This document shows, in pieces, positions 1 to 64,000 of a stretch of 64,000 nucleotides of DNA. This stretch comes from a virus. The stretch spans positions 53,907 to 117,906 of the IMG/VR virus record IMGVR_UViG_3300045988_057044. The stretch is one strand, 5' to 3'. Position 1 is the first letter of the stretch. Every line of letters starts with the position of its first letter. The position numbers were made by a program, and so were the translations under genes. The notes beneath the pieces are model-generated. The model was not told the DNA's origin. It saw nothing but the letters and a program-made list of their open reading frames with translations, and searched no databases.

Positions 1-344
1 CCAAAATTGTAATTAGTAACTGAGATTATAATCTTTAGTTTATCTTCATTAGATAATATATCATCTGCAGATTCTATAACTTCTTCTAAAGAATCTCTAA
101 AGTTTTGTTTTGCATCCTCGCGCATCCGCTCATAGCTAGCATCAGAGCTATACAGTATATAGTTTATAAAGTTATCTCTTTGCTCTTCTACAAACTCATA
201 TCCTCTATCGTTAAGGAATTCCCTTAAACATTCTTCGGTTAATTCTTCCTCTAGTACAGGCAGGTCTTCATCATTTAAAGAACAGACGTAGTCTTCAGCT
301 AATCCATCAAGTTCATAATCACTAGGTATTTTGTATTCTTCCAT
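1..344 (-). CDS. hypothetical acidic protein, partial (3' end of gene lies beyond window start)
   Basis: Open frame on minus strand from ATG at 342-344 (MEEYKIPSDYELDGLAEDYV...) with no stop before position 1; same strand as neighbours. Confidence 0.4.
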   Translation of the reverse strand, partial: MEEYKIPSDYELDGLAEDYVCSLNDEDLPVLEEELTEECLREFLNDRGYEFVEEQRDNFINYILYSSDASYERMREDAKQNFRDSLEEVIESADDILSNEDKLKIIISVTNYNF

Positions 345-546
345 TTTCAATATTTAAAAGCGATTTGTTTAATAAATCCGTTGCTTCCTCTACACTTTTG
401 CTTCGCTGAGCTAAAAGCTTACATAGATAAACACCTAAGCCTGTATGCTTCCTAATTTCTGTTATATCAGTAAAAGAAACTTCTCTAACTATTGGGAAGT
501 TCTTCAATTCCTTAGAAAGTCTTGCATTAGATAAGATACAATACAT
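322..546 (-). CDS. hypothetical protein (74 aa)
   Basis: ORF track; ATG at 544-546 placed 2 nt after stop of upstream gene (TAAATATG junction). Confidence 0.35.
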   Translation of the reverse strand: MYCILSNARLSKELKNFPIVREVSFTDITEIRKHTGLGVYLCKLLAQRSKSVEEATDLLNKSLLNIENGRIQNT

Positions 547-548
547 AT

Positions 549-1355
549 TTATTTCTCGTTAGTCGGCTTTAACCATAGATTAGTCCTCTCGAATATATAA
601 TCTCTAAGTCTGGGAATCTCATGCAAGAACTCTAAGGTTTCAATGGTGTTACACTTGAAGCACTTAGTGAGTTCCTCCCTTATTCTCTCCTCTGAGACTA
701 CATACATTTTATGCTTATAAGGATAATGTTGGATAATATACATTAGGTCTTTTGGTATAACGAAACCCTTAGTAATAGCAAACCTTACTCCTCTAAGTAC
801 TCTCAAAGGGTCATCATCAAGGGTTGTAAGAGGGTCTAAAGGAGTCATCAATACTCTGTTTCTTAAATCCTCCATACCACCGAAGTAGTCAATAATCTCA
901 CCAGTATCAGGGTCTTTAGCCATTGCATTAACAGTGAAATCTCTACGAGATAAATCATCATAAAGATTACCCGGTTGTACAATTGGAATTCTAGTACCTG
1001 GAGGATAGCTCACTTCCTTTCTTGCCATTACAAAGTCCGCTACCCCTTGATACTTGTAACCCTCCGGAAACCTAGCTCGGATTGTATAACAGTCTGGAGT
1101 TACTAAGAAGATTTCAAACTTTTCTGCTATTAAATGTTCCCATAATAACTGAAACATATCACAAGTAGTCAAGTTTTCCTTTAAAGCTTCCTCACATGGA
1201 ACTGCCACATAATCAACATCTTTGTTAGTAAGGCCGAGAAGTTCATCCCGTACCTTACCTCCTACTTCGTAAAACTTAAACATCTCCATTTTCAAATAAT
1301 TCTCTAATATCGTAGCAGTCAATATAGGGAGTTCCACTTGCAGTTTCTTTTTCAC
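549..1355 (-). CDS. cca: tRNA nucleotidyltransferase (CCA-adding enzyme / Pol-beta superfamily head domain); true start probably MEMFKFYEVGG near 1289
   Basis: Motif FYEVGGKVRDELLG...DVDYVA matches the GGxVRD...DxD signature of class II CCA-adding/poly(A) polymerase head domain; the tRNA genes in this window do not encode CCA. Confidence 0.7.
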   Translation of the reverse strand: MKKKLQVELPILTATILENYLKMEMFKFYEVGGKVRDELLGLTNKDVDYVAVPCEEALKENLTTCDMFQLLWEHLIAEKFEIFLVTPDCYTIRARFPEGYKYQGVADFVMARKEVSYPPGTRIPIVQPGNLYDDLSRRDFTVNAMAKDPDTGEIIDYFGGMEDLRNRVLMTPLDPLTTLDDDPLRVLRGVRFAITKGFVIPKDLMYIIQHYPYKHKMYVVSEERIREELTKCFKCNTIETLEFLHEIPRLRDYIFERTNLWLKPTNEK

Positions 1356-1779
1356 TTGTGAAGAAGTCTACAAAGTCCTCCCATGCTCCATCGTCCTTTA
1401 GGATAAAATCAGCAAGAGGATATATTGCCATCTCTTCTAACTGCCAGGAAAGATGATACTCTTCAGCAGGAACCCACTGGGTAAGGTACTCTCCACAGTG
1501 GTCAACTACATACTGAATACAATGGTCTAGCCAGTCATTGCCTGCAACCTTACAATGATAATCGTAAAGTATTGGATACTTCTCTGCTAAGAATAGTAAG
1601 AAGTTTTTATCAGCCTCTCGTGAGAAGTCACAATAGTCAGTAAAAGACTCTCCAGCCTCTCCCTCCCATATTCCAATAAGGCGTACTACATCTTTAGCCT
1701 TCAAATCCTCCCTATTGTAAAATTTGGTCTTCTCCATAGATTTCTCCGCTATATTCATTCCATTCTTCATCGTCCTCAC
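1276..1779 (-). CDS. hypothetical protein (167 aa)
   Basis: ORF track, minus strand, abuts cca gene. Confidence 0.45.
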   Translation of the reverse strand: MRTMKNGMNIAEKSMEKTKFYNREDLKAKDVVRLIGIWEGEAGESFTDYCDFSREADKNFLLFLAEKYPILYDYHCKVAGNDWLDHCIQYVVDHCGEYLTQWVPAEEYHLSWQLEEMAIYPLADFILKDDGAWEDFVDFFTSEKETASGTPYIDCYDIRELFENGDV

Positions 1780-2038
1780 ATTCTTCTATAGAAGAACTAT
1801 AGTAAGCATTTTCATCTACTCTACTCCATAATTCATCCCAGTCGCCTTCTTCCATTTCGTCTGGGTCATAGCCTTCTTCCTCAGCTATGTCCTGGTCATG
1901 ATGACCATAAGAATAGAAGTTGTCATAAGCTAATTGCTCCGCTAAATCCCGCAAGTCCGACTCAGATTCAGCAACTGCTCTAAATGTATCCTCTTCCCCA
2001 CACCAATGTGTAGAAACATGAATTAAAAACCTTTTCAT
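1712..2038 (-). CDS. hypothetical acidic protein (108 aa)
   Basis: ORF track; Asp/Glu-rich. Confidence 0.4.
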   Translation of the reverse strand: MKRFLIHVSTHWCGEEDTFRAVAESESDLRDLAEQLAYDNFYSYGHHDQDIAEEEGYDPDEMEEGDWDELWSRVDENAYYSSSIEECEDDEEWNEYSGEIYGEDQILQ

Positions 2039-2229
2039 AATTTCTTAACAGTTATTTGGTCGTAAGTTATACCTTCTATAACTCCATCTAGATAATTATA
2101 TACCACGTCCATTAGAGTATCTTCTGGTACATCTTCTAAACTAGTATATTCTTCAGATCTACCATCGTTAGCATCTATCAATAACGAGCTATCTGAAATG
2201 TCAAATGTAAATTCTAATTTAAATTTCAT
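2035..2229 (-). CDS. hypothetical protein (64 aa)
   Basis: ORF track; ATGA overlap with downstream gene. Confidence 0.35.
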   Translation of the reverse strand: MKFKLEFTFDISDSSLLIDANDGRSEEYTSLEDVPEDTLMDVVYNYLDGVIEGITYDQITVKKL

Positions 2230-2230
2230 G

Positions 2231-2632
2231 TCAATCTACGTTACAACAAATTTGACTGAAGTCAGAAAAGCCTAAAGATGTCCACGATATGATATACCGT
2301 AGAAACTCACAATAATTTTTACTGGTAGTAAGCTCCTCTAGATATTCCTTCAAGAGTATAATTTCCTCGATATAATCTGGATTATTGGCAGCATATTTTT
2401 CATATAGAGTTAATCTCTCAGTAGAAGACTTTATATCCTCTTCAATACTATGGATAACTCCATCTAAGTCCGAAGTATTCAAGTTGGTATATACCTCACT
2501 TTCTCCAGCCCATGCCACATTAACTTCATCGCAAATTGCACTGTATATACAGTGGGATCGACTGAAGCTAACAATGTCTATAGGTTTACCTTCATTTTTA
2601 GGAACACCATATATAGTTAAGTAACTGCTCAT
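2231..2632 (-). CDS. hypothetical protein (133 aa)
   Basis: ORF track. Confidence 0.45.
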   Translation of the reverse strand: MSSYLTIYGVPKNEGKPIDIVSFSRSHCIYSAICDEVNVAWAGESEVYTNLNTSDLDGVIHSIEEDIKSSTERLTLYEKYAANNPDYIEEIILLKEYLEELTTSKNYCEFLRYIISWTSLGFSDFSQICCNVD

Positions 2633-2651
2633 AATTTTTCTATTATTTTAG

Positions 2652-2804
2652 TTAACTAAATTCCTTTAAAAAGGCTTCTATTATTTTGGAGGAATTTTCT
2701 CCGAGTATATTCTGTAGAACCTTAATAGCATCCTCCTTCTTTATATAATCTCCAGTGCCATTAGCACAGACAATCATAGCTCTTACTGGTGTATAAGTAT
2801 CCAT
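2652..2804 (-). CDS. small hypothetical protein (~50 aa; MDTYTPVRAMIVCANGTGDYIKKEDAIKVLQNILGENSSKIIEAFLKEFS)
   Basis: Manual rc translation of the 2633-2806 gap; ATG at 2802-2804, TAA at 2652-2654; below the 60-aa cutoff of the ORF track. Confidence 0.3.
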   Translation of the reverse strand: MDTYTPVRAMIVCANGTGDYIKKEDAIKVLQNILGENSSKIIEAFLKEFS

Positions 2805-2806
2805 GA

Positions 2807-3085
2807 TTATTTAGTACTAGGTTCTGTGTAGGATACTGGTTCGTATAACTCCCACCCAGTTAACCATACTGGAATGACTACAGTTTCTACAGCAATAACA
2901 TCCCAAACAATGTTACCAATACACGCTTCATAGGTTACTCCCTCGATTTTCTTAGTTTGATAGTTTGCCCAACCGTAAGGTTCAGCTACAAACTTAGTTC
3001 CGTCAGCTCTCTCAAAAGTCTTACTGTCTGCGCAAGAACTTAAAGCAATAATTGCTATTAACAATAAACCAAATAATTTTTTCAT
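2807..3085 (-). CDS. putative lipoprotein (92 aa)
   Basis: N-terminus MKKLFGLLLIAIIALSSCAD = signal peptide followed by lipobox Cys. Confidence 0.5.
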   Translation of the reverse strand: MKKLFGLLLIAIIALSSCADSKTFERADGTKFVAEPYGWANYQTKKIEGVTYEACIGNIVWDVIAVETVVIPVWLTGWELYEPVSYTEPSTK

Positions 3086-3140
3086 ACACTACTATATTTA
3101 ATTAAAAATGATGCCCTAACTGCGCTCTCAGCATTACGCC
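3086..3140 (-). terminator. putative intrinsic terminator / GC-rich hairpin cluster downstream of polA
   Basis: minus-sense ...ATGCTGAGAGCGCAGTTAGGGCATCATTTTT preceded by hairpins GGGGC(23 nt)GCCCC and CCTTGG(21 nt)CCAAGG; GC-rich island in AT-rich genome. Confidence 0.35.
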
Positions 3141-3210
3141 TTGGACTGTAGGCACTGTTAGTAGGCCAAGGGGGCTCAGGTTTGGCATCACTACTATAGC
3201 CCCTTATTCG

Positions 3211-5394
3211 TTAATGAATCCAATGATCTGATACAGTAACATCTGCACCTAAAAATACATTAGGACAGAATGGTTTCCCTCCATCTATCATACATTTAAC
3301 TAATACCTTAGATACTTCATCGGCAATAGATTCTGGGCATTCTAGATTAAACTCGTCATGGACTGGAACACACATCTTAACAATGTTAAGAAGCTTATGC
3401 TCCTTAATCCAATTAAATAGTTTAATAGAGGAAAGTTTAAAACACATTGCTCCCCTGTTCTGAATACGATAATTGATAGACTGCTTTTCAGATGCTGCTT
3501 TTCTCTGAAAATATCTCTTAACGTCTTGGACGGTATCACAGCCAGGAGAATCTCTCTTCATTTCTCTGTAATAATTCCAGAACTCTGGGTCGTTAAACTT
3601 CTTAGAAATCCGCCAGAGGTCATCAATATCATATATATGTGCTCTATGCTTAGTTATAGGATTTAACAAAATATAACCATCCCTCATTACTGCCATTCTA
3701 CAATAATCTTGATACTGTTTTACTCCAGGGAAACCCTTCATAAAGTTATCATAGATCTCTTGAGCTTCTGACAACGGTAGACCCTTGTTATTAGCTATAG
3801 TATTTGCATCGCCTCCATAATTGATGGCAAATTCAATACCTTTAGCATCCTGTCTTTGGGCATGGTATAATTTAGCTATATCCTCTATAGGGCAGTCTCT
3901 AGGGATAATATTCGGATAAGACATTTTAGCTACTAGACTATGAACATCCCCACAGCCATGTTCAAATAGTTCAATCATAGCCTCGTCCTTAGATACAGAA
4001 GCAATGATTCTACTTTCTTGAGACTGATAATCCGCAGAAATCCACTTATTACCTTTCTCTGCAGTAAAACATGCTCTAGTTTCCTTGTCATGAGGTAAAT
4101 TCTGTAGATTAAGTTTATATACTCCCCCTCCAGAACTTACTCTAGCTGTATCAGCTCCTAGTGAGTGAAAATCTACATGGATTCTTCCAGTCTTAGGGTT
4201 AATTGCCTTCAACCAGTTTTCCCCATAAGTAGAAACCACTTTTGCAGCTTCCTGATATTTTAGATAGATAGGAATAATCGGGAAATCTTTAGCCTGTGGA
4301 GCTAGAAGCTTAGCTTCAACAGATTTCTTTTCCTTCTTAGTTTGCTTATCAAATGTCTTGACTTTAATTCCTAATAATTCAAATAACTTGATAACTTGTT
4401 GAGAGCTACTCCAGTTAATTGTACACTTAGGCTTGGTATCAAAACCATTAAATAAATCACCTTGATTATCTACCTTAGTAAATTGACTTATTACTCTTTT
4501 TCTATAAGCTTTAACCTTTCCGTCTGGTGTTTCAAGGTCTTCCTGAGGGCATCGGACATATTTCTCTTTTAGTAGTCTAGCTACTTCATCCTCTATTTCC
4601 ATAAGGTTATAAAATTCCAGTTCTGGATATTTAATATCCCATCCATCATGTCTCTTTTCAGAATCCCATTGAACTACCCAATCGTTTAGTTCTTGCTCAG
4701 CATCCTTCAGCTTAACAAGGTCTTTAGCCATCTTATTTCTCCATTTTACGACATCTAGATGAACACCGCAATGCTTGAAATAAGCAAGACTCTTGATAAA
4801 CTCACACTCAAGTTTCATAGCAAGATTTAATTCTTGCTTAGCAAGCTCTATTTCTTGTTTTTCTTTAATGTCTTCTAGCCACATTACGTCTCCTGCAGCA
4901 TAGACTACTACATCTTCAGTAAGACCGTCATTTATAATCTTACCTCGAACAGATTTATCTAAGTCATAGTTTAGATAATTCCATGCAGCTGCTTTCAAAC
5001 TCATTTCTCTTATATTAGCTGGATAGCCTAACCAAAGTAATTTCTCGGCAATCATACCATCCCAGATATAATTTGGCCAAATATCCTGCACATATAAAAA
5101 CCCTAAGTCAAACATTAAATTCCATCCAAGAAATACTCTATCAGACTCAAAATAATTCTTTATCTCAGCTTTCTCTTCTGCTGACATAGTTGTCCAGTCA
5201 AAGACAACTTGATTTTCTTTGCAACCTAGTTGCACAGTTAGTAACTCCTTAGTATGCGCATCTAATCCCTTAGTTTCAGTATCAAATTGAACTAAAGAAA
5301 GAGGCAACAATATTTTCATTGCCTCTTCGAAACTTACTTCTTTGTATTTTGTAGACACAAATAAAGTTTTATTCCGACTTACTAAATAAATCAT
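3211..5394 (-). CDS. polA: DNA polymerase, family A (Pol I-like) with 3'-5' exonuclease domain
   Basis: Exo motifs FDTETKGLD (Exo I) and YAAGDV (Exo III); polymerase motif A ISADYQSQESRII (cf. DYSQIELR), motif B RQDAKGIEFAINYGG (RxxxKxxxFxxxYG), motif C VPVHDEF. Confidence 0.85.
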   Translation of the reverse strand: MIYLVSRNKTLFVSTKYKEVSFEEAMKILLPLSLVQFDTETKGLDAHTKELLTVQLGCKENQVVFDWTTMSAEEKAEIKNYFESDRVFLGWNLMFDLGFLYVQDIWPNYIWDGMIAEKLLWLGYPANIREMSLKAAAWNYLNYDLDKSVRGKIINDGLTEDVVVYAAGDVMWLEDIKEKQEIELAKQELNLAMKLECEFIKSLAYFKHCGVHLDVVKWRNKMAKDLVKLKDAEQELNDWVVQWDSEKRHDGWDIKYPELEFYNLMEIEDEVARLLKEKYVRCPQEDLETPDGKVKAYRKRVISQFTKVDNQGDLFNGFDTKPKCTINWSSSQQVIKLFELLGIKVKTFDKQTKKEKKSVEAKLLAPQAKDFPIIPIYLKYQEAAKVVSTYGENWLKAINPKTGRIHVDFHSLGADTARVSSGGGVYKLNLQNLPHDKETRACFTAEKGNKWISADYQSQESRIIASVSKDEAMIELFEHGCGDVHSLVAKMSYPNIIPRDCPIEDIAKLYHAQRQDAKGIEFAINYGGDANTIANNKGLPLSEAQEIYDNFMKGFPGVKQYQDYCRMAVMRDGYILLNPITKHRAHIYDIDDLWRISKKFNDPEFWNYYREMKRDSPGCDTVQDVKRYFQRKAASEKQSINYRIQNRGAMCFKLSSIKLFNWIKEHKLLNIVKMCVPVHDEFNLECPESIADEVSKVLVKCMIDGGKPFCPNVFLGADVTVSDHWIH

Positions 5395-5629
5395 GTTGAT
5401 AGATTTCGATGTTATTTATTTCAACATCTTTGGATTTGAACCTATTATAAATAGCTTCTTCAACTGCACCTTTAATATCATCTTCATCTATTACTTCTAC
5501 ATCTACGAATAACCCTAATTCAACTCCTACTTCTACCTTAACCTTAGTAGGTAGTGGTTCATTGTAAGGTGCTCTAGGGTCATTAGCTGCACCCATTGGA
5601 TAGTTATCTAAAGTCGTCATATGGGTCAT
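5369..5629 (-). CDS. hypothetical protein (86 aa)
   Basis: ORF track. Confidence 0.35.
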   Translation of the reverse strand: MTHMTTLDNYPMGAANDPRAPYNEPLPTKVKVEVGVELGLFVDVEVIDEDDIKGAVEEAIYNRFKSKDVEINNIEIYQHDLFSKSE

Positions 5630-5927
5630 AAGTTAAAGGATCAACTACTTCCCAATCATCTGCGTTTATATCTTCACCATCAAAAGGATAGTAAGTACAA
5701 GTCCTATCAGAAAAGTCATACATGATAAACTGGTCATGGTATGTAATACCTACACCGTAACTACACATAAGAGCTTTCATATCATCAGGGATAGAACGCA
5801 TAGCAGGTATTCCATCTCCAGAAATCATTGCAGGTATCTGCATAAATATTACCAGATTGCTCTGAAATACTTTCCTTCTTACTACTTTTCCCTCTTGTAA
5901 CTTAGACAATATTTCTCCGAATTTCAT
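5604..5927 (-). CDS. hypothetical protein (107 aa)
   Basis: ORF track. Confidence 0.4.
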   Translation of the reverse strand: MKFGEILSKLQEGKVVRRKVFQSNLVIFMQIPAMISGDGIPAMRSIPDDMKALMCSYGVGITYHDQFIMYDFSDRTCTYYPFDGEDINADDWEVVDPLTYDPYDDFR

Positions 5928-6772
5928 TACATTAAATTTTTAAGTTGATTAGAAAATCTACGTCTTAATTTAGCTAAAGCTCCCTCTTTCATCTGTCTTA
6001 TTCTTTCTCCTCCAACACCGTACATATCAGCTATAATTTTAGGATTGACAGGAGCCATTCCTATACCAAATAACATACAGATTAAATCGTGCTCTCTAAT
6101 TGTTAATTTAGAAAGTAGATTCTCTAGCTCTTTAGTTACATAGCTTTTATTTACTTGTTCATCAAGGGGGTCTTCACCATCTGGAATAATATCACAGACT
6201 TGACTGTTTTCTTCATCTCCTCCTATGAAATCGTCCACAGAAACTAACTTATTAGAAAACTGTGCTAGATAGTCAATTTGCTCCCTAGGAATATCAGTCA
6301 TTTCTGATATTTCTTCGGAACTTGGATTTCTATCATGCGATTGCAAGAATTTATTAGTTGCATCGAGTATACTTATTACCAATAATTGCTGAGACATTGG
6401 AAGACGAATTTCTCGTGCTTGCCAATATATAGAATTATAGATACTTTGTCTAATCCACCATACAGCATATGACAAGAATGTCACTCCTCTTTCTGGGTCA
6501 AACTTATCAATAGCTTTCATTAATCCTTCATTTCCACTAGAGATTAAATCCATTAAAGGGATACCTCTATTCTGAAATTGCTTGGCGATAGTCACAACAA
6601 ACCTAAGATTTGATTTTATGACTTGTTCTCTAGCAACATCATCTCCTTTTTGAGCCTCACAAATGAGACGAGTTACCTCAGTACTATCTAAGATCTTATA
6701 TTTAGATATATCCCTGAGATAACTCGTCAACAGTGAGTCAGAACGGTCTGTGAAAATGATTTTTTTACTCAC
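5927..6772 (-). CDS. RNA polymerase sigma-70 family factor (phage-encoded)
   Basis: Region 2 DLISSGNEGLMKAIDKFDPERGVTFLSYAVWWIRQSI and region 4.2 HTH ADMYGVGGERIRQMKEGALAKLRR. Confidence 0.75.
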   Translation of the reverse strand: MSKKIIFTDRSDSLLTSYLRDISKYKILDSTEVTRLICEAQKGDDVAREQVIKSNLRFVVTIAKQFQNRGIPLMDLISSGNEGLMKAIDKFDPERGVTFLSYAVWWIRQSIYNSIYWQAREIRLPMSQQLLVISILDATNKFLQSHDRNPSSEEISEMTDIPREQIDYLAQFSNKLVSVDDFIGGDEENSQVCDIIPDGEDPLDEQVNKSYVTKELENLLSKLTIREHDLICMLFGIGMAPVNPKIIADMYGVGGERIRQMKEGALAKLRRRFSNQLKNLM

Positions 6773-7007
6773 CTTCTTTTACAACCTGGGCTTCTGAAAT
6801 TTCATCTTTAGGAGCATTAAGACCAATACGAATAGATAGTACTGATATATATGCTTCCATTGCTTTTAGTTGGGCGACTAGTAAGTCTTTATTAAGGTTG
6901 TCAACCTCCTTGAACTTATCCCCTAGGATAAAATCTCTGAGCTTAACAGCACGTTCATTAACTTCGTTAAATTCTCCCAACATTCTTTGAAATACAGCTT
7001 GTTCCAT
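6765..7007 (-). CDS. hypothetical protein (80 aa)
   Basis: ORF track. Confidence 0.35.
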   Translation of the reverse strand: MEQAVFQRMLGEFNEVNERAVKLRDFILGDKFKEVDNLNKDLLVAQLKAMEAYISVLSIRIGLNAPKDEISEAQVVKEGE

Positions 7008-7145
7008 TTGATTAATTTTTAATATTTACAAATGAATCTAGACCCGTAGGTTTCAAGGAAGTCCTTTTCTTCCTGTATTATCTCATAAATTCCAACTGTT
7101 ACTAATGACAATACTAATCCTCCAAATATATAGACCAGAATAGTA

Positions 7146-7841
7146 TTAAATATCCAAATATAAAGGTTCATAATTAATATCGTAAGAATCATCGAGAATA
7201 GATACATTGGCGGTCTTTGTCTCGCCTGCATCTAGTAGCCAATGATTTCCTTCGTGGATATGTCCACAAAAAGCATACTTCGGTTTCTTATCTATAATAG
7301 CCTTAGCCAAGACCTCATTTCCTGCATTTATGGGAGTAGAACTCCACCTGCCAGGCGGAATCATACCACAATCATTTAATGCGGGAGCATCATGACTAAT
7401 CAATATATCGCAATTTCCTGGGATATGTGAATAGATTTCTTCCAGTTTCTCATCAGAATACATGAAAGCCCAATTACCAAATTCATGGCAGGCCGGAGTT
7501 CCATAAATTCTATATACCTTTCCTTCATCACTTAGATAGTCTAGATGAGAATTATCAAGAAATTCAGCTTTTCCTTCTGTAGGAAATTTAATCACAGAGT
7601 TATTCCAAATAAAATCCCTATTTTCAAAAACAAAATCATGGTTTCCAGCTGTAAATACTACCTTCTTACACGGCAATGATTTAATCCAATCTGCAAATAC
7701 AGTCTTCAACCACTTCTCACACTGTGGCTTGTTTCTCTGCATATAAAGAGGAACAATATCTCCACATATTAAAACAAGTTCACATGGCTCTATATAATCA
7801 ATTAGAAATCCATGTAAATCACTTATTGCACATATTTTCAT
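7146..7841 (-). CDS. calcineurin-like metallophosphoesterase
   Basis: Motifs ISDLHG, GDIV, GNHD, GHIH typical of metallophosphoesterases. Confidence 0.65.
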   Translation of the reverse strand: MKICAISDLHGFLIDYIEPCELVLICGDIVPLYMQRNKPQCEKWLKTVFADWIKSLPCKKVVFTAGNHDFVFENRDFIWNNSVIKFPTEGKAEFLDNSHLDYLSDEGKVYRIYGTPACHEFGNWAFMYSDEKLEEIYSHIPGNCDILISHDAPALNDCGMIPPGRWSSTPINAGNEVLAKAIIDKKPKYAFCGHIHEGNHWLLDAGETKTANVSILDDSYDINYEPLYLDI

Positions 7842-8134
7842 ATCTTATGAGCTAATCCGTAAACATTTTTAGTCCATCCATTCATATGCCCTTTGTTATT
7901 TCCAATAAGGCATCCTTTGTTTGAGTCTATCGCGTATACTTTGTGAGTAACGCAAGCGCCTCTAACTTTACAAAATACTACATCTCCAACATTACATTCT
8001 TGCCACCTTATAGGAGTGACAAGATGCTTTTCATTGCTCTTATACAGAGGGAGCATTGAATTTCCCGGCTCGCTTGTTATAAACGATTCACCAGCCTCCA
8101 ATCTCTGTATCTTTCTCAGTGTGTTTGGATTCAT
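7838..8134 (-). CDS. hypothetical protein (98 aa)
   Basis: ORF track. Confidence 0.35.
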   Translation of the reverse strand: MNPNTLRKIQRLEAGESFITSEPGNSMLPLYKSNEKHLVTPIRWQECNVGDVVFCKVRGACVTHKVYAIDSNKGCLIGNNKGHMNGWTKNVYGLAHKI

Positions 8135-8687
8135 CAGAATATTTATTTAGTCCTTCTCTAGTCATATTAGGTACTATACTAATATAAACCTTTTCACCAT
8201 CACGGTCATACGACCATATATGATTGTCTACTACATAGCTTAGAGATTTATCATATCTAGTATAGTCTAGAATAGCTTCCCAAGTAGCCATGCTGCCAGT
8301 AATACTATCCTTTTTATGTTTAGTAGCCCAGTTAAATATCCATAATAAATGCCAAGTTCTGAAAAATGTTATACAAATCATCGGGTCCCATTCGTGTCTG
8401 GGACTGTCCCATTTATCCTTCCATCCTAATGCATGAAATCCTATATCTATCACCGGACTATAGTAGTCTCTTCTTATGGGAAGTCCAAATGTCCAAAAGT
8501 TCTTTCTAAATAGAAAGTGGGCCTTGGGGCGTTTAAAGTATTTTCTGGCTTTCCACCAGTGATACCATGGATTACGATACTCGTTCCAGCCAGGAGAAAG
8601 GAAAGGAATTTTACTATGAAAAAAGTACGACAGCTTGTAACGCAAACTGCCATACTTTTTACTAGTTAAGTACTCTTTAACATTCAT
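8088..8687 (-). CDS. hypothetical protein (199 aa)
   Basis: ORF track. Confidence 0.45.
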   Translation of the reverse strand: MNVKEYLTSKKYGSLRYKLSYFFHSKIPFLSPGWNEYRNPWYHWWKARKYFKRPKAHFLFRKNFWTFGLPIRRDYYSPVIDIGFHALGWKDKWDSPRHEWDPMICITFFRTWHLLWIFNWATKHKKDSITGSMATWEAILDYTRYDKSLSYVVDNHIWSYDRDGEKVYISIVPNMTREGLNKYSDESKHTEKDTEIGGW

Positions 8688-8940
8688 ATCCTTGTTTTAC
8701 TAGCTCTTTCTCCATTTCGTCTAAAATATCATCAATGACATAGTCAGTTAGACAATCAGAGTCAGGAAAGCCTAAGTTCCGCAGATGATAATCTATGTTA
8801 TCTCCCGCTTCATTAAGTATCATCCAGCCTTCAACTTCTCCCTCTTCATCTTCCTTAAGTGTTTTCACCACTTGGTTGATTAACTTAGGGATATTCACAT
8901 CGTAGTTCTTAACTACCTCTACATTATAACTTATTATCAT
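8677..8940 (-). CDS. hypothetical acidic protein (87 aa)
   Basis: ORF track. Confidence 0.4.
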   Translation of the reverse strand: MIISYNVEVVKNYDVNIPKLINQVVKTLKEDEEGEVEGWMILNEAGDNIDYHLRNLGFPDSDCLTDYVIDDILDEMEKELVKQGYEC

Positions 8941-10304
8941 GCTTCGTCTTCAATATTAGTTTCACCTTTGTCAAGTTCCTTTCCTTCCTTATCTAGGAAT
9001 TTAAAACATTTAAGCTTAAATGCCTCAGATTTCATATTCTCAATCTTAATAACTATTCCCTCATGAGGTACTTTGTTATCGCAAGATGGCGAAGTTCGCT
9101 CCATATAGAATCTAGCGTCGTTAGCTAATTTCTCCATGAAATTTTCGTTCCAGTGCTCAGCTTCGTTAAGTTCTGGATATAAGCTATTGGCAGTACCATA
9201 ATACCACTCTTCTACTGGGATAAGACCTACCTTAGCGCACCATTGTTGAACTTCCCTAGCACTAAATTCGTGAACTACACCGTCAACATTAGTTAATGTT
9301 ACACGATATATTCGCACTTTAAAGTGCTTTTCGTGAGTATACTGTTCTCCTTCTTTAGGAGGTATACAGCCATAGTCATAATTCTTTTGGATATAGCCAC
9401 CATTAGGTAAGAAACCAACGATTTCATAATATGCAGTCATACCTTTAGACAAGCAAGGTTTAACTATTTTATCAGCTTCCGCCCAAACGTCACACCCGTA
9501 GAATCCAGGAGTAACATTCTTATTATAGAACTGATTCTTTATTACCGTTCTAGAAGCATACAAATAGTCATACTTATTGAACTCTTCTCCAGTAAGCCAT
9601 TTAGCGATTTTCTGTTTCCAGTTCAGGTCTTGTTTACAAAGCACATAAGCTGATATACCAGAAGTTCCGTGAATTTTCTCAGTAATACTGATTAAATCAT
9701 TTGGATGAATTACATTAGGACATTTCTTAATAAGAGTTGTGTCGTAGTGGAATCTAAATTGTTCATCAATGACCTTGCTGATTCCTTTGACCTTCTTCGT
9801 TTGGTTGTTACGTGGTGTACCACCTTGTCCTTGCTGTCTCTTAGGGATGTACTTCTTGTTAATCCAAAATTCTTTGCCTTCATGTTCTACAATATCAAAT
9901 TCAGTTCCTACTTCAATTTCTATCTCTTTATTAGTTACGGACATTATATAGTTTTGGAACTGTATAATGGGCATAATAAAACCTTCCGACAGTTCATTTT
10001 TAAGTCTAATAGCTTTGACCCTACCATTGTCTTCAAACATACCAGTTTGTTCTGGGTCGTTGTTCAACTCCTTATGTCTGTACAAGTTGCAATACCTTAG
10101 AAAATCAGGATTAATGCAACAAGCAGTTGGGAAATAAACATACAATCCTGGCTGGGAATCAATACCAGTAATAATGTTAAATCCATCGATGGTGCAACAC
10201 TTAAGTCTAGTTACTTCTGGGTTACTGTGTTGTCTAAAATTCTTAATTTCTACAATCTTTGCCAAATAATTGACATTGGCTTTCTTACTTTTTGATAACT
10301 TCAT
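8937..10304 (-). CDS. RNA ligase (Rnl2-like nucleotidyltransferase)
   Basis: Motif I EKIHGTSG (KxHGxx ligase lysine) and C-terminal motif IV/V HEGIVIKIE; sits beside a metallophosphoesterase gene. Confidence 0.65.
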   Translation of the reverse strand: MKLSKSKKANVNYLAKIVEIKNFRQHSNPEVTRLKCCTIDGFNIITGIDSQPGLYVYFPTACCINPDFLRYCNLYRHKELNNDPEQTGMFEDNGRVKAIRLKNELSEGFIMPIIQFQNYIMSVTNKEIEIEVGTEFDIVEHEGKEFWINKKYIPKRQQGQGGTPRNNQTKKVKGISKVIDEQFRFHYDTTLIKKCPNVIHPNDLISITEKIHGTSGISAYVLCKQDLNWKQKIAKWLTGEEFNKYDYLYASRTVIKNQFYNKNVTPGFYGCDVWAEADKIVKPCLSKGMTAYYEIVGFLPNGGYIQKNYDYGCIPPKEGEQYTHEKHFKVRIYRVTLTNVDGVVHEFSAREVQQWCAKVGLIPVEEWYYGTANSLYPELNEAEHWNENFMEKLANDARFYMERTSPSCDNKVPHEGIVIKIENMKSEAFKLKCFKFLDKEGKELDKGETNIEDEA

Positions 10305-10315
10305 TTCTTATATTT

Positions 10316-10642
10316 TTAAAATGGTTCTTCAGTAGTTTCTATAAATTCACACATAAAGTTAGCATATACTTGAGCCTGAATCTCATTAAATTCATTATTG
10401 TAATAGAACTGGAAAACATGAAACAGCTCATGATAAAATGTATTCCTAAGCTGTTCATCACTCATAGAGACGTTTCCTTCATATTCAGACTTTACTGTTC
10501 TCGCCAATTTAATAGTGTTAGTAGCATCACAAAAATAACCGTAATCGTTATTTGGAAGAGAATCTTCTATGATTACGGTTATTTCTTGATTAGCTATTTT
10601 AAACTTGTCTGGGAGCTTTCCTCCATTATTCAATTTCATCAT
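10316..10642 (-). CDS. small putative zinc metallopeptidase-like protein (HExxH)
   Basis: FYHELFHVFQFYYNNEFNE contains HExxH plus a downstream Glu. Confidence 0.35.
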   Translation of the reverse strand: MMKLNNGGKLPDKFKIANQEITVIIEDSLPNNDYGYFCDATNTIKLARTVKSEYEGNVSMSDEQLRNTFYHELFHVFQFYYNNEFNEIQAQVYANFMCEFIETTEEPF

Positions 10643-10859
10643 AATACAGTTTGTACAGACTATTTAAATAATCCACAAACTCCTGTTTGTTTTCAAAAAG
10701 ATTATCTACATCAGGAAGCTCTACCTTATTCTTTCTTCCATCGTTGTCATAATATTCTATACGTATCTGAGATACGCTATGGCACATGATATCACACATT
10801 CCAGCGAATATCATTTTCAGATAGATACTCCGACAACCAAGGAAAATCTTTGTTTTCAT
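10626..10859 (-). CDS. hypothetical protein (77 aa)
   Basis: ORF track. Confidence 0.3.
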   Translation of the reverse strand: MKTKIFLGCRSIYLKMIFAGMCDIMCHSVSQIRIEYYDNDGRKNKVELPDVDNLFENKQEFVDYLNSLYKLYYDEIE

Positions 10860-11109
10860 CTACATGGTGCCCATATCCTGCAGAGTTCCATCCTTTCTCA
10901 GAAAATCTTCCGGAATACTTACTAACATATGATAAAACCAATAGGAGAAGTTCGTCTTCTTCAAACGATTCTTTATCAAATTCAATAGTATCTCTCATGT
11001 AATCACCATCGTTTGCGTCACATTCTACATAAACTACATACAGCTCTCTATTATTCGGAACGATAGAATATTTAGCTTTCTTTAGAATATCAAATTTTTC
11101 GTATTTCAT
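10792..11109 (-). CDS. hypothetical protein (105 aa)
   Basis: ORF track. Confidence 0.4.
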   Translation of the reverse strand: MKYEKFDILKKAKYSIVPNNRELYVVYVECDANDGDYMRDTIEFDKESFEEDELLLLVLSYVSKYSGRFSEKGWNSAGYGHHVDENKDFPWLSEYLSENDIRWNV

Positions 11110-11330
11110 CGCGTATCAAGTACAATAAAATTATCACACATTTTTATAACATTTACTTTAAGCCCTCCTTTCAAGGCGCGAGTATCGCACACTTCATATT
11201 TCTCTTCAAGAAGGGCTGCATTCTCTTTGGTTATCTTTACCCAATAAACCCCGTTTTTCTGCTTAGAGCCATTCCAGATTAGATGATTAACTAGCCAAAT
11301 ATAGCGTTTTTCTACATCACTCATTTTCAA
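11106..11330 (-). CDS. hypothetical protein (74 aa)
   Basis: ORF track. Confidence 0.35.
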   Translation of the reverse strand: MKMSDVEKRYIWLVNHLIWNGSKQKNGVYWVKITKENAALLEEKYEVCDTRALKGGLKVNVIKMCDNFIVLDTR

Positions 11331-11520
11331 AGAAGTTTTTCAATGTCTCATATAGCGGCCTAAGCTCATCTGCATAATACTCCAACTCTATACCTTCTAT
11401 GTACGAGGCTGTATGATACACAAAATTTTCCGTATCCTGTTCCAGATAATTCCACATATCTTCGATGTCAGACTGCATTAGTTCAACGCTGTCATCGTCT
11501 AATCGAATACTTAAATACAT
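11317..11520 (-). CDS. hypothetical acidic protein (67 aa)
   Basis: ORF track. Confidence 0.35.
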   Translation of the reverse strand: MYLSIRLDDDSVELMQSDIEDMWNYLEQDTENFVYHTASYIEGIELEYYADELRPLYETLKNFFENE

Positions 11521-11522
11521 AA

Positions 11523-12161
11523 TTAATAATTTATTATAGAATTATAGATTTTATCTGCTTCTTCCTTAAACTTAGCAACTATATCATTAGAATTAGAGAA
11601 CTCCTCAAACCATATACGTCCATATGGTAATTCACTAACAGCCATAGAAGCAACTTCTGTTCCATCTATCCAGTTCTTGAAATACACACTACCTATCTCT
11701 ATACCTTTATAAGTAATACGTCTAAGCTTAGATATTTCGGATATACCCTTAGATTCCTTATATAATACTTGTAAGTCACTCCTATCCTGTTCAGAAGCTT
11801 CACTGAGCTTTCCTATTTTACTTAGAATAGCTGATATTTTGTTTTCTGCCACAGCATCTTTGTAGTATCTTACCATATACGCATTTTCAAATCTAGGAGC
11901 CTCCTCTACATTCTGTATAGGTATTTCTGAGTTTTCTATAAAAACATCGTCTAGGTAAGATAGATAAACATTACAAAGCAGTTTAGAATCCTCGATTTCT
12001 GAAGGACAAAGAAAAACATAAGCTTTAGTCTCACCTTCTTCAATCTTGTGAGATATATTCATAAAGCCTATCTCATAGATACGGCATTCGTCGGGAACTT
12101 CTAACTCTAGGTTAGAAAAGTTCCCATCGTAGTAATATTGCCTATACTTAATCTTCTTCAT
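11523..12161 (-). CDS. hypothetical protein (212 aa)
   Basis: ORF track. Confidence 0.45.
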   Translation of the reverse strand: MKKIKYRQYYYDGNFSNLELEVPDECRIYEIGFMNISHKIEEGETKAYVFLCPSEIEDSKLLCNVYLSYLDDVFIENSEIPIQNVEEAPRFENAYMVRYYKDAVAENKISAILSKIGKLSEASEQDRSDLQVLYKESKGISEISKLRRITYKGIEIGSVYFKNWIDGTEVASMAVSELPYGRIWFEEFSNSNDIVAKFKEEADKIYNSIINY

Positions 12162-12348
12162 AAAAATTGATTTTAAAAGTATTTCCAGCTATATAGTATT
12201 TGCCTTGATGATAGCAGTTGTCCCACTTATCATGTACTTCTGACTCTAGAGACTTTGGAAGATACAGCTCGTGTGATTGCCCGAATCTATTTGAGCTGTT
12301 GCCAACTATATTAGCGATAACTAAAATAATTATATCTTCAGCGCTCAT
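12148..12348 (-). CDS. hypothetical protein (66 aa)
   Basis: ORF track. Confidence 0.3.
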   Translation of the reverse strand: MSAEDIIILVIANIVGNSSNRFGQSHELYLPKSLESEVHDKWDNCYHQGKYYIAGNTFKINFYEED

Positions 12349-12583
12349 TCTTTAATCGCCTCCATTCTTCCAAAAATCCTTTTGGGTAACGCCAGTCTGA
12401 TTCGCAAGTGTATACTCTAGAGAACTTGATATGCTTGCGAAGTGTACCACACAATGTATCGTTAACTTCATCAAATAACTCATCTTCGTCCTCACAGTAT
12501 AGATAGTCACTAGGCTGCAGTTCGAATACTCCTTCACTAAGACCAGATATAACAAGCGACACATCAAATTTGTACTTACTCAT
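12338..12583 (-). CDS. hypothetical protein (81 aa)
   Basis: ORF track. Confidence 0.35.
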   Translation of the reverse strand: MSKYKFDVSLVISGLSEGVFELQPSDYLYCEDEDELFDEVNDTLCGTLRKHIKFSRVYTCESDWRYPKGFLEEWRRLKNER

Positions 12584-13775
12584 AATCGCGAATACATTTT
12601 AGTACAGGTTGCAATGGAGTACCTTCATCAGATAGATAGAAGTACTTAACAGTAGCCATCTTTCCTATCAGCTCCTTAAGTCTTTCCCTATATTGCTGTT
12701 TAAGTTCTCTAGAACCCATTGGTTTAGCTTTAAATTCTATACCATCTTCTGTTATTAGCGTAAAACACATATCTTCTTCCCGAAGACCTTCTGATAAACC
12801 AGTAATTTCAAACTCTGCATCTTTGTAGAATTTAAATTTTAGCATATCATTAGTACGCTTGCCGAAGCCATACTCTTTATCTGGATTTCTACATACTACT
12901 CCTTCCCAACCTTCTGAAACATATTGGTTGTGCAGTTTCATAATATTCTCGTACCCAGAGACCTTTTCCTGCGGGACTATTTGCAATTGTAACTCACCCT
13001 CTTCCCAATCTTTATCTGGATTAAATCCAAGATTAAGTTCTTTCTGAAGCTGCTTAAGAATTTCAAGCCTATCAGAGAACTTCATACTAGGAATCATTAT
13101 ATCGTAAACATAATATTCAAGCCAGTCGCAGTCAACTGCGTTTTTCTCAAGACGAGCTGCTCCACTGATTTGTTGGAGACTTTTACCATGTCTATACAAC
13201 TCTCCATCAAGAATGTAAGTGGGATGATTCCTGAAGAACTCAAGCAATCTCTCATTGTTTCGGATATGGCTTGTTGAATAGTCATAATTTCCCCCACCTC
13301 TGGAAGCAGATAGAATCTCACCGTCCTTATAGTAGAAGGAACACCTAACTCCATCAATTTTTCTGCTAGCATACCAATACTTAACCTTATTGATTGAGGA
13401 TTCCTTAACTTTATCTGCAGATTTTGCAAGCATGTGCTTTGCAAATCCATTCTGGTCGGTTTTAATGTCTCCATAAAATTCTTCCAATTGAGTTTCGCTA
13501 TAAGTTTCGGGATCGTTCTCTAGCTCCTTGTAACCCTTATCTAAATATTTCTTAAGCTCAGACTTAAACTGCAACTCAAGTTGTTCTCTATGCGTTCTAC
13601 CAGCTTTTCCTTTAGTAATGACTATTTCTGGTTGCTCTGTCATCTTTCCATGTAGCTGTCCTGTAACTCTATTAATTACAAATCCAGCTTTTTCTTCATC
13701 CCACTGCTCTGTAGTAGATAAATATACAACTCTAAATTTGCCAGTTGAGGCTTTGCTTAACAAATATTTAATCAT
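12576..13775 (-). CDS. ATP-dependent DNA ligase
   Basis: Motif I YASRKIDGVRC (KxDGxR adenylation lysine), motif IV EGWEGVVCRNPD; size similar to T7-type ligases. Confidence 0.8.
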   Translation of the reverse strand: MIKYLLSKASTGKFRVVYLSTTEQWDEEKAGFVINRVTGQLHGKMTEQPEIVITKGKAGRTHREQLELQFKSELKKYLDKGYKELENDPETYSETQLEEFYGDIKTDQNGFAKHMLAKSADKVKESSINKVKYWYASRKIDGVRCSFYYKDGEILSASRGGGNYDYSTSHIRNNERLLEFFRNHPTYILDGELYRHGKSLQQISGAARLEKNAVDCDWLEYYVYDIMIPSMKFSDRLEILKQLQKELNLGFNPDKDWEEGELQLQIVPQEKVSGYENIMKLHNQYVSEGWEGVVCRNPDKEYGFGKRTNDMLKFKFYKDAEFEITGLSEGLREEDMCFTLITEDGIEFKAKPMGSRELKQQYRERLKELIGKMATVKYFYLSDEGTPLQPVLKCIRDYE

Positions 13776-13998
13776 GAATAGTTACATTGAGGTTATCATA
13801 GATAATATCTTCAATATCACTAAGAGTTCCGTAGTAGGCATTTTTTATTGCTTGTAATAATCTTTCATCAGAACAAGCCTCCTCCTCTTGCAGTTCGAGA
13901 AACTCTAGCAGATCATCTTCATGTAAATCTTCCCCTAATACAATATTTTTGTGTACTGTAATAGTGACTACTTTCTTTTTAAGTTCTTCTAGTGTCAT
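13768..13998 (-). CDS. hypothetical protein (76 aa)
   Basis: ORF track. Confidence 0.35.
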   Translation of the reverse strand: MTLEELKKKVVTITVHKNIVLGEDLHEDDLLEFLELQEEEACSDERLLQAIKNAYYGTLSDIEDIIYDNLNVTIHD

Positions 13999-14363
13999 TT
14001 CTGGTAGTCCTTAACTAAGTTCCACAAATCATCAATCGTATCAGTAGGAATTATATTTCCGTCTTCATCATAAGCTTCATTAGGAAGACTATTTTTGAAT
14101 AATCCAGGCTTCTCAAACAACCACCAATTAACCCAGTCCACTCCTTCATCAGAGAACAATTCCGGAAGTACCGTATTTAAGAATCCCCAACCTAGTTCGG
14201 ATATAGGAAGTTCAAATAAATCAATTCCAAAATCAGACCATCTATCCAATTCCTTAGAATAGTTCTGAGCATTTTCAATAAGCTTTACAAATCCTTCTTT
14301 AGTCATAGTAGTAATTATTTTAATATTCTTTTTGTAATATCTGTCTTCCAACCGCAATCGCAC
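13995..14363 (-). CDS. hypothetical protein (122 aa)
   Basis: ORF track. Confidence 0.4.
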   Translation of the reverse strand: MRLRLEDRYYKKNIKIITTMTKEGFVKLIENAQNYSKELDRWSDFGIDLFELPISELGWGFLNTVLPELFSDEGVDWVNWWLFEKPGLFKNSLPNEAYDEDGNIIPTDTIDDLWNLVKDYQK

Positions 14364-14635
14364 TCCTCGGCTGCTATCTTAAATGATTCCTCTAGGTCTC
14401 CACTTTCCATATACTCTGTAATTAATATATCAGTGTCTACATCGTATTTATCAACAATTCTTTCAGTGACTATTTTAACTGCAACACCTTCGAGTTCGTC
14501 ATAGATAACATCTTCCAACTTACTCATTAATTCATCCCATTCATCACTTAGTTTAGCTGTGGTAGACTTGCTGTCTTCTTCTCTCATAGCTTCTTCGAGT
14601 TCTAATATTTTAGACCTCAATTCCTCTTTAGTCAT
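14315..14635 (-). CDS. hypothetical acidic protein (106 aa)
   Basis: ORF track. Confidence 0.4.
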   Translation of the reverse strand: MTKEELRSKILELEEAMREEDSKSTTAKLSDEWDELMSKLEDVIYDELEGVAVKIVTERIVDKYDVDTDILITEYMESGDLEESFKIAAEECDCGWKTDITKRILK

Positions 14636-14877
14636 GGTACTTTTAATACATTTTTAACAACAATTTCCTTTTTCATCTTACCAAATTGCTTCTCGATTTC
14701 TTCTGGAATATTCACTCGTATATCCATTAGAGAAGTTAGATACTTGACTTTGTCTCTTGTATCATCAATAAAGTGATAATTAGTTTTGATTTGATTACTA
14801 ATGTCCTCAACTCTCCGCATGAGACAAAGTATTAGGGCTAAATTACATAACCCCAATACCATTAATATCCATATCAT
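14632..14877 (-). CDS. hypothetical membrane protein (81 aa)
   Basis: N-terminal hydrophobic helix [19 protein letters not shown]. Confidence 0.35.
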
Positions 14878-15455
14878 ACTCCAGTATGTCCAAATCCTCC
14901 TTCTCCTCGTTCAGTAGAAGGTAATTCTTCAACAACTTCCCATTCTATAGTTTCATGCTTAGCAATGACTACTTGGGCAATTCTTTCTCCATCAGTAATT
15001 CTAACTGGGACATTGGAAGTGTTCACTAATACAACTCCAATCTCTCCTCTGTAGTCAGCGTCAATGGTTCCAGGTGAATTAAGGACAGTAAGTCCCAATT
15101 TTAGTGCAAGACCGCTTCGTGGTCGAACTTGCGCCTCATAACCCTTAGGTAAAGCTATAAACAATCCAGTCGGAATCAAACATCTACCTCCTGGCTTTAT
15201 TTCAATAGTAGAAGCAACGGGAATACTGGGAACTCTTCTATCAGTAGGATTTCCTTCCTTGTCTATCACAAATGGACCATTTGGATCTTCAATTTTACTA
15301 ATAGCTACAACATCAGCATCGAAAAAGAATTTCTCAGGCTTATTGTCTACTAACTTAATTCTACTAAAGTCTCCTCTAATATCCATACCTGCTGATAAGG
15401 GAGTTTCATACTGAGGAAGTTGATGTCTTGATTTATTAATTATGAGTACTTTCAT
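14874..15455 (-). CDS. dut: dUTP diphosphatase (dUTPase)
   Basis: dUTPase motifs [41 protein letters not shown]. Confidence 0.85.
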
Positions 15456-15990
15456 GTAATAAAATAAATTCAGTTAAATAAAATCTTGCATCTATAACAC
15501 ATTTAGGAACTAGTCCTTCTAGGCTTAAATTAGATCTTAGGGCATCTCTTACAACAGTAGCCGATATACCTTCTTCTACCTGTTCTCTTGCCATGAGAGT
15601 CATTGATATATAACCCTTTAGCATAAACTTTGGAAACCATGTTGTAATAATTTCGTATCCATCGCTATAGTAGATATTAAAATGGGACTCTTTTATAATA
15701 CTAACTATGTTAGCATATAAATAGAATCCCCAATCCTGAGAGTTATCAGACTCATCAGTCAAATCATTAAGAGGCTGAATGATACATCTACTAAGTAAAC
15801 CTTCGTCCTCTAAGGCAGTTTCTAGTAATTTTATCCTAACCTTTATAGGAATAGGATTACGCTTGTTTACTTTATCAGCACTACCAACTAACAAAAGAAC
15901 CTTATCGTTCTCTGAACAAGCTTTTTTAATTAAAGCTAGGTGCCCATTGTGAATGGGCTGAAACCTAGCTAAAATAACTCCATATTTCAT
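15436..15990 (-). CDS. nicotinamide/nicotinate mononucleotide adenylyltransferase-like cytidylyltransferase
   Basis: N-terminal [21 protein letters not shown] = (H/T)xGH nucleotidyltransferase motif of the NMNAT/NadM/NadR family. Confidence 0.65.
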
Positions 15991-16292
15991 TTCTGATCTT
16001 TTGGTTTTATCTCTGTTGTTTTAATTATTTCCCTAAAGTCGAGCAATTTCCAGTTCTGCCTCTTATACTTCTTATGGTCTTGTGAAAAATCTTTTAAATC
16101 AGATTTGTTACAGAACAAAGCAAAGGCATAATCAACAATAATCTCAGAAATCTTTTCATAATTCTGTTCCTTGTTTGTAGTCAGGTTGAGGATTACATCA
16201 TCAATCTCTAAGTCTGGACAATTATACTTAGCTGGAATATAATTTTTGTCGTTGTAATATACACAAACGATGTTAGTAAATTTTCTTATCAT
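15987..16292 (-). CDS. hypothetical protein (101 aa)
   Basis: ORF track. Confidence 0.35.
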   Translation of the reverse strand: MIRKFTNIVCVYYNDKNYIPAKYNCPDLEIDDVILNLTTNKEQNYEKISEIIVDYAFALFCNKSDLKDFSQDHKKYKRQNWKLLDFREIIKTTEIKPKDQK

Positions 16293-16630
16293 ACACTTAA
16301 TTCGTAGAGTCTTATTGGAGTAAATTCAAATATAAACCACTCTCCATCTGCATCCTGGAACATACTAGAGTCCCAATCTATCATGGTAATTCTCTGTATT
16401 ATCTTAGTCGGCTCACTATCAATAATTAGAGGAAGCTCAACCTTAAACGCTCCAGTTATCCCTTCGTACACTTTACCAGCGCCTGACCTATGACTAACTT
16501 TAATCATTCCGTGCTTGGAGTGCAAGAGATTTTCTTCTTCTTCAGTAAAGTCCTTGAAGATATTCTCTTCAAGTCCTTTTATCAGAAGTTTCTTCCTTTC
16601 AATAATATCTTTAACCTTCAATTCTACCAT
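16289..16630 (-). CDS. hypothetical protein (113 aa)
   Basis: ORF track. Confidence 0.4.
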   Translation of the reverse strand: MVELKVKDIIERKKLLIKGLEENIFKDFTEEEENLLHSKHGMIKVSHRSGAGKVYEGITGAFKVELPLIIDSEPTKIIQRITMIDWDSSMFQDADGEWFIFEFTPIRLYELSV

Positions 16631-16916
16631 ACACTACAGGATTATTTAATGCTTTCATTATCTCTTCTATGGTACAAGTATTAGCTTCACTGTAGAATGC
16701 CATTACTGGAGCTGCATCATTATCAATTAATACAGCAAATGGAGTATGTCTAGCGCTAAAACCTCCCTTAAGCTTGAAGGCGTTTTTACGTTCCTTAAAC
16801 AAGCCTTCATGGTAAGTTTGTAATTCTACTAAAGGATATTTAGAAAGAACCTTTTTTAATTCGTCAACCAGATGTTGACTGTTATCATCATATGCAACCT
16901 TAAGAATCATTTCCAA
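16611..16916 (-). CDS. hypothetical protein (101 aa) adjacent to nrdG
   Basis: ORF track. Confidence 0.4.
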   Translation of the reverse strand: MEMILKVAYDDNSQHLVDELKKVLSKYPLVELQTYHEGLFKERKNAFKLKGGFSARHTPFAVLIDNDAAPVMAFYSEANTCTIEEIMKALNNPVVYGRIEG

Positions 16917-17410
16917 AAACGTGATGTTATGTCTTTAACTATGGGTTTTCCACAGCTATTATCTATATGAAGCATAACTTGATTAGTTGTCTTACTATTT
17001 AAAGGTCCGTTTTCTTCAATATATGGACCTAGCTTGATATAATCGAAATGCTTCATATTCACGTGCTCAGATAGTTCTTGTCTACCTGAGTACCATGCCA
17101 CTTTTAAATTCGGATAATAATCTTTAACAAAACTAGCTAACACATTTACTAGGTGAGGATCAGAATCCCCTCCCATAAATGCTATACACGAAATACCATC
17201 TGTAATTAGTTCGTCTAGATGAATAATGTAATCATCGGAGAACCCCTGCGGATATTCAATTAATGGTTTACCTATATCTTCGGCTAGGTATTGACTATGA
17301 CATCCTTTACAATGACAAGGACAGTTAGATATATTTATAGCTAATGTAATCTCATCCGGAATTTCCTGAAAGACTACTCTGGCATCAACATATTTAAGCA
17401 TACTCCTCAA
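16907..17410 (-). CDS. nrdG: anaerobic ribonucleotide reductase activating protein (radical SAM)
   Basis: Cys cluster NCPCHCKGC (Cx3Cx2C), size ~167 aa, immediately downstream of nrdD. Confidence 0.7.
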   Translation of the reverse strand: MRSMLKYVDARVVFQEIPDEITLAINISNCPCHCKGCHSQYLAEDIGKPLIEYPQGFSDDYIIHLDELITDGISCIAFMGGDSDPHLVNVLASFVKDYYPNLKVAWYSGRQELSEHVNMKHFDYIKLGPYIEENGPLNSKTTNQVMLHIDNSCGKPIVKDITSRFWK

Positions 17411-18059
17411 TCTTTTTAGTTTCTGTATCTAATATAAAAGGTCTTCTTACATCTAAGCAAGCAAACTTGTCAGTAATAATGGGTTCTGATTCCAATTGAG
17501 TATGTCCAAATATTTGATAATATGTAGACTCTCTATCTCCTTCTCTGACATCGCTCCATACCATACCGCCTGTATTAGACCATCCTCCTCTCATACGAGA
17601 TACTTCCCATAGGAAGCCAACTAGAAAGTCCTCAGGCTTAGTAATTAGGTCAGTAATAGTAAAATCCATACTCTTTAACCAATCATTAGTAACTCCAGCA
17701 TGAGTATATAGAATACCTTCCGAGAAGTATTTGAGTTGGAATAGAGACTTGAAATTCTCAAACATTTCCTTAATTAGCTCTGCATTAGCGTAATCATACC
17801 TAGAAGCACTTCCGAAATCATAGCAATAAGCACAGTCGTGATTTCCAAGGAGTAGTATTACCTTATCGGGATTATCAACCTTGAATTGGATAATCTCTTT
17901 AAACTCCTCTATAGCATTCTCTCTAGTAATACCTTCATAACCATATGGGTCGAGGTAGTCCCCTAAAAAGACTACCTTATCCACACTATTAATCTTCTCT
18001 TTTGCTTTTCTCCAGAATGGTCTTCCGTGAACATCTGGAATAATTAAAATTTTACTCAT
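17394..18059 (-). CDS. Ser/Thr-phosphatase-like metallophosphoesterase
   Basis: Motifs IIPDVHGRP, GDYLDPYGY, GNHD. Confidence 0.7.
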   Translation of the reverse strand: MSKILIIPDVHGRPFWRKAKEKINSVDKVVFLGDYLDPYGYEGITRENAIEEFKEIIQFKVDNPDKVILLLGNHDCAYCYDFGSASRYDYANAELIKEMFENFKSLFQLKYFSEGILYTHAGVTNDWLKSMDFTITDLITKPEDFLVGFLWEVSRMRGGWSNTGGMVWSDVREGDRESTYYQIFGHTQLESEPIITDKFACLDVRRPFILDTETKKIEEYA

Positions 18060-18061
18060 TT

Positions 18062-20233
18062 TTAATTTACTTCTTTAGAATATGTTCTTTTCTCGGCTTC
18101 TATTCTTCTATCCTTACCAAAAGCAGTGATAGGTCTTAGATAGCCAATAATTCTGGTATATTGAGTAATATGTTCACTTCCACATTTAGGACATACCTTA
18201 ATGGGGGCTTTCACAATATGTTTGCAATCCTCGCACTTACTATTAGGAATATTGAACGTGAAGTAATTAGTTCCTTGCTGAATAGCAAAGTCTATAAGCT
18301 TCAAGTATTGCTCCTTAGATAGATGTTCCTCCAAGTTAATGTGGGCTGCACTACCTCCATCTGTATACTGATAAGTCTGCCTTCCATGAAGTATAAACTT
18401 ATCTAATACTGATGTATCATCATGGGCATTATAGAAGTAACTATTGTATAGATTCCTATCTTCAGGAACCCAATAGCCATCTGCTTTATCCCATTTATAA
18501 TTCTTACCTCCTAGACCTTCTGCAGGTACTACCTCAGAATTAAATAAGAAGGGACGCTTTTTATCATGGATAGAATGAATCTTGTTCTGCTCCTTAATAG
18601 TTCCGAGAATTAGTTGTAAGAACTTGAAATACTCTGGATTGTTAGATACCTTCATTCCTAAGAACTCAGCAGCTTCATTCAGACCATTTAGCCCAATAGT
18701 ACTATATAGGTCTTTGATGTTTATGTAACCTCCATTTGAAGAAGCAAACATCTTCTTATCCTCCCACTCATAGAGCATGGTCTTATAGGTAATGTGATAC
18801 TTGTATACTCTCTCTAGAATATCTATTAGATATTTTTTGAGTAGGGCAACATTATCTTTACAATGCAAGAGATTTTTGTCTCCATCTTCACTCCACCAAG
18901 TAGTTTCTTGTCTAGCCCAATCTTGGACAATTCTGTTAATATTCAGAGTAATAACATTACAAGAACCTGTCTTTACACCAGTCATACCAGAGGTAGGACT
19001 AAATGTATTTTCAGCTAATTCATTACGAAGACGACAACAAGATGCAAGACTATCTGCACTGTCTGAGATATAGGTAAAGAAACTATGACCTTGAGAATAC
19101 ATTTCTGCACATAAGTCTTTATAGTTCTTATCTATAATGTCTTTACCGTCATGCACCATAGCAAAGGTTTCTACTGGAAATGTTAGAACTTGTTTCAAGC
19201 GAAGTTTATTAAACCAAGACATGAACAATCTCTGTAAAGTATCAATTGCTACCCATTCCGGCTTAGTTCCGTCTGGATAGTAAAATTCTCCAAATAGAGA
19301 TTCAAAATAGGTCTTATCATAGTACGAAACATTAGTAAAGGGAGATTGATAACTTCTGTTTCCAGCAGGTTGATTAATTCCCCAAACAAACTGTTTAAAA
19401 GCTTTAAGGATGGAATCTTCGATAGTTCTCTTAATAAGAGAATGTTCCGAAGTACATATACAGTCGAGCTTCTCGTACCACTTTTCTCCGTATTCAGCAA
19501 TAATATAATAGTTAAGTGCAATAAAATAGCTACCTACAGCAACTGCTCCTTTACATTGAGAAGACAATAGAAATACTAAGTTAGTAACCTGTCCACTAAA
19601 TGACTGCAAATCGTTAGGAGGGCCAGGAGTAACTCCATCAATATTACCTACTCCCTCTAACATTAGAGGATATAGCGAGACTGCCATACAATACTGTTTA
19701 AGTACTGACGTAGAAGCCTCATCGTGAGTATAAATAATATGACTGTCTAGGTCTCTAGAATATTGAGAAGAGAGTTCGGGATAAAGAAGTTTTAATTTCT
19801 TCTTCATACGATAGCGCTGAATTTCTCTGTTCTCGCGCTTTCTATCCTCACTCTCTAATGTAGCAACGTTCTTAGATACAACATTAGCATTTCCATCTGT
19901 TTCAGATGAAGTAGCTGCATTTTCGGAACTATTAATATAGTTATCTTGATAACTAATCTTAGCTATGATTTCTCTAAGTCTAGATTGTTCGCTTCTATAC
20001 TGAGAATATGCTGAGGCTACATCATCGTAACCATAGTCCCTCAAGGTTTCTATTACTACGTCCTGAATCTCTTCTATAGTAATGCCGTCCCATAAATGCA
20101 TATCAGCCACCATAGCTGTAATGACTTCTTTATTTTCTTCAGGACAGCAAGCATTAAATGCTTTAGATATTGCTTCTACTATCTTATTACCGTCAAATTC
20201 CTGTAAACTTCCGTCTCTCTTTACTACTTGCAT
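18062..20233 (-). CDS. nrdD: anaerobic ribonucleoside-triphosphate reductase
   Basis: N-terminal ATP-cone (VVKRDGSLQEFDGNKIVEAISKAF), C-terminal Zn ribbon CEDCKH...CPKCG and glycyl-radical motif TRIIGYLRP. Confidence 0.9.
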   Translation of the reverse strand: MQVVKRDGSLQEFDGNKIVEAISKAFNACCPEENKEVITAMVADMHLWDGITIEEIQDVVIETLRDYGYDDVASAYSQYRSEQSRLREIIAKISYQDNYINSSENAATSSETDGNANVVSKNVATLESEDRKRENREIQRYRMKKKLKLLYPELSSQYSRDLDSHIIYTHDEASTSVLKQYCMAVSLYPLMLEGVGNIDGVTPGPPNDLQSFSGQVTNLVFLLSSQCKGAVAVGSYFIALNYYIIAEYGEKWYEKLDCICTSEHSLIKRTIEDSILKAFKQFVWGINQPAGNRSYQSPFTNVSYYDKTYFESLFGEFYYPDGTKPEWVAIDTLQRLFMSWFNKLRLKQVLTFPVETFAMVHDGKDIIDKNYKDLCAEMYSQGHSFFTYISDSADSLASCCRLRNELAENTFSPTSGMTGVKTGSCNVITLNINRIVQDWARQETTWWSEDGDKNLLHCKDNVALLKKYLIDILERVYKYHITYKTMLYEWEDKKMFASSNGGYINIKDLYSTIGLNGLNEAAEFLGMKVSNNPEYFKFLQLILGTIKEQNKIHSIHDKKRPFLFNSEVVPAEGLGGKNYKWDKADGYWVPEDRNLYNSYFYNAHDDTSVLDKFILHGRQTYQYTDGGSAAHINLEEHLSKEQYLKLIDFAIQQGTNYFTFNIPNSKCEDCKHIVKAPIKVCPKCGSEHITQYTRIIGYLRPITAFGKDRRIEAEKRTYSKEVN

Positions 20234-20234
20234 A

Positions 20235-21002
20235 TCAAATACCCATTACGTCCTTAATTAACAATGTCTTCTCGAATTTATTTACTAAGTCTCTCTTATC
20301 CTGGGTAATCAAGTCAGTAAATGCGTTATACACGGTAAATCCATCTACAACATTGTCTGTTGTATAATACTTAGATTTTTCATCATAAAACAAATCTTTA
20401 TAAACATCAATCGGAGCAGATTCAGCTAATTTTACAGAACCAAATCCCATGTTGATTTTAGAATTGATGCAGTTGTCAACCCAGTGACCTAGGTCAGCAT
20501 ATATATCATCTTTCTTATACTCCATCTCTGAAAGTTTCTTAAGCATTAAGTTGGTTTCATCTGTCATCGACATAGCATTTCTTAAGAAGCTATAGTTAAT
20601 AGCAGATTCTGGCTCTAGCTCAGAAACATTTAACATTTCTGGATTAAATACACACAAGTTTAGACAAGCCATATTTAAAGCTCCTACATAGAACTTAACT
20701 AATGGTTTACGAGTGTCAAGGGCATAAATCATACTAATTACTCTTTTATGATTATCCCAAGCATATTCGTCCGGCAAAACACCTTGAATCCAAACTCTAT
20801 TGTATATTACATCATCAAAATTAATCTCCCCATCTTTAGTAAGCGATATTTGGTCAGCAGGCTTAGCATTAATGATAAAATTATCAGTCATTTTAGATAC
20901 TCTGTCTATAAACGGAGTTACATAGGCTTCAGTAGTAAAATACTCTTTATCCTTAATTCTAGTTGCTTTCCCTTGCATCAATTGTTCAATCGTCAATTCC
21001 AT
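20235..21002 (-). CDS. hypothetical protein (255 aa)
   Basis: ORF track. Confidence 0.45.
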   Translation of the reverse strand: MELTIEQLMQGKATRIKDKEYFTTEAYVTPFIDRVSKMTDNFIINAKPADQISLTKDGEINFDDVIYNRVWIQGVLPDEYAWDNHKRVISMIYALDTRKPLVKFYVGALNMACLNLCVFNPEMLNVSELEPESAINYSFLRNAMSMTDETNLMLKKLSEMEYKKDDIYADLGHWVDNCINSKINMGFGSVKLAESAPIDVYKDLFYDEKSKYYTTDNVVDGFTVYNAFTDLITQDKRDLVNKFEKTLLIKDVMGI

Positions 21003-21004
21003 AT

Positions 21005-21595
21005 TTAAACATTATTATAGTAAATCTCCTTTAATAGGAGGTCTAATCTAAAGTGTTCATCCAATGCTTTAACTCTATGCCTTAGAGAATACATAGCTAA
21101 TTCTGCAAAACTCTCTAATTCTGGTTCTTTGTATGCTTTGGAAGGTGAAACTCGAAAATATTTGCGCCATAAAGGTTCAAATTTTTCCATTAGAGTATCT
21201 ATTTCTCTTCTCGGAATGTAGCAAAAATACCTTGCCGAATCGAGAAATACTCCATTGAAATTATCTACTCCTAAATGAGTACTAGTATCATAATACACGT
21301 TTCCTAAATACATCATAGCCTGTAATAAAGACCTATGTACGAAAACAGAGTTAATACCTATATCTCTTTTAGTTTCTTGAAGAATCCAGAACTTGACATT
21401 CCGGTTTTCATCATAGAACCTAACTATTCCATCTGTAGGTTTTCCCGCGATGGATTCTTTTCTTCCGATTATTAGAGGATTAACTAAGCTAAAATAGTTA
21501 TAGAAATGATTTTCTATTACATCTTCAAGCACACAACCTCTGTTTGTATAGAAATTAATTCTAATCTGAAGTCCTGTTATAGGAGTAAATTCCAT
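21005..21595 (-). CDS. hypothetical protein (196 aa)
   Basis: ORF track. Confidence 0.45.
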   Translation of the reverse strand: MEFTPITGLQIRINFYTNRGCVLEDVIENHFYNYFSLVNPLIIGRKESIAGKPTDGIVRFYDENRNVKFWILQETKRDIGINSVFVHRSLLQAMMYLGNVYYDTSTHLGVDNFNGVFLDSARYFCYIPRREIDTLMEKFEPLWRKYFRVSPSKAYKEPELESFAELAMYSLRHRVKALDEHFRLDLLLKEIYYNNV

Positions 21596-21670
21596 TTAAT
21601 TGTTAATTAGTTGTTACACTTCCATAATTAAATTACGTTTAATATCTATTAAATATTGCTTATCTCAAAA

Positions 21671-21710
21671 TAAAAAAGGAAGACCACCCTTAGGCAATCT
21701 TCCTTTTAAA
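21671..21710 (-). terminator. intrinsic terminator (bidirectional-looking) downstream of 21729..22286
   Basis: 7-bp stem AAGGAAG/CTTCCTT with 16-nt loop, flanked by A-run on one side and T-run on the other; minus sense hairpin followed by TTTTTTATTTT. Confidence 0.6.
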
Positions 21711-21728
21711 CGTATATCTTTCAAGAAA

Positions 21729-22286
21729 TTAGGCTTCGATACCGAAAGCTAACCAAGTACCATTCTTGGTATTCTTAGAAGGAGTATATTGTGCAGTTGC
21801 TACTACTGCCTGTCCTTCAACAACATCCTTAGTTTTCACCAACTCAGCATTTCCTTTATACTTACCGCTCTTATACAATTCTTTGATTGCGTTCTTAGCG
21901 TCAGCTTTGTTAGTATCAACTTGGCAAACAACAGCCTTAGTTTCTTTGTCAATCCACTTGTAGAAAGTCTTAAACTTACGCTTTCCATCACCTTTAACAT
22001 CGTCAATCTTGTACGGACGCTCACGCGTGTCTGCAACAGACGATTCGATAGTAATCAGATAACCAGCACCGGGGCAGTTCTTGCCTTTCTTAGCGAGATA
22101 TTCAAGCATAAACTCTTTTACATCACGCTCAGTAATACCCTTAGTCTGTTTAGCTTTCCAATTTTTGTAAGCCTGAGTTGCATCACCATTTACATGGAAT
22201 AATGTACTTTCAACTTGTGCGATTGCTGCTTCTTTGCTTTCTGCTACTACTTCTACTTTCTTAAAATTCAAAATCGTTGTACTCAT
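21729..22286 (-). CDS. lysine-rich hypothetical protein (185 aa), probably highly expressed
   Basis: ORF track; followed by strong terminator, preceded by 180-nt AT-rich leader. Confidence 0.5.
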   Translation of the reverse strand: MSTTILNFKKVEVVAESKEAAIAQVESTLFHVNGDATQAYKNWKAKQTKGITERDVKEFMLEYLAKKGKNCPGAGYLITIESSVADTRERPYKIDDVKGDGKRKFKTFYKWIDKETKAVVCQVDTNKADAKNAIKELYKSGKYKGNAELVKTKDVVEGQAVVATAQYTPSKNTKNGTWLAFGIEA

Positions 22287-22467
22287 AATAAATAAAATTT
22301 TTAAACATAAATCATTAACATATAATCTGAAATTATTTTTCCGTATCTAATCAGTATTGTTTCCCTTACTGATGTAATCAATTATACTACATCATACATA
22401 GAAACCCTAATCTTCAAATGTTAATTTTATGTTAAAGGACGTTAAAATCCTCTTAACTAAAAATCTC

Positions 22468-22821
22468 TTAAAATGGTACATAATTGTCGAGCAAAATCTG
22501 GAGCTGTTTGGGCATATCTTTCGGCTTAATACCAAAGTCAAGAAAAGTGGTACACCCGTACATTAAATCCTCACAGATAGCCCCTAAAGACTTCAGAAAG
22601 GTATTTTTCTCTCCTTCCCTAAAATCTTTTCCGACTTTCAATAAAACATCATAACACGTTACCTTTTGACCTTTTTTCTTTAACTCATTAGTTATATAAC
22701 AAGTAAGAGCAATACAGGCTAGTTTATCACCCATATTGCTCCCTAGGTAGTTTAAGGTAAAGTATTTTGAGTAAATTGATGACAATTGTTCAAAGCTGAT
22801 ATTTTGAAGGTCGTTCATCAA
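22468..22821 (-). CDS. hypothetical protein (117 aa)
   Basis: ORF track. Confidence 0.4.
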   Translation of the reverse strand: MMNDLQNISFEQLSSIYSKYFTLNYLGSNMGDKLACIALTCYITNELKKKGQKVTCYDVLLKVGKDFREGEKNTFLKSLGAICEDLMYGCTTFLDFGIKPKDMPKQLQILLDNYVPF

Positions 22822-23839
22822 GAGAATAGTCTCTATAACCTATCTGATAGGCTACATACTTCAAAAGAGTCTTGAACTCATGAAATCCTTGTCGCAATTC
22901 CAAATAAGTAACTGGCCTAACCTTACTATAAAAGTTCGGAATGGTAGAAACTACTAAGTAATTAGCTTGCAATTTTGGATTCTCCAAGTTATAGAACTTT
23001 TCAGCACACAACTTCAGAAGGTATAAATACATCGCAAACTCCCTACTATAGTGATACTTATTGATATTGGTATCAATTTCACTAACGATTTTTCCAATCG
23101 TCTTAATATCATTCACTACAATAGTGTTAGTTTCTGTATCTATTGTATAATTATCTAGTTTGGACTTCAGGTGTAAGATAAACTTTTTTCCATTAGGGCA
23201 GGTCGCCTCCACGTCCAATAAAATAGCTTGCTCATTTTCAGAAATAGGTGTTTTAGTTATCCCTTCAGGATGTAAAAGTTTCTGCACTTGCTTATTGCTA
23301 TTTAATGCTGATACACAAGACTTTACGATTTCTAGTGATTTGTTGTCAAGATATATAATTTCCTTATCTTGTGTTAAATCAAATTCTTTTAGCTGTCTAT
23401 TCTTCCAATAGTTAGTAGAAGCTTCAATCACAGATTTAGCTAGTTCCTTGGTAAGCTTTCCCTTGTAATATTCGACCTTGTCTGATGCTTTCTTTACATC
23501 GTCAAATGTTACTTCTCCTTTCAGAAAAACGGGATAGAGTTCATTAGCCATTGCTCCTAACTTTGCAGTAGGTTTACCAATGTCTTCTGACAGTTCAAAA
23601 CTATCTGGCTGTAGCACTAACTCGTGTACAGCGCTTCCAAGTTCCAGAGCGGAAGAGAAAGTATTTTTAAACCCAGTAAAGAATTTATCTGGATTACCAT
23701 CCTGCCGAGGATTAATTAATCCTAAACGGGAATTACTAACGTATCCACTGTACTGTTCAGAAAAATATACCTTATCACTTATCTTCTCCAATCTTAGTGT
23801 GTCTAGCAGCGGCCTAAGCTTGATATCTTTTAATTCCAT
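22790..23839 (-). CDS. hypothetical protein (349 aa)
   Basis: ORF track. Confidence 0.45.
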   Translation of the reverse strand: MELKDIKLRPLLDTLRLEKISDKVYFSEQYSGYVSNSRLGLINPRQDGNPDKFFTGFKNTFSSALELGSAVHELVLQPDSFELSEDIGKPTAKLGAMANELYPVFLKGEVTFDDVKKASDKVEYYKGKLTKELAKSVIEASTNYWKNRQLKEFDLTQDKEIIYLDNKSLEIVKSCVSALNSNKQVQKLLHPEGITKTPISENEQAILLDVEATCPNGKKFILHLKSKLDNYTIDTETNTIVVNDIKTIGKIVSEIDTNINKYHYSREFAMYLYLLKLCAEKFYNLENPKLQANYLVVSTIPNFYSKVRPVTYLELRQGFHEFKTLLKYVAYQIGYRDYSLDERPSKYQL

Positions 23840-24348
23840 CCTAAAGTTGCTAATTCTAATTCATATGCAAATCTAATTTCGTCAATATCTAAACTATAAA
23901 TGCGGAATAAAGGATCTCCATTCTGGTTATGTGGCCTATCTATTAGCAATGCTGGAAGTCCAGAGTTTATTGCCATAGTCACATTACTAATACTGTCGTC
24001 GATTAATACATCGCATTTGCCTTTTATCAAGTCAGCCTTGTTTCCGTGCTGATAATACATTTGATAAATAGGTCTTATGGGTAAATTGTATTTAGCTAGA
24101 CAATTTCGAGTATAAGTTTTACTGTTAATTCTTTTAGTCGCATAAATATGCGGCTCGAAATTTGGCTTTTCTAGCAAGGGTAAATTTTCCCAAAACTCCT
24201 TGTTGTAGCGAAGACTTACTACGTTTCGTGTAATTACGTGCTCGACTAAATCTGATTCTCTAGGGAATAGTGTTTTATATGCTCCCCAGAAATCGAAGAT
24301 TGTGTCATCCAAGTCTAACGCTATCCTTAATGGATTACATAAATTCAT
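23830..24348 (-). CDS. HAD-superfamily phosphatase (5'(3')-deoxyribonucleotidase-like)
   Basis: N-terminal IALDLDDTIFDF (DxDxT motif I), later DVLIDDS. Confidence 0.55.
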   Translation of the reverse strand: MNLCNPLRIALDLDDTIFDFWGAYKTLFPRESDLVEHVITRNVVSLRYNKEFWENLPLLEKPNFEPHIYATKRINSKTYTRNCLAKYNLPIRPIYQMYYQHGNKADLIKGKCDVLIDDSISNVTMAINSGLPALLIDRPHNQNGDPLFRIYSLDIDEIRFAYELELATLGWN

Positions 24349-24556
24349 TTATCTCAGATACGTCTCCTAAATATATTCCATGTTTTTCAGCAAGTTCTAT
24401 ACAGAAATCATCATAATCCAGAAGATCATCTAAATCGTCGTATTTATTTATATACATACTCTTTATCTTCTCTTCGCAATCCTCATAGCTTCTTGCTACT
24501 ACTTTGCTAATAGTACAGACTTCGTCTGTATGCCATGGAAATAAATATATGTTCAT
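24335..24556 (-). CDS. hypothetical protein (73 aa)
   Basis: ORF track. Confidence 0.35.
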   Translation of the reverse strand: MNIYLFPWHTDEVCTISKVVARSYEDCEEKIKSMYINKYDDLDDLLDYDDFCIELAEKHGIYLGDVSEINEFM

Positions 24557-24801
24557 AACTCGATTACTTCAATAACGTTCAATCGCTTCTTTATTAATAG
24601 CCCTAGGTCTTCTCTATCCACGTAGACAAAGTGACTCTTTTTCAAATCAGACAATGTGGAGTCAAATTCTAGAGAAAATGCTTCCTCAGTTCTCCAATTC
24701 TTCTTAGCTGTCCTCAAATAGAGAGCATACTCGTCATCAAAGTCATTAACTACACAGTTCTTAATCGTAGGAATTGGACCTTTAACTATTAACTTTTTCA
24801 T
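24553..24801 (-). CDS. hypothetical protein (82 aa)
   Basis: ORF track. Confidence 0.35.
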   Translation of the reverse strand: MKKLIVKGPIPTIKNCVVNDFDDEYALYLRTAKKNWRTEEAFSLEFDSTLSDLKKSHFVYVDREDLGLLIKKRLNVIEVIEL

Positions 24802-24846
24802 TTCTTAAGCAATTCATAAAAATATTCTATAGGTATTACAGCTACT

Positions 24847-25185
24847 TTAATTTTCAGAATATTTAATGTAACCACCAATTTTCTTATTAACCACTACAGC
24901 TGCGCACATCTTGTCGTCTGGAATATTATAATATTCAGCGGCTTCTGATATAGAGTCAAAAGACATTACGACGTTTCCAAGGTTATCACAAACACTTACC
25001 CTGGAATTAGATACTTTATTCCTGTTGTTTCCAATAGAATCAGTCCATCTAATATTAGACACACAATTGTTCTTTCTATCTTTATCAATATGATCCGCTA
25101 TTTCCAGATTATCAGGATTTGGAATAAATGTAATCGCAACGAGTCTGTTTATTCTTCTATAGTATTTCTTACCGTTATAGCACAA
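24847..25185 (-). CDS. HNH homing endonuclease (HNH_3-like)
   Basis: ADHIDKDRKNNCVSNIRWTD resembles the HNH_3 DHIDxxxxNNxxxNLR motif. Confidence 0.6.
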   Translation of the reverse strand: MCYNGKKYYRRINRLVAITFIPNPDNLEIADHIDKDRKNNCVSNIRWTDSIGNNRNKVSNSRVSVCDNLGNVVMSFDSISEAAEYYNIPDDKMCAAVVVNKKIGGYIKYSEN

Positions 25186-25267
25186 ACCGACTCCTAAGTA
25201 TCCATCCTCACGAGGTTTTAATATGTTTCCTCTTCTTCTATTTCGTACCTAGCCATTGCTAGACACT

Positions 25268-25762
25268 TCATACGTTGGAAACTCTGGATATATTCTCCAT
25301 TCCTCCATTTTTGCACATTTCTAATAGTTCGTAAAAGAAGCTGATTGGGATTACAGCAACTTGCCCTCTAGCTGACTCTCCATTCTTTCCTGCCTTTTTC
25401 CAGCATATACAGAACGGCTTTGACTTATCACTGCAAGCATCTCTAATATCAAAATAGTTAGGCATATTCTGAGTAAATTTAGCTTGGATATTAACCGGAA
25501 GTTCATTGTTCATGTCAACAATATCTATTTTGTCAGCATCAGCCAATTTGTTTTGACTTCTGCTAGACACACATCCTTCGTATCCTATATCTCTAAGTTT
25601 GTGAATTATTTCTAATTCATACTGAGAGCCTTTTTGTTTACTCTTCTTTGCCTGCTTACTTCTTCTAACTGCGGGGTCTGCCCATTCAAAGGTAATTCCG
25701 TCTTTTGATTTTGCTCCAGAGCCAGGCTTATTAGCTCTAGCTTTGATTGAGTTTATCTCCAA
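25268..25762 (-). CDS. hypothetical protein (164 aa)
   Basis: ORF track. Confidence 0.4.
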   Translation of the reverse strand: MEINSIKARANKPGSGAKSKDGITFEWADPAVRRSKQAKKSKQKGSQYELEIIHKLRDIGYEGCVSSRSQNKLADADKIDIVDMNNELPVNIQAKFTQNMPNYFDIRDACSDKSKPFCICWKKAGKNGESARGQVAVIPISFFYELLEMCKNGGMENISRVSNV

Positions 25763-25841
25763 ACCAGTTCCTTCGGAGGCTAATTCAACAGATTCAAAAG
25801 TTTTCCTACTACCGTCCTTAAAGATGGCTGTAACACTTGTA

Positions 25842-26855
25842 TTAGTCTACTTTTTCATTCTTCTTAAGTTTCTTTATGTAATTAGTAATAAATTCTTGTG
25901 TACCTTTTCTTCCATACATATGGTAATAATCACTTATATCCTTAGCTCCTGTGCTTCTGGGAATCATTGATACAATTAGTTCTGGATGCTCTTTCCTAAT
26001 CTTATTAGTAAAACGTACTCCAGTCAAATCATTATCATATAGCAACACAACGTATTTGAATCTCTGCTTTAATTCTTCTAAAATCTTATCAGAAACAAAC
26101 TGAGTTTCAGAGTTGGGAGCTATAGCTGGTATTCCTAAAGAATATAAACACATTACATCTTTCATAGATTTAGTTATAACAACTAGTTTTCCACTCTTAG
26201 CTAATTGCTTATAGCCTTGAATAGTCTTGGTTGAAACATTTCCTATGAATCTAAACTCCTTTCGTTTTGGCATATAAATTCGCCATTGCTCGATGTTCTC
26301 TTTCTTTCCAAAATAATAGCCATATATAGGACTATGCTGGGCAGATTGTGCGTATATGTTCCCATTCAAAAATACAGTACTACAACTGTATACTTTGAAC
26401 TTATATAGGATGTCTTTAGTTATACCAAAGCTTCCCCACCACTTCAACTCAGGTTCTGAAAAATCCTTAGCCTCTATCTGAATAAAAGTTTGTTTCTCTT
26501 CTTCAAACTTAGGCTGGATTTTCACTGCAACTTTCTTTACGGAAGAATCTTTCGTATATCCAAAGTCTTTAGCTATAATCCTTAAAGCAGTGTGGTAGTT
26601 ACAATTATACTTTTCCATAACTACTCCTTCGAATGTGAGACATTTTCCAGAAGCAAAGTCTTTAAAATACAAGTTTCCAGATTTTCCTCTAAAGAAACTG
26701 CAAGTGACATGACTGTCACTACGCAAAGGAGACTTGAACAATCCTTTCTTAACTGGGATGCCCAGATAATAAGTCATGTAAGTCTCCTCATTGTTTTTAG
26801 ATAGAAGAAATTCCTTAGTAATTTTTGGTTCAAAAGTATAATCAAACATGGTCAC
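25842..26855 (-). CDS. DNA primase (Toprim domain)
   Basis: Toprim signature VVITKSMKDVMCLYSLGIPAIAPNSE...VVLLYDNDLTG (conserved E and DxD). Confidence 0.6.
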   Translation of the reverse strand: MTMFDYTFEPKITKEFLLSKNNEETYMTYYLGIPVKKGLFKSPLRSDSHVTCSFFRGKSGNLYFKDFASGKCLTFEGVVMEKYNCNYHTALRIIAKDFGYTKDSSVKKVAVKIQPKFEEEKQTFIQIEAKDFSEPELKWWGSFGITKDILYKFKVYSCSTVFLNGNIYAQSAQHSPIYGYYFGKKENIEQWRIYMPKRKEFRFIGNVSTKTIQGYKQLAKSGKLVVITKSMKDVMCLYSLGIPAIAPNSETQFVSDKILEELKQRFKYVVLLYDNDLTGVRFTNKIRKEHPELIVSMIPRSTGAKDISDYYHMYGRKGTQEFITNYIKKLKKNEKVD

Positions 26856-26889
26856 TAAGGAATTTATGAATTACTCTACTAACAAATCA

Positions 26890-27585
26890 TTAGAGTAAGT
26901 CAGTGATGTCCAAATCATCTGCTGGAGCTTGGTCTACTCCTGCTACATCTGCAATTGGATCTTCTGACTTCATTTCAGTAGGCTTAGCCTTCAGATATTT
27001 CTGACGTTCTCCTTCCTCATAGTCAGAGAAGAACAGCTTATCGCCAATATAGTTATCAGAAATGAACGACTCACCCTGTTTGTTAATACCAACAATACGC
27101 GGTATATCAGCAACTACCTTACCGTCACGGTTTCTACCAATCAACTTCAACTTAGTCTCTGTTCCCTTCACCTTCTCAGTGATTGTAATCAAAGCCTTAG
27201 CTACATCGTCGAAGCTCTTAAACTTAGAGCTAGCTGCTTGCATCTTTTCGAATCCTGCAGGGTTAAGAACCTGCGCAGTCTGTTTAACTACAGCCATCAA
27301 AGTTTCGAAGTTGGAGGGCATCACTACCTTTCCACCATTCTTACTATCAAATTCTCGTCTCTCATCATCACCAGCTTTCGGGAAGAATTGAGTTACTGAG
27401 AAGTAACCATCTTCGTTCTCAAAATTGATAGACAAAACTTTATAGTGGGCTGTTGGGTCCTTCTTCCCATCAAATTCCTTGATTTCGCAACCCATGAATT
27501 TTACATCATGGATATTCCAAGGGGTTAAAGGACGACGTGTGTTTCTTACTGCTGAGTCTGCTGATATACCAAAATTAAATGCCAT
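26890..27585 (-). CDS. putative single-stranded DNA-binding protein
   Basis: Position in replication module and acidic C-terminal tail DDLDITDLL; weak. Confidence 0.35.
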   Translation of the reverse strand: MAFNFGISADSAVRNTRRPLTPWNIHDVKFMGCEIKEFDGKKDPTAHYKVLSINFENEDGYFSVTQFFPKAGDDERREFDSKNGGKVVMPSNFETLMAVVKQTAQVLNPAGFEKMQAASSKFKSFDDVAKALITITEKVKGTETKLKLIGRNRDGKVVADIPRIVGINKQGESFISDNYIGDKLFFSDYEEGERQKYLKAKPTEMKSEDPIADVAGVDQAPADDLDITDLL

Positions 27586-27587
27586 AA

Positions 27588-28163
27588 TTAATTCAAATTA
27601 AAATCAAATTTTTCTAAGTTTTTGTCATCTTCGTCTATGTTTAAATTATCTAATGCTTCTATATCGAGTTCTTTTTCGATATCAATTATCTCTTCCGGCA
27701 CAGGATTTGACTCCTGTACCTTGTCTCCTATCAGATAATAAATTCCTTTATCCTCTGTAGGTTCCAACTTAAAGACAGTACCGTAAGCAGAAAGCTTTTC
27801 GTTAGCAGCTCCTCTATAACTTACAGTATTACTTTTAGTCAGCTTGTTTCCAGCCTTAGTACCGAAAGCAGCATCGGTTCCAATAATAGGAACTGCCTTC
27901 TTATCCTTTTTCTTATACTTGATGTCTACACGACAATCTGCACAGACTTGTAACAAGTCTACTGCCCCTTGGGTTAAAATCAACTTGTTAGAATCAAGCG
28001 TAATAATAGGTTCAGGATTTTCATCTACCTTAGCAGATGAAGATTTACTACTTGCAGCTTTCTTAGTAGCTACGGTGTCAACATGGATTTCTTCTTTACC
28101 AATATAGGTGATTTCACCCGTTTGCTCATTCACATCATAGTGAAACAGTATGTCTAATTTCAT
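27588..28163 (-). CDS. hypothetical protein (191 aa)
   Basis: ORF track. Confidence 0.4.
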   Translation of the reverse strand: MKLDILFHYDVNEQTGEITYIGKEEIHVDTVATKKAASSKSSSAKVDENPEPIITLDSNKLILTQGAVDLLQVCADCRVDIKYKKKDKKAVPIIGTDAAFGTKAGNKLTKSNTVSYRGAANEKLSAYGTVFKLEPTEDKGIYYLIGDKVQESNPVPEEIIDIEKELDIEALDNLNIDEDDKNLEKFDFNLN

Positions 28164-28858
28164 TATTCCCCTTCGTTATAAGCGTCAATAACTTTAATAA
28201 TCTCATCCAAATCATTATCAATTTCTAAGTCTTCAAACATTCCCAAAGAAGTCTTTGCTACACAGCTACCATCATTGTTAGTGATAAGCTTATACTCCAT
28301 TCTACCGGAGTCTCCTTCGTTTACTTTAGTAAAGAAGATATATGTAAACAAACCTTCCAAGGTTACTTTTTCAGACAGCAACTTACCAACAGTCTTGATA
28401 ACATACTTAGGATTAACGTTGTCTCCAACATTTTCTGAGTGAGTCAAGAAGATCATTTTGCAATCCTCTCTCATCTTTTCTGAATATCTCAGAATTTCCA
28501 TAGCGTGTTGAGCTAATTCACTAAACTTAGTATAACCAACTTCAGTTGCTCTATCAACGAACTCATAAGAGAGAACATATTGGAAGTCATCAATGATTAC
28601 CTGCTTGATGTGTGGCATCATCTTATCAATAATTTGAAGAATTTTCAGTATTTGGTCCCACTTTGAACTTACATAGTAGTTACCACTCACGTTCTTTCCT
28701 TCGATTTTGATGGGAATATACTTCTTCTTCCATGCACGGAAGGGAAGGGGTTTACCCGTAGTACTTATAATAAAAGTAGTTTCGGGATTAAGATTTCTTA
28801 AACTTGTACTTTTTCCAGTACCTGATTCACCTACGATAGCAATTGTTTCAGCAGCCAT
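28163..28858 (-). CDS. P-loop NTPase (RecA-fold / Sak4-like ATPase?)
   Basis: Walker A AIVGESGTGKSTSL near N-terminus, ~230 aa. Confidence 0.55.
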   Translation of the reverse strand: MAAETIAIVGESGTGKSTSLRNLNPETTFIISTTGKPLPFRAWKKKYIPIKIEGKNVSGNYYVSSKWDQILKILQIIDKMMPHIKQVIIDDFQYVLSYEFVDRATEVGYTKFSELAQHAMEILRYSEKMREDCKMIFLTHSENVGDNVNPKYVIKTVGKLLSEKVTLEGLFTYIFFTKVNEGDSGRMEYKLITNNDGSCVAKTSLGMFEDLEIDNDLDEIIKVIDAYNEGE

Positions 28859-29952
28859 TATTCTAATGCAAAATTAAAATTCGAATTTGAATTATCTAAT
28901 TCTGTAATATCATCTAGCTCCTGTTCTACAATAGAACTATTATCTTCTAATATATAGTTTGGACTTGTATATCTCTCATAATCATAAATTTCATCGGGCT
29001 TCGGCAGCTCGTAGAACATATTAATCCATCCAAAGAAGTTTACTCCAACCTCAACATCGCAATCCCCATATCGGTTCTTAAGTACCATAATACTCCTATA
29101 ATAAGAGCCTAGATACTCAATATTGTAATGTTTATAAGTCTTCAATCCATCTCTGTGAGGATTATACAATGCAATCATGATATTACAATCTTGCACAGTA
29201 TTACCTGAATCCTTAGCATCGTGAATAGTAAACGCACTTTTGCCTTGTTTAAACCTCTCAATATTTCCTTGCTCTCTATTAGCTTGCTGTATTACTACAG
29301 GACTAATAAAACACTTATCTCTAAGAAAAAGAAGATAGCTAGACAACAAATCAATATCAGGCTTTGTACCAACAAGACCAATATGGTCTACGACTACATT
29401 ATAAATAAGATTAGGATTATTTGGAGTATAGACGAGGCGGGTTTCACTTTCAGAAAAGGTTCCCATTTCCTCCAACCTAGTTTTCAAGATGGCATATACC
29501 TTCTTCGGAGTTACCTTCTTGTCATAGATTTCTAACTTCTTACTAATCTTATCTATCCAAGGCATACATTGCTTAACTAAGTCATAATGCTCATCAGATA
29601 AAATATATTCTTTTTCTCTTGACAATATCTTCTTAAAAGATAGTTGGATTCCATAGGTCTCAAATATATATATGGATAACAGCTTAATATACAAAGCTAC
29701 TTCTCCCATTTCAAGACTGAAATATAATACCTTAAAATCATCATCATCAAGATGTTCCATTAGTGGTCGATATACATAAGCATATAAGGCAAACGAAGTC
29801 TTACCTGCACCAGAGTTTGATAGAATTAAAGTATAGGTTTCCCTAGTAACTCCATCAATAATACTCTCTAGCTTAGGAAGTTTCATAGAAATACCATGAT
29901 TTAGTCCCTGTCTACCTCTATCAATTTCATTGAGAAGTTTATCAGAAATCAT
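28858..29952 (-). CDS. DnaB-like replicative helicase (RecA-fold C-terminal domain)
   Basis: Walker A LILSNSGAGKTSFAL; Walker B-like NVVVDHIGLVG (cf. DnaB IDYLQL). Confidence 0.5.
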   Translation of the reverse strand: MISDKLLNEIDRGRQGLNHGISMKLPKLESIIDGVTRETYTLILSNSGAGKTSFALYAYVYRPLMEHLDDDDFKVLYFSLEMGEVALYIKLLSIYIFETYGIQLSFKKILSREKEYILSDEHYDLVKQCMPWIDKISKKLEIYDKKVTPKKVYAILKTRLEEMGTFSESETRLVYTPNNPNLIYNVVVDHIGLVGTKPDIDLLSSYLLFLRDKCFISPVVIQQANREQGNIERFKQGKSAFTIHDAKDSGNTVQDCNIMIALYNPHRDGLKTYKHYNIEYLGSYYRSIMVLKNRYGDCDVEVGVNFFGWINMFYELPKPDEIYDYERYTSPNYILEDNSSIVEQELDDITELDNSNSNFNFALE

Positions 29953-30554
29953 AGTAATCTCATAGAATCATAATTAACTCCGCCTTCATTCTTTAATGCC
30001 TCTAGTTCTTCCCACTTATGGTCTATTACAAAATTAGCTATTGTGGTACACAATATATTGTGTTCATTAGCCCACTTAACTAACTCTATAATATGGTTAT
30101 GAGTTTCTGGCTTCCATCTGATAGTTTTACCATAAAACCTATAGAAGTCTTCAATTGTATCAAATTTCTTAGATACGCTTTTCAGACCCACTTGTGTATT
30201 ATTAACTATTCCAAATAATGGATAAGTATCCCACAATTCCTTACCTAAGTCGAATGAACACTTATAAAAGTCTTTCACAACTAACTTATTTAGAGGAACA
30301 TCTAGTGGGTTAAATACAGACCCTTTCTCAGGAATCTTATAGGATTTATGAATAACTCCAGCATCGCGAAGTCCAGTTAATAGTTCTATTGTAAAACCAC
30401 GAGCGCATACTCTAGAAGAGAAATACTCGTGGACAATTTCGGGTTCATCACCCTCTTGGGCAATAAGAAGAATTTCTAACAACAACAGCTCACTTGGGTT
30501 TATGCTATATTTTTCACAAAACAAAAGTTGCTGTTTCAGTTCAAGATTTTTCAC
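29949..30554 (-). CDS. hypothetical protein (201 aa)
   Basis: ORF track. Confidence 0.4.
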   Translation of the reverse strand: MKNLELKQQLLFCEKYSINPSELLLLEILLIAQEGDEPEIVHEYFSSRVCARGFTIELLTGLRDAGVIHKSYKIPEKGSVFNPLDVPLNKLVVKDFYKCSFDLGKELWDTYPLFGIVNNTQVGLKSVSKKFDTIEDFYRFYGKTIRWKPETHNHIIELVKWANEHNILCTTIANFVIDHKWEELEALKNEGGVNYDSMRLL

Positions 30555-30642
30555 GTGTACAAATTAATAGATTTTCTACTAATCTATACACCAAGTCTAG
30601 TTTACTTGTTAAAGCGTTAAAACTTGGTTACGTGATAAACTT

Positions 30643-30861
30643 TTAGTCCTCAACTTTTTCGCTGGCAGTTTCAAGAAGTACTGCATAGTCCTTCTTTAAT
30701 TCCTTCAATTCAGCGGTAAGCTTACTAACTTTAGTTTCCAATGCTTTGCACTTCTTAGTCAAAGCAGACTTCATCTCATTAAACTCTTTTTTAGTGTAAT
30801 AAGTTTCCATAATTAAAAACGATATGTAAAATTCTGCAATTTTTTCTTGTAAGGTTCCCAA
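30643..30861 (-). CDS. small coiled-coil protein (72 aa)
   Basis: ORF track. Confidence 0.3.
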   Translation of the reverse strand: MGTLQEKIAEFYISFLIMETYYTKKEFNEMKSALTKKCKALETKVSKLTAELKELKKDYAVLLETASEKVED

Positions 30862-32090
30862 GGCTCTCCATTAAGTAACTTTCGTAAGTTATCTACATCA
30901 ATAGTAACATACTCGCTCTTTTGATGAGACTTCTTAAACCATTCTTGTTCAACGGTATCTTCTAGCACTAATGTGAATATTTCAGAGTATTTAGAACCTT
31001 CTTTTCTAATGACTCTACCAGCGGCTTGAGTGCTTTTTGTGCTACTAGAGTCAACTCCAAGCATTATCCCGACTGATAGACCGGGACAATCAAAACCTTC
31101 AATAGCCAATTTACAGCTATTAATCACGCCCTTGTCTAGTAGGGCGAACTCCTCAAGTGTAATTCTGTTTTGTTTTTTACTTTCTTTGCCAGTGTAAACA
31201 TATCCTACTCCTATCTTCTCTGCCATTGCAGTGTTAGCAGAGAATGTAATAATTTTCTTGTCTGCTCTGTGAGCAATAATCTCCCTAGCCACTTCTAATT
31301 TAGCCGGATGATTATGGATAAACTTTTTTCTAGCTTGTAAAGCTCTCATAAAAGCTGTAGAATGAAAGGTAATCTGCTTCAAAGCATTAGACAGCTCAGC
31401 TTTATCCGAACTACTACAAATCTGGTTTCTGTAATTAAGCCTATTTCTGAGGCCGTCTTTACCAGCCATACTCATTGCGAGTCCAAAATCAAAGTTAAAG
31501 AATTCAAAATGTCTTATAAATTCCCTATTTTGCTCTCGATAGCTTTCGATGTCTTCTGCTGTGATAATTACTTGATATTCAGTAAAATCAGATACCCAAC
31601 CATTGGCTTTGGCTACTTCAATAGTTACGCTATCAACTACAGGGCAATATTTCTCGACTATAGTATGTCTACCGTCAAGTCTTTCCAGAGTAGCAGTTAG
31701 TCCAAGAATTAACTTGTATTTAACCTTACTAAATACAAATTGTAAAGTCTCAGCAGCAGTTCTATGGATTTCATCAATGATTAAAAAGTCACATTCGTAT
31801 CCATTCTTTGCTGTAGTATTTACAACTTGCACCTCTGTATTTAACCCTAGACCTTCCTTATCTAATATATCTATCCACTGATTCTTTAAAAGTTCCGTGG
31901 GGACTACTACCAATGCTCTAATAGTAGGATATTTAGATAGAACAGCCTTTAAACAATTAATAGCACATCGTGTTTTACCAAAGCCTGTACAGGCTTCTAT
32001 GGTGCCTCTTCCTTTATGTAATAACCAGGCTCTCTTACATTGCTCCTGTCGCTCATCACGAGTAACAGGAGTAAAGAGGTCTTTCATCAA
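30813..32090 (-). CDS. superfamily-2 DNA/RNA helicase (DEAD/DEAH box)
   Basis: Motif I CTGFGKTRCA, motif II LIIDEIHR, motif VI QAAGRVIRK. Confidence 0.7.
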   Translation of the reverse strand: MMKDLFTPVTRDERQEQCKRAWLLHKGRGTIEACTGFGKTRCAINCLKAVLSKYPTIRALVVVPTELLKNQWIDILDKEGLGLNTEVQVVNTTAKNGYECDFLIIDEIHRTAAETLQFVFSKVKYKLILGLTATLERLDGRHTIVEKYCPVVDSVTIEVAKANGWVSDFTEYQVIITAEDIESYREQNREFIRHFEFFNFDFGLAMSMAGKDGLRNRLNYRNQICSSSDKAELSNALKQITFHSTAFMRALQARKKFIHNHPAKLEVAREIIAHRADKKIITFSANTAMAEKIGVGYVYTGKESKKQNRITLEEFALLDKGVINSCKLAIEGFDCPGLSVGIMLGVDSSSTKSTQAAGRVIRKEGSKYSEIFTLVLEDTVEQEWFKKSHQKSEYVTIDVDNLRKLLNGEPWEPYKKKLQNFTYRF

Positions 32091-32950
32091 TCTATATTCC
32101 TAGTGATGTCCCATCCTTTAAGTTCTGCAACTTTCTTGATTTCTTCCATCTTATCCTTCCATTGTTTAGCCTGGTTCTCGCATTGATTTTGGAAGCGATA
32201 AAGAACTTTGTTTGATAGCAGTCTGAGCTGATCACTAGTTAAGTTAGCATATTTATCTCGTTTCAATCTACACATAGATCTAAACTCAGCATAACTTAAT
32301 CCAGTATCACAGATTTTCAGAGCTATAGAAGGATTCAAACGAAGTTCCTTACTTACTACTAACAGTCTGTTAACAGCTTTACCTGTCACTGGGTCTTTAC
32401 GATACAAGTCTTTCTGCATTTCTTGCTGTGTAAACCACAGTCCCATTTTTACAATGAAGTTAAGCGTCAAATGAGAGTTGTCAAACAATCCCAAGGAATC
32501 TAAACAAGCATCCATAACTAAACTTACAGGTACTTCTCTAAACTCTACAGGGATTCCATTAAGAATCTCTCCAATTGGATAGACCTTAATAGCCTCATTA
32601 GTTAACACTTCCTTATTGTTTTTGATAACAGCTTTCAAGTCTTCCAAACAACGTGTGTTTGTGTATTGCTTTTCAGCTCTAAGCCATCTAATAAGAAGCT
32701 CTGCACGACATCTTTGTATTTGGTCGGATACAATTCCGAGTAATGTTACACGACCCGGATTCTTGGTATCAGAGTTGTACAACATTTGTTCACAATGATT
32801 GTAGAATCGTCTCAGCTGGTCATAACCTGCGTCTACCAATTTAATTTCCTCCTGGACCCCATTTACCTTAGGTCCTTTCCATACATAGCTATTAACGTCG
32901 TTTGCTTTATCGCTCAAAGCCTCTCTCAGCTTATCTCCTAATACAGTCAT
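32087..32950 (-). CDS. hypothetical protein (287 aa)
   Basis: ORF track. Confidence 0.45.
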   Translation of the reverse strand: MTVLGDKLREALSDKANDVNSYVWKGPKVNGVQEEIKLVDAGYDQLRRFYNHCEQMLYNSDTKNPGRVTLLGIVSDQIQRCRAELLIRWLRAEKQYTNTRCLEDLKAVIKNNKEVLTNEAIKVYPIGEILNGIPVEFREVPVSLVMDACLDSLGLFDNSHLTLNFIVKMGLWFTQQEMQKDLYRKDPVTGKAVNRLLVVSKELRLNPSIALKICDTGLSYAEFRSMCRLKRDKYANLTSDQLRLLSNKVLYRFQNQCENQAKQWKDKMEEIKKVAELKGWDITRNID

Positions 32951-32995
32951 AAATTATTCTTTAAAAATACTTCATAGTTTATCTCCTTTTTAATG

Positions 32996-33319
32996 TTAAT
33001 CTAATAATATTTGTCCATCTTCAATGATAGGCTTTTCATGAATAAATTTCAAGAAAATTATATTACTATCCTTGTATGGAACAAAATCTTTACCATCGTA
33101 CCATTTATCGATGCCTTCTTCTACGTATCTTAGTGAAACATAGCCGACATCTCCTAATTTCATAGAACACTGGTTCCAATTCGGGAATCGAACACACATT
33201 ATATCCTTGTAATCTAGATTATCATATTCTAGCCTTTCAAAGACATAATTAGCGTATCCCATCCCGTCCTCACATTCAGCAACAAATTTGACATGGTAAG
33301 TTACTTCTTTGGTTTCCAC
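32996..33319 (-). CDS. hypothetical protein (107 aa)
   Basis: ORF track. Confidence 0.35.
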   Translation of the reverse strand: METKEVTYHVKFVAECEDGMGYANYVFERLEYDNLDYKDIMCVRFPNWNQCSMKLGDVGYVSLRYVEEGIDKWYDGKDFVPYKDSNIIFLKFIHEKPIIEDGQILLD

Positions 33320-33510
33320 ACTTCAAATGTATTAATATCCTCGAACTTCCTACAACCATAAGAAGCGAAGTCTCCTTGCAGCTTATCCATGTTGGGCAAG
33401 CAAGGGTAATTCTTACACCTAGTGCAGCTACGTTCAGGATGTTTGTAGTGAAAACCATCTTTGTCCTTAAACATTACTTCAGTAATAGGCATAATAATAT
33501 TAATACACAT
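33301..33510 (-). CDS. Cys-rich small protein (69 aa)
   Basis: ORF track; CTRCKNYPC...GCRKF. Confidence 0.3.
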   Translation of the reverse strand: MCINIIMPITEVMFKDKDGFHYKHPERSCTRCKNYPCLPNMDKLQGDFASYGCRKFEDINTFEVWKPKK

Positions 33511-33848
33511 GAACCAGCAGCGCCATATTTAATGACATTCTGCTTCTTTTTTAAAGACTTATTAAGACCTTCAATAGATCTATTTTTATCTTCAATTATG
33601 TTTCCATAATACAGTAACTGAACTCTACGAAGAGAATCCGTTTTTTCCCAACTCTTATTTATTAGTTCTAGATTAGTTATTCGCTTATTCAATAACGGAA
33701 CAGTTTCAGACAACTTCTGATGCTCGGCAAATATCAGATTAGTTGTTTTTAGTTGCTCGCTGGTTATTGTAACGGTCGATGTATTCTGAGAAAAAGCACA
33801 AATTGATGCTATCAGAACTAGACATAATAGTAGATACTTTCTCATCAT
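33474..33848 (-). CDS. secreted coiled-coil protein (124 aa)
   Basis: Signal peptide MMRKYLLLCLVLIASICAFSQ. Confidence 0.4.
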   Translation of the reverse strand: MMRKYLLLCLVLIASICAFSQNTSTVTITSEQLKTTNLIFAEHQKLSETVPLLNKRITNLELINKSWEKTDSLRRVQLLYYGNIIEDKNRSIEGLNKSLKKKQNVIKYGAAGSCVLILLCLLLK

Positions 33849-34044
33849 ACTCTTTGTCTATATACTTAATTTTCTCCACGATGGAATCGTTAACTATATA
33901 GATGCTATCTCTAATTATAGAATCCCTTACTATTTCCTGCACATTAGGTGGAGAAACTGCGGTTTCCTTCTTAGGTATTAGCAAATAAATAATTAACAAT
34001 CCCATCAAGGCTATTAAGATATAGCAAAACTTAGTCCTGTTCAT
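33739..34044 (-). CDS. membrane protein (101 aa)
   Basis: TM helix ILIALMGLLIIYLLI. Confidence 0.35.
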   Translation of the reverse strand: MNRTKFCYILIALMGLLIIYLLIPKKETAVSPPNVQEIVRDSIIRDSIYIVNDSIVEKIKYIDKEYDEKVSTIMSSSDSINLCFFSEYIDRYNNQRATKNN

Positions 34045-34615
34045 TCAGCTCAACGCCTATTGCCTTGGCTTTAGTTACCAGTTCAGCGCATTTAACTACA
34101 TCTATACCTTCTTTAGCTAGATTCAAAGCTTGCTTCTCTTTATCAGAGAGATTTTTGATTTCATTTTTGAGGGCTTCTTTTCTTTCAAACCGAGCTTTCA
34201 TTTGGTTATATCCCTTAATGATACGCTCTGGATTTTCTTTCAAGAAAGTAAGCTCCTGTTCCAAGAATGCTTTTACCAGCACTTTACCTGCTACACCTCT
34301 AGATGTAGTATAAATAGCTGGACACTTTGGATCATGAAGAGCCTTATCGTAAGCCTTCTTCTGTCCCTTAGCCAAATCGAAGGTATCACTAGGATTACAT
34401 ACTGCAATACCAACGGTTACTACTCTGCAGATTCTAGCATAGTCCGGATCATTTGTGCATATGTATTCATCGGGAGCCACCCAACCTACTGCTAAGACAC
34501 AATCATCCTCACTTACTTCAGCAGCCTGACTTAAAGCACAAGCTACAATTTTACGTTCTTCACCCTTAAAGTCTACAAATGAGTCTACCATGTACTCAAT
34601 CACATCCTGTTTCAT
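34031..34615 (-). CDS. hypothetical protein (194 aa)
   Basis: ORF track. Confidence 0.4.
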   Translation of the reverse strand: MKQDVIEYMVDSFVDFKGEERKIVACALSQAAEVSEDDCVLAVGWVAPDEYICTNDPDYARICRVVTVGIAVCNPSDTFDLAKGQKKAYDKALHDPKCPAIYTTSRGVAGKVLVKAFLEQELTFLKENPERIIKGYNQMKARFERKEALKNEIKNLSDKEKQALNLAKEGIDVVKCAELVTKAKAIGVELNEQD

Positions 34616-34880
34616 TTTCTACAATTTTAAAACCGTTATTAATTAAATATTCTTCGGGAGCAAATTGTAATTCAAAGAATCTATGCAGAGAGTATTTCTT
34701 CCTCTTACAACATAGTTGACTCTTTTTCAATACAATAGGTTTATTAGAAGAGTAGTATTTTTCTTCCATTAGAGCAGCTCCCCAGCTCCATATTTGATAT
34801 ACTGAACTACAGTAGATAAACTTATCATGTGTATGCACAATCTGTTTATCCTTCTCGTAAGTCCTCCGTGAGGTCGTCAT
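34596..34880 (-). CDS. hypothetical protein (94 aa)
   Basis: ORF track. Confidence 0.3.
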   Translation of the reverse strand: MTTSRRTYEKDKQIVHTHDKFIYCSSVYQIWSWGAALMEEKYYSSNKPIVLKKSQLCCKRKKYSLHRFFELQFAPEEYLINNGFKIVENETGCD

Positions 34881-35319
34881 AAAACACCTTTATAGTCTTA
34901 AAAATGAATTGATTCTTTCGAGTATTATAACAGTCATTCCAGCTACATTTCTGATAGTGAGATAGTAGTTCGGAAGCTTTTACGCCAGTATACACATTTC
35001 TGCAAAAGCTATCGTCATCATCACAATCTGCTGCGTTTATGGTGTACTTTCCAATAGAAATCGCATAATGATAATGACTTCTCGCCACTTCGCTAAACTT
35101 TTCTTCTAGTTCATAATCCTCGTAAATAATGACTTTGAACTTGAATTTATCTCTACTTAGTAGCCTGGCTAGACAGTATGCTATATAGCAACACCCTCCA
35201 CAATTAACGTCATATTCCTCATCTAAGAATCTACAAAGCTTATTCAGCCTCTCCGCTAGAATCTCCTGAATCTCATGAGACTTCGAGTTTAATTTCCTCC
35301 TTTGCCTTTTTAAACTCAT
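34846..35319 (-). CDS. hypothetical protein (157 aa)
   Basis: ORF track. Confidence 0.4.
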   Translation of the reverse strand: MSLKRQRRKLNSKSHEIQEILAERLNKLCRFLDEEYDVNCGGCCYIAYCLARLLSRDKFKFKVIIYEDYELEEKFSEVARSHYHYAISIGKYTINAADCDDDDSFCRNVYTGVKASELLSHYQKCSWNDCYNTRKNQFIFKTIKVFYDDLTEDLREG

Positions 35320-35542
35320 CTAAGTACCTACCTAAAGTTATAACTTCATCTTTTCCGAACTTTTTTCTTACTGCATAATGGCGACATCGCTCTATAGCAG
35401 CTTCTAGGGGATAGCCATAGCCTTCCACTTTAAATTCTTTTCTCGGATTTTTCCCACCAATATCATACAACAATTCCAAGTCAAACCTCGGAGAAGATTC
35501 ACTAATGGGAGTAAGTCTGTAAAAAGGACCTTCAATTACCAT
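35273..35542 (-). CDS. hypothetical protein (89 aa)
   Basis: ORF track. Confidence 0.35.
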   Translation of the reverse strand: MVIEGPFYRLTPISESSPRFDLELLYDIGGKNPRKEFKVEGYGYPLEAAIERCRHYAVRKKFGKDEVITLGRYLDEFKKAKEEIKLEVS

Positions 35543-35551
35543 TTTATTTTG

Positions 35552-36361
35552 TTATTTACAAACGTCTATTACAGTTAAGTTCTCGTTGCTGGGACGATAA
35601 TTAATATCCCTATGAGAATTAGATACAATAACCTGGTCAAAATTATTACACATATTAATCAGACCTTTATTATTAACTGCGTGACATACGATTATGATAA
35701 ACTTGCTATTTGGATATCTCTCTTTGAGAACCTTAAGCTCTCCTAGGAAAGTTCCTCCAGCATCACACAAGTCATCAATGAACACAAATGTAGAATAGTA
35801 GCAATTCTTAGACTCCTCTATTTCAAAGGACTCAATTCTTCCAGTCTCTAGATTTCTTTCCTTTTTGAAGACTAAATAACCATAGTGAGAATAGTTACTT
35901 CCATATCTGTCCTTCGCCCCATGGTCTGGGAACACGATATTACTTTGGGCTGGAATCCAAGAGTGGTGTCCAAATTCCCAAGGTAAACATCTGTCACCAA
36001 GAAGATGAAAAGTTCTACTAGAATGTGCCTCAAGAACATATATGTTTCTATAGCCTAAGCTATTTAACATATTACATACTACTTTCAAGGAGAATGGACG
36101 ATTAAAACTCATTACTCTATCCATACGCATAGACATTAAATAAGTAATGTGTAAATCCCATTCTACTTCTTGTCTATCTAAAATATCTCCTACTTGCATT
36201 AAGAGGAATAAATCCTCAGTATTAGATATTCTACAAATGACATCAATAGATTCCTTTCTGTTTAATTCCTCAGTAAGGAAAAACTGAGGCTCTCCATCAG
36301 GAAATCTAGTAACATCGTACTTAATTTCACTGATTTCCTTGTTGATTAAGTTTAATTTCAT
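35552..36361 (-). CDS. ribose-phosphate pyrophosphokinase family protein (Prs / possibly ADP-ribose pyrophosphokinase Adps)
   Basis: N-terminal VTRFPDGEPQFFL (cf. Prs RFSDGE) and PRPP-binding loop FIDDLCDAGGTFL (type I PRTase motif). Confidence 0.7.
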   Translation of the reverse strand: MKLNLINKEISEIKYDVTRFPDGEPQFFLTEELNRKESIDVICRISNTEDLFLLMQVGDILDRQEVEWDLHITYLMSMRMDRVMSFNRPFSLKVVCNMLNSLGYRNIYVLEAHSSRTFHLLGDRCLPWEFGHHSWIPAQSNIVFPDHGAKDRYGSNYSHYGYLVFKKERNLETGRIESFEIEESKNCYYSTFVFIDDLCDAGGTFLGELKVLKERYPNSKFIIIVCHAVNNKGLINMCNNFDQVIVSNSHRDINYRPSNENLTVIDVCK

Positions 36362-36782
36362 CTACTACATATTTTAAGATTTCATAACTTTCTTCCAGAC
36401 CTGCCCTATCATCTAGGAGGATATTATAATAGGGTTTCTCAGAATTAGGAAATACAGGACTTTCATTTGTATATAGCTCAAAGTCTTCATCCAGACCTAA
36501 TAATTTAGCAGTTTTCATCTGTTTAATACATAGCTCTTGAAGATTTGTTTCACAGGTAAACAATATCAAATGAAATCCCAATTTATAACACTTATTAAGT
36601 AAATTTATGACTTCACTATAATCTCCTCCATTATTATGGTAATCGAAAATAGTATTATCAAAATCGAAAGCGACTATTAGCTTTCCGTATTTATGATACT
36701 CTTCTAATAGTCGTTTCTTGCAAGCTTCTTTCCCAAAAGGATGATTAAAGTCCATTGTCAATTCTTTGTCTGATTTCTTCAA
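36327..36782 (-). CDS. HAD-superfamily phosphatase
   Basis: VAFDFDNTIFDY (DxDxT motif I). Confidence 0.5.
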   Translation of the reverse strand: MKKSDKELTMDFNHPFGKEACKKRLLEEYHKYGKLIVAFDFDNTIFDYHNNGGDYSEVINLLNKCYKLGFHLILFTCETNLQELCIKQMKTAKLLGLDEDFELYTNESPVFPNSEKPYYNILLDDRAGLEESYEILKYVVDEIKLNQQGNQ

Positions 36783-38295
36783 GAGAATATTCTTTCTTCA
36801 AGATGCCATCTTCAAAGACAGTCTCTAAGCATCCCTCTTTTTCCTCCTCGATTGAGACCTGGTCGGTAGCAGTATACTTCCCATCCAGACATTTATAGAC
36901 AGCAATCAAACCTTTCAAAGAGTTCTTAGTACCATCATCAGTTTTAGGATGTTTGAAGATTTCTTTCAATTCGCCATTTACTACGCAAGCAGTAGCCTTA
37001 ATAGCAAACCCAAGACTATCTCTACTTGCATACTGATAGGAATATGAACCTACTCCCAGAACGAGATTACAAGCCGCCATATGAGCGTTTTCTAATCTCA
37101 AGTAGATTTGCTTTTGACGTTCTAGAGTAATAGAATCTCCATAAAGCAAACCAACCTTAGTGCTAGGATAGCGGTAATCCTTTGAAGTAGTATTCCATCC
37201 GAAGATTTTACCAAGCATATAATATGCCCCATAATATTGACCTTCGGACACTTCAACATACTCTGCATCGTCATTAAACGGAGCATAGCAGCAATAATAC
37301 TTACCTTCTTTCATTCTGGTATTGAAGTGAGGATTAGTTCTCAACCCGCAGATTATATCTACTGGGTCTCCACTATCAGGACGGATTACTACTCTACCAT
37401 CACGAGCCATAATGTCTTTCTTCAGCTTGGGCAAGAAATTTTCAATTACATTCCAGAAATCCCAAGTATCAGATACAATAGAAACAAACCCAGAAGGATA
37501 CAAATCATTAATTAGACGTTTGAAAGTGCCCAGCTCATCTTCCTCCCCTCCAGCACACATTACAGAGTGTTCTGTTGCTGGAACTGTAGCAGCAATCAAT
37601 TCCTCGTCTGAATTAGCTCCATAATATTCTTCCAAAGCAGCAATAGCTGGAATAGTCTCACTTCCCACAAAAGAAGTCATATGCGCCATACCAGATATAA
37701 TTGCGGCTTCCATTCCTGCCATACCTCGCATTGAGAAATCATGACAGCAAAAACCAAGATTTACATCTGTTGGAAAACCAGTCTTGCAAGCATGACGATG
37801 TAGCTCTTTCTTATAGAGCCTAGCTCTAGTAGCAGATGTGCACGGCATCCACAAGGTACAGCTGATAATAGTCTCTAAGTAGTTAGTTAACCAAAAGAAC
37901 TCGGGTAGGGTATTTGTAATGGTCATCATGGGAACCCGAATAGGGCACACAGAACCTTCAGGAAGAGCCTTTATGCGAATTGGTAGATACCCAAGGTCAT
38001 ATAAAGCTTCAATATGTCTGTACCCAACGGATTCAATACCAACAAAGTTGTTTACTCTACGATAGAACATCTCTACAGCTTCCTTCTTTGGTAGATTAAA
38101 GAAGTTTTTCTCAAACTGTTTAATGAGATATTCTTTGATTAGGTATTGAATACCAAATACTACTGAACCTTCGGTTGCTTCTGGGAAGTATTTATTACTT
38201 CTAGGAGTCCAGTTACTATAAACTTGTTCAGTACCTTCTGGGTACATCCTGTGATGGCCTAATTTGTAACCATCTGTTGCATTAATTATTTCCAT
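36745..38295 (-). CDS. nadV: nicotinamide phosphoribosyltransferase family (NadV/NAMPT; possibly Namat)
   Basis: N-terminus ATDGYKLGHHRMYPEGTEQVYSNWTPRS is the conserved NAMPT start; ~516 aa. Confidence 0.85.
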   Translation of the reverse strand: MEIINATDGYKLGHHRMYPEGTEQVYSNWTPRSNKYFPEATEGSVVFGIQYLIKEYLIKQFEKNFFNLPKKEAVEMFYRRVNNFVGIESVGYRHIEALYDLGYLPIRIKALPEGSVCPIRVPMMTITNTLPEFFWLTNYLETIISCTLWMPCTSATRARLYKKELHRHACKTGFPTDVNLGFCCHDFSMRGMAGMEAAIISGMAHMTSFVGSETIPAIAALEEYYGANSDEELIAATVPATEHSVMCAGGEEDELGTFKRLINDLYPSGFVSIVSDTWDFWNVIENFLPKLKKDIMARDGRVVIRPDSGDPVDIICGLRTNPHFNTRMKEGKYYCCYAPFNDDAEYVEVSEGQYYGAYYMLGKIFGWNTTSKDYRYPSTKVGLLYGDSITLERQKQIYLRLENAHMAACNLVLGVGSYSYQYASRDSLGFAIKATACVVNGELKEIFKHPKTDDGTKNSLKGLIAVYKCLDGKYTATDQVSIEEEKEGCLETVFEDGILKKEYSLEEIRQRIDNGL

Positions 38296-38308
38296 TCTAA
38301 AAATTATT

Positions 38309-38815
38309 TTAATAACTGATTGTTAATAAACTCTTCATGTTTTTACCGACAGCTAAATTCTTAAAACATTGAGTGATAAACTCTTTTGTCTCTGGATGAA
38401 TCGCCCTGGGAGCGCTAATATATTTAATCCACCAGTTATATTCTCCTTGGAAACTATTTCCATTATACACCTTACCAGCGGCTAAATAATCACACACTAG
38501 CTCCAATGCATATTCTCTAGGGATTTTCACCGGGACTCCACCAGAATCTAATTGAGTTACCCAATATTCATAATGATGTGGATTTCTTCCTCTATGATGT
38601 AAATAGGACCTAGAATAGCCCAGAATTTCTTTCTCCTTATTTAATGGAGATGTGTTATCATCGTAAAATTTAACAGAACGAGAAAATTCATACCATCCGA
38701 ACTTAGATAAATCGTGCAAAATGCCCTGCCTATATAGTCCTAATTGGAAGCAATAGTATGCAACCCAGAACTTATGCCTTAGTATCCTTCTTAGATGCTT
38801 TAATATCCGAATCAT
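38309..38815 (-). CDS. HD-domain phosphohydrolase-like protein
   Basis: GILHDLSKF ... LHHRGRNPHH (H...HD...H...H metal ligands). Confidence 0.4.
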   Translation of the reverse strand: MIRILKHLRRILRHKFWVAYYCFQLGLYRQGILHDLSKFGWYEFSRSVKFYDDNTSPLNKEKEILGYSRSYLHHRGRNPHHYEYWVTQLDSGGVPVKIPREYALELVCDYLAAGKVYNGNSFQGEYNWWIKYISAPRAIHPETKEFITQCFKNLAVGKNMKSLLTISY

Positions 38816-39104
38816 ATAACGAATCTCCTAGAAAGTTAAGAATAGGGACATCTACTGTATAGTCTTCATTGTACACTGCAAATGCGTATACTACCCACGA
38901 TACTAGTGAGGCACCTAAACCAAGCGGAGGGATAATCAAACTAGCTACAACAATAATAATAGTCCATCTAGGGATTTTTATTCTTGTAGCTTTAGAAGTT
39001 AACCAATTTACCTGGTAGGTGTAGTACAGACAGTAATATAGAAGCGCATAAAGTATAAGCCCTATGCCATCGCATATTAAATACACAAATTTAAGATCTT
39101 CCAT
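38772..39104 (-). CDS. small integral membrane protein (110 aa)
   Basis: Multiple hydrophobic helices (GLILYALLYYCLYY..., IIIVVASLIIPPLGLGASLVSWVVYAFAV). Confidence 0.4.
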   Translation of the reverse strand: MEDLKFVYLICDGIGLILYALLYYCLYYTYQVNWLTSKATRIKIPRWTIIIVVASLIIPPLGLGASLVSWVVYAFAVYNEDYTVDVPILNFLGDSLYDSDIKASKKDTKA

Positions 39105-39424
39105 ATCTTCTTTATAATTTTAGTCAGAAAATTTCTACCTCTTAACGTATACTTGTGAGTATATCCGTCATTTCTGTTAGGATTCCACAGAGCATGGATT
39201 GCATAGTATATATAGCCTACCATATATAGTACTATATTCAAGACAGGAACAAATCCCAGAACTATGATTAGTAATACTGCCCAGATTGGAACCTTAATGT
39301 CATACTCTTCGTCTATGTTAGCATAGTTGCTACTATACCCAGTCCAATAAACCGTAACATGAGTATCTTTTAAGATAAGCACCGTGACGATTATCATCAC
39401 AGTGCATATTATTAAGTACATCAT
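39077..39424 (-). CDS. small integral membrane protein (115 aa)
   Basis: Hydrophobic helices MMYLIICTVMIIVTVLIL, WAVLLIIVLGFVPVLNIVLYMVGYIYYAI. Confidence 0.4.
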   Translation of the reverse strand: MMYLIICTVMIIVTVLILKDTHVTVYWTGYSSNYANIDEEYDIKVPIWAVLLIIVLGFVPVLNIVLYMVGYIYYAIHALWNPNRNDGYTHKYTLRGRNFLTKIIKKIWKILNLCI

Positions 39425-39693
39425 AGTTATTTCCCAGCTACATCCTTAAATAAGGTAGGAACAGTACCATAAGTAGGCAGTTTTCCATCCCACTTCTCTA
39501 CAAAATTCTGTTGTACAATCAATGCAGATAAGGATCATAGTAGATATATGCGATGAATAGTAAGCATATAATTATAAACGCAATCACCGAGTTTTTACAG
39601 AACCTGGTCTAGTGGTAGCAGCTTGAAAATCCTTCCCTTGCTTATCCCACCATGCTTGCTTTGATTTCAACCAAGCTACTCTCTTCTTGTACT

Positions 39694-40710
39694 TCATTGC
39701 TCAGAAACTATTACAATTCTGTTAAATTCATTATCTCCAAAATCAGTAGTAACTCCACATCCCTTCACGGTAAGTTTGTCTTCCGGAGCACCATAGTTAA
39801 CCAGAGCCTTCTTCATAGATTCCGCTCTAGCATTAGCTAATTTGTTGTTGAAATCAATAGGTCCCTCTTCAGAAGCATATCCCTCTATAATATATGACTT
39901 ACCACTATTTGCTATGTAGGCTGCTAATTCAGACACGGCAACATTAGAGGTAGCAGATATTTCAGAGGAGTTTTGTAAGAATTGGATTTTAGGAGTAAGT
40001 AATTCTACCTTAGTAATTTCTATGGTATCTACCTTAACTACCTCAACAGGTTTGCGAGCCATAAGTTCATTATTCTTCTCTCTCAATTCATTAATAGACG
40101 CATTTAAGCTTTCTATTTCCGAATCGTTATAAAGTTTCATAACTGGGAAATTCCCTTTGCTCGACTTAAATCTGTAAGTAGCTCCTACATAAACATTGAC
40201 TTCTTGGTTTAATGGGGTAGTTTTAGGAAGTAGCATATATTCTGGGGTTATATTTAACGCCCACGTATCAGTAATGTTGAAATTACATCTTACTGCACCA
40301 CGCGCAGATACATTGTTATAGACGTACCCATAGGTATGATACCAACCTGCTCCTATAATCAATACTGGTTCAAACAGACGTCTATTGCCTTCATAGCCAC
40401 ATACCAGATTACTAAGATTGGTAGTAACATTAGCCGTAAGGTTGTGTGAATCAAAGAATGTCTTATTTCCCTGATTCATACCAGCTACCATGTCTAATTC
40501 TAGGCCAAAGATAGGTGTAATTTCTTTACCTACAGCAATATTCACCAGAATATCATTAGGTTCAGCCCAACTTCTCTGATTGTCCCAAACTGTAGTTCCA
40601 ACATTACCGGAAATATACCAATTGTCTTTCAAACTTCCAGTTTCTACAACTTGTGCACTTACAAACGCACACATTAAACACAAACAAATAATACTAAAAA
40701 TTTTCTTCAT
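39694..40710 (-). CDS. OmpA-family outer-membrane protein (beta-barrel + OmpA C-terminal peptidoglycan-binding domain)
   Basis: Signal peptide MKKIFSIICLCLMCAFVSAQ; C-terminal FLQNSSEISATSNVAVSELAAYIANSGKSYIIEGYASEEGPIDFNNKLANARAESMKKAL...KGCG matches OmpA_C. Confidence 0.75.
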   Translation of the reverse strand: MKKIFSIICLCLMCAFVSAQVVETGSLKDNWYISGNVGTTVWDNQRSWAEPNDILVNIAVGKEITPIFGLELDMVAGMNQGNKTFFDSHNLTANVTTNLSNLVCGYEGNRRLFEPVLIIGAGWYHTYGYVYNNVSARGAVRCNFNITDTWALNITPEYMLLPKTTPLNQEVNVYVGATYRFKSSKGNFPVMKLYNDSEIESLNASINELREKNNELMARKPVEVVKVDTIEITKVELLTPKIQFLQNSSEISATSNVAVSELAAYIANSGKSYIIEGYASEEGPIDFNNKLANARAESMKKALVNYGAPEDKLTVKGCGVTTDFGDNEFNRIVIVSEQ

Positions 40711-40728
40711 AATTACATTAATTAAAAT

Positions 40729-41163
40729 TTAATCCCACCAAGTTCTCATACGCTCAAACTTAAGTTTGTTGTATAAGTACCAGGCTTTTTCTCTTCTCAA
40801 ATAGTCTTGGAGAATAGGTTCGCTCCAATCGAGATCAGCAGCTTTAGGACGGAATCGTTTCCAATTCTTAATGTTTATGTGCCTATCTACAAATCCTTTA
40901 GACCTCGGTCTGAAATCACAGTGATAGGCAGAATCTATCTCCAACACAATGTCCAAGAGTCCTAGTGCTAGTTTTAGATCCCTTTCAACAAATTCATTAC
41001 CTTCAGCAATTCTAGATACTTTGAAGTATTCATACATCCTGATTAAGGCTTGCTTCTCTAGTGAGAGCACGAAACCATAATCAAACGGATAGAACTTCAT
41101 AGCCTCTTTAATGAGCTTCTTGTTCTTACTCTTTCTTAGTTTCATATTCTTGACTTGCTTCAA
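40729..41163 (-). CDS. hypothetical protein (144 aa)
   Basis: ORF track. Confidence 0.4.
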   Translation of the reverse strand: MKQVKNMKLRKSKNKKLIKEAMKFYPFDYGFVLSLEKQALIRMYEYFKVSRIAEGNEFVERDLKLALGLLDIVLEIDSAYHCDFRPRSKGFVDRHINIKNWKRFRPKAADLDWSEPILQDYLRREKAWYLYNKLKFERMRTWWD

Positions 41164-41569
41164 CTGCTAATTTATCTGTGAGATTATTCATCTTAGAAAA
41201 GAAATCAGAATTGGAGGTATGTCCTTTTACCCAACAAAAATCTATATTAGGACAAAATTGCTTTGCCTTATTTAAGACCTTGTCGTATAAATTCCATAAC
41301 TCTACGTTCTTCTTTCTTTTCCATCCTTTAGTAGCACATCCTATGACGTACTGAGAATCTGAGTAAATAGTCAGAGATTCGATTTTACGACTTACTGCAT
41401 TTAGAGCATAAATTACTGCTAACAACTCACATTTATTATTAGTAGTATTAGGAATCATCTTACTAAATTCATAGGCTTTTTCCCCATCAATTACGAATAC
41501 AACTCCTACTCCTCCTGTGTCTCTAGACGAGCTAAAAGCTCCATCAGTGAACACTTCTAGCCTGCTCAT
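41126..41569 (-). CDS. rnhA: ribonuclease HI
   Basis: FTDGAFSS...NNKCELLAVIYAL...YSDSQYVIGCATKGWKRKKNVELW...WVKGHTSNSDF... = RNase H catalytic DEDD-type motifs. Confidence 0.8.
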   Translation of the reverse strand: MSRLEVFTDGAFSSSRDTGGVGVVFVIDGEKAYEFSKMIPNTTNNKCELLAVIYALNAVSRKIESLTIYSDSQYVIGCATKGWKRKKNVELWNLYDKVLNKAKQFCPNIDFCWVKGHTSNSDFFSKMNNLTDKLAVEASQEYETKKE

Positions 41570-41957
41570 CAGCAGTATTTACTCTCATGTTAGTTCCGAG
41601 TAATATTGCTATCTTTAGCAAATCGTCTTGATTGTCACAAAATATATTATCTAAAATATAGTTTGCATAATCAACAATTCTAACTCTCTTTCCTATAGCA
41701 CCATATTTTTCGTTAAGCCATTTAAGCTGAGGAGCAAAATCTTCTAGGTCGTCCCCTAAATGCCGTAAAGCCTTCCTAATAGGAACAGGAAACCACATTT
41801 TCTCCTTTATCCAGTCTAAATGACAATAACCAAACGCAAATGCTCTACTTAAATCCTTCTGAATAAACTCGTCTAACTCGAAATTTCTCTCATGCCTACC
41901 AGCTTCCTCGAAATCATCTTTCAAATCCTCACAAAAAATCTGATTAAATTCAATCAT
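41544..41957 (-). CDS. hypothetical protein (137 aa)
   Basis: ORF track. Confidence 0.4.
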   Translation of the reverse strand: MIEFNQIFCEDLKDDFEEAGRHERNFELDEFIQKDLSRAFAFGYCHLDWIKEKMWFPVPIRKALRHLGDDLEDFAPQLKWLNEKYGAIGKRVRIVDYANYILDNIFCDNQDDLLKIAILLGTNMRVNTADEQARSVH

Positions 41958-42348
41958 AACTCCAAGTTTCTAGGCAAGCTATAAGTTCCAGCATCCCATA
42001 TCTGCAAATAACCTTGAATGGTCCAGTAGCTATAGAAAGATAAGGACTTTTGTTGTCATTGTACAGCTTCATTACTTCTCTTAGTAGTATACTAGCATTT
42101 CTGGATAGTTCGTAAAGAGTAGGAACTCTGTGTTCGTTCGGACCTACGTACATTTTCCATGTACTTTTGCCTATACAGCGACCCTCGTCATCATATTCTC
42201 TATGACTCTTGTTCCACTGCATATACTCCAGAACCTTATCAAAATCAAAGTTCTCCATAATGCTTTTGTATTGTTCCTCCAATGGGGGACAATCATCCCT
42301 TGTCAGGACTGTTCTCTTTGTTTTGCTCATTTTTGTAACAATTAACAA
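41950..42348 (-). CDS. hypothetical protein (132 aa)
   Basis: ORF track. Confidence 0.4.
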   Translation of the reverse strand: MLIVTKMSKTKRTVLTRDDCPPLEEQYKSIMENFDFDKVLEYMQWNKSHREYDDEGRCIGKSTWKMYVGPNEHRVPTLYELSRNASILLREVMKLYNDNKSPYLSIATGPFKVICRYGMLELIACLETWSYD

Positions 42349-42634
42349 GATTCTGTAAGTTGGACAACTTATCAGTTCTTACACTGACCAGTAGCCCACC
42401 CTTACGTAAGTTGTAACTAAGTTTAATTCCGCAATGATTTAGAATTTCGATAAACTCTCTCAATGCGCTTCCCTTTAACACATTTCTGTAGACTAGTTTC
42501 TGACCATCTTGATATCCTGCTCGATAATATTCATTCGCAACATCAGAAATAAGCCATCGCTTAATAGGAGATACCCTACTTAAGAGTTCATTGACTCTGG
42601 TTGCGATAAAATCCATATTACTGAATACTATCAA
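42293..42634 (-). CDS. hypothetical protein (113 aa)
   Basis: ORF track. Confidence 0.4.
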   Translation of the reverse strand: MIVFSNMDFIATRVNELLSRVSPIKRWLISDVANEYYRAGYQDGQKLVYRNVLKGSALREFIEILNHCGIKLSYNLRKGGLLVSVRTDKLSNLQNLVNCYKNEQNKENSPDKG

Positions 42635-42792
42635 TTACAAGACTATCCACACCTAGAGTGTCTACACTCATTGTGTCAGCAACTTCTTTAACGATTGCGA
42701 TAGAATCGTTTTCTGGAGCCTGAGTCTTTGTATTACCTGCACAAGCAGACATCAGTGCAACCATTCCGAAAAGCAATAGTACTTTCTTCATT
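42618..42792 (-). CDS. small putative lipoprotein (57 aa; MKKVLLLFGMVALMSACAGNTKTQAPENDSIAIVKEVADTMSVDTLGVDSLVIDSIQ)
   Basis: Manual rc translation; signal peptide + Cys at +17; below ORF-track size cutoff. Confidence 0.4.
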
Positions 42793-42830
42793 TTTCTTAA
42801 TTTAAATTAGTTAATAATCATTTTATCTAT

Positions 42831-42900
42831 CAAAAAAAAGAGTGGTTCCAGTATCTGTGCTTCACCAGATACTTTCCCCACTCCTATCACTCCGAAGAGC
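42831..42900 (-). terminator. strong rho-independent terminator (minus strand)
   Basis: minus sense GGAGTGGGGAAAGTATCTGGTGAAGCACAGATACTGGAACCACTC followed by TTTTTTTT (long imperfect hairpin incl. CAGTATCTG/CAGATACT arms). Confidence 0.7.
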
Positions 42901-43247
42901 TTGTACCATTATTAGGTTGGTCAACCTCCCTCTTCATCTTGTTGAGAATTTGGGATAATAGTCACCAAGTTTAAAGATTACTTGTAACTGAAGCAAAAGG
43001 CTAGAATCCCGAAGGGATTCCGTAACTCCTTCAACACGTGGTTGACGAGCTATGTAGGAAGCTAACGCGCAGGCAAAGATGAAGTCAAAGACCTAGCTAC
43101 ACTAACAAAGACTCTCAATTAGAGAGTAGGTTGTAAATTTTTGTGTAGCCAGCGAATAAAGATTAAATCCATGCGGATTTAAGAATATACTGTTCATAAT
43201 TATTCCTGTTAAGTATGTTATGTTAGCTTCCTACGGAAGTCCTCTAA
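42841..43247 (-). ncRNA. candidate ~400-nt structured non-coding RNA (function unknown)
   Basis: No ORF >16 codons on the coding strand; locally GC-richer; stable hairpins incl. two C(UUCG)G tetraloops (minus-sense CCCUUCGGG and CUCUUCGGAG), AAATCC-GCAT-GGATTT, CTTCC-GTA-GGAAG; ends in the terminator above. Confidence 0.35.
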
Positions 43248-43430
43248 TTACTTAGAGGAAGAGTCGCCTTGTCTCCTAATCTCTTCGAAAATATCTAAAA
43301 GATTCTTAGGCAAAGCGATTTTTAGTTTGGAAATACGTTCCATTTCAGAAGTTTTCCAACTATTGAAACGACTTCTCAACTCTCCTAATTCGGAGGTATA
43401 TTTGTCGTATTTTGCTTTAAATTCAGCCAT
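43248..43430 (-). CDS. hypothetical protein (60 aa)
   Basis: ORF track. Confidence 0.35.
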   Translation of the reverse strand: MAEFKAKYDKYTSELGELRSRFNSWKTSEMERISKLKIALPKNLLDIFEEIRRQGDSSSK

Positions 43431-43446
43431 TTTCTCACGATACTCT

Positions 43447-43532
43447 TGTTCTTGAGGGGACTCGAACCCACACGCCCATTACTGGGCATCAGAGCTTAAA
43501 TCTGACGTGTCTACCAATTCCACCATTCGGGC
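43447..43532 (-). tRNA. tRNA-Leu(TAA)-like, type II; acceptor stem does not pair (possible pseudogene/chimera)
   Basis: minus sense GCCCGAA-TG-GTG-GAATTGGTAGA-CAC, anticodon arm TCAGA-TTTAAGC-TCTGA (anticodon TAA), variable hairpin TGCCCAGTAATGGGCG, T-loop GGG-TTCGAGT-CCC, but 3' strand CAAGAAC cannot pair with 5' GCCCGAA. Confidence 0.4.
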
Positions 43533-43618
43533 ATAGTGATTAGCTATACTCACGTACCGCTAATCAACTTACTATAATAACAGTACAAGTGTTAAATTCA
43601 AAGTTAAAAACCGTTAAC

Positions 43619-43933
43619 TTATTTAAACTGCAAACAAATGTTAATAAATTTATCGACATCAGTTCCGCAATCTACATAGTTCGGAGTGTTAGCTTCGAAG
43701 TATTTGAGAACGGCCTCTGTTCCAAAAAGTCCCATCTCTTCGAAGTCATACCCCTCACCGTGAATATCCGATGTAGGCATATTTGGTCTGAATACTAACC
43801 AGGCTGTACCAGGAAATTCACAACACGTACAAACAGTCAATCCACTTTCTCTTAGTTTATCTAAGATTTGTGGACTAACTGTTTTCAATACGACACAATT
43901 ATCCGAGTTCTGCAAGTCGTTGTCTGATTTCAT
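43619..43933 (-). CDS. hypothetical protein (104 aa)
   Basis: ORF track. Confidence 0.4.
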   Translation of the reverse strand: MKSDNDLQNSDNCVVLKTVSPQILDKLRESGLTVCTCCEFPGTAWLVFRPNMPTSDIHGEGYDFEEMGLFGTEAVLKYFEANTPNYVDCGTDVDKFINICLQFK

Positions 43934-44273
43934 CTTCGGACATACTTTCCATTTTCTCGGACTGTTTCTTAGCCAGCAGTTCAGTCAGGCGTGCCTTCTC
44001 AGCTGCCTTATCTTTAGCTGCTTCTCTAGCGGCCTTGTCTTTCAGCTTATCAGTGATAACATCTTTCACAATATTGAACTTTAACTCCAGTTCGCTATTG
44101 CTAGGAGTATCATTAGTTATGAAAGATTTTCTAGGACTCTTGGCTAATTCTTCGTCATAGGACACTGCCAGTCTGTCCAATGCAGGCAGACTTAAGTCCC
44201 ACAAATCTTCCACACTCAAATTACCTTTACTAGTTGCAAAGCGCAACTTCATTTTAGACGCTTGTTTGTACAT
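43899..44273 (-). CDS. hypothetical coiled-coil protein (124 aa)
   Basis: ORF track. Confidence 0.4.
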   Translation of the reverse strand: MYKQASKMKLRFATSKGNLSVEDLWDLSLPALDRLAVSYDEELAKSPRKSFITNDTPSNSELELKFNIVKDVITDKLKDKAAREAAKDKAAEKARLTELLAKKQSEKMESMSEDEIRQRLAELG

Positions 44274-44275
44274 AA

Positions 44276-46282
44276 TTAGAATTTAATTTTAAATGGTTTA
44301 TTATCAACTTTAACTACAACCTCGTCGTGAGACGTACTAGAGAATCCCAGTCCACTCAACTGGTTATCGTTGTATTCTGCTTTAGCTCTAGAGCCAATAG
44401 CTTCGAATACTCTCTTATGATCTTTTTCGAGATCGGGTCTCAGATATTCATTGAAGAATCCTCGAACTGGGTCAGGATTTTTACATCCATCAATCATGAA
44501 GAATAGGTGCTTGTTTCCTATTTCATTACCTTCCCAATAATTTGGAGAATACATGATGCAAGAAACAGTTTGGAAACGCATAGTATCAATGCCCCACTCG
44601 TTCATAGACTTGTATGAAGTTGCACCTTCGGCAATTACCGGACTTAGGGTTATATTACCAATAGAATCTACCTTGATAATTGCTACCGCAATATATTCTC
44701 TGTCTGACACCATCTTATCATAGTTGAACTTATGAAGTTCTCCATTGATTTCGATTTCTACCTCGAATCCAAAGTCTATATGTTCTCTTTTGCAGAAGTT
44801 ATGCACTCTCACTACATATTGACCTGCTCTGAGTCTAGATTGGTCAGTCCAGATAATATTCTCGACTGCATCTCTGGTTTTACCAGAACCAGCGTTCATA
44901 TCTACATCTAGTGTACCACCAGTTAATCCTCTCTTGTGCCCGTAATAGATTTCATTACCGCCGGGTTCTGTTACATGGAGGTCAAGGTCATCATAGTTAA
45001 ACCAGTGTAGAGAACACCTTAGGAATCCATTTACGTTACCACCTGCTGCTTTCACTTTCTCCTTAAATGAATCCGCCATAGAGCCATTATACACCCAAGC
45101 GAAGTTATTCTTCCATTTGAACAGCTGACCTGCATCAGGGTTCTCTGGAGCAGTTAGGGTAACAAAATTAGGAATATGCTTATTCTCAACAAGAATTTGC
45201 ACATCCTTAGAGTGCGGCAATACATTAGTTACAAACTCCGAAATTGAGATTTCAGTAGCTTTGGTATACTCTTTAGGATTAACCGTTGAGGTCTCTTTTA
45301 AAGAGTCAAATATACCTCCTTTCATACGTGCACGAGTATCTCTATTTACGAACAGAACGTCGTTTACAGAAATATCTTCTACACGAGCATGACGGCGAGG
45401 AAGGGCATCAGTTAACCCAAGTTCTTCAACCTTCTTCTGAGCAGCCTCAATTTGTTTCTTAGTAATAAGAGCAGTAGGTCTCTTATAGTTAGATGGAGCC
45501 ATAATGTTCTCATAAGACTTAACAGCTCTTTCCAGGTCTACACCATTACTTAAGTCAATCAGTAGAGTTCCCATAGCCGTATTTCTAATTTTAGCTATTG
45601 GAGATTTGAAGTTAAACCAACAATAGTTAGTGCGAACCTCTGGTGAGAGATTATCGGCCTCAAGTATAGTTCTTCTGAACTCTTGCAGAGTCTTTAGGAA
45701 CTCCTCTCCGCGATAGAGATTATTATCCTCTATCAACTCAATTACGGTTTCTACTGCACTTAGTTTAAGCTCGGAAAGAGAGCGTTCAAAGACACCAGCT
45801 CTAGCTCTAACATCTCCGCGATAACCTGCGGCAGAATCGAAATGATGTACTCTCTTGTTGAATTTAAACTTGTTAGGAATAGTCACGTACAAGTGAGTCC
45901 AAGTTCTAGTAGTTCCATCAGGAAGAAGTTGCACATTATGGTCACAACCGTGAAACTCATTAACATCCTGAATGAATATATCTCCTATTCCGGCTTCCTT
46001 AACGAGTTTAGCCAAATCCGATGCGGTCTTTTCATAGCCAGGAGTGTGAACATCATCCCAGAAGGTTTTCACCTTGTAGGTTTGAGGGTCTATAGCGACT
46101 ACCTTACCATAGTGACGTATGAAAGACTTACAAGCATTACAATTGTGATCTTGTCGAATTGTTTCGTCCTCAAAGGAGAGAAGATAACTCATCCACAAAA
46201 GGTCTTTGTCTACATTAACTACAAATAAATTATCTGCAATCATAGCATTGAAAGCAGACTCTACATCTTTCTTGAAATCCAT
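44276..46282 (-). CDS. large hypothetical protein (668 aa)
   Basis: ORF track; long uninterrupted frame. Confidence 0.5.
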   Translation of the reverse strand: MDFKKDVESAFNAMIADNLFVVNVDKDLLWMSYLLSFEDETIRQDHNCNACKSFIRHYGKVVAIDPQTYKVKTFWDDVHTPGYEKTASDLAKLVKEAGIGDIFIQDVNEFHGCDHNVQLLPDGTTRTWTHLYVTIPNKFKFNKRVHHFDSAAGYRGDVRARAGVFERSLSELKLSAVETVIELIEDNNLYRGEEFLKTLQEFRRTILEADNLSPEVRTNYCWFNFKSPIAKIRNTAMGTLLIDLSNGVDLERAVKSYENIMAPSNYKRPTALITKKQIEAAQKKVEELGLTDALPRRHARVEDISVNDVLFVNRDTRARMKGGIFDSLKETSTVNPKEYTKATEISISEFVTNVLPHSKDVQILVENKHIPNFVTLTAPENPDAGQLFKWKNNFAWVYNGSMADSFKEKVKAAGGNVNGFLRCSLHWFNYDDLDLHVTEPGGNEIYYGHKRGLTGGTLDVDMNAGSGKTRDAVENIIWTDQSRLRAGQYVVRVHNFCKREHIDFGFEVEIEINGELHKFNYDKMVSDREYIAVAIIKVDSIGNITLSPVIAEGATSYKSMNEWGIDTMRFQTVSCIMYSPNYWEGNEIGNKHLFFMIDGCKNPDPVRGFFNEYLRPDLEKDHKRVFEAIGSRAKAEYNDNQLSGLGFSSTSHDEVVVKVDNKPFKIKF

Positions 46283-46363
46283 AATCTTTATTCGTTAAAT
46301 ATTTGATTGCATAATATAATAGTTAGACCAGTCATAACTGCGGTCTCAAAACCCATTACTTCC

Positions 46364-46630
46364 CTAGTTACTAATAGTATTGTTCCCATCAGAACTATTA
46401 CTAGTAATCTTACTAATTCCTTTTTCCACCATTTCATGCTCTAGCTTCTTCAAAGTTTCTACACTCTCCTCATTGAACTTATCCACTCCCAGTTCACTAA
46501 CCTTATATATCATAAGAATTTGGTGAAATCTTAGATAAGGATATTGGTCAATGATTTGACTCAATCTAGTTAATATCTTGAAATTAGCTTTCTTTCTAAA
46601 TCTGATAGCTTCTTCAATTTGAGCTTCCAT
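46364..46630 (-). CDS. hypothetical protein (88 aa)
   Basis: ORF track. Confidence 0.35.
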   Translation of the reverse strand: MEAQIEEAIRFRKKANFKILTRLSQIIDQYPYLRFHQILMIYKVSELGVDKFNEESVETLKKLEHEMVEKGISKITSNSSDGNNTISN

Positions 46631-47108
46631 ATTTATTAAGTATATCTAATTCCAATTCCTTAACTTTACTTTCATACAAGGAATCCTCAGCGTAGCCAAT
46701 TCTGTCTAGGAATTTGTAGTAATCCTCTTCTGGGTTATACTTACTAAGGATAAATTGCTTATAAGCGAATACACAGCTTATCCAACTATCGAACTTGAAG
46801 TAAGACATTGTTCTGGAATTATACAATCCGAACAGATTGTTATTGTCCTTACAAAGTTTCGATTTAAAATTGCCAGATTCCAGAACAGCCTGAGCTGTTA
46901 TAATTGCTGGATTTGGAAAATCGTAATGCTTCAAAGTATTGTACAATACTTCTTCGTTTACTTCATCCAATAAGTAGAATGGATGCTCTGGCAGCAATAC
47001 CATTTCCTCCTGTTTCTGATTGAAATGTATCAGATGATGCAAAGAATAACCAGTTGCAAATCCGAATACAATACCAATCATGAGGATAATTAAAACTTTC
47101 TTTTTCAT
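46614..47108 (-). CDS. membrane-anchored hypothetical protein (164 aa)
   Basis: N-terminal TM helix KKVLIILMIGIVFGFATGYSL. Confidence 0.4.
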   Translation of the reverse strand: MKKKVLIILMIGIVFGFATGYSLHHLIHFNQKQEEMVLLPEHPFYLLDEVNEEVLYNTLKHYDFPNPAIITAQAVLESGNFKSKLCKDNNNLFGLYNSRTMSYFKFDSWISCVFAYKQFILSKYNPEEDYYKFLDRIGYAEDSLYESKVKELELDILNKYGSSN

Positions 47109-47407
47109 ATCTCAATTGAATTAATAAATCTCGCATCATTAGCTAATTGATACACAGTAGTATTTAGCTCTGGTACATAGACTATATAGTAGTAATCAAA
47201 GAATTGATTATTATCCTCAAATCCTATGATTACTCCTTTTCGTCCTCCATCTACAATGCAGTCTCTATACATATATTTTGCAATATCTTGGCGGATTCCG
47301 TCATGATTTATTACAGCCTGCAATGCAGAAAGTCCGTAGTAAGATGTATTTACACCCCTTATCTCATGTCCAAGCAAATCTTTATCAAAAGGAGAACTTA
47401 CTATCAT
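47105..47407 (-). CDS. hypothetical protein (100 aa)
   Basis: ORF track. Confidence 0.35.
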   Translation of the reverse strand: MIVSSPFDKDLLGHEIRGVNTSYYGLSALQAVINHDGIRQDIAKYMYRDCIVDGGRKGVIIGFEDNNQFFDYYYIVYVPELNTTVYQLANDARFINSIEI

Positions 47408-47721
47408 AACAATACTTTAGTTAGGTCCTCTACAGTTAGATTAGCTATCTTCGATAATTCACAGATTTGGTTTGAGAAATCTAGCCTTGTTTTAAGTTCT
47501 AAATCCCTCCATTGCCGTACCTCCTCTCGACTCTTTCTAAGTTCTTCTTGTAAGTAGGATATAGCCGCCCTTGCTGACTTTAATTGCTCTGTAGAACAAA
47601 CGACAAAGTGCTTAGCTCCCTTCTTATTTGTAGAAGGAAGAGCGGCCTCTTCAATACTATCGAACTGTCCTAAGATAAAAGGAATATTATTACATTCCTT
47701 AATTAAATAGTACTTACTCAT
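47404..47721 (-). CDS. hypothetical protein (105 aa)
   Basis: ORF track. Confidence 0.35.
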   Translation of the reverse strand: MSKYYLIKECNNIPFILGQFDSIEEAALPSTNKKGAKHFVVCSTEQLKSARAAISYLQEELRKSREEVRQWRDLELKTRLDFSNQICELSKIANLTVEDLTKVLL

Positions 47722-47938
47722 CTTTAATTCCTAGATAATCCTTTAATAATTGAATGTTTCCTTCTCTCAAATGCCGAATAAAAGCCTCCCTTTCTCTCTC
47801 AAATAGCAGAATTTTACTCTCTAACAGGTCTATTCGTCTTTGTTGATTTTCCTCGTATTCTTCAATAGCGTCAGAAATTGCTTTAAGTATAGAAGATTCC
47901 TTCATAGCGCTACTCATTGTAGAACTCTTCGTCCCCAT
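47714..47938 (-). CDS. hypothetical protein (74 aa)
   Basis: ORF track. Confidence 0.35.
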   Translation of the reverse strand: MGTKSSTMSSAMKESSILKAISDAIEEYEENQQRRIDLLESKILLFEREREAFIRHLREGNIQLLKDYLGIKDE

Positions 47939-48335
47939 TATCGTCGCCTATAGGATTCTCCCATCCGTACTTTACAGCAGTAGCCTTAAACAAAGGCAAC
48001 CCATACATAGCATAATTCTCTTCAGGATAATTCTCTAAGCCCTCTTCTAGAACTTGATTCCATCTTAGTACCACGTAGAACATTAGGCTAGCTGAAATGC
48101 CTCTCTGGTCTAAAGCCTTCTCAAAACCAAACTCTACATCAGACTTAAGTTGCTCTAGGATATTCTCTCTAGTCCATTCCTTAGGCTCTGGATAAGGCTC
48201 ATCACCATCGTACTTGAAGCCTATTTTTCTAACTGCTCTTCTGTTAAAAACTTTGCTAATCTAGAACCGAAACGGTCATCGAGAACTACGGGCATAGTCT
48301 TTGTAATTGTCTAGAATCTCATTTAACGTTTTCAT
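47910..48335 (-). pseudogene. interrupted ORF: ATG(48333-48335) + 19 codons, in-frame TGA (48276-48278), 4 codons, in-frame TAG (48261-48263), then 112 protein-like codons without any canonical start (…KIGFKYDGDEPYPEPKEWTRENILEQLKSDVEFGFEKALDQRG…DDNGDEEFYNE)
   Basis: Manual rc translation; frame is shared with upstream ORF 48339..48659. Confidence 0.3.
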
Positions 48336-48338
48336 TTT

Positions 48339-48659
48339 TTACATATCTTTTAGGTAAATATTTTGAGGATATTCCCCGAATACTGATAGAGTTACAGCAC
48401 AAATCCATACCCTGTCATTGTAATTCTTACTTTTGCATAAGTAAGTTGCTCCACATTCATCCTCCTCAATTTTAGACAACGTTATCTTAGCTGCAGCTGG
48501 GTCAACCATCTGCAATCTAACAAACTTATTATCTAGAGAATCAAGAAGTTCATCTGCACCACCAACCATTGCTAGTTCCTCTGGTGTTCCGTCATAATCT
48601 GGCCACCAATAGAACCAGACTCCTCCAACCTTTACAAACTCAAATGTTTTTCTCATCAA
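48339..48659 (-). CDS. hypothetical protein (106 aa)
   Basis: ORF track. Confidence 0.4.
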   Translation of the reverse strand: MMRKTFEFVKVGGVWFYWWPDYDGTPEELAMVGGADELLDSLDNKFVRLQMVDPAAAKITLSKIEEDECGATYLCKSKNYNDRVWICAVTLSVFGEYPQNIYLKDM

Positions 48660-48675
48660 TTATTAATTATATTAA

Positions 48676-48716
48676 ACAAAAAATACCCCAACAACTTCCG
48701 CTGCTGGGGTACATAG
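48676..48716 (-). terminator. intrinsic terminator after tRNA-Glu
   Basis: minus sense CCCCAGCAGCGGAAGTTGTTGGGG then TATTTTTTGTTT. Confidence 0.55.
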
Positions 48717-48788
48717 TAACGCCAACGGGATTCGAACCCGTATGGCAGGCGTGAAAAGCCTGAATCCTAACCATTAGATGATGGCGCT
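48717..48788 (-). tRNA. tRNA-Glu(TTC)
   Basis: minus sense AGCGCCA...anticodon arm CAGGC-TTTTCAC-GCCTG, T arm ACGGG-TTCGAAT-CCCGT, acceptor pairs (one G.U); CCA not encoded. Confidence 0.8.
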
Positions 48789-48791
48789 ATC

Positions 48792-49466
48792 CTACTGCAC
48801 AATCAAGCTATAAGCTTCTTGCAACAGTTTAATAGTTGGAACCATATGGTTATCAACAACTATTATTTTATAAATGTTCAGAATTTCTTTGTAGGTTAAA
48901 GATGTACAAGTTAGAAATATCTGCGCATCTTCGTTTACAGAACCATTTGACAATCCCAAATCTACTTTAATCATACTGGGTAATGTTCCAATCTGAGAAA
49001 TGTCCCAAGTAGATTTAGTTCTCCTGAAAACTTCCCGCTGTTTGGAAGTAAGTTGCTTTTCTTTCAATCTAGACTCAATAATAGTACCATCAAACGTTAA
49101 CGAACCTCCATCGGTATTACTATTATTTAATGCTAGCTGAATCTTCTGAACTACAGAGTCTTTAGATTTTGGCTTAAGTTGCACTCCTTCCTTCAAGCCC
49201 TTAATAATCTGCAATGAAGGAATAAAGTCTTTTATTTGAGTTGCATTCCACACAAGAAATTTTCCAGGACTATCTTTAACAGTAACTATATACTTAGTCC
49301 CTCCGTTCAATGGAATAATCACTTGTAAGTCTGCATCACTCATTTTACTTAAATGGTCTGATACTCTAACTTTGACGTTTCCAATGACAAAGTAGCGAGA
49401 AACAGTTGTTTCTGCTTCGATAATCTCAGTAGCAGTTGCTACTAAATACTTTTCTAATCTAGTCAT
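48792..49466 (-). CDS. hypothetical protein (224 aa)
   Basis: ORF track. Confidence 0.45.
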   Translation of the reverse strand: MTRLEKYLVATATEIIEAETTVSRYFVIGNVKVRVSDHLSKMSDADLQVIIPLNGGTKYIVTVKDSPGKFLVWNATQIKDFIPSLQIIKGLKEGVQLKPKSKDSVVQKIQLALNNSNTDGGSLTFDGTIIESRLKEKQLTSKQREVFRRTKSTWDISQIGTLPSMIKVDLGLSNGSVNEDAQIFLTCTSLTYKEILNIYKIIVVDNHMVPTIKLLQEAYSLIVQ

Positions 49467-49493
49467 AAAAATTAATCTGATTTAATGGTTAAG

Positions 49494-49566
49494 ATCCCCC
49501 ACTCGGATTCGAACCGAGGTCTCGAGATTACAAATCACGTGTTCTAACCAACTAAACTACAGGGGA
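49494..49566 (-). tRNA. tRNA-Thr(TGT)
   Basis: minus sense TCCCCTG-TA-GTTT-AGTTGGTTA-GAAC-A-CGTGA-TTTGTAA-TCTCG-AGAC-CTCGG-TTCGAAT-CCGAG-TGGGGGA-T; one U.U in anticodon stem. Confidence 0.7.
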
Positions 49567-49702
49567 ATATAGTGGAGATTTCCACTATTTACTAATTCTA
49601 ACCTCTGCGGGAATATACTCATTAGTAAAAGTTTCTAGGTTTTACTTCGGGAACCATTAACCTTGTGCTTACTGTCGGGGACCTTATCCATCCAGAAGCC
49701 TT

Positions 49703-49740
49703 GCCGAGACTGGGGGATTCGAACCCCAACCTTCACAGTG
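49703..49740 (-). pseudogene. tRNA 3'-half remnant (T arm TGGGG-TTCGAAT-CCCCA + acceptor strand AGTCTCGG) abutting tRNA-Asp
   Basis: plus GCCGAGAC-TGGGGGATTCGAACCCCA-ACCTTCACAGT-GCCGAGAG: direct repeat GCCGAGA flanks a T-arm-like hairpin; no 5' half present. Confidence 0.35.
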
Positions 49741-49812
49741 CCGAGAGTACCAGACTCGAACTGGTGACCTTCGCATAGACAGTGCGCTATTCTACCACTG
49801 AACTAACCCTCG
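49741..49812 (-). tRNA. tRNA-Asp(GTC)
   Basis: minus sense CGAGGGT-TA-GTTC-AGTGGTA-GAAT-A-GCGCA-CTGTCTA-TGCGA-AGGTC-ACCAG-TTCGAGT-CTGGT-ACTCTCG-G. Confidence 0.7.
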
Positions 49813-49823
49813 GTGTAACTGGA

Positions 49824-50279
49824 TTACTCCAGACTAATTAAACCCTTCTCTAACATAATATGGTGATTCGGACATAACCATACTAAATTATTCTCATTGT
49901 TAATCTCTTTAATAAGAGTGTCTTCGTCAAATTCTAATATTCCTTTAAGATGATGTACTTCAAGTATTGCATCAAATTCATGATTATGACAATATTGGCA
50001 TACTTTCTCACGTTCGGAACTTTCTAATACTCTACGAGCATTAGTCCTTATTTCTTGACATTTAGATGATAAGTACTTCTGCCCAGATGTATAATAACCT
50101 AATGTTTTGTTACCAATTCCATTAAGTTCTTCCCAGCAACTACGACACATTTCTGAATCTTTATGCTTAGGTTTACCACATCTAGGACATATCTTGTTTT
50201 CATCGTGCTTTATCCTACCTCTATTATTGTAAGAAGCTAATAATGAACTCCATAGGGATATGATAACTATCTGTAACAA
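49824..50279 (-). CDS. HNH endonuclease
   Basis: CPRCGK...CRSCW...CQYCHNHEFDAILEVHHL...NLVWLCPNHH (Zn-finger + HNH His-Me motif). Confidence 0.65.
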   Translation of the reverse strand: MLQIVIISLWSSLLASYNNRGRIKHDENKICPRCGKPKHKDSEMCRSCWEELNGIGNKTLGYYTSGQKYLSSKCQEIRTNARRVLESSEREKVCQYCHNHEFDAILEVHHLKGILEFDEDTLIKEINNENNLVWLCPNHHIMLEKGLISLE

Positions 50280-50442
50280 GCATACCGTTACTTATATGGT
50301 AACGTTCTTTTCTTTCTAATCTAGTGGGATTACCGTTTAGAGTAATCTCACCAGAATATTCATTCTCTTTATCAGGTTTAATTCCCTTTATGTAAATAGA
50401 ACTGCCTGATTCAGCTAAGTAGACCTGTTGTATTACGCTCAT
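50224..50442 (-). CDS. hypothetical protein (72 aa)
   Basis: ORF track. Confidence 0.3.
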   Translation of the reverse strand: MSVIQQVYLAESGSSIYIKGIKPDKENEYSGEITLNGNPTRLERKERYHISNGMLVTDSYHIPMEFIISFLQ

Positions 50443-50864
50443 AGTTCTGGAACATCTGAACGGTCATCATAATAGCCTTCATCCCCAACGAGCTGAGCCA
50501 AGCATCCGTGCATATACGGAACTAATTCCGGTCTTTCTCGATAAGTTCGGAATAAAAGCCAACTCATGCTCGTAGAGTTTCCAGTATGTCCGTTATCAAA
50601 GAACTGAAGTTTGTCCTTAATAGCATCAACTAAGTCGTATAAGCTCTCATATTGCTTCAAGAAGTCTTGATACTGTTCATCACCGAAATCTTGGAAAAAT
50701 TCCGAGAATGAAAGAGCTTGCTTTATACATAACATTTCATACTCAAACAAGTCATCCTCTTCGAAGGAATGGTCGGTTGCAGCTGAGAATAGACGATTAA
50801 ATCGTTCGATTCTGTTTTGAAACTCTACAGGGAGAGTTTCTTTGGTAAGATTTTCGTAATTCAT
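50439..50864 (-). CDS. hypothetical acidic protein (141 aa)
   Basis: ORF track. Confidence 0.4.
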   Translation of the reverse strand: MNYENLTKETLPVEFQNRIERFNRLFSAATDHSFEEDDLFEYEMLCIKQALSFSEFFQDFGDEQYQDFLKQYESLYDLVDAIKDKLQFFDNGHTGNSTSMSWLLFRTYRERPELVPYMHGCLAQLVGDEGYYDDRSDVPEL

Positions 50865-50897
50865 AATCTAAAAATTAAGTATCTAATTAATTACTAG

Positions 50898-50956
50898 TAG
50901 CGGGACTCGACCTTCAGGTTATGAGCCTGACTAGCTACCTCTGCTAACACCCCGCG
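50898..50956 (-). tRNA. tRNA-Met(CAT)-like with deleted T arm (initiator-like 5' end CGCGGGGTG)
   Basis: minus sense CGCGGGG-TG-TTAGC-AGAGGTA-GCTA-G-TCAGG-CTCATAA-CCTGA-AGGTCGAG-TCCCGCT-A; acceptor, D and anticodon arms canonical, only ~3 nt where the 17-nt T arm should be. Confidence 0.4.
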
Positions 50957-50959
50957 ATA

Positions 50960-51139
50960 TTACAAATGTTTTTTAAATATTTCACAATGATTGTATTCAC
51001 TTCCCCAACGTATGGGATATTCTTCTTCCTTGGCTTTCTTATAGCCTTCGGCTTCCTTTTTATCCAGAAATATCTGACACTCAGTTTTATAGTTCTGAGG
51101 CGCATTAGCTGGATGATGATTCACTACGTATACTTTCAT
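50960..51139 (-). CDS. small hypothetical protein (59 aa; MKVYVVNHHPANAPQNYKTECQIFLDKKEAEGYKKAKEEEYPIRWGSEYNHCEIFKKHL)
   Basis: Manual rc translation between two tRNA genes; length multiple of 3, ATG 51137-51139, TAA 50960-50962. Confidence 0.35.
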   Translation of the reverse strand: MKVYVVNHHPANAPQNYKTECQIFLDKKEAEGYKKAKEEEYPIRWGSEYNHCEIFKKHL

Positions 51140-51157
51140 AATTATTTAATTTTGTTG

Positions 51158-51230
51158 TGGACACGCAGGGACTCGAACCCTATCTTCCGGTGTGCAAAAC
51201 CAGCGCTCTAGCCATTTGAGCTAACGGCCC
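51158..51230 (-). tRNA. tRNA-Ala(TGC), acceptor stem weak in inner 3 pairs
   Basis: minus sense GGGCCGT-TA-GCTC-AAATGGCTA-GAGC-G-CTGGT-TTTGCAC-ACCGG-AAGA-TAGGG-TTCGAGT-CCCTG-CGTGTCC-A; G3.U70 present; pairs 5-7 mismatched. Confidence 0.5.
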
Positions 51231-51415
51231 ATGTTTGAGATTTTCTTTTTAATTGGTGACATAACTCATAAATTTCCACTGTTAGGATTCCATAACCTAA
51301 CATCACCAGATAAGTCTTTAATTAGTTATATTCTGGATACATAAGTTTGTAACTATATATCTTTTAACGGCAACCATCCGTTTAACAATTCTCAAGTTCA
51401 GCTTGCCTATTATAA

Positions 51416-51778
51416 CTACGCAGGGACTGGCTTCGACTTATTAGCATAAATGCTAACAAAATGTCCACCACCTTGTTGAGGCGGAAGTATCAAATTTGGA
51501 AAGCGACTACTCCATAGTGCTAATCCAAGAGGAGACGTGCTTGTAAAAAACTCTCCAAGTTCCGATATAGGTTTTTTCAGTTCTCTAAGTTTTTCCGAAA
51601 TTTCCTTATACCTTTTACTCTTTTTATTAATCCCACTTCGCTGTGCCTCTAACTCAGCTATATTATCTAATATAGGTTTGACAATAGACTTGTAGTCTTC
51701 CTGAGTTATTAACAGCTTAACTTGACTTATACCATTTGCATAAGTAAGTTTAAACTTTCCAATAGGTTGTACTATCAT
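51416..51778 (-). CDS. hypothetical protein (120 aa)
   Basis: ORF track. Confidence 0.4.
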   Translation of the reverse strand: MIVQPIGKFKLTYANGISQVKLLITQEDYKSIVKPILDNIAELEAQRSGINKKSKRYKEISEKLRELKKPISELGEFFTSTSPLGLALWSSRFPNLILPPQQGGGHFVSIYANKSKPVPA

Positions 51779-51932
51779 ATCTAATTAATTAAAAGTTGGT
51801 GGATGCTAGCCGTTTCTATTCCACCATTGCGTACTACAGTGCTAGCTACCGTCTAGACGACTCTCTTCCTCACATCGGTCTAGAGTTTGCTGGATTACTT
51901 AGTTAAAAACTAAGGAGGGTTCAGCAAAAAGG

Positions 51933-52017
51933 CGTATGGTGCAGGATTCGAACCTGCGATGGGATTTCTCACGGCGGGTTAACAGCCCGCTGCCGTCGGC
52001 CACTTGGCTAACCATAC
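51933..52017 (-). tRNA. type II (long variable arm, 85 nt) tRNA with anticodon GTT (nominally Asn)
   Basis: minus sense GTATGGT-TA-GCC-AAGTGGCCGAC-GGC-A-GCGGG-CTGTTAA-CCCGC-CGTGAGAAATCCCATC-GCAGG-TTCGAAT-CCTGC-ACCATAC-G; Tyr/Ser-like body, Asn-like anticodon loop. Confidence 0.55.
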
Positions 52018-52259
52018 ATATTATTTCCTCCCAGACATCTGTAAGTACCCCATTGGTACTTACCTTTTAATGATATTTTTACTCTTGTCCTCTGTATGGA
52101 GGAGGTATTGTTCCAGACACTAACCAAGTGTAGTTCTTAGAACTCTGTTCAAAATACCATTTAGCAGCTTTCTTTACAACATTAATTACTTTCTTCATAA
52201 CATTAAAGTTTAAAATTGTTAATAATTAATCTAATAACAGAGCCACAAAAGGAGTTTAG

Positions 52260-52339
52260 TTGCGGAGGTAGGATTCGAACCGTTTATGACGATTTCTAGG
52301 TTATGAGCCTAGCGAGATGACCAACTTCTCTACTCCACG
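52260..52339 (-). tRNA. tRNA-Met(CAT), initiator-like (C1.A72 mismatch), with enlarged/irregular T region
   Basis: minus sense CGTGGAG-TA-GAGA-AGTTGGTCA-TCTC-G-CTAGG-CTCATAA-CCTAG-AAATCGTCATAAACGG-TTCGAAT-CCTAC-CTCCGCA-A; T stem does not form canonically. Confidence 0.45.
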
Positions 52340-52475
52340 ATATTAGTAGCTAATTTACATCCGCTACTCAGGATGCCTTTCACGATAAGGGACGCCCTTC
52401 TAACCGTAGGTGACGACTGGGTGATAACGTAACCAGACACGTTAACTATTGTAGTTAAAAGACTTGCACGTCGAG

Positions 52476-52550
52476 ACTCGGTGGTCAGATTCGAACTGAC
52501 GAATCAGCAGATTTGCAGTCTGAGCCATTAAACCACTCTGGTACACCGAG
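52476..52550 (-). tRNA. tRNA-Cys(GCA)
   Basis: minus sense CTCGGTG...TCAGA-CTGCAAA-TCTGC...GTCAG-TTCGAAT-CTGAC-CACCGAG-T. Confidence 0.7.
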
Positions 52551-52560
52551 GTGACTACTT

Positions 52561-52620
52561 CTCCACCCCGTAAGACTAGTTATTCGGAGATAAGACCAGT
52601 TACAACTTGTAACTGTGGAG
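52561..52620 (-). other. ~60-nt hairpin-rich element (possible tRNA remnant or small RNA)
   Basis: CTCCAC...GTGGAG terminal pairing; perfect 7-bp hairpin CAGTTACA-ACTT-TGTAACTG; no T-loop consensus. Confidence 0.25.
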
Positions 52621-52633
52621 CCTTGTTTCGTCG

Positions 52634-52708
52634 TTCCGATTAAAGGATTTGAACCTCCCACTAATGCTTTATTGGTATGGGCGCTCTACCATACTGAGCT
52701 AAATCGGA
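52634..52708 (-). tRNA. tRNA, anticodon undetermined (canonical acceptor, D and T arms; aberrant 23-nt anticodon region)
   Basis: minus sense TCCGATT-TA-GCTC-AGTATGGTA-GAGC-G-[CCCATACCAATAAAGCATTAGTG]-GGAGG-TTCAAAT-CCTTT-AATCGGA-A; no 5-7-5 anticodon arm can be drawn. Confidence 0.45.
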
Positions 52709-52712
52709 AAAG

Positions 52713-52784
52713 AGTGGATAATGAGAATCGAACTCACATCCTCGGCATGGCAAGCCGATGCACTAACCATTGTGCTATACCCAC
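52713..52784 (-). tRNA. tRNA-Gly(GCC)
   Basis: minus sense GTGGGTA-TA-GCAC-AATGGTTA-GTGC-A-TCGGC-TTGCCAT-GCCGA-GGAT-GTGAG-TTCGATT-CTCAT-TATCCAC-T. Confidence 0.8.
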
Positions 52785-52789
52785 AAATG

Positions 52790-52859
52790 TGCAGGTAGAG
52801 AGACTCTCCCCTCCAGATTGGAAGTCTGGCGTGCTCAATCCATTAACACCACACCTGCA
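52790..52859 (-). tRNA. tRNA-Gly(TCC)-like with T loop reduced to 1 nt
   Basis: minus sense GCAGGTG-TG-GTGT-TAATGGATTGA-GCAC-G-CCAGA-CTTCCAA-TCTGG-AGGG-GAGAG-T-CTCTC-TACCTGC-A; T stem retained, 7-nt T loop missing. Confidence 0.45.
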
Positions 52860-52893
52860 TAATGGAGAGTTTTACGATACTCTCCTAAACGAA

Positions 52894-53238
52894 TTACTCA
52901 GATAACAGCTCCTGCATATCAATCTCGCCAGCTACCTTAGTAATAGCGATTTTGAACGGATTCCCCTTGATTTTGTCAAACAAGTGAGCATCACGAGTTT
53001 CTTTCACCTCGTCAGGGACGTTAAATTTCTTCTTGCCTTTCTCTATGGTTTTCCATGTAACCACCTCGCAGCGAGTTATCTCGTAAACGCTGTCGTTTCG
53101 GTCAACGTAAACCTTGAAAAAGTTCTTTTTGTAGTTGAACTTCTCAACCCTTTTGAAATTCTTGGGATGAGCGTGGAACTTCAAGTCGCATTTTCCATTA
53201 GCTAAGAAAATCAATTCTGCCATAATAATACTCCGCAT
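52894..53238 (-). CDS. hypothetical protein (114 aa)
   Basis: ORF track. Confidence 0.4.
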   Translation of the reverse strand: MRSIIMAELIFLANGKCDLKFHAHPKNFKRVEKFNYKKNFFKVYVDRNDSVYEITRCEVVTWKTIEKGKKKFNVPDEVKETRDAHLFDKIKGNPFKIAITKVAGEIDMQELLSE

Positions 53239-53359
53239 AGTCGGAGATTCAAAGTTAAACTATGTTAATTCCAGTCTTTCGTCTGGCACTCCACCTCGTT
53301 TTAACCAATAGCTACTATTATTCACTATTTGAGCTAAGCTCTAAACTGGGATAAAGGTA

Positions 53360-53635
53360 TTAGTCTATGTAAATAAACGGTTTTCCAAATTCTTCCATGA
53401 AGGACTCAAACCATCCCTCCATTTCTTCGTCACTATCAAAATAGATAGATTCATCATGTCTTTTAGAGAACTCTAAAATGATATGAGGTTTCTGATATAC
53501 TATTCCATCCTTGTAGAAGGCATATCTCTTCTCTAAAGATGAAATCATTTTTTCTTCCGTATAAGTTCCAAAACATGGGTTCCAATAATCTCGATGTATT
53601 TTCCAAAACAAGAATCGTCCACATAATGTACCCAA
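53360..53635 (-). CDS. hypothetical protein (91 aa)
   Basis: ORF track. Confidence 0.35.
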   Translation of the reverse strand: MGTLCGRFLFWKIHRDYWNPCFGTYTEEKMISSLEKRYAFYKDGIVYQKPHIILEFSKRHDESIYFDSDEEMEGWFESFMEEFGKPFIYID

Positions 53636-53675
53636 TCGGGATGCTTTCTAGTTTTAAAAACTAAAACTCTCTTTA

Positions 53676-53978
53676 CTAAACTTCCATTAATATACTTGTC
53701 CATACTTTAATCCCAATATTCTGGGCAGTCATTAATAATCCCTTTTCGCAAAAGCCTTTATCATAGAAAATGCAGGATGAACACGAAAGATTGTCCCTAG
53801 ATTCATATTCTTGAATACCTTCTTGAATATCTCTTTTTGCTTTATATCTATCCTTTCTATTCTCTTTCTTGTATTCATATTGCATCATTCTGCTTCTATA
53901 AGGAGAAGTGCAATTCTTAAGCATCTTTGCGTATTTAGAACTATCAAGGAAGTCCGTAATTGACTCACAGACCTTCAA
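53676..53978 (-). CDS. hypothetical protein (100 aa)
   Basis: ORF track. Confidence 0.35.
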   Translation of the reverse strand: MKVCESITDFLDSSKYAKMLKNCTSPYRSRMMQYEYKKENRKDRYKAKRDIQEGIQEYESRDNLSCSSCIFYDKGFCEKGLLMTAQNIGIKVWTSILMEV

Positions 53979-54121
53979 CGCCTTATTATAGGAACATTAT
54001 ACCTTACATTGGCTTTAATCCCGGCAACAGGTACGTAAAATTTACCGCAAGCGTTGTAAACCTTTTTAGCTCTCGAAATCCACTTTCTTTTAGAAAGTTC
54101 TCTTCTTAATTCTCTATCCAT
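53975..54121 (-). CDS. small basic protein (48 aa; MDRELRRELSKRKWISRAKK...)
   Basis: ORF-track frame 53975..54268 truncated to internal ATG (54119-54121) because its 5' part overlaps tRNA-Cys. Confidence 0.3.
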   Translation of the reverse strand: MDRELRRELSKRKWISRAKKVYNACGKFYVPVAGIKANVRYNVPIIRR

Positions 54122-54141
54122 AAGCAATAAGATTAGTGTAG

Positions 54142-54215
54142 AATCTAGAGTGGGATTCGAACCCACGAAACACGGTTTTGCAGACCGTTCCCTTAGACCG
54201 CTCGGGCATCTAGAC
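54142..54215 (-). tRNA. tRNA-Cys(GCA) (second copy, different body)
   Basis: minus sense GTCTAGA-TG-CCC-GAGCGGTCTAA-GGG-A-ACGGT-CTGCAAA-ACCGT-GTTTC-GTGGG-TTCGAAT-CCCAC-TCTAGAT-T. Confidence 0.7.
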
Positions 54216-54242
54216 ATAAAGGGGAGACTAGCTCCCCAAGTT

Positions 54243-55655
54243 TTATAGTACCAAAGAGTTGTAAGCACCTCTACGATACAGAGACGGTCTACTATTTGGA
54301 TCTTTAATCCAGTAGTAATTGATTTCCTTGCTGTCTTTAGTAACTACGATTCCTAGTTTCTTGTCAATCGCAATAATTTCGTCATCATAGAAGTCATCTC
54401 CAACTGCCAGATTTGCGAACTTAATATCCGAAGATACATAGTAATATGACAGATTGTGGAAATTGTGGCGGCGATATTCATAATACTCGTTAAGAGCTTT
54501 TCTTTCCTCAACAGTACAGTTATCCTCATCGTCTACAATAGGCTTCGGCATCGGATTGTTGAATCTCTCAACAGCTTTAGAGAACTCTTCAATAGAGAAT
54601 TTATTCTTATCAGCAGAAATCTCACCAGCATATGCATAACCTCTAATGCAGGAATAGTCATACTCATTAGTTACTACGTTGAAGAAGCCTTTAGCTCTTC
54701 TCAATCCTTCTATACCGTGAATATTGACCTCATTAACTATAGTTTTGAGAATATCAATAGTAGATATAGTCAAAGAATCAATGAAATCAAGCAAATCTTG
54801 ACGAGCTTCCGGCACTTGAAGTGCGTCGTCCAGATATTCGTTCACAACCTTCAAATCCAAGTTGCCAAATTCCTTGACATAACGGATTCTAGACGGACGT
54901 CCTACCATATTCTCATTGATGGTCATAGCATTAGTAGTAAGCAGGAAAACCTTGCGATACTTAGAGTTGTAAACACCGTCCATGATTTGCAAGATAGTAG
55001 AATCCGATTCACTGAAATTCTTTTCAAATTCATCCAAGAACAGAATGCAATCTCCTTCAATACCAGAAAGGAACTCAATCATAGATTGATTATGGTCTCC
55101 CATATCCTTTACGATAATGATGGGCAGATTTAGCTTGTTAGCCAGTTCCTTAGCAGTAACAGTCTTTCCAGTGCCCTTTGTACCAGTAAGCATAATTCCG
55201 AGATTGCCTTCTGTAGCGTGATACGTCTTAATTACATGGTCAATAAACTCGTTCTGCAAACCATACATTTTGTACGGGAATACAAACTTATCCGCATATC
55301 TGTCTAGGTGATAACCTGTCATTGTCAGACAAATACTGTAGATTCCAACTGGGAGAGACTGCTCAACGCTATAGCCTGAGCTTACCTGGGTATATGTAGA
55401 CCCAGAACACATCCAAACTTTGTTCATTTTTTCTTTTTCTAAGTTACTTAAAACAGATGCCTGTTTGAGACATCCTACTAATTGATTAGCTATAGAATCT
55501 ATAGCTTCTTTGTTATCAGTTTCCTCTGAGAGTCTTTTTACAAACCACTCTTTAGAACGGGCAACTATTTGCTCATCAGTCTCATTTTCAGAGATTGTTT
55601 CAGCAAATTCATGGTAGATACTAGTCAGCTTACCTTCTAATTCTTCTACGGTCAT
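54243..55655 (-). CDS. AAA+ ATPase
   Basis: Walker A IMLTGTKGTGKTVTAKEL, Walker B CILFLDEFEK. Confidence 0.65.
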   Translation of the reverse strand: MTVEELEGKLTSIYHEFAETISENETDEQIVARSKEWFVKRLSEETDNKEAIDSIANQLVGCLKQASVLSNLEKEKMNKVWMCSGSTYTQVSSGYSVEQSLPVGIYSICLTMTGYHLDRYADKFVFPYKMYGLQNEFIDHVIKTYHATEGNLGIMLTGTKGTGKTVTAKELANKLNLPIIIVKDMGDHNQSMIEFLSGIEGDCILFLDEFEKNFSESDSTILQIMDGVYNSKYRKVFLLTTNAMTINENMVGRPSRIRYVKEFGNLDLKVVNEYLDDALQVPEARQDLLDFIDSLTISTIDILKTIVNEVNIHGIEGLRRAKGFFNVVTNEYDYSCIRGYAYAGEISADKNKFSIEEFSKAVERFNNPMPKPIVDDEDNCTVEERKALNEYYEYRRHNFHNLSYYYVSSDIKFANLAVGDDFYDDEIIAIDKKLGIVVTKDSKEINYYWIKDPNSRPSLYRRGAYNSLVL

Positions 55656-55810
55656 TAGTAATCCTCCTCGTTATGTTCATTAGTTATGAGAGAACGAGCC
55701 TTTTCCATACCAGATTCGTAAGACTCTGTAACAAACACTATGGCAGTTTTTAGGTCCATGGAATTGCCATTGTCTACCATTTCCTGAATAATTTCACTTA
55801 ACTCTTTCAT
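55655..55810 (-). CDS. small hypothetical protein (~51 aa) translationally coupled (TAATG) to the AAA+ gene
   Basis: Manual rc translation MKELSEIIQEMVDNGNSMDLKTAIVFVTESYESGMEKARSLITNEHNEEDY; stop overlaps downstream ATG. Confidence 0.3.
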   Translation of the reverse strand: MKELSEIIQEMVDNGNSMDLKTAIVFVTESYESGMEKARSLITNEHNEEDY

Positions 55811-55832
55811 ATTACTTAATAAATAAAAGTTG

Positions 55833-55907
55833 TAGGGTAGGAGGGACTCGAACCCTCACGGCACATGGGCCTAAACCATGCCTGTCTACCAATTCCAGCA
55901 CTACCCC
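55833..55907 (-). tRNA. tRNA with anticodon TAG (Leu, reads CUA) on a class-I-length (75 nt) body
   Basis: minus sense GGGGTAG-TG-CTG-GAATTGGTAGA-CAG-G-CATGG-TTTAGGC-CCATG-TGCCGT-GAGGG-TTCGAGT-CCCTC-CTACCCT-A; lacks the long variable arm of bacterial tRNA-Leu. Confidence 0.6.
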
Positions 55908-55916
55908 TTGCTCTAG

Positions 55917-56348
55917 TTAATTGTTATTATAATTGTGAAGTTGCATATGACAGTTAGAGCAAACTATCATTAGATTATCCAACTTATTATTATAATGGTT
56001 ATTATCCTTGTGATGTAATTCTAAAGGAATTTTCATTCCCTCTGATAATCCACAACGCTCACACTTATCTTCTTTATATCCATCCTCTATTAATCTTATC
56101 CTCTTTCTAGAATTAGAAACATTAGGATTTTCTATCAGGTCTAAAGCATCTTTCCTCTTTGGGTCTAGTCTTTTTCCCTTAGAACCTTGATTCCCCTTAT
56201 ACTCTATTCCCATCTTAATATAATAGGATTTTAAAGTATCAACCTTGCAATTTAGTCTTCTAGCTATTTCAGCATTAGACTCATTTTCTGAAATCCATTG
56301 TCGGATTTCCTATTCTCTTTCTAAAATGTCGATTCTTGCCTTTGCCAT
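55917..56348 (-). CDS. HNH endonuclease with N-terminal HTH domain, interrupted by an in-frame TAG (56310-56312) 12 codons after the ATG
   Basis: ORF-track ORF 55917..56213 (CERCG...HHKDNNHYNNKLDNLMIVCSNCH = HNH). Its frame continues upstream through EIRQWISENESNAEIARRLNCKVDTLKSYYIK (sigma-region-4/LuxR-type HTH) with no start codon until MAKARIDILERE-TAG. Confidence 0.5.
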
Positions 56349-56383
56349 ATTAAATACTATAAATTCCGCCACTACCCCAACTG

Positions 56384-56845
56384 TTAGGTTGCTTTTATTT
56401 CTTTAGCAACCTTAACCATTTCGTTATATTTCTCTACTACCTTATTAAAGTCTTCCTCAGATATTTGAAAAACTTTGTGAGAGTTTCCATACCACTCTTC
56501 TTGACCAGGAAGCCACGTTATATTAATATACCTCTTCTTTTCTAATTCCATATGTACCTTAGATGAATCAATATAAACTGAATAGGCATCCTCTTCGATT
56601 CTACTACTTCGTGGATCTGTTGGGTCGGATGTAAGTCTGAAAAACATTGTTGACATACCATTGAAGTCTATCTTGAAACACTTTCCTATATAGCTTTTAA
56701 GTAGTGCTTTATGTCTATTATCGCTATCTACCTTCTCTTGGTGTCTCTTCCGTTCTTCTTCCTTAACATATTCATTATACTCTCTTAGAGTGCTGTCTGG
56801 ATGCTTGTCCAGATATTCTTCTATAGGACTCTTTCTTCCCCACAT
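56384..56845 (-). CDS. hypothetical protein (153 aa)
   Basis: ORF track. Confidence 0.4.
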   Translation of the reverse strand: MWGRKSPIEEYLDKHPDSTLREYNEYVKEEERKRHQEKVDSDNRHKALLKSYIGKCFKIDFNGMSTMFFRLTSDPTDPRSSRIEEDAYSVYIDSSKVHMELEKKRYINITWLPGQEEWYGNSHKVFQISEEDFNKVVEKYNEMVKVAKEIKAT

Positions 56846-56846
56846 A

Positions 56847-57257
56847 TTATACTACTTTAAGATGGCAATAAATACTAAATTCTGGAATTGGAATCCAAGT
56901 TGCAATACCATTGCTATCTACTGGTTTACCCTTGTTGATTGTACAAATAGTGATATGAGGTTTAGCATTTGCACAAGGCAGATATTGGTCTCCCAATTCT
57001 ACTCCAAAAGCTATTGCTTTCTCAGAAATCCCTATTTTGTTTACAATTAATCGAAAATTACCATCTATACGATATTGTAGGTCATTAGCCATCTTTTCTT
57101 CATGTTGATTTTTATGGAGAAGAGTGCAATGATCTAAATAAATAGTACTTCCTCTTTGGAACACCAGATTGCAAATAATGGGATTTCCAATGATAACTTG
57201 CATAAGTTTGTTTCTAGTTGGTTCATCTAAGAACAATCCAAAATACTGATAATTCAT
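56847..57257 (-). CDS. hypothetical protein (136 aa)
   Basis: ORF track. Confidence 0.4.
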   Translation of the reverse strand: MNYQYFGLFLDEPTRNKLMQVIIGNPIICNLVFQRGSTIYLDHCTLLHKNQHEEKMANDLQYRIDGNFRLIVNKIGISEKAIAFGVELGDQYLPCANAKPHITICTINKGKPVDSNGIATWIPIPEFSIYCHLKVV

Positions 57258-57395
57258 AAGTTTTATTTTTTAATTATTTGAAATCAGACCTCATATCCGT
57301 TCCATGGAGCGCAATATAAGCCGACTATACTCGTGGCAACCTATATTACTTGATATGTCTTTTCGGTTGTACTACTTTCTCCGTATCTGATTATG

Positions 57396-57464
57396 TGAAC
57401 CTATTGGGACTTGAACCCAAATCTAGCCAACGCGTCTAGACCTTTATTCCAATTAGGTAGGCTC
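57396..57464 (-). tRNA. tRNA-like sequence, undetermined (good acceptor and T arm, 4 nt short, no canonical D/anticodon arms)
   Basis: minus sense GAGCCTA...GGTCTAGACGCGTTGGCTAGA...TTGGG-TTCAAGT-CCCAA-TAGGTTC-A; interior is palindrome-rich (GTCTAGAC, ACGCGT). Confidence 0.3.
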
Positions 57465-57479
57465 AAGTGTGGACCTAGA

Positions 57480-57554
57480 GGGCTTTGAACCCCCGACCTT
57501 CTGATTATGAGTCAGCTGCTCTGACCGGACTGAGCTATAGGTCCTAAATATTAT
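57480..57554 (-). tRNA. tRNA-Met or tRNA-Ile2(CAT)
   Basis: minus sense GGACCTA-TA-GCTC-AGTCCGGTCA-GAGC-A-GCTGA-CTCATAA-TCAGA-AGGTC-GGGGG-TTCAAAG-CCCTC-TAGGTCC-A. Confidence 0.75.
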
Positions 57555-57904
57555 TCGTATGCACTTATTGATTTGCATTCAAATATTACTGTCTTCCCTA
57601 GAACATCACTTGGTTTTATATTAAACTTAGCAAATTCCAGCATCAACTTTTCCATTTCTTCTACAGAATGTGTTTCTCCTATGATACTTTTTCTATCTAT
57701 AGAAGTTTGAAAATTGGCAAACAATTCTGTAACTAAACAACTATTACTCTCATTTCTTACTATTATTTGTTCTTCTGGTTTTAACTTTTCTGCTGCATCA
57801 GAGTGTAACTTACCACACCAACAAACTCCGAATGAATTTTCCCGGACTTTACATTTACCTTTGTCACAAAACTTGACAACCTTTCTATAATCTTCTGGCT
57901 TCAT
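57551..57904 (-). CDS. hypothetical protein (117 aa)
   Basis: ORF track. Confidence 0.4.
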   Translation of the reverse strand: MKPEDYRKVVKFCDKGKCKVRENSFGVCWCGKLHSDAAEKLKPEEQIIVRNESNSCLVTELFANFQTSIDRKSIIGETHSVEEMEKLMLEFAKFNIKPSDVLGKTVIFECKSISAYE

Positions 57905-58329
57905 AATTTAGAACGTATATCGTTAATTAACGCTTGAATCATATGAGTTTGTTCTCTCCATTTGTAATGAAATTCAAGACTGTTAGACTCTTCTTCGGTT
58001 AATGGAATATGAAATAATATTTTATGGTATATATTCTTAAACCATTTCCTCTCAAGCTTCCTACTTTCCTTAGTTCCTACCTCATATCCTCTCTTAGATT
58101 TACGGTTCTTAGAACGACCACGTGCCCAACCAAATTGTTTGCCATCATTCACCCATTTCCAGTCGGCTCTGGCTTCTTTTTGCCTAAGCCTCTTGTTAAT
58201 GATATTAATCTTTTCTATCTCTTCCATATTTGTTAATTTTGTTGGGCTACTAGGACTCGAACCTAGACTGACAGAATCAAAATCTGTAGTGCTAACCATT
58301 ACACCCAATACTAACTTAACTATTCTCAC
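57901..58329 (-). CDS. hypothetical basic protein (142 aa)
   Basis: ORF track. Confidence 0.4.
   Translation of the reverse strand: MRIVKLVLGVMVSTTDFDSVSLGSSPSSPTKLTNMEEIEKINIINKRLRQKEARADWKWVNDGKQFGWARGRSKNRKSKRGYEVGTKESRKLERKWFKNIYHKILFHIPLTEEESNSLEFHYKWREQTHMIQALINDIRSKL
58242..58313 (-). tRNA. tRNA-Gln(TTG)-like; acceptor strands do not pair (possible chimera/pseudogene)
   Basis: minus sense TAGTATT-GG-GTGT-AATGGTTA-GCAC-T-ACAGA-TTTTGAT-TCTGT-CAGT-CTAGG-TTCGAGT-CCTAG-TAGCCCA-A. Confidence 0.45.
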
Positions 58330-58370
58330 GAACCATTAAGTCCACATTTACCATGAAAACACACAATGTG

Positions 58371-58447
58371 TGGGACGAGGCAGAATCGAACTGCCGCTAT
58401 CGTCCCGGATTTTCAGTCCAGCGCTCTACCAACTGAGCTATCGTCCC
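58371..58447 (-). tRNA. tRNA-Phe(GAA) with 9-nt variable loop
   Basis: minus sense GGGACGA-TA-GCTC-AGTTGGTA-GAGC-G-CTGGA-CTGAAAA-TCCGG-GACGATAGC-GGCAG-TTCGATT-CTGCC-TCGTCCC-A; variable region repeats the 5' motif GGGACGATAGC. Confidence 0.7.
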
Positions 58448-58698
58448 ATGTAATCAGATACTCAAATCTAATACATTTTTGTTCCACCAGTTAGTTAAAT
58501 CTTGTAAAGAAAACTTAAATACAGTTTCAAAGTCTTCTACAGAAACAACTTCCTCTCCTATCTCTCCAGCCCACATGCTTTTGTCTCTTCTAAGGAAATG
58601 GGTTCTTCCATAAGCCATGTATCATTCAGTAACATATCCATGAATGGCTTATGTAGTGATGCAAATATTCTAATCTTCCATAACAATGTTTATTTAAG

Positions 58699-58783
58699 CG
58701 GAGGCAGCTGGATTCGAACCAGCGGGACCCGAAGGCCCTCCGTCTTAGCAGGACGGTGGTTTAAGCCACTCACCCATACCTCC
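58699..58783 (-). tRNA. tRNA-Ser(GCT)
   Basis: minus sense GGAGGTA-TG-GGT-GAGTGGCTTAA-ACC-A-CCGTC-CTGCTAA-GACGG-long variable arm-GCTGG-TTCGAAT-CCAGC-TGCCTCC-G. Confidence 0.8.
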
Positions 58784-58845
58784 AGATTGCAAAGGGGCTT
58801 TTGTTATACTTTACTATTGAAATTGTAAAGCCCCTTCGCTGTGAA

Positions 58846-60819
58846 TTACTTCACTTCTTCAAACTCAGTTGTTTCAGCTTTCTTCTCCTCCAACTCTTTC
58901 TTGCCGAGAACACTTTTCAGTGTATCAGCGAAAGGTATAGAGCGAAGCAAGTCGAACGCAGGATTCAAGTTCTCAGCAGTTTTAGCCATGAAGTTACCAG
59001 CGGTATTCTCGTTACCATAAACAGTAACCTGTCCAAGGTGAACGTGTTCAAACATCTGAGCAGATGCTTCTGCAATACCTGTCAACTGGTCAACTGTCTT
59101 GTACTGAACCACCATTTCCGGAGTCAAGCCAGATTCAATCATCTTCTGGACTGCCAGAGCAGGAGCCATTTCAATAGCCTGGACTTTATCAGCCTCAGCC
59201 ATCAAAGACGCTCTCTTACCCTCAGCTTCAGCAAGCAGTTTCTTTCTTGTACCTTCAGCTTCAGCTTCTAGCTGCAACTTTGTAGCATTTGCTTTAGCTT
59301 CTGCTTCTTTCAGAATTTCAGCAGCCTTAGCTTCTGCTTCAAGTACGGCTTTTTGCTTAACAGCTTCTGCCTCAATTGTGATACGTTCCTTCTCCTTTTG
59401 AGCGGGAACAATCGTCTCTGCATGAAGCTTAGCTTCCATAGCCAATGCAGCTGCTTCGTTTACTTCCAGTTGCTTTTCTTGCTTAGTTTTCTCGATAGTC
59501 ATTTGAGCTTCTACCTTAGAAGTTCCTGCTACCTTTTCAGCTTCAGCCTTAGCTTTCTCGGCTTCTCCCTTAGCTTTAGAGACTTCAATCGTGGCATTTT
59601 GTTCTGCCACTCCTGCAATCTTATCAGCTTCGGCTGCCTTTACACGCTTGTCTGACTCATACTTAGCAACTGCAGCTTCCTGTTCGTTAATTGCCTTTTG
59701 CGTCTCAGCTTCCTGTTTTTGCTTAGCCTGAGCAATACGAGTTTGTTTCTCTGCTTCTGCTTCTGCTTTCTTAGAGTCAGCTTCTGCTTTAGCCTTGGCT
59801 ACATTAGCCTCAGCTAGTGATTCAGACTCTGCTCTATTAGAATCGGCTTCTGCTTGAGCTTTGGCTATAGCTGAAATTTTCTCAGCTTCTGCTTTAGCTT
59901 TCTCCGATTCTGCTGCAGTATTAGCTTTAGCAATATTGGCAGCTTGCTCAGCTTTCTGATTAGCAATACCTGATTGCTTATTCTTCTCAGCTTCTGCAAG
60001 TTTGATTTCCTTCTCCTGGTTAATCTCTGCCACACGAACCTCCTGCTCTTGTCTAGTCTGAGCAACAGTAGTTTCACGCTCTTTCTCAGCGTCTGCTACA
60101 GCAATTTCACGTTGCTTGTTGGTTTCTGCAATCTGAATATCTCCTTTCTTTTTCTCTTCTGCAATGTCAGCCTGTGCTTGAGCAAGAGCTTTAGTTGCAG
60201 CTTTCTGACCTAGATTCTTGATATAGTTTGCATCATCCGAAATATCAGCATTGTTAATGTTGATAATACTGAAACCTACCTTATTCAACTCGGTCTCAAT
60301 ATTCTCCTTAGCTTTGCCGATAAACTTGATTCTATCAGCGTTAATTTCCTCAATCGTCATCGTAGCCATCAAGCTTCTCACTTCACCAATGAGAATATCC
60401 TTGATTTGGTCTGAGATTTCAGAAGTTTTAGCTGTTAAGAATCTACTTGCAGCATTTTGCATTAATGTTTGAGTAGTCCCAATACCAGTGGTCAATGTTA
60501 CAGGAATAGTTACCTTAATCATTTGACTGGAAACACCAGTAACATTTACTTGAATTTGGATAGGTTTCAAAGACATTTTAGCCCAGTCTTGAATTACTGG
60601 CATTACGAATGTACCTCCACCATGAATGATTTTGGACGGCAGAATAACTTCCTCCGACTTTCCAGTCTTCTCGTTAACTACCTTTTTCTTACCAGCTTTA
60701 CCAAACACAACCAAGATTTCATCACTGGCACACTTACGATACCGTGACAAAAGTCCAATAAAGGTTAAAACTACCAGCAATACAATAACACCTGCTACAA
60801 TAAGAGTTTCTGTTGTCAT
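58846..60819 (-). CDS. flotillin-like SPFH/band-7 protein with long Ala/Glu/Lys-rich coiled coil
   Basis: N-terminal TM helix (LIVAGVIVLLVVLTFIGLL), SPFH-like region, then ~300 aa of AEAEK/KAEAE repeats typical of flotillins (FloT/YqiK family). Confidence 0.65.
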   Translation of the reverse strand: MTTETLIVAGVIVLLVVLTFIGLLSRYRKCASDEILVVFGKAGKKKVVNEKTGKSEEVILPSKIIHGGGTFVMPVIQDWAKMSLKPIQIQVNVTGVSSQMIKVTIPVTLTTGIGTTQTLMQNAASRFLTAKTSEISDQIKDILIGEVRSLMATMTIEEINADRIKFIGKAKENIETELNKVGFSIININNADISDDANYIKNLGQKAATKALAQAQADIAEEKKKGDIQIAETNKQREIAVADAEKERETTVAQTRQEQEVRVAEINQEKEIKLAEAEKNKQSGIANQKAEQAANIAKANTAAESEKAKAEAEKISAIAKAQAEADSNRAESESLAEANVAKAKAEADSKKAEAEAEKQTRIAQAKQKQEAETQKAINEQEAAVAKYESDKRVKAAEADKIAGVAEQNATIEVSKAKGEAEKAKAEAEKVAGTSKVEAQMTIEKTKQEKQLEVNEAAALAMEAKLHAETIVPAQKEKERITIEAEAVKQKAVLEAEAKAAEILKEAEAKANATKLQLEAEAEGTRKKLLAEAEGKRASLMAEADKVQAIEMAPALAVQKMIESGLTPEMVVQYKTVDQLTGIAEASAQMFEHVHLGQVTVYGNENTAGNFMAKTAENLNPAFDLLRSIPFADTLKSVLGKKELEEKKAETTEFEEVK

Positions 60820-60835
60820 CTTTTAAAAATTCTTT

Positions 60836-61354
60836 TTAGTTAAAATAATACTTTCCATTCTCAAATTTAGAAATTACCACACGAGTACCAACCATATATC
60901 CCATTTTTGGGACTTCTGGATAGGCTACAATTTCCTCAGAACCTCCATTTACTTCAATAGTAATGAAGAAATGGTTTTCACAAGGAACTGTGATAATTCC
61001 AACCCTTCCAATCAAGGCTTCACCCTCTTCTGGAATAACTTGATGCTGGAGTTTTAAACAGAGTTTATATAAGTAGTAAAGTATAACCACGAAAAGAATA
61101 CCGCATACTAATGCGATTAGATAATCATACCATTCTACAGAATGGGATACGGATTGCTTAACACAAAGCCATCCACTAGCCCCCATTATAAAATGGATTA
61201 ATCCCTTAAATGAGACAATATCACTCACGTTCATATCTAGTTCTCCATCTAAATCAACATCTAAGTCAGTGTCTCCGCCAAACCAAGATAAGATGAATTG
61301 AACTAGAAAAATGCCATATGAAATGGCTGCCAAAAGATAATACACTTCACTCAT
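60836..61354 (-). CDS. NfeD-like membrane protein (flotillin partner)
   Basis: Hydrophobic N-terminal helices plus C-terminal beta-rich OB-like segment (GRVGIITV...GYMVGTRVVISKFENG); located immediately upstream of the flotillin gene as in bacterial nfeD-floT operons. Confidence 0.5.
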   Translation of the reverse strand: MSEVYYLLAAISYGIFLVQFILSWFGGDTDLDVDLDGELDMNVSDIVSFKGLIHFIMGASGWLCVKQSVSHSVEWYDYLIALVCGILFVVILYYLYKLCLKLQHQVIPEEGEALIGRVGIITVPCENHFFITIEVNGGSEEIVAYPEVPKMGYMVGTRVVISKFENGKYYFN

Positions 61355-61575
61355 CTCTTACAATATTTACAATCTGGGTCATGGACTACTCCTACAACTT
61401 GGTATTGTCCCTCGGTGAATTTAATGTACTGATGATTCTTGTATTTAAAGTGAACTGCGGTATCAAATGGAATAATTCCATCTCTGGTATTCCTAGTAGC
61501 TTCTAGTTCACTAGTTGGACCTGAACAACTAAATAGTAGCACAAGTCCTAATGAGATAATTGTTAGCTTTTTCAT
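61351..61575 (-). CDS. small lipoprotein (74 aa)
   Basis: MKKLTIISLGLVLLFSCSG = signal peptide + lipobox. Confidence 0.45.
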   Translation of the reverse strand: MKKLTIISLGLVLLFSCSGPTSELEATRNTRDGIIPFDTAVHFKYKNHQYIKFTEGQYQVVGVVHDPDCKYCKR

Positions 61576-61583
61576 AATTCTTT

Positions 61584-62000
61584 TTAATCTTTGTTTTTAT
61601 TTTTAAAGTGTATATCTCTATGACAATTTGCACACAGAACTATACATTTCTTTAATTCTTCCTCCATCTTTTTTCTAGAACCATTGTGAGCTAAAGTAGC
61701 AATACATGATTCCTTTTCATCCGGATTTTCATGGTGAAAGTCCAAGACCCACCATCTGTCTTCTCCACATATAGAACATTTCAAAGAAGATTTTATCTCT
61801 CTAATATAATCTTCGCATTCTTTCGAACTTTCCCTAGCTTTTGCTAGATAGGTCTCCTTGTTCTTCTGATAGTGAAGTTTATTGTAGGCAGATTTACACT
61901 CTTTGCATTCTGCCTGCAATCCGTCTTTCTTAGCCTTATTCTTTCCAAACTCAGAAATAGGCTTTTCCTTTTTGCATTTACTACAAATTTTTGTTTCCAT
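61584..62000 (-). CDS. HNH endonuclease (Zn-finger type); ORF-track N-terminal extension to 62159 is translated tRNA
   Basis: METKICSKCKK...CKECK...CSICGEDRWWVLDFHHENPDEK...CANCHRDIH; upstream 50 codons of the track ORF overlap tRNA-Ser(TGA). Confidence 0.6.
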   Translation of the reverse strand: METKICSKCKKEKPISEFGKNKAKKDGLQAECKECKSAYNKLHYQKNKETYLAKARESSKECEDYIREIKSSLKCSICGEDRWWVLDFHHENPDEKESCIATLAHNGSRKKMEEELKKCIVLCANCHRDIHFKNKNKD

Positions 62001-62068
62001 AGCACGCCCGCTAGGAATAATAGTTTTGGAGACTATCCTCTTAAACCACTTGAGTACGGACGTATTTG

Positions 62069-62157
62069 CGGAAGGACAGGGATTCGAACCCTGGGGACGT
62101 GTTACCGCCCGACGGTTTTCAAGACCGTTGCAATAAGCCTGACTCTGCCACCCTTCC
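62069..62157 (-). tRNA. tRNA-Ser(TGA)
   Basis: minus sense GGAAGGG-TG-GCA-...-TGC-A-ACGGT-CTTGAAA-ACCGT-long variable arm-CAGGG-TTCGAAT-CCCTG-TCCTTCC-G. Confidence 0.8.
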
Positions 62158-62181
62158 AAAAGCTAGTCTTATGACTAGCCA
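62158..62181 (-). terminator. intrinsic terminator between 62270..62719 and tRNA-Ser
   Basis: perfect hairpin GCTAGTC-ATAA-GACTAGC (minus sense) followed by TTTT. Confidence 0.5.
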
Positions 62182-62269
62182 AAAATCATACCAAGAAGCA
62201 ATATTACACAGAATATAGCTAGAATACACCAGCCTATAGCCTGGATTGCTCCTCAGCCAAATATACAAA

Positions 62270-62719
62270 TCATTGAAGATATAAAGCTCCTCCTACTACA
62301 CTTATCCAACCTCCAGCATCGTTTTTGGATAGTCTACCTCTACCAGTTAATAGCATAAATACTGATATTCCTAATAGTATGGTGCCTACTACAATTCCGG
62401 CTATCTCCTTATAGAGGAGTTTCCACACTACGATAGTTATTGCTGTTTGTCCTAGGTTGGATTCTGCTATTCTTATGGCTGAATCTTCAACTGCTTTTAA
62501 GGTTTCATTGACTGCTACGCCAATTTCCTTACCAAGATTTGCATACTCAGAAACTTCCTTGATTTCACCCTTTATAGCTTTCTCTGTTGTTATCTTCTCA
62601 ATTTGAGTTCTAGTATCGCTTGGCAACTTATCATAGTCTTCTTGTGATATAGTTATCTGAGAAAAAGCTGCTACGCTCATCCAGAGCATAGCAAGCATAA
62701 ATACAAGGAACTTTTTCAT
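62270..62719 (-). CDS. secreted/membrane-anchored protein (149 aa)
   Basis: Signal peptide MKKFLVFMLAMLWMSVAAFSQ and C-terminal TM helix. Confidence 0.45.
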   Translation of the reverse strand: MKKFLVFMLAMLWMSVAAFSQITISQEDYDKLPSDTRTQIEKITTEKAIKGEIKEVSEYANLGKEIGVAVNETLKAVEDSAIRIAESNLGQTAITIVVWKLLYKEIAGIVVGTILLGISVFMLLTGRGRLSKNDAGGWISVVGGALYLQ

Positions 62720-63279
62720 TAGTCAAGCCATTCAAATTCTTTACCTTCAAAATGTCTTGCAAAACAAGCATCAAACACTAGCTTTCCAAACTGAGTTGAC
62801 ACATATTTTGCAATCTCTTCAGATTTGCACGCTAGCATCCCGACACCGGAAGCGGCACCGCCGACGTCAGTGCAAGAATGGAAAGAGCCGAGACCCGCAT
62901 CGCCGCCAGAATACGCGCCGCCGCCCACCAACGCGAATTTCTCGCCCTGATAACGGAAGTGACCAATGACCTCTGCATCCTTCGGAACTGATTTCATTCT
63001 AAAGAAGCGAACCCAGGGATACCATATAGTACCAGTCAACAGATTGAACTTGTGACCTTCATTTAGCGCATCCAAGACTGTCTGCAACTTAGCTAGAGAA
63101 TTTACAGATCTATTGTAGTAAATAGTATCTCTAGTAACACACCCTAGATAGTTTACAGCATCCTCATAGGTTCTTATCCGTCCCATAATGTTTTCTGGAA
63201 CGATTTCAACATTGCCAGTTTCGGCATTATAGATGGGTTTATAACCATCTGGACATTCAATTTCAATTGTCTTTTTCAT
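62719..63279 (-). CDS. hypothetical protein (186 aa)
   Basis: ORF track. Confidence 0.45.
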   Translation of the reverse strand: MKKTIEIECPDGYKPIYNAETGNVEIVPENIMGRIRTYEDAVNYLGCVTRDTIYYNRSVNSLAKLQTVLDALNEGHKFNLLTGTIWYPWVRFFRMKSVPKDAEVIGHFRYQGEKFALVGGGAYSGGDAGLGSFHSCTDVGGAASGVGMLACKSEEIAKYVSTQFGKLVFDACFARHFEGKEFEWLD

Positions 63280-63309
63280 TCGTTATAATATTTAATAAAA
63301 CATGATTAG

Positions 63310-63377
63310 GGTGTTATAGCGAACCGCTGACCTCTACAGCCACAATGTAGCGTTCTGCCAACTGAACTAATAACACC
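63310..63377 (-). tRNA. tRNA-His(GTG)-like with encoded G-1 and T arm reduced to a 4-bp/3-nt mini-hairpin
   Basis: minus sense G(-1)-GTGTTAT-TA-GTTC-AGTTGGCA-GAAC-G-CTACA-TTGTGGC-TGTAG-AGGTC-AGCG-GTT-CGCT-ATAACAC-C. Confidence 0.45.
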
Positions 63378-63383
63378 ATCAAA

Positions 63384-63848
63384 TTATTTAAGTAATGGCA
63401 ATAACTTTTTACCAAGAATCTTTACTGCTTTCTGTGCATCAGCTACAGTTCTGAAATAAACAACACCTGGATACTTTACATTTTGATGCATGGCGACGTA
63501 CACTCCTTTTATATCAGTTTCCGTCTTTCCAGATAGAGAAGAACCCTTTCCAAGGAAATAGCCAATATTACATTCTGTTTTGATCCATCCTTTATTTAGA
63601 TAGTTAGCAACTATTTGTAAACTAGCTAGAGAACTGAGTTGTTCTGTCATGCTTGGAGGACATACTAATGTATTCCAAAAACCATAATCTTCTTCAGACT
63701 CTACTATCTCTTTAAAGGAAGGAATTAGCATTTCCTCACTAAATGCAGTAAGAGCTAATTTCTTCAAGTCTTCATTACCGCTTTCATACCATTCGCGTGC
63801 CTGCTCTAAAGTTACCTCAAGATAGGCTTTTGTCTTAATTCTATTCAT
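63384..63848 (-). CDS. hypothetical protein (154 aa)
   Basis: ORF track. Confidence 0.45.
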   Translation of the reverse strand: MNRIKTKAYLEVTLEQAREWYESGNEDLKKLALTAFSEEMLIPSFKEIVESEEDYGFWNTLVCPPSMTEQLSSLASLQIVANYLNKGWIKTECNIGYFLGKGSSLSGKTETDIKGVYVAMHQNVKYPGVVYFRTVADAQKAVKILGKKLLPLLK

Positions 63849-63850
63849 TT

Positions 63851-64000
63851 TTGTTTATTAGTTTTTAATGGACACCAATCCGGAATTAATACCCTTTCGT
63901 AAGGTCTTAACATTCCCTCAATTAGTTTATTCCCTACTTCTTTACAAAGCGCTTTTTCATCATTGAACCAGTCATCAGGGTCAGGAGCGATTCTACAATG
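63851..64000 (-). CDS. hypothetical protein, partial (start lies beyond window end)
   Basis: Open minus-strand frame running into the window edge, same strand as all neighbours; weak. Confidence 0.25.

Follow-up and report, generated by a model that had tools for sequence, protein, structure and literature searches.

Four minus-strand genes at positions 35552 to 38815 of the window (the whole stretch of 64,000 nucleotides analyzed here), which comes from a gut crAss-like phage (Crassvirales), probably include an operon-like, three-enzyme NAD+ reconstitution cassette of the NARP1 type with the gene order Namat-HAD phosphatase-Adps, in which the HAD phosphatase would be an analogue of the phosphatase Adpp. 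The Adps/Namat core of this cassette is already known, since crAss-like orthologues have been listed as NARP1 by Osterman et al.; what is new is the middle HAD gene. The first-pass annotation spoke of five contiguous genes but listed four, and four are present, all co-directional and either overlapping or separated by a 13-nt gap. Their co-transcription is suggested by gene overlap and orientation only. The genes of the block, and an additional gene discussed below, are as follows.

35552 to 36361, minus strand: Prs-like gene, predicted Adps (ADP-ribose pyrophosphokinase; Prs family), 269 aa, first chemical step of NARP1
36327 to 36782, minus strand: capless HAD-superfamily phosphatase, proposed Adpp analogue, 151 aa from a TTG start, between Namat and Adps
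36745 to 38295, minus strand: NAMPT-like gene, predicted Namat (nicotinamide ADP-ribose transferase; Nampt family), 516 aa, second chemical step of NARP1
38309 to 38815, minus strand: DUF5662 protein with an HD-superfamily-like fold, 168 aa, immediately upstream of Namat
15436 to 15990, minus strand: single-domain NMNAT-like nucleotidyltransferase of the NadM/archaeal type, 184 aa, apart from the cassette

The window as a whole corresponds to a replication and nucleotide-metabolism arm of the phage genome, with genes for PolA, ligase, dUTPase, NrdD/G, helicases, and RNase H.

The Prs-like protein carries the RFPDGE and FIDDLCDAGGTFL motifs reported earlier and matches phrog_619 in a profile search (4e-52). 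It scores far under the cut-offs of all Prs models in NCBIfam (60 bits for TIGR01251, whose cut-off is 113), and its BLASTP match to Escherichia coli Prs (39 bits, 3e-7) is weaker than those to the three validated Adps enzymes from Bas63 (77 bits, 5e-20), SPβL1 (70 bits), and FADO (68 bits). It is 44.7% and 41.0% identical to the Adps proteins of cr126_1 and DAC15, respectively, both of which are included in Table S1 of Osterman 2024 (bioRxiv 10.1101/2024.02.11.579819), and retains the equivalent of SPβL1 K162 (in KKERNLETG) as well as the DDLCDAGGT loop. The NAMPT-like protein, with the expected GYKLGHH motif at its N terminus (DGYKLGHH), matches PF04095/PF18127 and phrog_448 (7e-183); its best PDB matches are the SPβL1 Namat structures 9W5X/9W5W (phmmer E value of 2e-145), with human NAMPT at ∼1e-66. 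The adenine-clamp SCH signature GSxΦxΦxΦTRD appears as GSYSYQYASRD, the third and fourth residues of the SCL are Lys and Tyr (K-Y), and the catalytic residues are kept, namely the His in PATEHSVM, the Arg and Asp in VIRPDSGD, and the HDFSMRG motif.

Judged by sequence, these proteins are an Adps rather than a housekeeping Prs and a Namat rather than a canonical NadV, and the pair therefore constitutes NARP1, in line with the classification of their crAss-like orthologues as Adps and “Adps-associated” Namat (Osterman 2024). Of the two pathways considered in the first-pass annotation, NARP1 is thus upheld by the profile and BLASTP comparisons; its caveat that the genes might be catalytically dead is answered by the intact catalytic residues, which support the prediction that both enzymes are functional. 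That annotation had overlooked the crAss-like NARP1 systems in the tables of Osterman 2024 and the operon-embedded phosphatase of NARP1-AP, described in 2026.

By homology to the characterized enzymes, Adps would pyrophosphorylate ADP-ribose (ADPR) at the expense of ATP, yielding ADPR-PP, which Namat would combine with nicotinamide to form NAD+, so that the two enzymes together would reverse NAD+ cleavage by Thoeris, SIR2, DSR, SEFIR, and similar defenses. The HAD phosphatase would take the role that Adpp has in NARP1-AP, dephosphorylating a phosphorylated ADP-ribose not accepted by Adps, and the resulting ADPR would re-enter the pathway via Adps. The likeliest substrate is ADPR-1''-phosphate, the product of aRES-type RES NADases, with 2'-phospho-ADPR or the monophosphate derived from ADPR-cyclic-phosphate as other possibilities. 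Genomes encoding aRES, among them those of Bacteroides thetaiotaomicron and Prevotella, account for 4.7% of the Bacteroidota and 10.4% of the Bacillota.

The middle gene, correctly recognized in the first-pass annotation as coding for a HAD phosphatase, matches phrog_1238 (6e-22). Its translation probably begins from the ATG at 36755, which gives a 142-aa protein with the same MDFNHPF start as in its homologues. The DxDxT motif is represented by FDFDNT; this motif (D40, D42, and T44), T76, K116, and D124-D125 are invariant in 40 homologues, and the same catalytic residues are invariant in the crAss, Bacillus, Vibrio, Aeromonas, and Lak members of the family. The best Foldseek matches to the AF2 model (pLDDT 91.7) are all HAD proteins, namely 2obb, 2p9j, the T4 PNK phosphatase, and GmhB. 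With all four catalytic motifs complete, the protein is a predicted capless HAD phosphatase. Its fold is uninformative with respect to specificity, as the structural neighbors use such unrelated phospho-substrates as heptose bisphosphate, KDO-8-P, and DNA 3'-phosphate.

A functional tie between this phosphatase and NARP1 is supported by a neighborhood kept in unrelated phages and bacteria and by the replacement of the HAD gene with Adpp in sister phages. Adps and/or Namat adjoin the HAD gene in 76 of the 80 HAD-anchored loci from IMG/VR (both of them in 74) and in 60 of the 80 from GTDB genomes, all locus counts being phylogenetically redundant, with many near-identical gut contigs and an overlap between the two IMG/VR sets. 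The GTDB HAD-NARP1 loci are all co-directional and come in five gene orders from several phyla. The same association is found in Crassvirales, in Bacillus, Vibrio, and Aeromonas phages, in Lak megaphages, and in many bacterial genomes: the trio is ordered Adps-Namat-HAD in Bacillus phage Belinda and Adps-HAD-Namat in Vibrio phage VPT02 and Aeromonas phage PhAER-3, cr126_1 carries it as well, and in Lak megaphages the HAD gene lies directly upstream of Adps, with a Namat-like gene >200 kb away. The HAD phosphatase was indeed absent from the described two-gene cassettes, as stated earlier, yet neighborhood and displacement by Adpp connect it to NARP1.

The displacement is evident in 13 sister crAss-like loci, where the slot between Namat and Adps is filled by a Macro-domain protein (PF01661) that is 38% identical (E value of 1e-27) to the biochemically validated Adpp of Vibrio phage Gary. 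The HAD-bearing contig L053 and the Macro-bearing contig L143 share 93% nucleotide identity across the whole Namat gene; their homology ends at the Namat 3' end and picks up again in Adps. In the Namat tree, the Macro cassettes group with three HAD-bearing ones (L052 to L054), and the other branches carry HAD. The HAD and Macro genes were never found together in the 240 loci examined. We infer that the HAD phosphatase is a non-homologous stand-in for Adpp, outside the Adpp family. Its likely substrate is deduced only from gene position and displacement, and the same slot does not prove the same substrate; the HAD and Macro enzymes could counter different modified-ADPR products.

It is possible, if rather unlikely, that the phosphatase is a member of the NAD+ cassette with a substrate other than that of Adpp, answering a yet-undescribed defense chemistry. 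Such a substrate could be NADP+/NADPH or 2'-phospho-ADPR, making a NARP1 substrate of the NADP pool or of its cleavage product, or NMN/NaMN; the enzyme could also be a safety valve that hydrolyzes surplus ADPR-PP or PRPP. The neighborhood evidence fits this possibility equally well, and HAD phosphatases typically prefer sugar and nucleotide monophosphates. In two members of the HAD family, the phosphatase is joined to a nucleoside 2-deoxyribosyltransferase-like domain (PF15891), pointing to nucleotide or ribose-phosphate substrates, and the stretch from motif II to motif III, the usual site of HAD specificity elements, is the most variable part of the protein, differing even among phages with otherwise identical cassettes. 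However, the sole experimentally characterized enzyme from this exact slot, in which it cleanly replaces HAD in sister phages, is the ADPR-1''-P phosphatase Adpp, and a phosphatase acting on NMN or ADPR-PP would counteract NAD+ rebuilding.

The first-pass annotation also assigned an HD-domain protein to the module. The HD-like fold stands: the protein matches PF18907 (DUF5662) at 1e-27, its AF2 model has a pLDDT of 86, and H14, H34-D35, H73-H74, H80-H81, and D109 are invariant. The link to the module is weak, and DUF5662 is probably a backbone gene beside the cassette, its membership in the module being uncertain. A role as a fourth member appears unlikely; it would be that of an HD-type binuclear phosphodiesterase, either opening the ring of ADPR-1'',2''-cyclic phosphate or breaking down immune signals of the cyclic ADPR or cyclic-nucleotide type. 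ADPR-1'',2''-cyclic phosphate is a spontaneous dead-end product of ADPR-PP. The product of DUF5662 would then go to the HAD phosphatase, similarly to the route of the yeast cyclic phosphodiesterase and Poa1p. Such a role is favored by the 13-nt distance to Namat and by a position kept in most crAss-like relatives, in both HAD and Macro versions, as well as by the conserved H..HD..HH..HH..D pattern and by the fold neighbors HD-GYP, PgpH, and V-cGAP, all of them cyclic-nucleotide phosphodiesterases. In addition, ADPR-cP builds up in vivo when NARP1 is at work (Osterman 2024), NARP1 loci are known to take up accessory enzymes (RyDEP and Adpp), and one contig (L067/L152) has DUF5662 between HAD and Adps, but its HAD ORF is cut down to 78 aa.

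Against fourth-member status, NARP1 is absent at 15 of 80 DUF5662 loci. L140 keeps the backbone (RNase H, a 137-aa gene, DUF5662 ... ketoacyl synthase) with the cassette absent, and in L161 DUF5662 lies between PhoH/PIN and RNase H; both of these relatives lack NARP1 and have DUF5662 next to RNase H. The Moorella and Manatee Spring phages, which are outside Crassvirales, also have the gene, with no NARP1 nearby; it is missing from Bacillus, Vibrio, and bacterial HAD-NARP1 cassettes, save two mis-binned crAss-like contigs, and in relatives it is separated from Namat by genes for an AAA ATPase or endonuclease VII.

Still less probable is an ordinary two-gene NARP1 with HAD, DUF5662, and NMNAT genes as unrelated neighbors, the HAD protein being a general nucleotide-pool or polynucleotide phosphatase, such as a 5'-nucleotidase or a PNK-like 3'-phosphatase. 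Consistent with this are the replication and nucleotide-metabolism context, the T4 PNK phosphatase among the fold neighbors, and the lack of NARP1 within 6 to 8 kb of HAD in 20 of the 80 bacterial loci and a few viral ones. The HAD gene is also dispensable for the NARP1 core, as Adps directly adjoins Namat in cr85_1 with no space for a third gene, and L099/L102 have NARP1 without HAD. However, adjacency persists among unrelated phage families and bacterial phyla, in five different gene orders, and in Lak megaphages with only Adps as the neighbor, which neither chance nor shared ancestry explains, and the same-slot swap with Adpp speaks for a pathway role.

The separate NMNAT-like gene reported earlier was confirmed; its product has intact HxGH and ISxTxxR motifs (FQPIHNGH and ISATVVR) and matches PF01467 at 1e-11. 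Its top NCBIfam matches are all NMNAT models, every one below cut-off, and the best PDB match is the archaeal (NadM-type) NMNAT MJ0541 (1e-9). The phage homologues, 25 to 40% identical, correspond to the NMNAT half of NMNAT/Nudix proteins; the Nudix half is missing here. The gene lies 20 kb from the cassette amid nucleotide-metabolism genes, is 84 to 100% conserved in the IMG/VR contigs that also carry the cassette, and has a counterpart in Bacteroides phage BS-TP1, which yielded no Adps homologue at an E value of ≤1e-20 and no annotated NARP1 gene across the 40 kb inspected. The gene is independent of the cassette and may have a role in NAD+ rebuilding, for which it could convert NMN to NAD+.

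The suggestion that this phage is compatible with both pathways did not hold. The defining feature of NARP2 is a PRPP-preferring Nampt of the KVP40 clade without Adps association; no second Nampt gene was found in the window, and since its only Nampt-family gene is an Adps-associated Namat with a Namat clamp, NARP2 is not present there. No phage with both NARP1 and NARP2 was found by Osterman 2024. Canonical NMN salvage or a NARP2-like hybrid (Prs making PRPP, the Nampt-family enzyme NMN, and the separate NMNAT NAD+) is thus very improbable, even though SPβL1 Namat keeps about half of the PRPP-dependent activity of human NAMPT in vitro (PMC12774641), the NMNAT motifs are intact in a gene conserved in all close cassette-carrying relatives, and a stand-alone NMNAT could re-ligate NMN from Metis-type cleavage of NAD+ to AMP and NMN, a reaction mentioned in the aRES preprint.

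Compared with the NARP1 systems (Adps plus Namat) of Bacillus phage SPβL1, E. coli phage Bas63, and phage FADO (bioRxiv 10.1101/2024.02.11.579819; structures in PMC12774641), the cassette has the same adjacent Prs-family Adps and Nampt-family Namat, with the Namat clamp, the catalytic His, Arg, and Asp, and the catalytic Lys of Adps. Unlike in those systems, Namat comes first, a third gene separates the core pair, and Adps is just 25 to 28% identical to the validated enzymes; unlike in SPβL1 Namat, the nicotinamide-binding D215 is Glu throughout the crAss-like clade and the clamp Thr is Ser. The NARP2 of Vibrio phage KVP40, which consists of the Nampt NadV and the NMNAT/Nudix protein NatV, resembles the present genome in that a single phage encodes a Nampt-family enzyme and an NMNAT-like nucleotidyltransferase. 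Here, however, the former is outside the PRPP-preferring clade, and the latter lacks Nudix, scores under the family cut-offs, and lies apart from the cassette.

The closest solved structure and sequence to the HAD phosphatase is BT_0820 of B. thetaiotaomicron (PDB 2OBB), a small HAD-like protein (Foldseek probability 1.0; profile E value of 0.002) whose DFDxT, Ser/Thr, Lys, and DDR motifs align with those of the phage protein, but which is chromosomal, ∼24% identical, and has no known NARP1 context. The proposed feeder-enzyme logic, with an accessory enzyme encoded inside a NARP1 operon, is shared with RyDEP of mycobacteriophage DyoEdafos, which converts 2'/3'cADPR to ADPR for Adps (bioRxiv 10.64898/2026.05.28.727677). 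RyDEP differs in its RyR domain fold and glycosidase chemistry, and no RyR-domain gene was found among the cassette genes and neighboring ORFs scanned. The nearest counterpart is NARP1-AP of Vibrio phage Gary, which counters aRES and has the order Adps-Adpp-Namat, Adpp being a Macro-domain ADPR-1''-phosphate phosphatase (bioRxiv 10.64898/2026.01.28.702374). Both cassettes have three genes with a small phosphatase gene between the core genes, and sister crAss-like phages have a true Adpp homologue in the slot of the HAD gene. The phosphatase described here, with its putative substrate, has a HAD fold (Rossmannoid, with an Asp nucleophile) rather than a Macro domain and hence is not homologous to Gary Adpp; it would be missed by the Macro-Pfam screen used in that study.

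The window, from a crAss-like phage, makes up the leftward arm for replication and nucleotide metabolism, with genes for PolA, an ATP-dependent ligase, a dUTPase, NrdD, an NrdG-like protein, a DnaB-like helicase, an SF2 helicase, RNase H, and an OmpA-like protein; its PolA is 45-52% identical to those of IAS virus, cr111_1, and ΦcrAss001-like phages. The NrdG-like and NrdD genes flank one for a calcineurin-like metallophosphoesterase (17394-18059, minus strand). The segment 35552-38815, described in the first-pass annotation as a minus-strand block of five contiguous genes, does consist of co-directional minus-strand genes whose products carry the motifs cited there, but the number of ORFs is four, and these either overlap or are 13 nt apart.

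Predicted genes of the NARP1 cassette, the adjoining DUF5662 gene, and the NMNAT-like gene
35552-36361, minus strand: ORF for Adps (Prs-like), 269 aa
36327-36782, minus strand: HAD protein, 151 aa, probably 142 aa from the ATG at 36755, the start as in homologues
36745-38295, minus strand: ORF for Namat (NAMPT-like), 516 aa
38309-38815, minus strand: ORF for a DUF5662 protein, 168 aa
15436-15990, minus strand: ORF for an NMNAT-like nucleotidyltransferase, 184 aa

The Adps and Namat genes lie on the same strand with 384 nt between them, and the HAD gene is the sole intervening gene. The block shares 94.8% identity with a phage contig from human faeces and about 68% with cr126_1. Promoter and terminator sites in the scan were no more numerous than in shuffled sequence, so the operon boundaries of the cassette are not callable. 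Just upstream of the DUF5662 gene is the OmpA-like gene (39694-40710, minus strand; an outer-membrane beta-barrel plus an OmpA domain, with an N-terminal signal peptide), which is shared with the related locus L003 and has beside it genes for two small predicted membrane proteins (39077-39424 and 38772-39104, both on the minus strand). Some related crAss-like contigs (L004, 8982-10387; also L005, L006, and L140) have genes for a beta-ketoacyl synthase and an acyl-carrier (PP-binding) protein a few genes beyond the cassette, on its downstream side. The cassette is also present in two contigs from metagenome-assembled genomes (MAGs), one labeled “Bacteroides sp.” (L249, DXLM01000001.1, 186 kb; HAD protein 100% identical to that of the window) and the other “Clostridium sp.” (L250; 67%), both of which are probably crAss-like phage contigs mis-binned as bacterial.

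Judging from their sequences, the Prs-like and NAMPT-like proteins very probably represent the NARP1 core, i.e., the Adps and Namat enzymes that rebuild NAD+ from ADP-ribose (ADPR). The assignment to the Adps clade is based on BLASTP scores, NCBIfam cut-offs, and listed orthologues. BLASTP against experimentally validated Adps gives 77 bits for Bas63, 70 for SPβL1, and 68 for FADO, compared with 39 for E. coli Prs; on TIGR01251 the protein reaches 60 bits (cut-off, 113) and it scores still less on all Prs equivalogs in NCBIfam, falling well short of the cut-off in every Prs model. Its KKERNLETG segment aligns with GHKQRNFHTG of SPβL1 Adps and keeps the catalytic lysine (SPβL1 K162), whose replacement in the K162A mutant abolishes activity (Osterman 2024, 10.1101/2024.02.11.579819); the PRPP-type binding loop, DDLCDAGGT, aligns with DDLSSFGGT. 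In PDB searches, the predicted Namat matches 9W5X and 9W5W, the structures of SPβL1 Namat (PMC12774641), with an E-value of 2e-145, versus about 1e-66 for human NAMPT. Two features of Namat have been described, a specific helix (SCH) with the motif GSxΦxΦxΦTRD, in which aromatic side chains hold the adenine of ADPR-PP in a clamp, and a loop (SCL) with Arg, Lys, or Tyr as its third residue (PMC12774641). The window protein has GSYSYQYASRD, which has aromatics at positions 3, 5, and 7 and fits the 11-residue helix pattern with a conservative replacement of Thr by Ser, and its loop, S-N-K-Y (Lys in third position, followed by Tyr), matches the Bas63-type rule. It also keeps the catalytic His, the equivalents of R306 and D308, and the HDFSMRG motif. 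The nicotinamide-contacting Asp (D215 in SPβL1, D219 in human) is replaced by Glu throughout the crAss-like clade (Namat residue about 214 in the motif GSET, window region 37654-37656); the Namats of Bacillus, Vibrio, and Aeromonas phages retain Asp. A housekeeping Prs paired with NadV is ruled out by the family cut-offs, the best-match comparisons, and the Namat clamp motif. This core was already known, as the orthologues from cr126_1 and DAC15 are listed in Table S1 of Osterman 2024 as Adps with Namat nearby, the cr126_1 Namat being termed “Adps-associated” (10.1101/2024.02.11.579819).

The middle gene codes for a predicted HAD-superfamily phosphatase with intact catalytic motifs, as seen both in the sequence and in the structural model. 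Searches of Pfam, NCBIfam, and (with the single sequence) PDB returned no match, and the only family matched was phrog_1238, misnamed “phosphoheptose isomerase”. The DxDxT, Ser/Thr, Lys, and DD motifs are invariant across 40 homologues, and the catalytic residues are equally invariant in the members from Bacillus, Vibrio, and Aeromonas phages and Lak megaphages. The AF2 model (pLDDT, 91.7) is Rossmannoid; its nearest fold neighbors in Foldseek, with E-values of 3e-3 or weaker, are small HAD proteins: BT_0820 (2OBB), a KdsC-like protein, the phosphatase domain of T4 PNK, and GmhB. At 50% identity, the family falls into 562 clusters (E<=1e-10). Among its 150 best representatives, none is fused to Adps, Namat, or a Macro domain; the fusions seen are with a nucleoside 2-deoxyribosyltransferase-like domain (PF15891, Nuc_deoxyri_tr2) in P0326 and P0367 and with GIY-YIG in P0308. 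Relatives of the cassette carry mosaic alleles: in L018-L024, L012, and L045, Namat and Adps match those of the window at 99-100% identity and the HAD protein at just 64-73% (amino acid), and DUF5662 falls into two classes of about 93% and about 67% identity. Most of the HAD divergence among these relatives lies between motifs II and III, the region where specificity elements of HAD enzymes are usually located.

It is very likely that this phosphatase belongs functionally to NARP1. Adps and/or Namat genes adjoin the HAD gene in 76 of the 80 HAD-anchored IMG/VR loci (both in 74) and, in GTDB sampled at one genome per species, in 60 of 80 loci, always co-directionally and in five orders; the GTDB taxa include Flavobacteriia, Mucilaginibacter, Saprospiraceae, Paenibacillus/Cohnella, and Clostridia. 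Gene order varies from Adps-Namat-HAD in Bacillus phage Belinda (Herelleviridae) to Adps-HAD-Namat in Vibrio phage VPT02 (Demerecviridae) and Aeromonas phage PhAER-3 and Namat-HAD-Adps in cr126_1. In Lak megaphages (loci L070 and L079), the pathway is split, with HAD directly upstream of Adps and a Namat-like gene more than 200 kb away; in Prevotella phage Lak-B5 (MK250024), HAD and Adps occupy 413060-414354 and the Namat-like gene is at about 196 kb, a coordinate taken from sister Lak-B records. The neighbors in bacterial loci with HAD alone (fasciclin, dockerin, radical SAM, and exonuclease genes) were uninformative.

A phosphatase is already known to accompany NARP1. RES-domain NADases (aRES) produce ADPR-1''-phosphate, which NARP1 cannot use, and the Macro-domain phosphatase Adpp, found in 15% of NARP1 operons, restores ADPR; that study screened for Macro Pfams only and also mentions unspecified “additional genes” (10.64898/2026.01.28.702374). 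Such Adpp-containing operons (NARP1-AP) are delineated by a Macro protein (PF14519, PF01661, or PF20016) no more than two genes from NARP1. Pfam detected no Macro domain in the cassette ORFs, the two ORFs downstream, or the two upstream of DUF5662, and tblastn with a crAss-like Adpp homologue gave no match in the window. That homologue comes from the same slot: in 13 window-related crAss-like loci, the gene between Namat and Adps codes for a 164-aa Macro protein (PF01661; 38% identity to the validated Adpp of Vibrio phage Gary, E 1e-27), HAD is missing, and DUF5662 is still upstream. The HAD-bearing locus L053 and the Macro-bearing L143 share 93% nucleotide identity across the entire Namat gene; the similarity stops at the Namat stop codon and returns in Adps at about 71%. 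In the Namat tree, the Macro-bearing cassettes group with three HAD-bearing ones (L052-L054), other branches carry HAD, and none of 240 loci has both HAD and Macro. The exchange is a textbook case of non-orthologous gene displacement.

Because the slot holds an Adpp homologue in sister phages, we propose that the HAD protein does the job of Adpp. On this positional argument, it is more likely than not to be an ADPR-phosphate phosphatase equivalent to Adpp, which would turn phosphorylated ADPR back into ADPR, as Adpp does. Other possible substrates are 2'-phospho-ADPR and monophosphates derived from ADPR-cyclic-phosphate, a by-product observed in vivo (Osterman 2024, 10.1101/2024.02.11.579819). 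Genomes encoding aRES make up 4.7% of those of Bacteroidota, including B. thetaiotaomicron and Prevotella among the carriers, and 10.4% of those of Bacillota. The Adpp-like role predicts that HAD complements Adpp, and the two cassette versions, HAD and Macro, whose Namat DNA is 93% identical, are natural isogenic-like pairs.

The fourth gene is matched in Pfam by DUF5662 only. Its invariant residues (H14, H34-D35, H73-H74, H80-H81, and D109) form a His/Asp pattern that fits a binuclear HD site; Foldseek gave E-values above 1, single-sequence searches of PDB gave nothing useful, and the profile search had no match. DUF5662 precedes Namat in most crAss-like relatives, and a dedicated role in NARP1 was considered and downgraded, since the same backbone occurs without the cassette. 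NARP1 is absent from 15 of 80 DUF5662 loci. L140, which lacks the cassette, retains the row RNase H, 137-aa gene, and DUF5662, followed further on by the ketoacyl synthase; the order in L161 is PhoH/PIN-DUF5662-RNase H-GyrB, and in two distant phages DUF5662 lies far from any NARP1. We therefore treat it as a backbone gene; that it serves the pathway as a feeder phosphodiesterase is improbable. In some relatives, DUF5662 and Namat are separated by an inserted gene for an AAA ATPase or endonuclease VII (L003, 5506-6324; L005, 5662-6177), and the junction is therefore an insertion hotspot. In one viral contig (L067/L152, 8013-8958), the order is Namat-HAD-DUF5662-Adps, but the HAD ORF has only 78 aa, owing to a frameshift, a pseudogene, or an assembly error.

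NAD+ depletion is among the commonest bacterial anti-phage strategies, and NARP1, NARP1-AP, and RyDEP form a very active field. An unrelated HAD enzyme in the slot of the Macro phosphatase in many phages and bacteria widens the phage counter-defence repertoire and brings crAss-like phages, very abundant viruses in human guts, and the Bacteroides that they infect into this arms race. The broadest reading, a doubtful one, is that HAD represents another class of NARP1 “feeder” phosphatase, widespread and not homologous to the first (its members occur in phages of Bacteroidota, Bacillota, Vibrio, and Aeromonas as well as many bacterial genomes), with a substrate maybe unlike that of Adpp and with DUF5662 upstream as a phosphodiesterase in crAss-like phages. 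A substrate differing from that of Adpp would mark an undescribed NAD+-depletion chemistry, yielding differently phosphorylated ADPR, in gut Bacteroidales and other hosts; with DUF5662 acting upstream, crAss-like phages would possess a four-enzyme salvage line.

The first-pass annotation also saw components compatible with both NARP1 and NARP2, and the second half of that claim fails. The NMNAT-like protein has HxGH and ISxTxxR motifs and matches NMNAT families best, all below the curated cut-offs; it has no Nudix domain, and among phages its homologues correspond to the NMNAT half of NMNAT/Nudix proteins. The contigs that carry the cassette also conserve this gene, which is further present in Bacteroides phage BS-TP1, where no Adps match (E<=1e-20) and, in the 40 kb inspected, no NARP1 gene were found. 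NARP2 is defined by a PRPP-preferring Nampt of the KVP40 clade without Adps association, together with Nmnat (in KVP40, NMNAT fused to Nudix) (Osterman 2024, 10.1101/2024.02.11.579819). In contrast, the single Nampt-family gene of the window adjoins Adps and encodes the Namat clamp. With only this Namat-clade gene and an unlinked NMNAT-like gene, NARP2 as defined is absent; a detour in which the NMNAT-like protein would convert NMN to NAD+ is chemically possible but unsupported.

What is already known, then, is NARP1 with an associated phosphatase, and what is new is a phosphatase of the HAD type, since no paper in the literature searched (with Osterman 2024 as a preprint) links NARP1 with HAD and the aRES preprint (Osterman 2026) screened Macro Pfams only; DUF5662 is mentioned in none of these papers. 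Extended NARP1 operons are thus undercounted by Macro-Pfam screens, and a gene misannotated across databases is now explained. Like the Adps-Adpp-Namat operon (NARP1-AP) of Vibrio phage Gary, in which Adpp is a Macro-domain ADPR-1''-phosphate phosphatase, the window embeds a phosphatase gene in a NARP1 operon, but that phosphatase is of the HAD rather than the Macro type.

Follow-up and report, generated by a model that had tools for sequence, protein, structure and literature searches.

The minus strand at positions 42832-43258 of the window (the whole stretch of 64,000 nt of viral DNA that was analysed) carries a structured non-coding RNA, which ends at its 3' side in an intrinsic terminator and is bracketed by a 60-aa ORF (43248-43430) and a 57-aa lipoprotein ORF (42618-42791). 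Judged from homologues, the RNA consists of a 5' domain of about 240 nt and a 3' module of about 165 nt, and its whole length varies between 420 and 720 nt across lineages. The unit outlined in the initial annotation is largely confirmed, except that its 5' edge lies about 11 nt further upstream, where a hairpin (H0) straddles the stop codon of the upstream ORF (43248-43250) and forms the 5' border of the structured region. Upstream of the 3' module the following features are situated at this border:

43448-43533, minus strand: remnant of a tRNA-Leu(UAA) gene without the 3' acceptor strand (found by ARAGORN); the same deletion truncates the ORF
43248-43430, minus strand: 60-aa ORF, the C-terminal remnant (residues 247-302) of a helical protein of about 302 aa
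43241-43258, minus strand: hairpin H0, CCUCUAA-GUAA-UUAGAGG

A compensatory variant of H0 (CUUCUAA/UUAGAAG) is found at the homologous loci L017/L023, and longer or different hairpins occupy the site in L106, L127 and L132. Concerning coding potential, the stretch between the two flanking ORFs had rightly been regarded as non-coding: no conserved ORF was found in it, and no conserved small protein spans the region in relatives. It had also been said to hold no ORF of more than 16 codons, whereas a 31-codon ATG ORF exists at 43102-43197 on the same strand as the RNA, although without conservation in relatives. A hidden ORF made accessible by stop-codon recoding was rejected, since more than one type of stop codon occurs in every frame. 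Nor is the region visibly richer in GC than its surroundings, as had been assumed: its GC content is 0.395, whereas segments of 415 nt average 0.363±0.030 over the window and 14% of them reach an equal or higher value, such that the GC excess is incidental. The minimum free energy of the minus strand is -129.3 kcal/mol versus -98.7±6.6 in shuffled sequences (z = -4.6); because the plus strand yields a similar value (z = -4.9), folding energy does not decide the strand.

Neighbouring genes and distribution

The 60-aa ORF exhibits 61% identity over 56 aa (BLASTP) to residues 247-302 of its counterpart in L045, and the full-length gene of about 302 aa precedes the RNA in L045 and in L125-L139. 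Erosion has left 60 aa of the product of this upstream gene in the window and 229 aa in MT836666, with the RNA intact in both. AlphaFold predicts a helical structure for the 302-aa protein (pLDDT 87); searches by sequence in Pfam, PHROGs and PDB, and with the AlphaFold model by Foldseek in PDB and BFVD, yielded nothing informative. The deletion in the window took the 3' end of the tRNA gene, a GIY-YIG gene, a 55-aa ORF and most of the 302-aa gene. The remaining tRNA-Leu part scores 26 bits in Rfam, below the cut-off of 29, matches model positions 8-63 only, and was aligned with the copies of L045 and L127, which are intact. That this part and the region downstream of it constitute a split tRNA, a tRNA with an intron or an att site was rejected, as the relatives show a plain deletion instead.

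The next gene downstream of the RNA is the lipoprotein gene in the window, L045 and L090, an RNase H gene in L106, L109, L133, L134 and L139, and another small ORF in L104, L092, L125, L127 and others; an RNase H gene is situated 0-1.3 kb downstream in most lineages, and replication genes likewise lie near the locus. The U-tract is followed by the next start codon after only 13-40 nt. GIY-YIG and HNH genes adjoin the locus in L001, L125, L134 and L135, a tRNA-Leu gene lies upstream of the RNA in L045, L127 and the window, and a tRNA array is situated about 5.7 kb from the RNA. In L092, the module follows about 100 nt after a tRNA of a tRNA array, and in L109 the module occurs alone, 4 nt after TATATTTG, a -7 box of the Bacteroidetes type. 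The -7 box motif TAnnTTTG occurs 73 times in the window, which is no enrichment over the 70.5 expected, and never there between the upstream ORF and the module.

Homologues were drawn from around 100 phage and metagenome contigs. All of the roughly 100 loci are situated on contigs that resemble phage genomes and measure at most about 190 kb, and the RNA is specific to a clade of human-gut phages of roughly 185-190 kb. The DNA polymerase of this clade is closest to that of crAss-like phages of Bacteroides, and the hosts are probably Bacteroidales. The search among cultured phages yielded a single homologue, in the unannotated GenBank record MT836666. Only two matches in bacterial genomes (L085, L086) are not due to chance, and these are likely phage contigs binned into MAGs. 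The neighbouring protein falls into more than 430 sequence clusters, and each of the 12 lineages sampled by means of this protein carries the RNA.

Architecture and covariation of the RNA

The 5' domain is shut by a long-range helix of 13 bp (H1), within which tandem GUCUUY hexamers, predicted to be single-stranded, flank the 3' strand of a second helix (H3). From 5' to 3', the domain and the two hairpins that follow it comprise:

43222-43234, minus strand: 5' strand of H1, GUAGGAAGCUAAC, pairing with 43054-43066
43165-43180, minus strand: hairpin H2, AAAUCC-GCAU-GGAUUU, variable and peripheral, inside the 5' domain
43143-43152, minus strand: 5' strand of H3, CUGGCUACAC, directly preceded by a conserved AUUCG
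43112-43126, minus strand: hairpin H4, CUCUC-UAAUU-GAGAG, within H3
43093-43102, minus strand: 3' strand of H3, GUGUAGCUAG, followed by a conserved GUCUUUG
43067-43111, minus strand: pyrimidine-rich tandem hexamers, (G/A)UCUU(U/C/A), predicted single-stranded junction segments
43054-43066, minus strand: 3' strand of H1, GUUAGCUUCCUAC, closing the 5' domain
43023-43052, minus strand: H5, UAGCUC…GAGUUA with inner UCAAC/GUUGA, peripheral, between the two domains
43003-43021, minus strand: H6, GGAAUCCC-UUCG-GGAUUCU, peripheral, between the two domains

The H1 duplex is present in all 16 lineages tested, with 99.5% of cells paired and two-sided change in 12 of its 13 pairs. Of the 10 pairs of H3, 9-10 are formed in 16 lineages, by more than 10 different sequences, and 9 exhibit two-sided change. 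Taken together, the two helices are paired in 98.8% of cells and changed on both sides in 21 of 23 pairs; their strands were chosen by conserved anchors and best complement, a choice that favours structure in these counts. Compensatory forms of H4 are CUCUUAU…AUAAGAG (L017), GAGAA…UUCUC (L045) and CCUUAUA…UAUAAGG (L104). H2 is retained with altered sequence in L054 and L017 (AGAAAUC-ACUG-GAUUUCU), and its position is taken by other hairpins in distant lineages. H5 and H6 exhibit compensatory changes in close relatives; they are missing from L104, L106, L132, L133 and L127, in which only 1-7 nt separate the end of H1 from the module, and in L045 an insert of about 290 nt is found in place of H6.

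The hexamers flank the 3' strand of H3 (43103-43111 and 43067-43092, GUCUUUGACUUCAUCUUUGCCUGCGC), and the motif is kept in all lineages that possess a 5' domain. Their copy number differs by 6- and 12-nt indels between near-identical phages, compared to which the window contains two units fewer; a reading of these indels as in-frame changes was discarded, as they represent slippage of the hexamer repeat. The pyrimidine repeats of the 5' domain can in every case be paired with the purine-rich core of the 3' module, at -8 to -15 kcal/mol, but this is expected from composition and the register is not conserved, such that pairing of repeats and core is kept as an idea only.

The 3' module is found in every lineage and comprises four hairpins, an almost invariant core of 45 nt and a pseudoknot:

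42832-42995, minus strand: universal 3' module, with pseudoknot strand, H7, core with H8, H9, H10 and terminator
42990-42995, minus strand: 5' strand of the pseudoknot, UGCUUC, the first bases of the module
42961-42988, minus strand: H7, GUUAC-AAGU / ACUU-G-GUGAC, with a 9-nt loop AAUCUUUAA
42922-42966, minus strand: near-invariant 45-nt core, GGUGACUAUUAUCCCAAAUUCUCAACAAGAUGAAGAGGGAGGUUG, containing the putative H8 and a GGAGG motif
42928-42954, minus strand: putative H8, CCC…GGG and UUC…GAA, within the core
42901-42924, minus strand: H9, UUG-ACCA [ACCUAAUAA] UGGU-A-CAA, with covariation
42889-42900, minus strand: hairpin H10, GCUC-UUCG-GAGU, loop variable
42858-42863, minus strand: 3' strand of the pseudoknot, GAAGCA, in the terminator loop, pairing with UGCUUC
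42832-42884, minus strand: intrinsic terminator, outer stem GGAGUGG/CCACUC(U), inner stem GUAUCUG/CAGAUAC, 8-nt loop, U8 (42832-42839)

A covariance model (R1) matches the module in 27 of the 27 loci searched, with 109-214 bits. Two-sided change is found in 25 of 46 pairs of the module versus 9.9±1.5 in shuffles (0 of 500 reached this number) and 3-9 in controls with slid partners, and 96.9% of cells are paired versus 37-48% when the partners are slid; the module alignment was fitted to the covariance model, which favours structure in these counts as well. The inner stem of H7 covaries (AGGU/ACCU in L125, CAAAG/CUUUG in L127, UAGG/CCUA in L133), four pairs of this helix being changed on both sides. 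In H9, three pairs exhibit two-sided change, with pair types that include CG/AU/GC and UA/AU/GC, and in H10 this applies to three of four pairs, with loops of UUCG, AUUU, GUAA, GAAU or AUUA. The pairs of H8 are invariant save for one change from C-G to U·G. Core identity is 91-100% in 13 of 14 lineages compared and 83% in L127, whereas the ORF tail adjoining the RNA exhibits only 56-75% nucleotide identity in the same lineages. The pseudoknot is supported by changes in three lineages: two double changes in L104 (UACGUC/GACGUA), one further change in L127 (UGCUUU/AAAGCA) and a matched insertion in L125 (UGCUUUC/GAAAGCA).

The terminator consists of an interrupted stem of 7+7 bp followed by U8 on the transcribed strand; its stems exhibit two-sided change in 6 of 7 and 7 of 7 pairs, and a U-rich tail is found in all lineages. 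A simple terminator scan did not list the hairpin at 42832-42884, because the stem is interrupted and the outer stem encloses about 35 nt. The long terminal hairpin with U8 of the initial annotation is found as described, with both stems covarying, and so are three of its shorter hairpins, i.e., GGAAUCCC-UUCG-GGAUUCU, GCUC-UUCG-GAGU and AAAUCC-GCAU-GGAUUU. A proposed GGUUGG-UCAACC hairpin reads in fact GGUUGACCAACC (42915-42926), which would leave a 2-nt loop, and covariation argues for UUG-ACCA / UGGU-A-CAA in its stead; CUUCC-GUA-GGAAG (43227-43239) overlaps the covarying 5' strand of H1 and does not exist as a local hairpin in divergent relatives. The UUCG loops, put forward as a hallmark of structured RNA, are not conserved and must be considered incidental, because one of the two hairpins is missing or replaced by the 290-nt insert and the other possesses varied loops. 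The central proposal, a structured non-coding RNA unit that ends in a strong terminator, is borne out by its conservation and by abundant compensatory changes.

Level of selection and possible function

Many G·U pairs are found, some of them invariant or common in the module (one U·G in all 27 sequences, G·U pairs in 22 and in 19 of the 27); since each of them would read as an A·C mismatch on the opposite strand, the RNA is placed on the minus strand, on which the terminator and all neighbouring genes are situated, too. A DNA-level element, such as a site of packaging or recombination or a replication origin with its iterons or hairpins, hardly deserves credence: the tandem hexamers of variable copy number, the equal folding energy of both strands and the nearby RNase H and replication genes would suit it, but the helices accept G·U and almost never A·C, an asymmetry between strands, the U-tract and the loop pseudoknot are sensible only in RNA, and neither a switch of gene strand nor a turn of GC skew is found at the locus. 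It is likewise very improbable, and largely refuted, that a small protein is the selected product, either alone or of a dual-function RNA. The candidate is the only recurrent ORF, the micro-ORF MKREV(D/G)xPN…, the ATG of which (42938-42940) sits in the H8 loop; it comprises 14-19 codons in 12 of 17 lineages, and the context of its ATG (A at -3, -6 and -12 to -14) is one which we take to resemble that of initiation in Bacteroidetes. Against it, ACG or AAG stands in place of the ATG in L068, L135, L127 and L138, and the length varies from 8 codons in L092 to 35 in L017 and L104. Moreover, its substitutions are mostly non-synonymous and track the compensations in H9, the radical changes at codons 6, 7, 10 and 11 (Q/R/I/V/G; G/C/R/D) being the two sides of H9 pairs. 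The pattern of substitutions indicates that selection acts on the fold of the minus-strand RNA and not on a protein, and on this comparative evidence the RNA very probably represents a real structured family.

As to what such an RNA does, its description as a phage sRNA fits in a general sense, but it is unlikely that the module, derived from a 3' UTR or from its own promoter, represses or activates mRNAs of the host (Bacteroidales) or of the phage by base-pairing through a seed in the single-stranded part of the core or in a conserved loop. A conserved region with a Rho-independent terminator is an sRNA-like layout, which is also that of GibS and FopS of Bacteroides, in which a terminator hairpin comes after a conserved seed (PMC11697453), and the stand-alone gene behind a -7 box in L109 points in the same direction; however, 45 invariant nucleotides far exceed the needs of a seed, the fold is compact, multi-helical and pseudoknotted and lacks a free 5' seed, and the best complementarity to other transcripts in the 64-kb window is 13 nt, not above chance (11-15 nt in shuffles). 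Still less probable is a cis-acting attenuator or leader, in which the module would sense a ligand, a protein or translation of the micro-ORF and tune read-through into the downstream block. The short gap of 13-40 nt leaves scant room for a promoter, such that downstream genes may need read-through, which fits a cis role of the terminator; the recurrence of RNase H downstream, and the micro-ORF with its ATG in the H8 loop and its stop, in the window, 3 nt before the terminator stem, fit as well. Nevertheless, no constant downstream gene family follows the RNA, as the immediate gene varies by lineage, the start of the micro-ORF is lost in four lineages and its stop wanders, no conserved antiterminator pairing was seen by eye, and the loop pseudoknot is compatible with the terminator hairpin and would stabilise it rather than compete. 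With riboswitch models of Rfam matching neither the window nor the four divergent homologue loci, and with the module of L109 behind an apparent promoter of its own, the earlier idea of a riboswitch-like leader fits poorly. A self-assembling or catalytic "ornate" RNA, forming multimeric particles like GOLLD and ROOL or acting as a ribozyme, is improbable: phage origin, the tRNA genes nearby, and a universal 3' region with a less conserved 5' region, as in GOLLD (PMC12286853), speak in its favour, as do the pseudoknot, the extremely conserved core and the self-complementary UUAA in the H7 loop of most lineages, but the RNA is far smaller (core unit 165 nt), GOLLD and ROOL models do not match, evidence of cleavage or ligation sites was not found, and the H7 loop motif is lost in L138.

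The best overall explanation, which we put forward tentatively and with the balance slightly against it, is a new family of structured phage RNA that is stable and acts in trans; that it does so by binding a partner is possible, albeit rather doubtful. The RNA of the window would be made as a 3' extension of the transcript of the upstream gene and would stop at the terminator, because its structure begins with the hairpin at the stop codon, with no promoter motif between the gene and the module. The 3' module would be the functional unit, existing also as a free-standing gene with a -7 box (L109) or after a tRNA array (L092), and its fold is locked by the 6-bp pseudoknot of its 5' end with the terminator loop, which to our knowledge is an unusual way of holding a small RNA closed. 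The invariant core may bind a highly conserved partner, such as the translation apparatus or a protein of the host or phage, whereas the hexamer-repeat 5' domain might constitute an optional, multivalent protein-binding accessory.

A bolder reading, in which the module is a device that engages the translation apparatus of the host or else an RNA-only particle as in GOLLD and ROOL, is speculative and quite unlikely. The core presents an AUG in a hairpin loop within an A-rich context, directly followed by GGAGG, a Shine-Dalgarno-like tract, and such tracts are rare in Bacteroidetes and normally avoided; the core could thus serve as a decoy for initiation or bind the 16S 3' tail, protein S1 or bS21. 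If this were true, ribosomes would be re-programmed during infection, and the 5' domain would recruit a second factor. Bacteroidales exhibit atypical translation initiation, and the RNA biology of the phylum is poorly known. Orphan structured RNAs with near-invariant cores have often proved to be ribozymes, riboswitches, protein sponges or RNA-only assemblies; the present one, which is situated in a widespread clade of human-gut phages, may also turn out to be just another phage sRNA. Since its secondary structure, pseudoknot and boundaries are defined, it is ready for synthesis, probing, pull-down and imaging.

Comparison with known RNAs

The RNA family is not catalogued in Rfam. With Rfam 15, the whole window yielded only tRNAs at the gathering score, and no match fell on the RNA in the window part 42600-43700 at E ≤ 10 or in four divergent homologue loci at E ≤ 1; the scan advised in the initial annotation was thereby carried out, and no family matches. 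A tmRNA was found here neither by ARAGORN nor by Rfam, and a group I or II intron is rejected, as no Rfam model matches and it is a stop codon and a terminator that flank the element. Bacteria are known to make abundant decoy RNAs, among them 6S RNA, a helical rod of about 180 nt whose large central bubble imitates an open promoter. The size of 6S RNA is close to that of the 3' module; however, the covarying fold consists of four hairpins, a terminator and a pseudoknot instead of a rod with a central bubble, and the 6S model does not match, such that the former suggestion of a 6S-like decoy is not supported.

The tRNA cluster of phage T4 encodes stable RNAs termed species 1 and 2 (RNA C/D), the function of which is unknown, with genes of free-standing homing endonucleases nearby. 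One of the latter, the gene for SegB, is situated in the T4 tRNA region (PMC2330249), a publication that does not mention the species 1 and 2 RNAs. The likeness to the RNA described here lies in the setting, i.e., tRNA genes and homing endonucleases, and is an analogy only, with no sequences compared. GibS and FopS share the probable host group with the present RNA, and according to two studies (PMC11697453, PMC13370968), sRNAs of this type have an RNA-binding protein of the RRM type as partner, in a phylum without Hfq and CsrA; for RbpB, no simple binding motif for a comparison is given in PMC11697453. The construction differs: GibS and FopS consist of a single-stranded 5' seed and a terminator, whereas the RNA of the window is folded into several helices with a pseudoknot and contains an invariant core of 45 nt.

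In kind, the RNA described here comes closest to GOLLD and ROOL, which are encoded by phages or prophages, often beside tRNA islands, as it is itself, although their Rfam models yielded no match at E ≤ 10 (window) or E ≤ 1 (four homologue loci). In GOLLD, conservation is universal in the 3' region and weaker in the 5' region, pseudoknots are present, and tRNA islands are often situated alongside (PMC12286853); equally, the present RNA is phage-encoded, with a universal 3' module, an optional variable 5' domain, a pseudoknot and tRNA genes near. Despite this general similarity, GOLLD members are often longer than 800 nt, whereas here the universal unit comprises about 165 nt and the whole RNA 420-720 nt, the hosts differ, and the pseudoknot, unlike that of GOLLD, uses the terminator loop. 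ROOL is found in phages and prophages near tRNA islands and exhibits a complex pseudoknotted fold, with no known protein partner or function (PMC12286853). Compared to ROOL, the RNA of these gut phages is smaller and of different architecture, whereas phage origin, nearby tRNAs and a pseudoknot are shared by both.

Locus, phage and homologues

The RNA lies on the minus strand, which carries nearly all ORFs of at least 120 aa in the 64-kb window, and its surroundings are arranged as follows:

43448-43533, minus: tRNA-Leu(UAA)-like gene
43248-43430, minus: 60-aa ORF
between the 60-aa ORF and the terminator, minus: stretch of about 415 nt without a long ORF
42832-42884, minus: compound hairpin followed by U8
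42618-42791, minus: 57-aa lipoprotein-type ORF, about 40 nt beyond U8

The closest GenBank record is MT836666, an unannotated gut-phage scaffold with 94% identity to the window, and some 50 IMG/VR contigs, reaching lengths of ~190 kb, are closely related to the window. The genes of the region comprise DNA polymerase A, helicases, RNA and DNA ligases, NrdD, NAMPT, RNase H and a tRNA array; the nearest relatives of the polymerase are crAss-like phages (45-52% aa identity), including isolates infecting Bacteroides intestinalis. DNA-pattern scans of viral contigs, species-representative genomes and metagenomes yielded about 100 loci. Only two matches came from species-representative genomes, L085 (DXLM01000001.1, 186 kb, as long as an entire phage genome, deposited in a "Bacteroides sp." MAG) and L086 (CALEBD010000016.1, deposited in a "Clostridium sp." MAG), both likely being phage contigs binned into bacterial MAGs. 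The affinity of the polymerase, the lipoprotein-type signal peptides and the mis-binned contig L085 point to Bacteroidales as the probable host group. Twelve further lineages were gathered via the neighbouring protein (432-446 clusters at 90% identity) by fetching contigs that encode distant members, and the RNA is present in all twelve.

In most lineages, the RNA is preceded by the gene of a helical protein of ~302 aa (e.g., L001 2371-3060, L045 1635-2546), of which the 60-aa ORF of the window represents the last 56 codons. This protein has no match in Pfam, PHROGs or a PDB sequence search, and its AlphaFold model (pLDDT 87) gave no informative fold match. In MT836666 it carries an internal deletion (229 aa); since the RNA is intact there and in the window despite the truncated protein gene, it is independent of that protein, and the gene is, to judge from the sequences, decaying in this sub-clade while the downstream RNA stays intact. 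The tRNA-Leu called by ARAGORN has lost its 3' acceptor strand (Rfam 26 bits at a cut-off of 29, model positions 8-63 only); it is intact in L045 and L127, and the deletion breakpoint in the window lies directly after the T arm. In several lineages, a free-standing homing-endonuclease gene (GIY-YIG or HNH) directly precedes the 302-aa gene (L001 1674-1829; L125 1825-2457; L134 1683-2189; L135 1607-2149), which fits a mosaic, indel-prone locus. The downstream gene is variable (lipoprotein, RNase H, other small ORFs), with RNase H recurring 0-1.3 kb downstream of the RNA.

Concerning transcription, the 3' module stands alone in L109, 4 nt downstream of TATATTTG, which matches the Bacteroidetes -7 promoter box TAnnTTTG. 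No such box was found between ORF and module in the window, so that transcription from upstream would be the likeliest source of the RNA there. In L092 and L115 the module is placed after a tRNA array. Upstream of it lies an ORF-free stretch of ~1.4 kb (L092 4100-5526) with tRNAs and insert-interrupted tRNA-like genes (e.g., a 111-nt tRNA match at 5316-5426), including an ARAGORN "tRNA-???" with a 4-base anticodon; the motif ACTTACAATA(T/C)TA, which recurs between and within these genes, could be a phage promoter or processing signal.

The window itself contains a large tRNA array (48716-63376, minus) with 17 tRNAs by Rfam, of which four (51158-51230, 52634-52708, 58242-58307, 63310-63376; 39-43 bits) are missed by ARAGORN; at 85-90 nt, several of the calls are long for a tRNA. 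The same window also encodes an RNA ligase and an ATP-dependent DNA ligase (8937-10304 and 12576-13775, minus), which suggest, together with the array, a tRNA-repair capacity against host anticodon nucleases. Directly 5' of the tRNA-Leu remnant, the hairpin UUAGCGGUACGUGAGUAUAGCUAAU (43539-43563, minus) matches Rfam Bacteroides-1 RNA weakly and in part (16.8 bits, E = 7), which is probably due to chance.

Architecture and covariation

The initial annotation had described a hairpin-rich, visibly GC-richer transcript unit without ORFs above 16 codons and with a terminal U8 hairpin. Structure and terminator are borne out, the minus strand folding better than dinucleotide shuffles (z = -4.6; plus strand z = -4.9), but the GC excess is only mild (0.395 vs 0.363±0.030; 14% of windows of the same length have at least this GC content), and a 31-codon ATG ORF exists at 43102-43197, which was not found in relatives. 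The elements of the RNA (all minus strand) are:

5' domain (43054-43258): H0, hairpin over the stop codon of the upstream ORF
43222-43234 with 43054-43066: H1, 13-bp long-range helix
5' domain: H2, variable hairpin
5' domain: H3, 10-bp helix around hairpin H4
3' side of H3 and between H3 and H1: tandem (G/A)UCUU(U/C/A) hexamers
between 5' domain and 3' module: H5 and H6
42832-42995: 3' module, in the order 5' UGCUUC, H7, 45-nt core with putative H8 (pairs CCC…GGG and UUC…GAA), H9, H10, two-stem terminator

The 3' module is common to all lineages, and its covariance model R1 detects it in all 27 loci searched, at 109-214 bits. In a structural alignment of 27 sequences with 46 pairs, 96.9% of the cells are paired, compared with 90.0% in shuffles and 37-48% with slid partners; both sides have changed in 25 pairs (9.9±1.5 when shuffled, 0 of 500 shuffles reaching 25; 3-9 when slid). 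A MAFFT alignment built independently from 16 sequences agrees (15 such pairs vs 3.9±1.4 in shuffles). Furthermore, the 5' hexamer UGCUUC forms a pseudoknot with GAAGCA of the terminator loop, supported by three lineages: UACGUC/GACGUA in L104 amounts to two double changes, L127 possesses UGCUUU/AAAGCA, and L125 carries a matched one-base insertion on either side. The most striking feature of the RNA is its invariant core, which shows 91-100% identity in all but one of the 14 lineages compared (83% in the exception, L127), whereas identity over the final 165 nt of the neighbouring ORF is only 56-75%; as H8 and core hardly vary, the structure there stays putative.

For H1 and H3, excerpts from 14 lineages are paired in 98.8% of cells with both-side changes in 21 of 23 pairs, the strands having been chosen by conserved flanking motifs and best complement, which favours pairing; slid controls reach 29-38%. 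Despite this bias, perfect 10-13-bp helices that recur at one position with ten or more distinct sequences go far beyond what chance would produce. Hexamer copy number varies by 6 and 12 nt among near-identical phages (the window is short by two units), which accounts for the multiple-of-three indels. H5 and H6, both peripheral, are missing in several lineages; one of the UUCG loops previously taken as a hallmark of structured RNA lies in H6. Instead of H6, L045 possesses an insert of ~290 nt (1100-1390, minus; shorter in L131) with a T-arm-like GGTTTGAATCC and further hairpins, perhaps a peripheral expansion, perhaps an inserted element.

Function and rival explanations

A small protein is very improbable. 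The only recurrent ORF, a micro-ORF MKREV(D/G)xPN… starting at the ATG 42938-42940 in the core, exists in 12 of 17 lineages; it loses its ATG in L068, L135, L127 and L138, ranges from 8 codons (L092) to 35 (L017, L104), and its variable codons, with radical changes, are both sides of H9 pairs. It is therefore rejected as a conserved protein, and a search across relatives for any other spanning the region found none. Selection on DNA hairpins is likewise very improbable: the helices, with few non-pairs, are rich in G·U, some of them invariant (U·G in all 27 sequences, G·U in 22 and 19 of the 27), and these would be A·C mismatches on the opposite strand. Taken with the U-tract and the pseudoknot in the loop, they place selection on the minus-strand RNA.

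With its large invariant core, its closed pseudoknotted fold and no dependence on either neighbouring gene, the RNA is tentatively read as a stable trans-acting molecule that would contact a highly conserved partner; of the roles considered, this is the likeliest. A base-pairing sRNA is doubtful, as no complementarity above chance to other transcripts of the 64-kb window was found. A cis attenuator of the downstream block is unlikely, though the very short distance to the following start codon speaks in its favour. Concerning the proposed trans-acting RNA, the hexamer repeats of the optional 5' domain, predicted to be single-stranded, look like a multivalent protein-binding platform. Bacteroides are described (PMC13370968) as lacking Hfq and CsrA and using RRM-type RNA-binding proteins instead; no published binding motif of such a Bacteroides protein was found for comparison with the hexamers (PMC11697453).

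Within the core (42922-42966), the AUG at 42938-42940 has A at -3, -6 and -12 to -14 and is directly followed by AGAGGGAGG with a Shine-Dalgarno-like GGAGG, a context that gives rise to the idea of a "ribosome decoy". Shine-Dalgarno sequences are largely avoided by the Bacteroidetes phylum, and GGAGG is odd for a phage of this group.

Comparison with known RNAs

The Rfam scan proposed initially gave no family at gathering score or E ≤ 10 for the window RNA. The earlier interpretation as a structured non-coding RNA holds, but not that as a 6S-like decoy, the fold not being 6S-like; the RNA is neither a tmRNA nor an intron. The ~10,000 candidate structured RNAs without a name that have been predicted from IMG/VR (PMC10690425) may or may not include this one. 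Its relevance concerns RNA biology and gut-phage biology, the functional role being a proposal only.

The nearest analogues are GOLLD and ROOL, RNAs of phages and prophages that lie near tRNA islands and have no known function (PMC12286853). The present RNA belongs to neither family: their models give no match, and it is much smaller. A GOLLD/ROOL-like assembly or a ribozyme appears improbable. The feature is real and constitutes a new family of orphan structured phage RNA, of a general kind already known, with a distinctive architecture of terminator-loop pseudoknot, near-invariant 45-nt core and optional hexamer-repeat domain.

Follow-up and report, generated by a model that had tools for sequence, protein, structure and literature searches.

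Probable causes of defective tRNA genes in the array of a large human-gut phage: small deletions, an endonuclease insertion and conserved look-alikes

Background

The tRNA region of phage T5 reportedly contains the HNH endonucleases F-TflI/II/IV. In T4 and T6, SegB is a free-standing homing endonuclease located in the phage tRNA cluster (PMC2330249, PMC13096335). The array described here resembles SegB-type systems in having endonuclease genes that sit between tRNA genes, are polymorphic in presence or absence among related phages, and are inherited along with the flanking tRNA genes. However, SegB is a member of the GIY-YIG family, whereas the predicted endonucleases of the array belong to the HNH family. 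In addition, one insert lies inside a tRNA-Asp gene, keeps both halves of that gene, and carries a whole replacement tRNA, an arrangement of which we found no description.

In cyanobacteria and plastids, a group I intron is located in the anticodon loop of tRNA-Leu(UAA). Group I introns at position 35/36 have also been described in tRNA-Asp and tRNA-Asn of Patescibacteria (PMC13011429). The Asp insertion is similar to these in its location in the anticodon loop (within 2 nt of positions 35-38) and in containing an endonuclease ORF, and one relative (L031) has a group I intron-like insert in tRNA-Leu(TAA); unlike group I introns, the Asp insert shows no sign of a ribozyme and is nearly devoid of non-coding sequence besides the complete tRNA. 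Split or permuted tRNA genes occur in Nanoarchaeum, Caldivirga and red algae, where both halves are found, accompanied by a splicing endonuclease and by either complementary leaders or bulge-helix-bulge motifs. Our window also contains a lone tRNA half broken beside the anticodon, but none of these accompanying elements is present here.

Prokaryotic tRNA gene fragments are said to be mostly duplications at mobile-element integration sites. Both tRNA pseudogenes and tRNA gene fragments are present in prokaryotic genomes (PMC9897764). The partial or damaged genes of our array are likewise either missed or reported as tRNAs by gene finders, but are mostly in-place deletions, plus one endonuclease insertion, rather than duplications. 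Variation in the anticodon loops of phage tRNAs, as in T5, allows escape from anticodon nucleases. Non-canonical structures of natural tRNAs have been reviewed (PMC7609411). Conserved genes in the array resemble the latter in combining tRNA-like acceptor and T arms with an abnormal T stem, D region or anticodon arm, and resemble T5-type tRNAs in that variation is concentrated in the anticodon arm. However, loops of 9-19 nt that lack the U33-NNN-purine pattern would be incapable of the usual decoding.

Overview of the array

We analysed a 64-kb stretch of viral DNA (the window), belonging to the tRNA island of a large phage of the human gut, and compared it with about 45 related contigs of human-gut phages, with lengths of up to ~190 kb. 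The tRNA array is oriented along the minus strand, on which ARAGORN finds 14 tRNAs and Rfam 17. A 2H phosphoesterase gene is also located within the array. All six structural oddities listed in a first-pass annotation of this DNA are present on the minus strand, and the comparison with orthologous arrays that it had suggested located both intact counterparts and deletion junctions. The oddities have different causes in different members. Most of the odd tRNAs seem to reflect ordinary damage, i.e. small deletions, one 0.9-kb deletion and the insertion of a homing endonuclease, and a few are conserved look-alikes. We consider it likely that three processes, namely erosion, mobile-element turnover and the inheritance of non-canonical genes, account for the defective members (Table 1).

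Table 1. Features of the tRNA array discussed in the text (window coordinates)
Feature	Position	Strand	Remark
Remnant ORF, last 60 aa of a 303-aa ORF	43248..43430	-	5' part gone in 904-bp deletion
tRNA-Leu(TAA), 3'-truncated	43457..43532	-	matches intact orthologues up to T loop (…GGGTTCGAGTCCC)
tRNA-Asp allele B, 3' part (position 38 to 3' end)	49702..49740	-	remnant of gene split by HNH/tRNA-Asp-A
tRNA-Asp(GTC) allele A, anticodon loop CTGTCTA	49741..49812	-	within insert; ARAGORN, and Rfam 56.6 bits
HNH endonuclease gene, N-terminally truncated	49824..50279	-	just residues 44-183 of the L010 protein (183 aa) remain
fMet-2 (second initiator-like tRNA-Met) minus 14 nt of T arm	50898..50956	-	window-only lesion
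Ala-TGC-like tRNA, G3·U70 pair, three acceptor non-pairs	51158..51230	-	conserved
Initiator-like tRNA-Met, C1·A72 mismatch, A11-U24 pair	52260..52339	-	6-nt insert (CATAAA/ATAAAC) in T stem 5' strand
tRNA-like gene, oversized hypervariable anticodon loop	52634..52708	-	here also minus 7 nt
tRNA-Gly(TCC) minus 6 nt of T arm	52790..52858	-	same deletion in L013
tRNA-Leu(TAG) minus 7 nt of variable arm	55833..55907	-	same deletion in L013
Small HNH endonuclease gene, 98 aa	55917..56213	-	Pfam HNH, E 9e-5
tRNA-like gene, 7-bp acceptor, T arm, weak D region, 5-bp/9-nt middle hairpin	57396..57464	-	sub-threshold
tRNA-Gln(TTG) minus 6 nt (part of 5' acceptor strand and U8)	58242..58308	-	window-only lesion
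HNH endonuclease gene, 138 aa	61584..62000	-	phrog_2255, E 3e-38
tRNA-Trp(CCA) minus 13 nt (T loop and 3' T stem)	62003..62063	-	flanking TCCTAG repeat; window-only lesion
tRNA-His(GTG) minus 6 nt of T loop	63309..63377	-	window-only lesion

Deletions in tRNA genes

As the first-pass annotation had stated, the acceptor strands of Leu-TAA (43448-43533) do not pair, 5' GCCCGAA being opposite CAAGAAC; the T arm, described there as textbook, has a damaged stem as well. Rfam aligns only model positions 8-63 of the window gene and gives it 26.0 bits, versus 56.9 bits for the intact orthologue. In L003, L005 and L009 (also in L034, and in L006 at the 3' end), Leu-TAA continues …CCCACTTCGGGTA, whereas the window, past a junction between 43457 and 43456, continues with sequence that L005 and L009 have 904 bp farther downstream. 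The junction maps to 20114/21019 in L005 and 18984/19889 in L009. Lost with the 904 bp are a 56-aa ORF and 234 codons of an ORF that spans 20316-21227 in L005 and encodes 303 aa (…NKLSNT/QEQEYREKMAEFKAKYDKY…). The deletion joins the T loop of Leu-TAA to the middle of this downstream ORF.

The 6 nt missing from Gln-TTG are kept in 34/34 relatives. Its acceptor is unpaired in the 72-nt frame used previously, but Rfam places the gene in an alternative register (58242-58307, 66 nt, 40.5 bits) in which 5-6 bp are formed. We rejected this register as a normal cloverleaf, given the short acceptor and the lack of the 8-9 linker. Intact orthologues score 65-66 bits, and compensatory changes between two alleles in relatives indicate a working gene elsewhere.

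Five lesioned genes (fMet-2, Gly-TCC, Leu-TAG, Trp and His) had been overlooked before. Every lesioned gene has intact orthologues in relatives, in which the Rfam tRNA model scores much higher, e.g. 65.4 bits for His (43.3 in the window) and 60.5 for Leu-TAG (52.9 in the window). Gly-TCC, with 55.1 bits when intact, is not detected by Rfam in the window and is called by neither tRNA finder, while other broken genes are reported as tRNAs (Leu-TAA by ARAGORN; Gln and His by Rfam). Most of the short deletions (6-14 nt) are flanked by direct repeats of 2-6 nt, and they lie mostly in or beside the T-arm hairpin; the 14-nt deletion of fMet-2, if it was one event, has no flanking repeat.

By automated counting, the window carries 8 lesions and the other 35 genomes 0-6 each; Leu-TAG, a ninth window lesion, was identified by manual alignment outside this count. 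Five lesions are specific to the window (Gln, His, Trp, fMet-2 and Leu-TAA), and the Gln and Leu-TAA junctions were found nowhere in IMG/VR. Three others recur in independent contigs and are thus heritable, namely the deletion in 52634-52708 (L017, L058 and L068) and those in Gly-TCC and Leu-TAG (L013). Erosion in the window genome, by deletions of 6-14 nt and the one of 904 bp, would have broken Leu-TAA, Gln-TTG, His, Trp, fMet-2, Gly-TCC and Leu-TAG, all of them normal in relatives, and caused the 7-nt loss in 52634-52708. The eroded genes would be pseudogenes or, for window-only lesions, possibly assembly errors.

An endonuclease insertion in tRNA-Asp

The naked 3' tRNA half reported beside tRNA-Asp is real: a T arm and 3' acceptor strand (49704-49740) adjoin tRNA-Asp on its 3' side. 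The remnant is identical to the 3' half of an intact 74-nt tRNA-Asp(GTC), allele B, found in L005, L007, L008, L012, L015, L020 and L029. The direct repeat said to flank it is simply the 3' acceptor strand common to the two Asp alleles. In 18 loci, the order is 5' half of allele B, HNH gene, allele A and 3' half of allele B, with near-constant spacing (614 nt in most) and with both halves identical to the intact allele, whereas in 7 loci allele B is intact and both the HNH gene and allele A are absent. The insert, of 659 bp, consists of the HNH endonuclease gene and a complete, divergent second tRNA-Asp (allele A), and is located in the anticodon loop of allele B at position 37/38, with an uncertainty of 2 nt. 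Non-coding sequence is limited to 22 nt preceding and 11 nt following the HNH ORF, and no signal of a group I intron or ribozyme was detected in the insert. Since it therefore cannot splice, allele B should be dead.

Carriers and non-carriers are mixed within both clades, and the HNH gene is 96-99% identical in backgrounds where the ATPase gene is only 82-87% identical to that of the window. This patchy distribution suggests homing, in which the endonuclease would cut allele B at a putative site and the insert would be copied into the cut allele, with the two tRNA halves and their flanks acting as homology arms. Allele A, itself uncut, would take over the lost tRNA-Asp function. The 5' half of allele B is gone from the window, where a later rearrangement probably removed it together with the N-terminus of the HNH protein, leaving the naked 3' half. 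Note that ordinary co-conversion by a free-standing endonuclease would not leave both tRNA halves.

Conserved non-canonical genes

A further group would comprise non-canonical genes that are inherited as such: the initiator-like Met, 57396-57464, the intact form of 52634-52708, and an Ala-TGC-like gene with a mismatched acceptor that was missing from the first-pass annotation. The initiator-like Met (Rfam, 38.5 bits) has three T-stem non-pairs and a variable region of 12 nt, an arrangement that can equally be read as 6 nt inserted into the T stem. Few genes of the array are better conserved: 3/80 columns are variable over 34 loci versus 56/80 in the flanks. The Ala-like gene is identical in 33 loci, and its 1/73 variable columns compare with 34/80 in the flanks; canonical neighbouring tRNAs have 3-18 variable columns.

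At default settings, 57396-57464 is missed by both ARAGORN and Rfam; searched alone, it reaches 22.2 bits. A 5-bp stem closing a 9-nt loop can be drawn for its interior, and its two alleles are identical except for a wholly replaced segment of 19-20 nt, with a perfect 5-bp stem in both. In 52634-52708, the acceptor, D and T arms are good, and, where the anticodon arm is expected, 19 nt stay outside the Rfam alignment. Relatives have an intact cloverleaf with a hypervariable anticodon loop: in eight variants, 165/165 stem cells are paired, whereas the loops differ in sequence and range from 13 to 19 nt. Covariation is weak, with one compensatory pair and a score reached by 55/500 shuffles. The 7 nt missing in the window, GGTCAGA, belong to the variable loop and 5' T stem, and the score is 40.3 bits versus 52.9 for the intact form.

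The first-pass annotation had attributed the expanded T region of the Met gene, the interior of 57396-57464 (between a conserved acceptor and T arm) and the aberrant anticodon arm of 52634-52708 to recombination. These structures are all present, but they are inherited: the 6-nt Met insertion is kept in 34/34 relatives, and the other two structures occur in many, the 7-nt deletion being additional. The genes keep their oddities across the family under constraint at least equal to that on normal tRNAs, which makes them probably functional RNAs, although probably not all ordinary decoders. For the initiator-like Met and Ala-like genes, conservation points to constraint, not to what they do.

Alternative explanations

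We regard it as rather unlikely that the four non-canonical genes are also pseudogenes, conserved because the family is young or by hitch-hiking. All array tRNAs are highly similar across the family, and 19 loci share both 57396-57464 and its flanks unchanged, as this explanation would have it; however, the flanks of the four genes vary far more than the genes do, stem changes keep pairing while loops vary, and a divergent Ala-like allele has compensatory anticodon-stem changes with the same odd acceptor. The inheritance of non-canonical genes is thus preferred. As to the short window-only deletions (Gln, His, Trp and fMet-2), an origin as amplification, sequencing or assembly artefacts at tRNA hairpins is unlikely. 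Although they are singletons, most have the flanking repeats and hairpin association that are also a signature of in vitro polymerase slippage, and private clusters of 6-8-nt deletions are also seen in the assemblies L017, L032, L014 and L013 (and in many others not at all), three like deletions recur in independent contigs on different allelic backgrounds, and the 904-bp deletion left a coherent junction. Moreover, window-private indels are few elsewhere in the 21.5 kb, and the sole other deletion of similar length, 6 nt near 47650, lies inside ORF coordinates and keeps the frame, a pattern unlike that of an error-prone assembly. We therefore favour erosion of the genome itself.

Recurrent recombination between tRNA genes, proposed in the first-pass annotation, is indeed at work in this phage family: L009 (iMet/Thr), L004, L006 and L038 (fMet-2/Thr), L035 (Trp/Ser-GCT) and L006 (Gln/Leu-TAG) carry genuine chimeras fused exactly at the common T-loop sequence GGTTCGA(A/G)TCC. 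However, no T-loop crossover chimeras were found in the window. The claim that Leu-TAA and Gln-TTG join halves of different array members is contradicted and highly improbable, even though the Leu-TAA breakpoint also falls in the T loop. A donor tRNA ending …CCCCTCAAGAACA would be needed, whereas the sequence 3' of the breakpoint is that of a mid-ORF region 904 bp downstream with no tRNA, the gene being intact in relatives; Gln is only 6 nt short, with collinearity to its orthologues on either side. It is extremely improbable that the halves and broken genes, instead of being products of deletion and insertion, belong to tRNAs that are split, permuted or interrupted by introns and are joined as RNA, such as the trans-spliced or permuted tRNAs suggested earlier. 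The tRNA-Leu(TAA) of L031 does contain a real group I intron that carries an HNH ORF, the break in allele B is at the classic 37/38 position, and the 2H phosphoesterase gene would suit such processing; yet the 64-kb window, the part of the genome in view, contains no complementary, split or permuted halves and no intron by Rfam, the Asp insert has no room for a ribozyme, and the lesions arose as losses from intact genes in particular lineages.

Other HNH genes of the array

In line with the first-pass annotation, HNH genes are interspersed between the tRNAs, three in all (Table 1); together with the chimeras in relatives, they support its view of the array as a hot spot of recombination and mobile elements. 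The 98-aa gene is directly upstream of tRNA-Leu(TAG). The 138-aa gene is contained in a 432-bp stretch (61579-62010) that is found in 0/35 anchored relatives and is present in L073 and L074, and its homologues are also located between tRNA genes in unrelated viral contigs.

The tRNA array and its relatives

The tRNA genes of the window lie on the minus strand at about 43.4-63.4 kb, where ARAGORN reports 14 tRNAs and the Rfam tRNA model reports 17. The two lists diverge exactly at the members that the first-pass annotation had flagged as structurally defective; the observation is therefore real, and each of the described defects is indeed present on reading the sequence. Basically, we regard the finding as mostly ordinary, namely as erosion of dispensable phage tRNA genes combined with turnover of homing endonucleases. 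The coordinates are collected in the table below.

Features of the tRNA array in the window and of neighbouring genes
Feature	Position	Strand	Detail
60-aa ORF	43248-43430		leftover of the ORF hit by the Leu-TAA deletion
tRNA-Leu(TAA)	43448-43533	minus	ARAGORN only; Rfam 26.0 bits, model positions 8-63 only
tRNA-Asp half (allele B)	49703-49740	minus	
tRNA-Asp (allele A)	49741-49812	minus	complete
HNH gene	49824-50279	minus	Pfam HNH_2, E 1e-4, and PHROG HNH families
fMet-2 (second initiator-like tRNA-Met)	50898-50956	minus	14 nt of T arm absent
Ala-TGC-like gene	51158-51230	minus	Rfam only
tRNA-Asn(GTT)	51933-52017	minus	85 nt, 56 bits
Initiator-like tRNA-Met	52260-52339	minus	
Long-loop tRNA-like gene	52634-52708	minus	Rfam only
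tRNA-Gly(TCC)	52790-52858	minus	6 nt absent, repeat GAGT; likewise in L013
AAA ATPase gene	54243-55655		anchor for relatives
tRNA-Leu(TAG)	55833-55907	minus	7 nt of variable arm absent; likewise in L013
HNH gene	55917-56213	minus	Pfam HNH, E 9e-5
136-aa ORF	56847-57257	minus	Pfam fungal tRNA-ligase phosphodiesterase domain, E 2e-7
Palindromic tRNA-like gene	57396-57464	minus	missed by both finders by default; 22.2 bits when searched alone
Elongator tRNA-Met	57469-57544	minus	intact
tRNA-Gln(TTG)	58242-58307	minus	Rfam only
HNH gene	61584-62000	minus	phrog_2255, E 3e-38
tRNA-Trp	62003-62063	minus	13 nt absent, repeat TCCTAG
tRNA-His	63309-63377	minus	6 nt of T loop absent; Rfam only (63310-63376)

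We considered a tRNA canonical when it reached the gathering threshold of 29 bits of the Rfam model RF00005 with all four arms aligned. Gln (40.5 bits), the long-loop gene (40.3), the initiator-like Met (38.5), the Ala-like gene (39.5) and His (43.3) all score at least 29 bits, yet one arm is missing or mismatched in each, and the remnants of Gly-TCC, Trp and fMet-2 are absent from the Rfam tRNA output for the window.

The AAA ATPase gene, which lies mid-array, served as an anchor to fetch 35 related IMG/VR loci, and further loci were added through pattern scans (labels such as L005 denote loci fetched for comparison). The contigs of the relatives are up to about 190 kb long, with one of 270 kb; matches in GenBank are three fragments from human faeces, at 87-99% identity. 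The window is a mosaic, being 96-99% identical to different relatives segment by segment.

tRNA genes reduced by deletion

An intact tRNA-Leu(TAA) is present in L003, L005 and L009 (also in L034, and in L006 at the 3' end). It reads GGGTTCGAGTCCC and then ACTTCGGGTA, this continuation providing a normal T stem and an acceptor strand complementary to GCCCGAA, and scores 56.9 bits with the Rfam model. Past position 43457, the window sequence is identical to the sequence of L005 and L009 904 bp further downstream, within a 303-aa ORF, so that one single deletion took the last 10-11 nt of tRNA-Leu(TAA), one 56-aa ORF and 234 codons of the next ORF. The window copy has no acceptor stem and a regular anticodon arm (5-bp stem, 7-nt loop). 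Its junction has no independent copy in IMG/VR, and a donor tRNA ending in …CCCCTCAAGAACA was rejected because this sequence is the interior of an ORF.

A textbook 72-nt tRNA-Gln, TGGGCTATGGTGTAATGG…, is found in 34 of 34 relatives, in two alleles with compensatory differences in the anticodon and T stems (65-66 bits). The window sequence runs …ATTG, a gap of 6 nt, and then GGTGTAATGG, with flanks collinear on both sides; the missing nucleotides are U8 and some of the 5' acceptor strand. The acceptor stem reaches 5-6 bp, which requires a register shift that leaves out positions 8-9; the anticodon arm is regular. The 6-nt junction has no match in the other loci or in IMG/VR.

The first-pass annotation had interpreted these two genes as chimeras of 5' and 3' halves from different tRNAs. 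For Leu-TAA this is contradicted by the intact orthologues and by the 3' sequence, which came from an ORF through the deletion; the gene appears to be a truncated pseudogene. Nor is it borne out for Gln-TTG, which is collinear with its orthologues apart from the missing 6 nt.

At 52634-52708, the window, L017, L058 and L068 share a 7-nt deletion (GGTCAGA; flanking repeat GAGGT), which spans the variable loop and the 5' T-stem strand. The first-pass annotation and Rfam had each recruited the 3' strand of the anticodon stem to make up a T stem, which left no anticodon arm to draw. The absence of a drawable anticodon arm thus holds for the sequence as it stands, but its cause is a 7-nt deletion from a gene with a 13-19-nt loop and not recombination. 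The intact homologues, known in seven sequence variants with a matched span of 79-84 nt and scoring 52.9 bits, have perfect acceptor, D and T arms and a 5-bp anticodon stem that is always paired, as CCCAT/GTGGG, CCCAC/GTGGG or TCCGC/GCGGG. The window gene keeps a 7-bp acceptor stem; its anticodon loop is 15 nt long instead of 7, and that of the relatives (13-19 nt) varies in both sequence and length. Covariation is weak, with one compensatory pair and equal values in 55 of 500 shuffles. The isotypes that ARAGORN assigned to intact homologues (Tyr-ATA in L020, Ser-ACT in L031) were discarded as inconsistent force-fits, and a search of the window for an antisense target of the long loop returned the self match only.

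For the survey of lesions, each tRNA group was compared across 36 genomes and then aligned. This added five lesioned genes to those flagged by the first-pass annotation, namely His, Trp, fMet-2, Gly-TCC and Leu-TAG. The window carries 8-9 lesions, the highest load of the 36 genomes (0-6 in the others); L017, L032, L014 and L013 have comparable private deletions, of 6-10 nt. Across these 21.5 kb, the window has few other indels of its own. An intact orthologue in the same place together with a lesion in an essential helix was found for Leu-TAA, Gln, His, Trp, fMet-2, Gly-TCC, allele B of tRNA-Asp (see below) and the 7-nt loss at 52634-52708, and we regard these as putative pseudogenes derived from functional tRNA genes.

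A tRNA-Asp gene split by an HNH insert

In seven loci, tRNA-Asp(GTC) is intact, 74 nt long, and has CTGTCAC as its canonical loop (allele B); both the HNH gene and a second allele (allele A, loop CTGTCTA) are absent from these loci. In 18 loci, allele B is broken after …CACACTGTCA, at position 37/38 (ambiguous by the dinucleotide CA), by an insert of 659 bp; empty and occupied sites thus form a presence/absence polymorphism at the same nucleotide. Its parts, in order, are a 22-nt non-coding stretch, an HNH ORF of 183 aa, a further 11 non-coding nt and the complete allele A, and the remainder of allele B follows directly. In L010, for example, it occupies 16366-17024, of which 16388-16939 is the ORF and the remaining part tRNA. 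Being ORF and tRNA almost throughout, the insert could not accommodate a group I intron; a search of L010 16100-17200 gave no Intron_gpI match at E<=1, and no other ribozyme was found in the insert.

The HNH sequence of the insert is 96-99% identical among genomes whose ATPase is only 82-87% identical to that of the window, and occupied and empty sites are intermixed within both clades, a distribution that points to a mobile homing element. In such an element, the endonuclease would target allele B, while allele A would withstand it and take over the lost tRNA function. A modestly new detail is that the HNH insert disrupts one tRNA gene and brings along a replacement tRNA.

In the window, homology to the insert begins only at 50237, so that allele B has lost its 5' half and the HNH protein its first 43 residues. 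The tRNA half noticed beside tRNA-Asp is real, being identical at every base to the 3' part of allele B. The "direct repeat" GCCGAGA reported to flank it is simply the 3' acceptor strand shared by both alleles.

A second instance of a free-standing 3' tRNA half is seen in the elongator tRNA-Met of L005, L011, L018, L033, L035 and L070, whose 5' half is replaced up to the anticodon loop.

Conserved genes with abnormal arms

The sequence at 57396-57464, which had been described as keeping an acceptor and T arm around a palindromic interior, does read in this way, and 19 loci have it without any change. The other of its two alleles (L065-L067) shares the first 24 nt except for one change and the last 26 nt except for one substitution in L067; between them, a wholly different 20-nt segment takes the place of the 19-nt segment of the window. 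Both segments form a perfect 5-bp stem (TCTAG/CTAGA versus CTGCT/AGCAG), with a loop of 9 or 10 nt in place of the regular 7 nt, and the acceptor stem has 7 bp. Because the swapped segments both form the stem, the hairpin seems to be required and its sequence not; the gene would thus encode a tRNA-like RNA whose middle hairpin is needed irrespective of sequence. Three scans of the collection yielded the two alleles and no parent tRNA, and a low-stringency BLAST search against 38 loci gave only chance matches of 10-19 nt.

The initiator-like tRNA-Met shows two marks of bacterial initiators, a C1·A72 mismatch and an A11-U24 pair, and has a 7-bp acceptor stem and a regular anticodon arm. Its T stem, GTC-ATAAAC-GG/CCTAC, differs from that of fMet-2 by a 6-nt insert and one mismatch. 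The reported 6-nt expansion of the T region is thus confirmed, but not its origin by recombination, as the insert is kept in 34 of 34 relatives. Only 3 of 80 columns are variable (56 of 80 in the flanks), a degree of conservation equal to that of any canonical neighbour, and the insert is inherited and constrained rather than a product of recent decay.

The Ala-like gene has a G3·U70 pair and three non-pairs in the acceptor, and hence lacks a 7-bp acceptor stem. The odd acceptor is conserved in 33 loci and also in a divergent allele (L065-L067) with compensatory changes in the anticodon stem, so that the acceptor looks selected. The mismatches lie at about 5:68 and 6:67, and the third, at 7:66, is found in the window allele only.

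These conserved look-alikes are a second modestly new detail and are candidates for non-translational roles. One rather improbable proposal is that the genes that are odd throughout the family (the gene with the 13-19-nt loop, 57396-57464, the initiator-like Met with its disrupted T stem, and the Ala-like gene with its fixed acceptor mismatches) serve as functional tRNA mimics without a decoding role, for example as decoys or sponges for host nucleases that cleave tRNA in defence, or for other factors binding tRNA, an arms race driving fast evolution of the anticodon arm, and that the HNH-tRNA-Asp insert is a self-compensating homing element that destroys the resident tRNA and supplies a cut-resistant one.

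Alternative explanations

The first-pass annotation had suggested recurrent recombination between the tRNA genes, together with interspersed HNH endonucleases. Three HNH genes are indeed present in the array of the window. Such recombination does operate in the relatives: L004, L006, L009, L035 and L038 contain fusions (iMet/Thr, fMet-2/Thr, Trp/Ser-GCT and Gln/Leu-TAG) with the junction exactly at the shared GGTTCGA(A/G)TCC and everything in between deleted. However, none of the six flagged elements of the window is such a product. In L031, there is possibly a fusion of Ala to a 3' end of unassigned origin (Met-like at a guess). Split or permuted tRNAs, the alternative offered at that time, would have partner halves, but with up to 2-3 mismatches allowed, the 64-kb window contains no 5' half of Asp allele B, no 3' end of Leu-TAA and no 5' end of Gln. 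The lesions moreover represent sequence lost from intact genes, and this explanation is not supported.

The five lesions seen in the window alone may be artefacts of assembly or amplification, but three lesions of the same kind are common to independent contigs, so at least those are heritable. Deletion from intact genes is the preferred reading. As to its cause, avoidance of restriction sites (TCGA, GANTC, TTCGAA) in the T loop was rejected by inspection because the Gly-TCC and fMet-2 deletions leave sites, and the sequences deleted from 52634-52708, Gln and Leu-TAG never had any. A connection of the Trp deletion with the adjacent HNH gene was also rejected, since L073 and L074 carry the same HNH gene beside an intact Trp.

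Turnover of the tRNA island

In total, 9 of about 23 tRNA-like genes are broken and the two finders disagree; tRNA counts of metagenomic phages can therefore come out inflated or deflated. The spread of broken genes between genomes implies that, in some hosts at least, the phage can do without many of these tRNAs. The family offers a clear natural series of tRNA island turnover, including repeat-flanked microdeletions centred on the T-arm hairpin, T-loop crossovers, a group I intron in one relative and a tRNA-splitting endonuclease insert with its own substitute. The intron-like sequence is in L031 (19866-20770), where the anticodon of tRNA-Leu(TAA), which is intron-free in the window, is broken by an 816-nt insert (Rfam 41.8 bits, E 5.5e-9, under the gathering score of 50) that contains a 176-aa HNH ORF.

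None of the 35 anchored loci has the HNH gene at 61584-62000; L073 and L074 do. Homologues with 43-48% identity occur in four unrelated viral contigs (L075-L078) with dense tRNA arrays, where each starts about 10-200 nt past a tRNA gene, three of the four at a distance of no more than about 30 nt. They sit between tRNA genes, as does the endonuclease gene SegB of T-even phages (PMC2330249, PMC13096335), and may represent a lineage specialised for tRNA islands.

Other features of the array

The 136-aa ORF at 56847-57257 has two HxT motifs (HCTL and HITI) in addition to its phosphodiesterase-domain match, which marks its product as a small 2H phosphoesterase that could act in RNA repair or in degrading cyclic-nucleotide signals. 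It was not accepted as a mark of a tRNA repair system: there were no PDB sequence matches, and no ligase or kinase was detected nearby.

The motif TCGTGAGWAWAG occurs in six copies (1.2 expected), at 43429-43440, 43544-43555 and 58320-58331 on the minus strand and at three sites on the plus strand. Two copies lie directly upstream of tRNA-Leu(TAA) and tRNA-Gln, and the motif could be a promoter or processing signal.

A tmRNA is located inside the tRNA array of L020 (16954-17517) and L019 (12402-12917), with 63.6 bits in Rfam and a tag peptide from ARAGORN; the window has none. The small HNH gene at 55917-56213, upstream of tRNA-Leu(TAG), has an in-frame 6-nt deletion relative to L005, by which WM is lost, and another 6-nt deletion private to the window is found at about 47650, inside the coordinates of an ORF. 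Finally, the tRNA-Asn(GTT) of the window combines a variable region of 15 nt with a class-II-like D loop, whereas the tRNA-Asn in the same place in other relatives is unrelated, canonical and 73 nt long; L005 has the long form without the T loop and 3' end.
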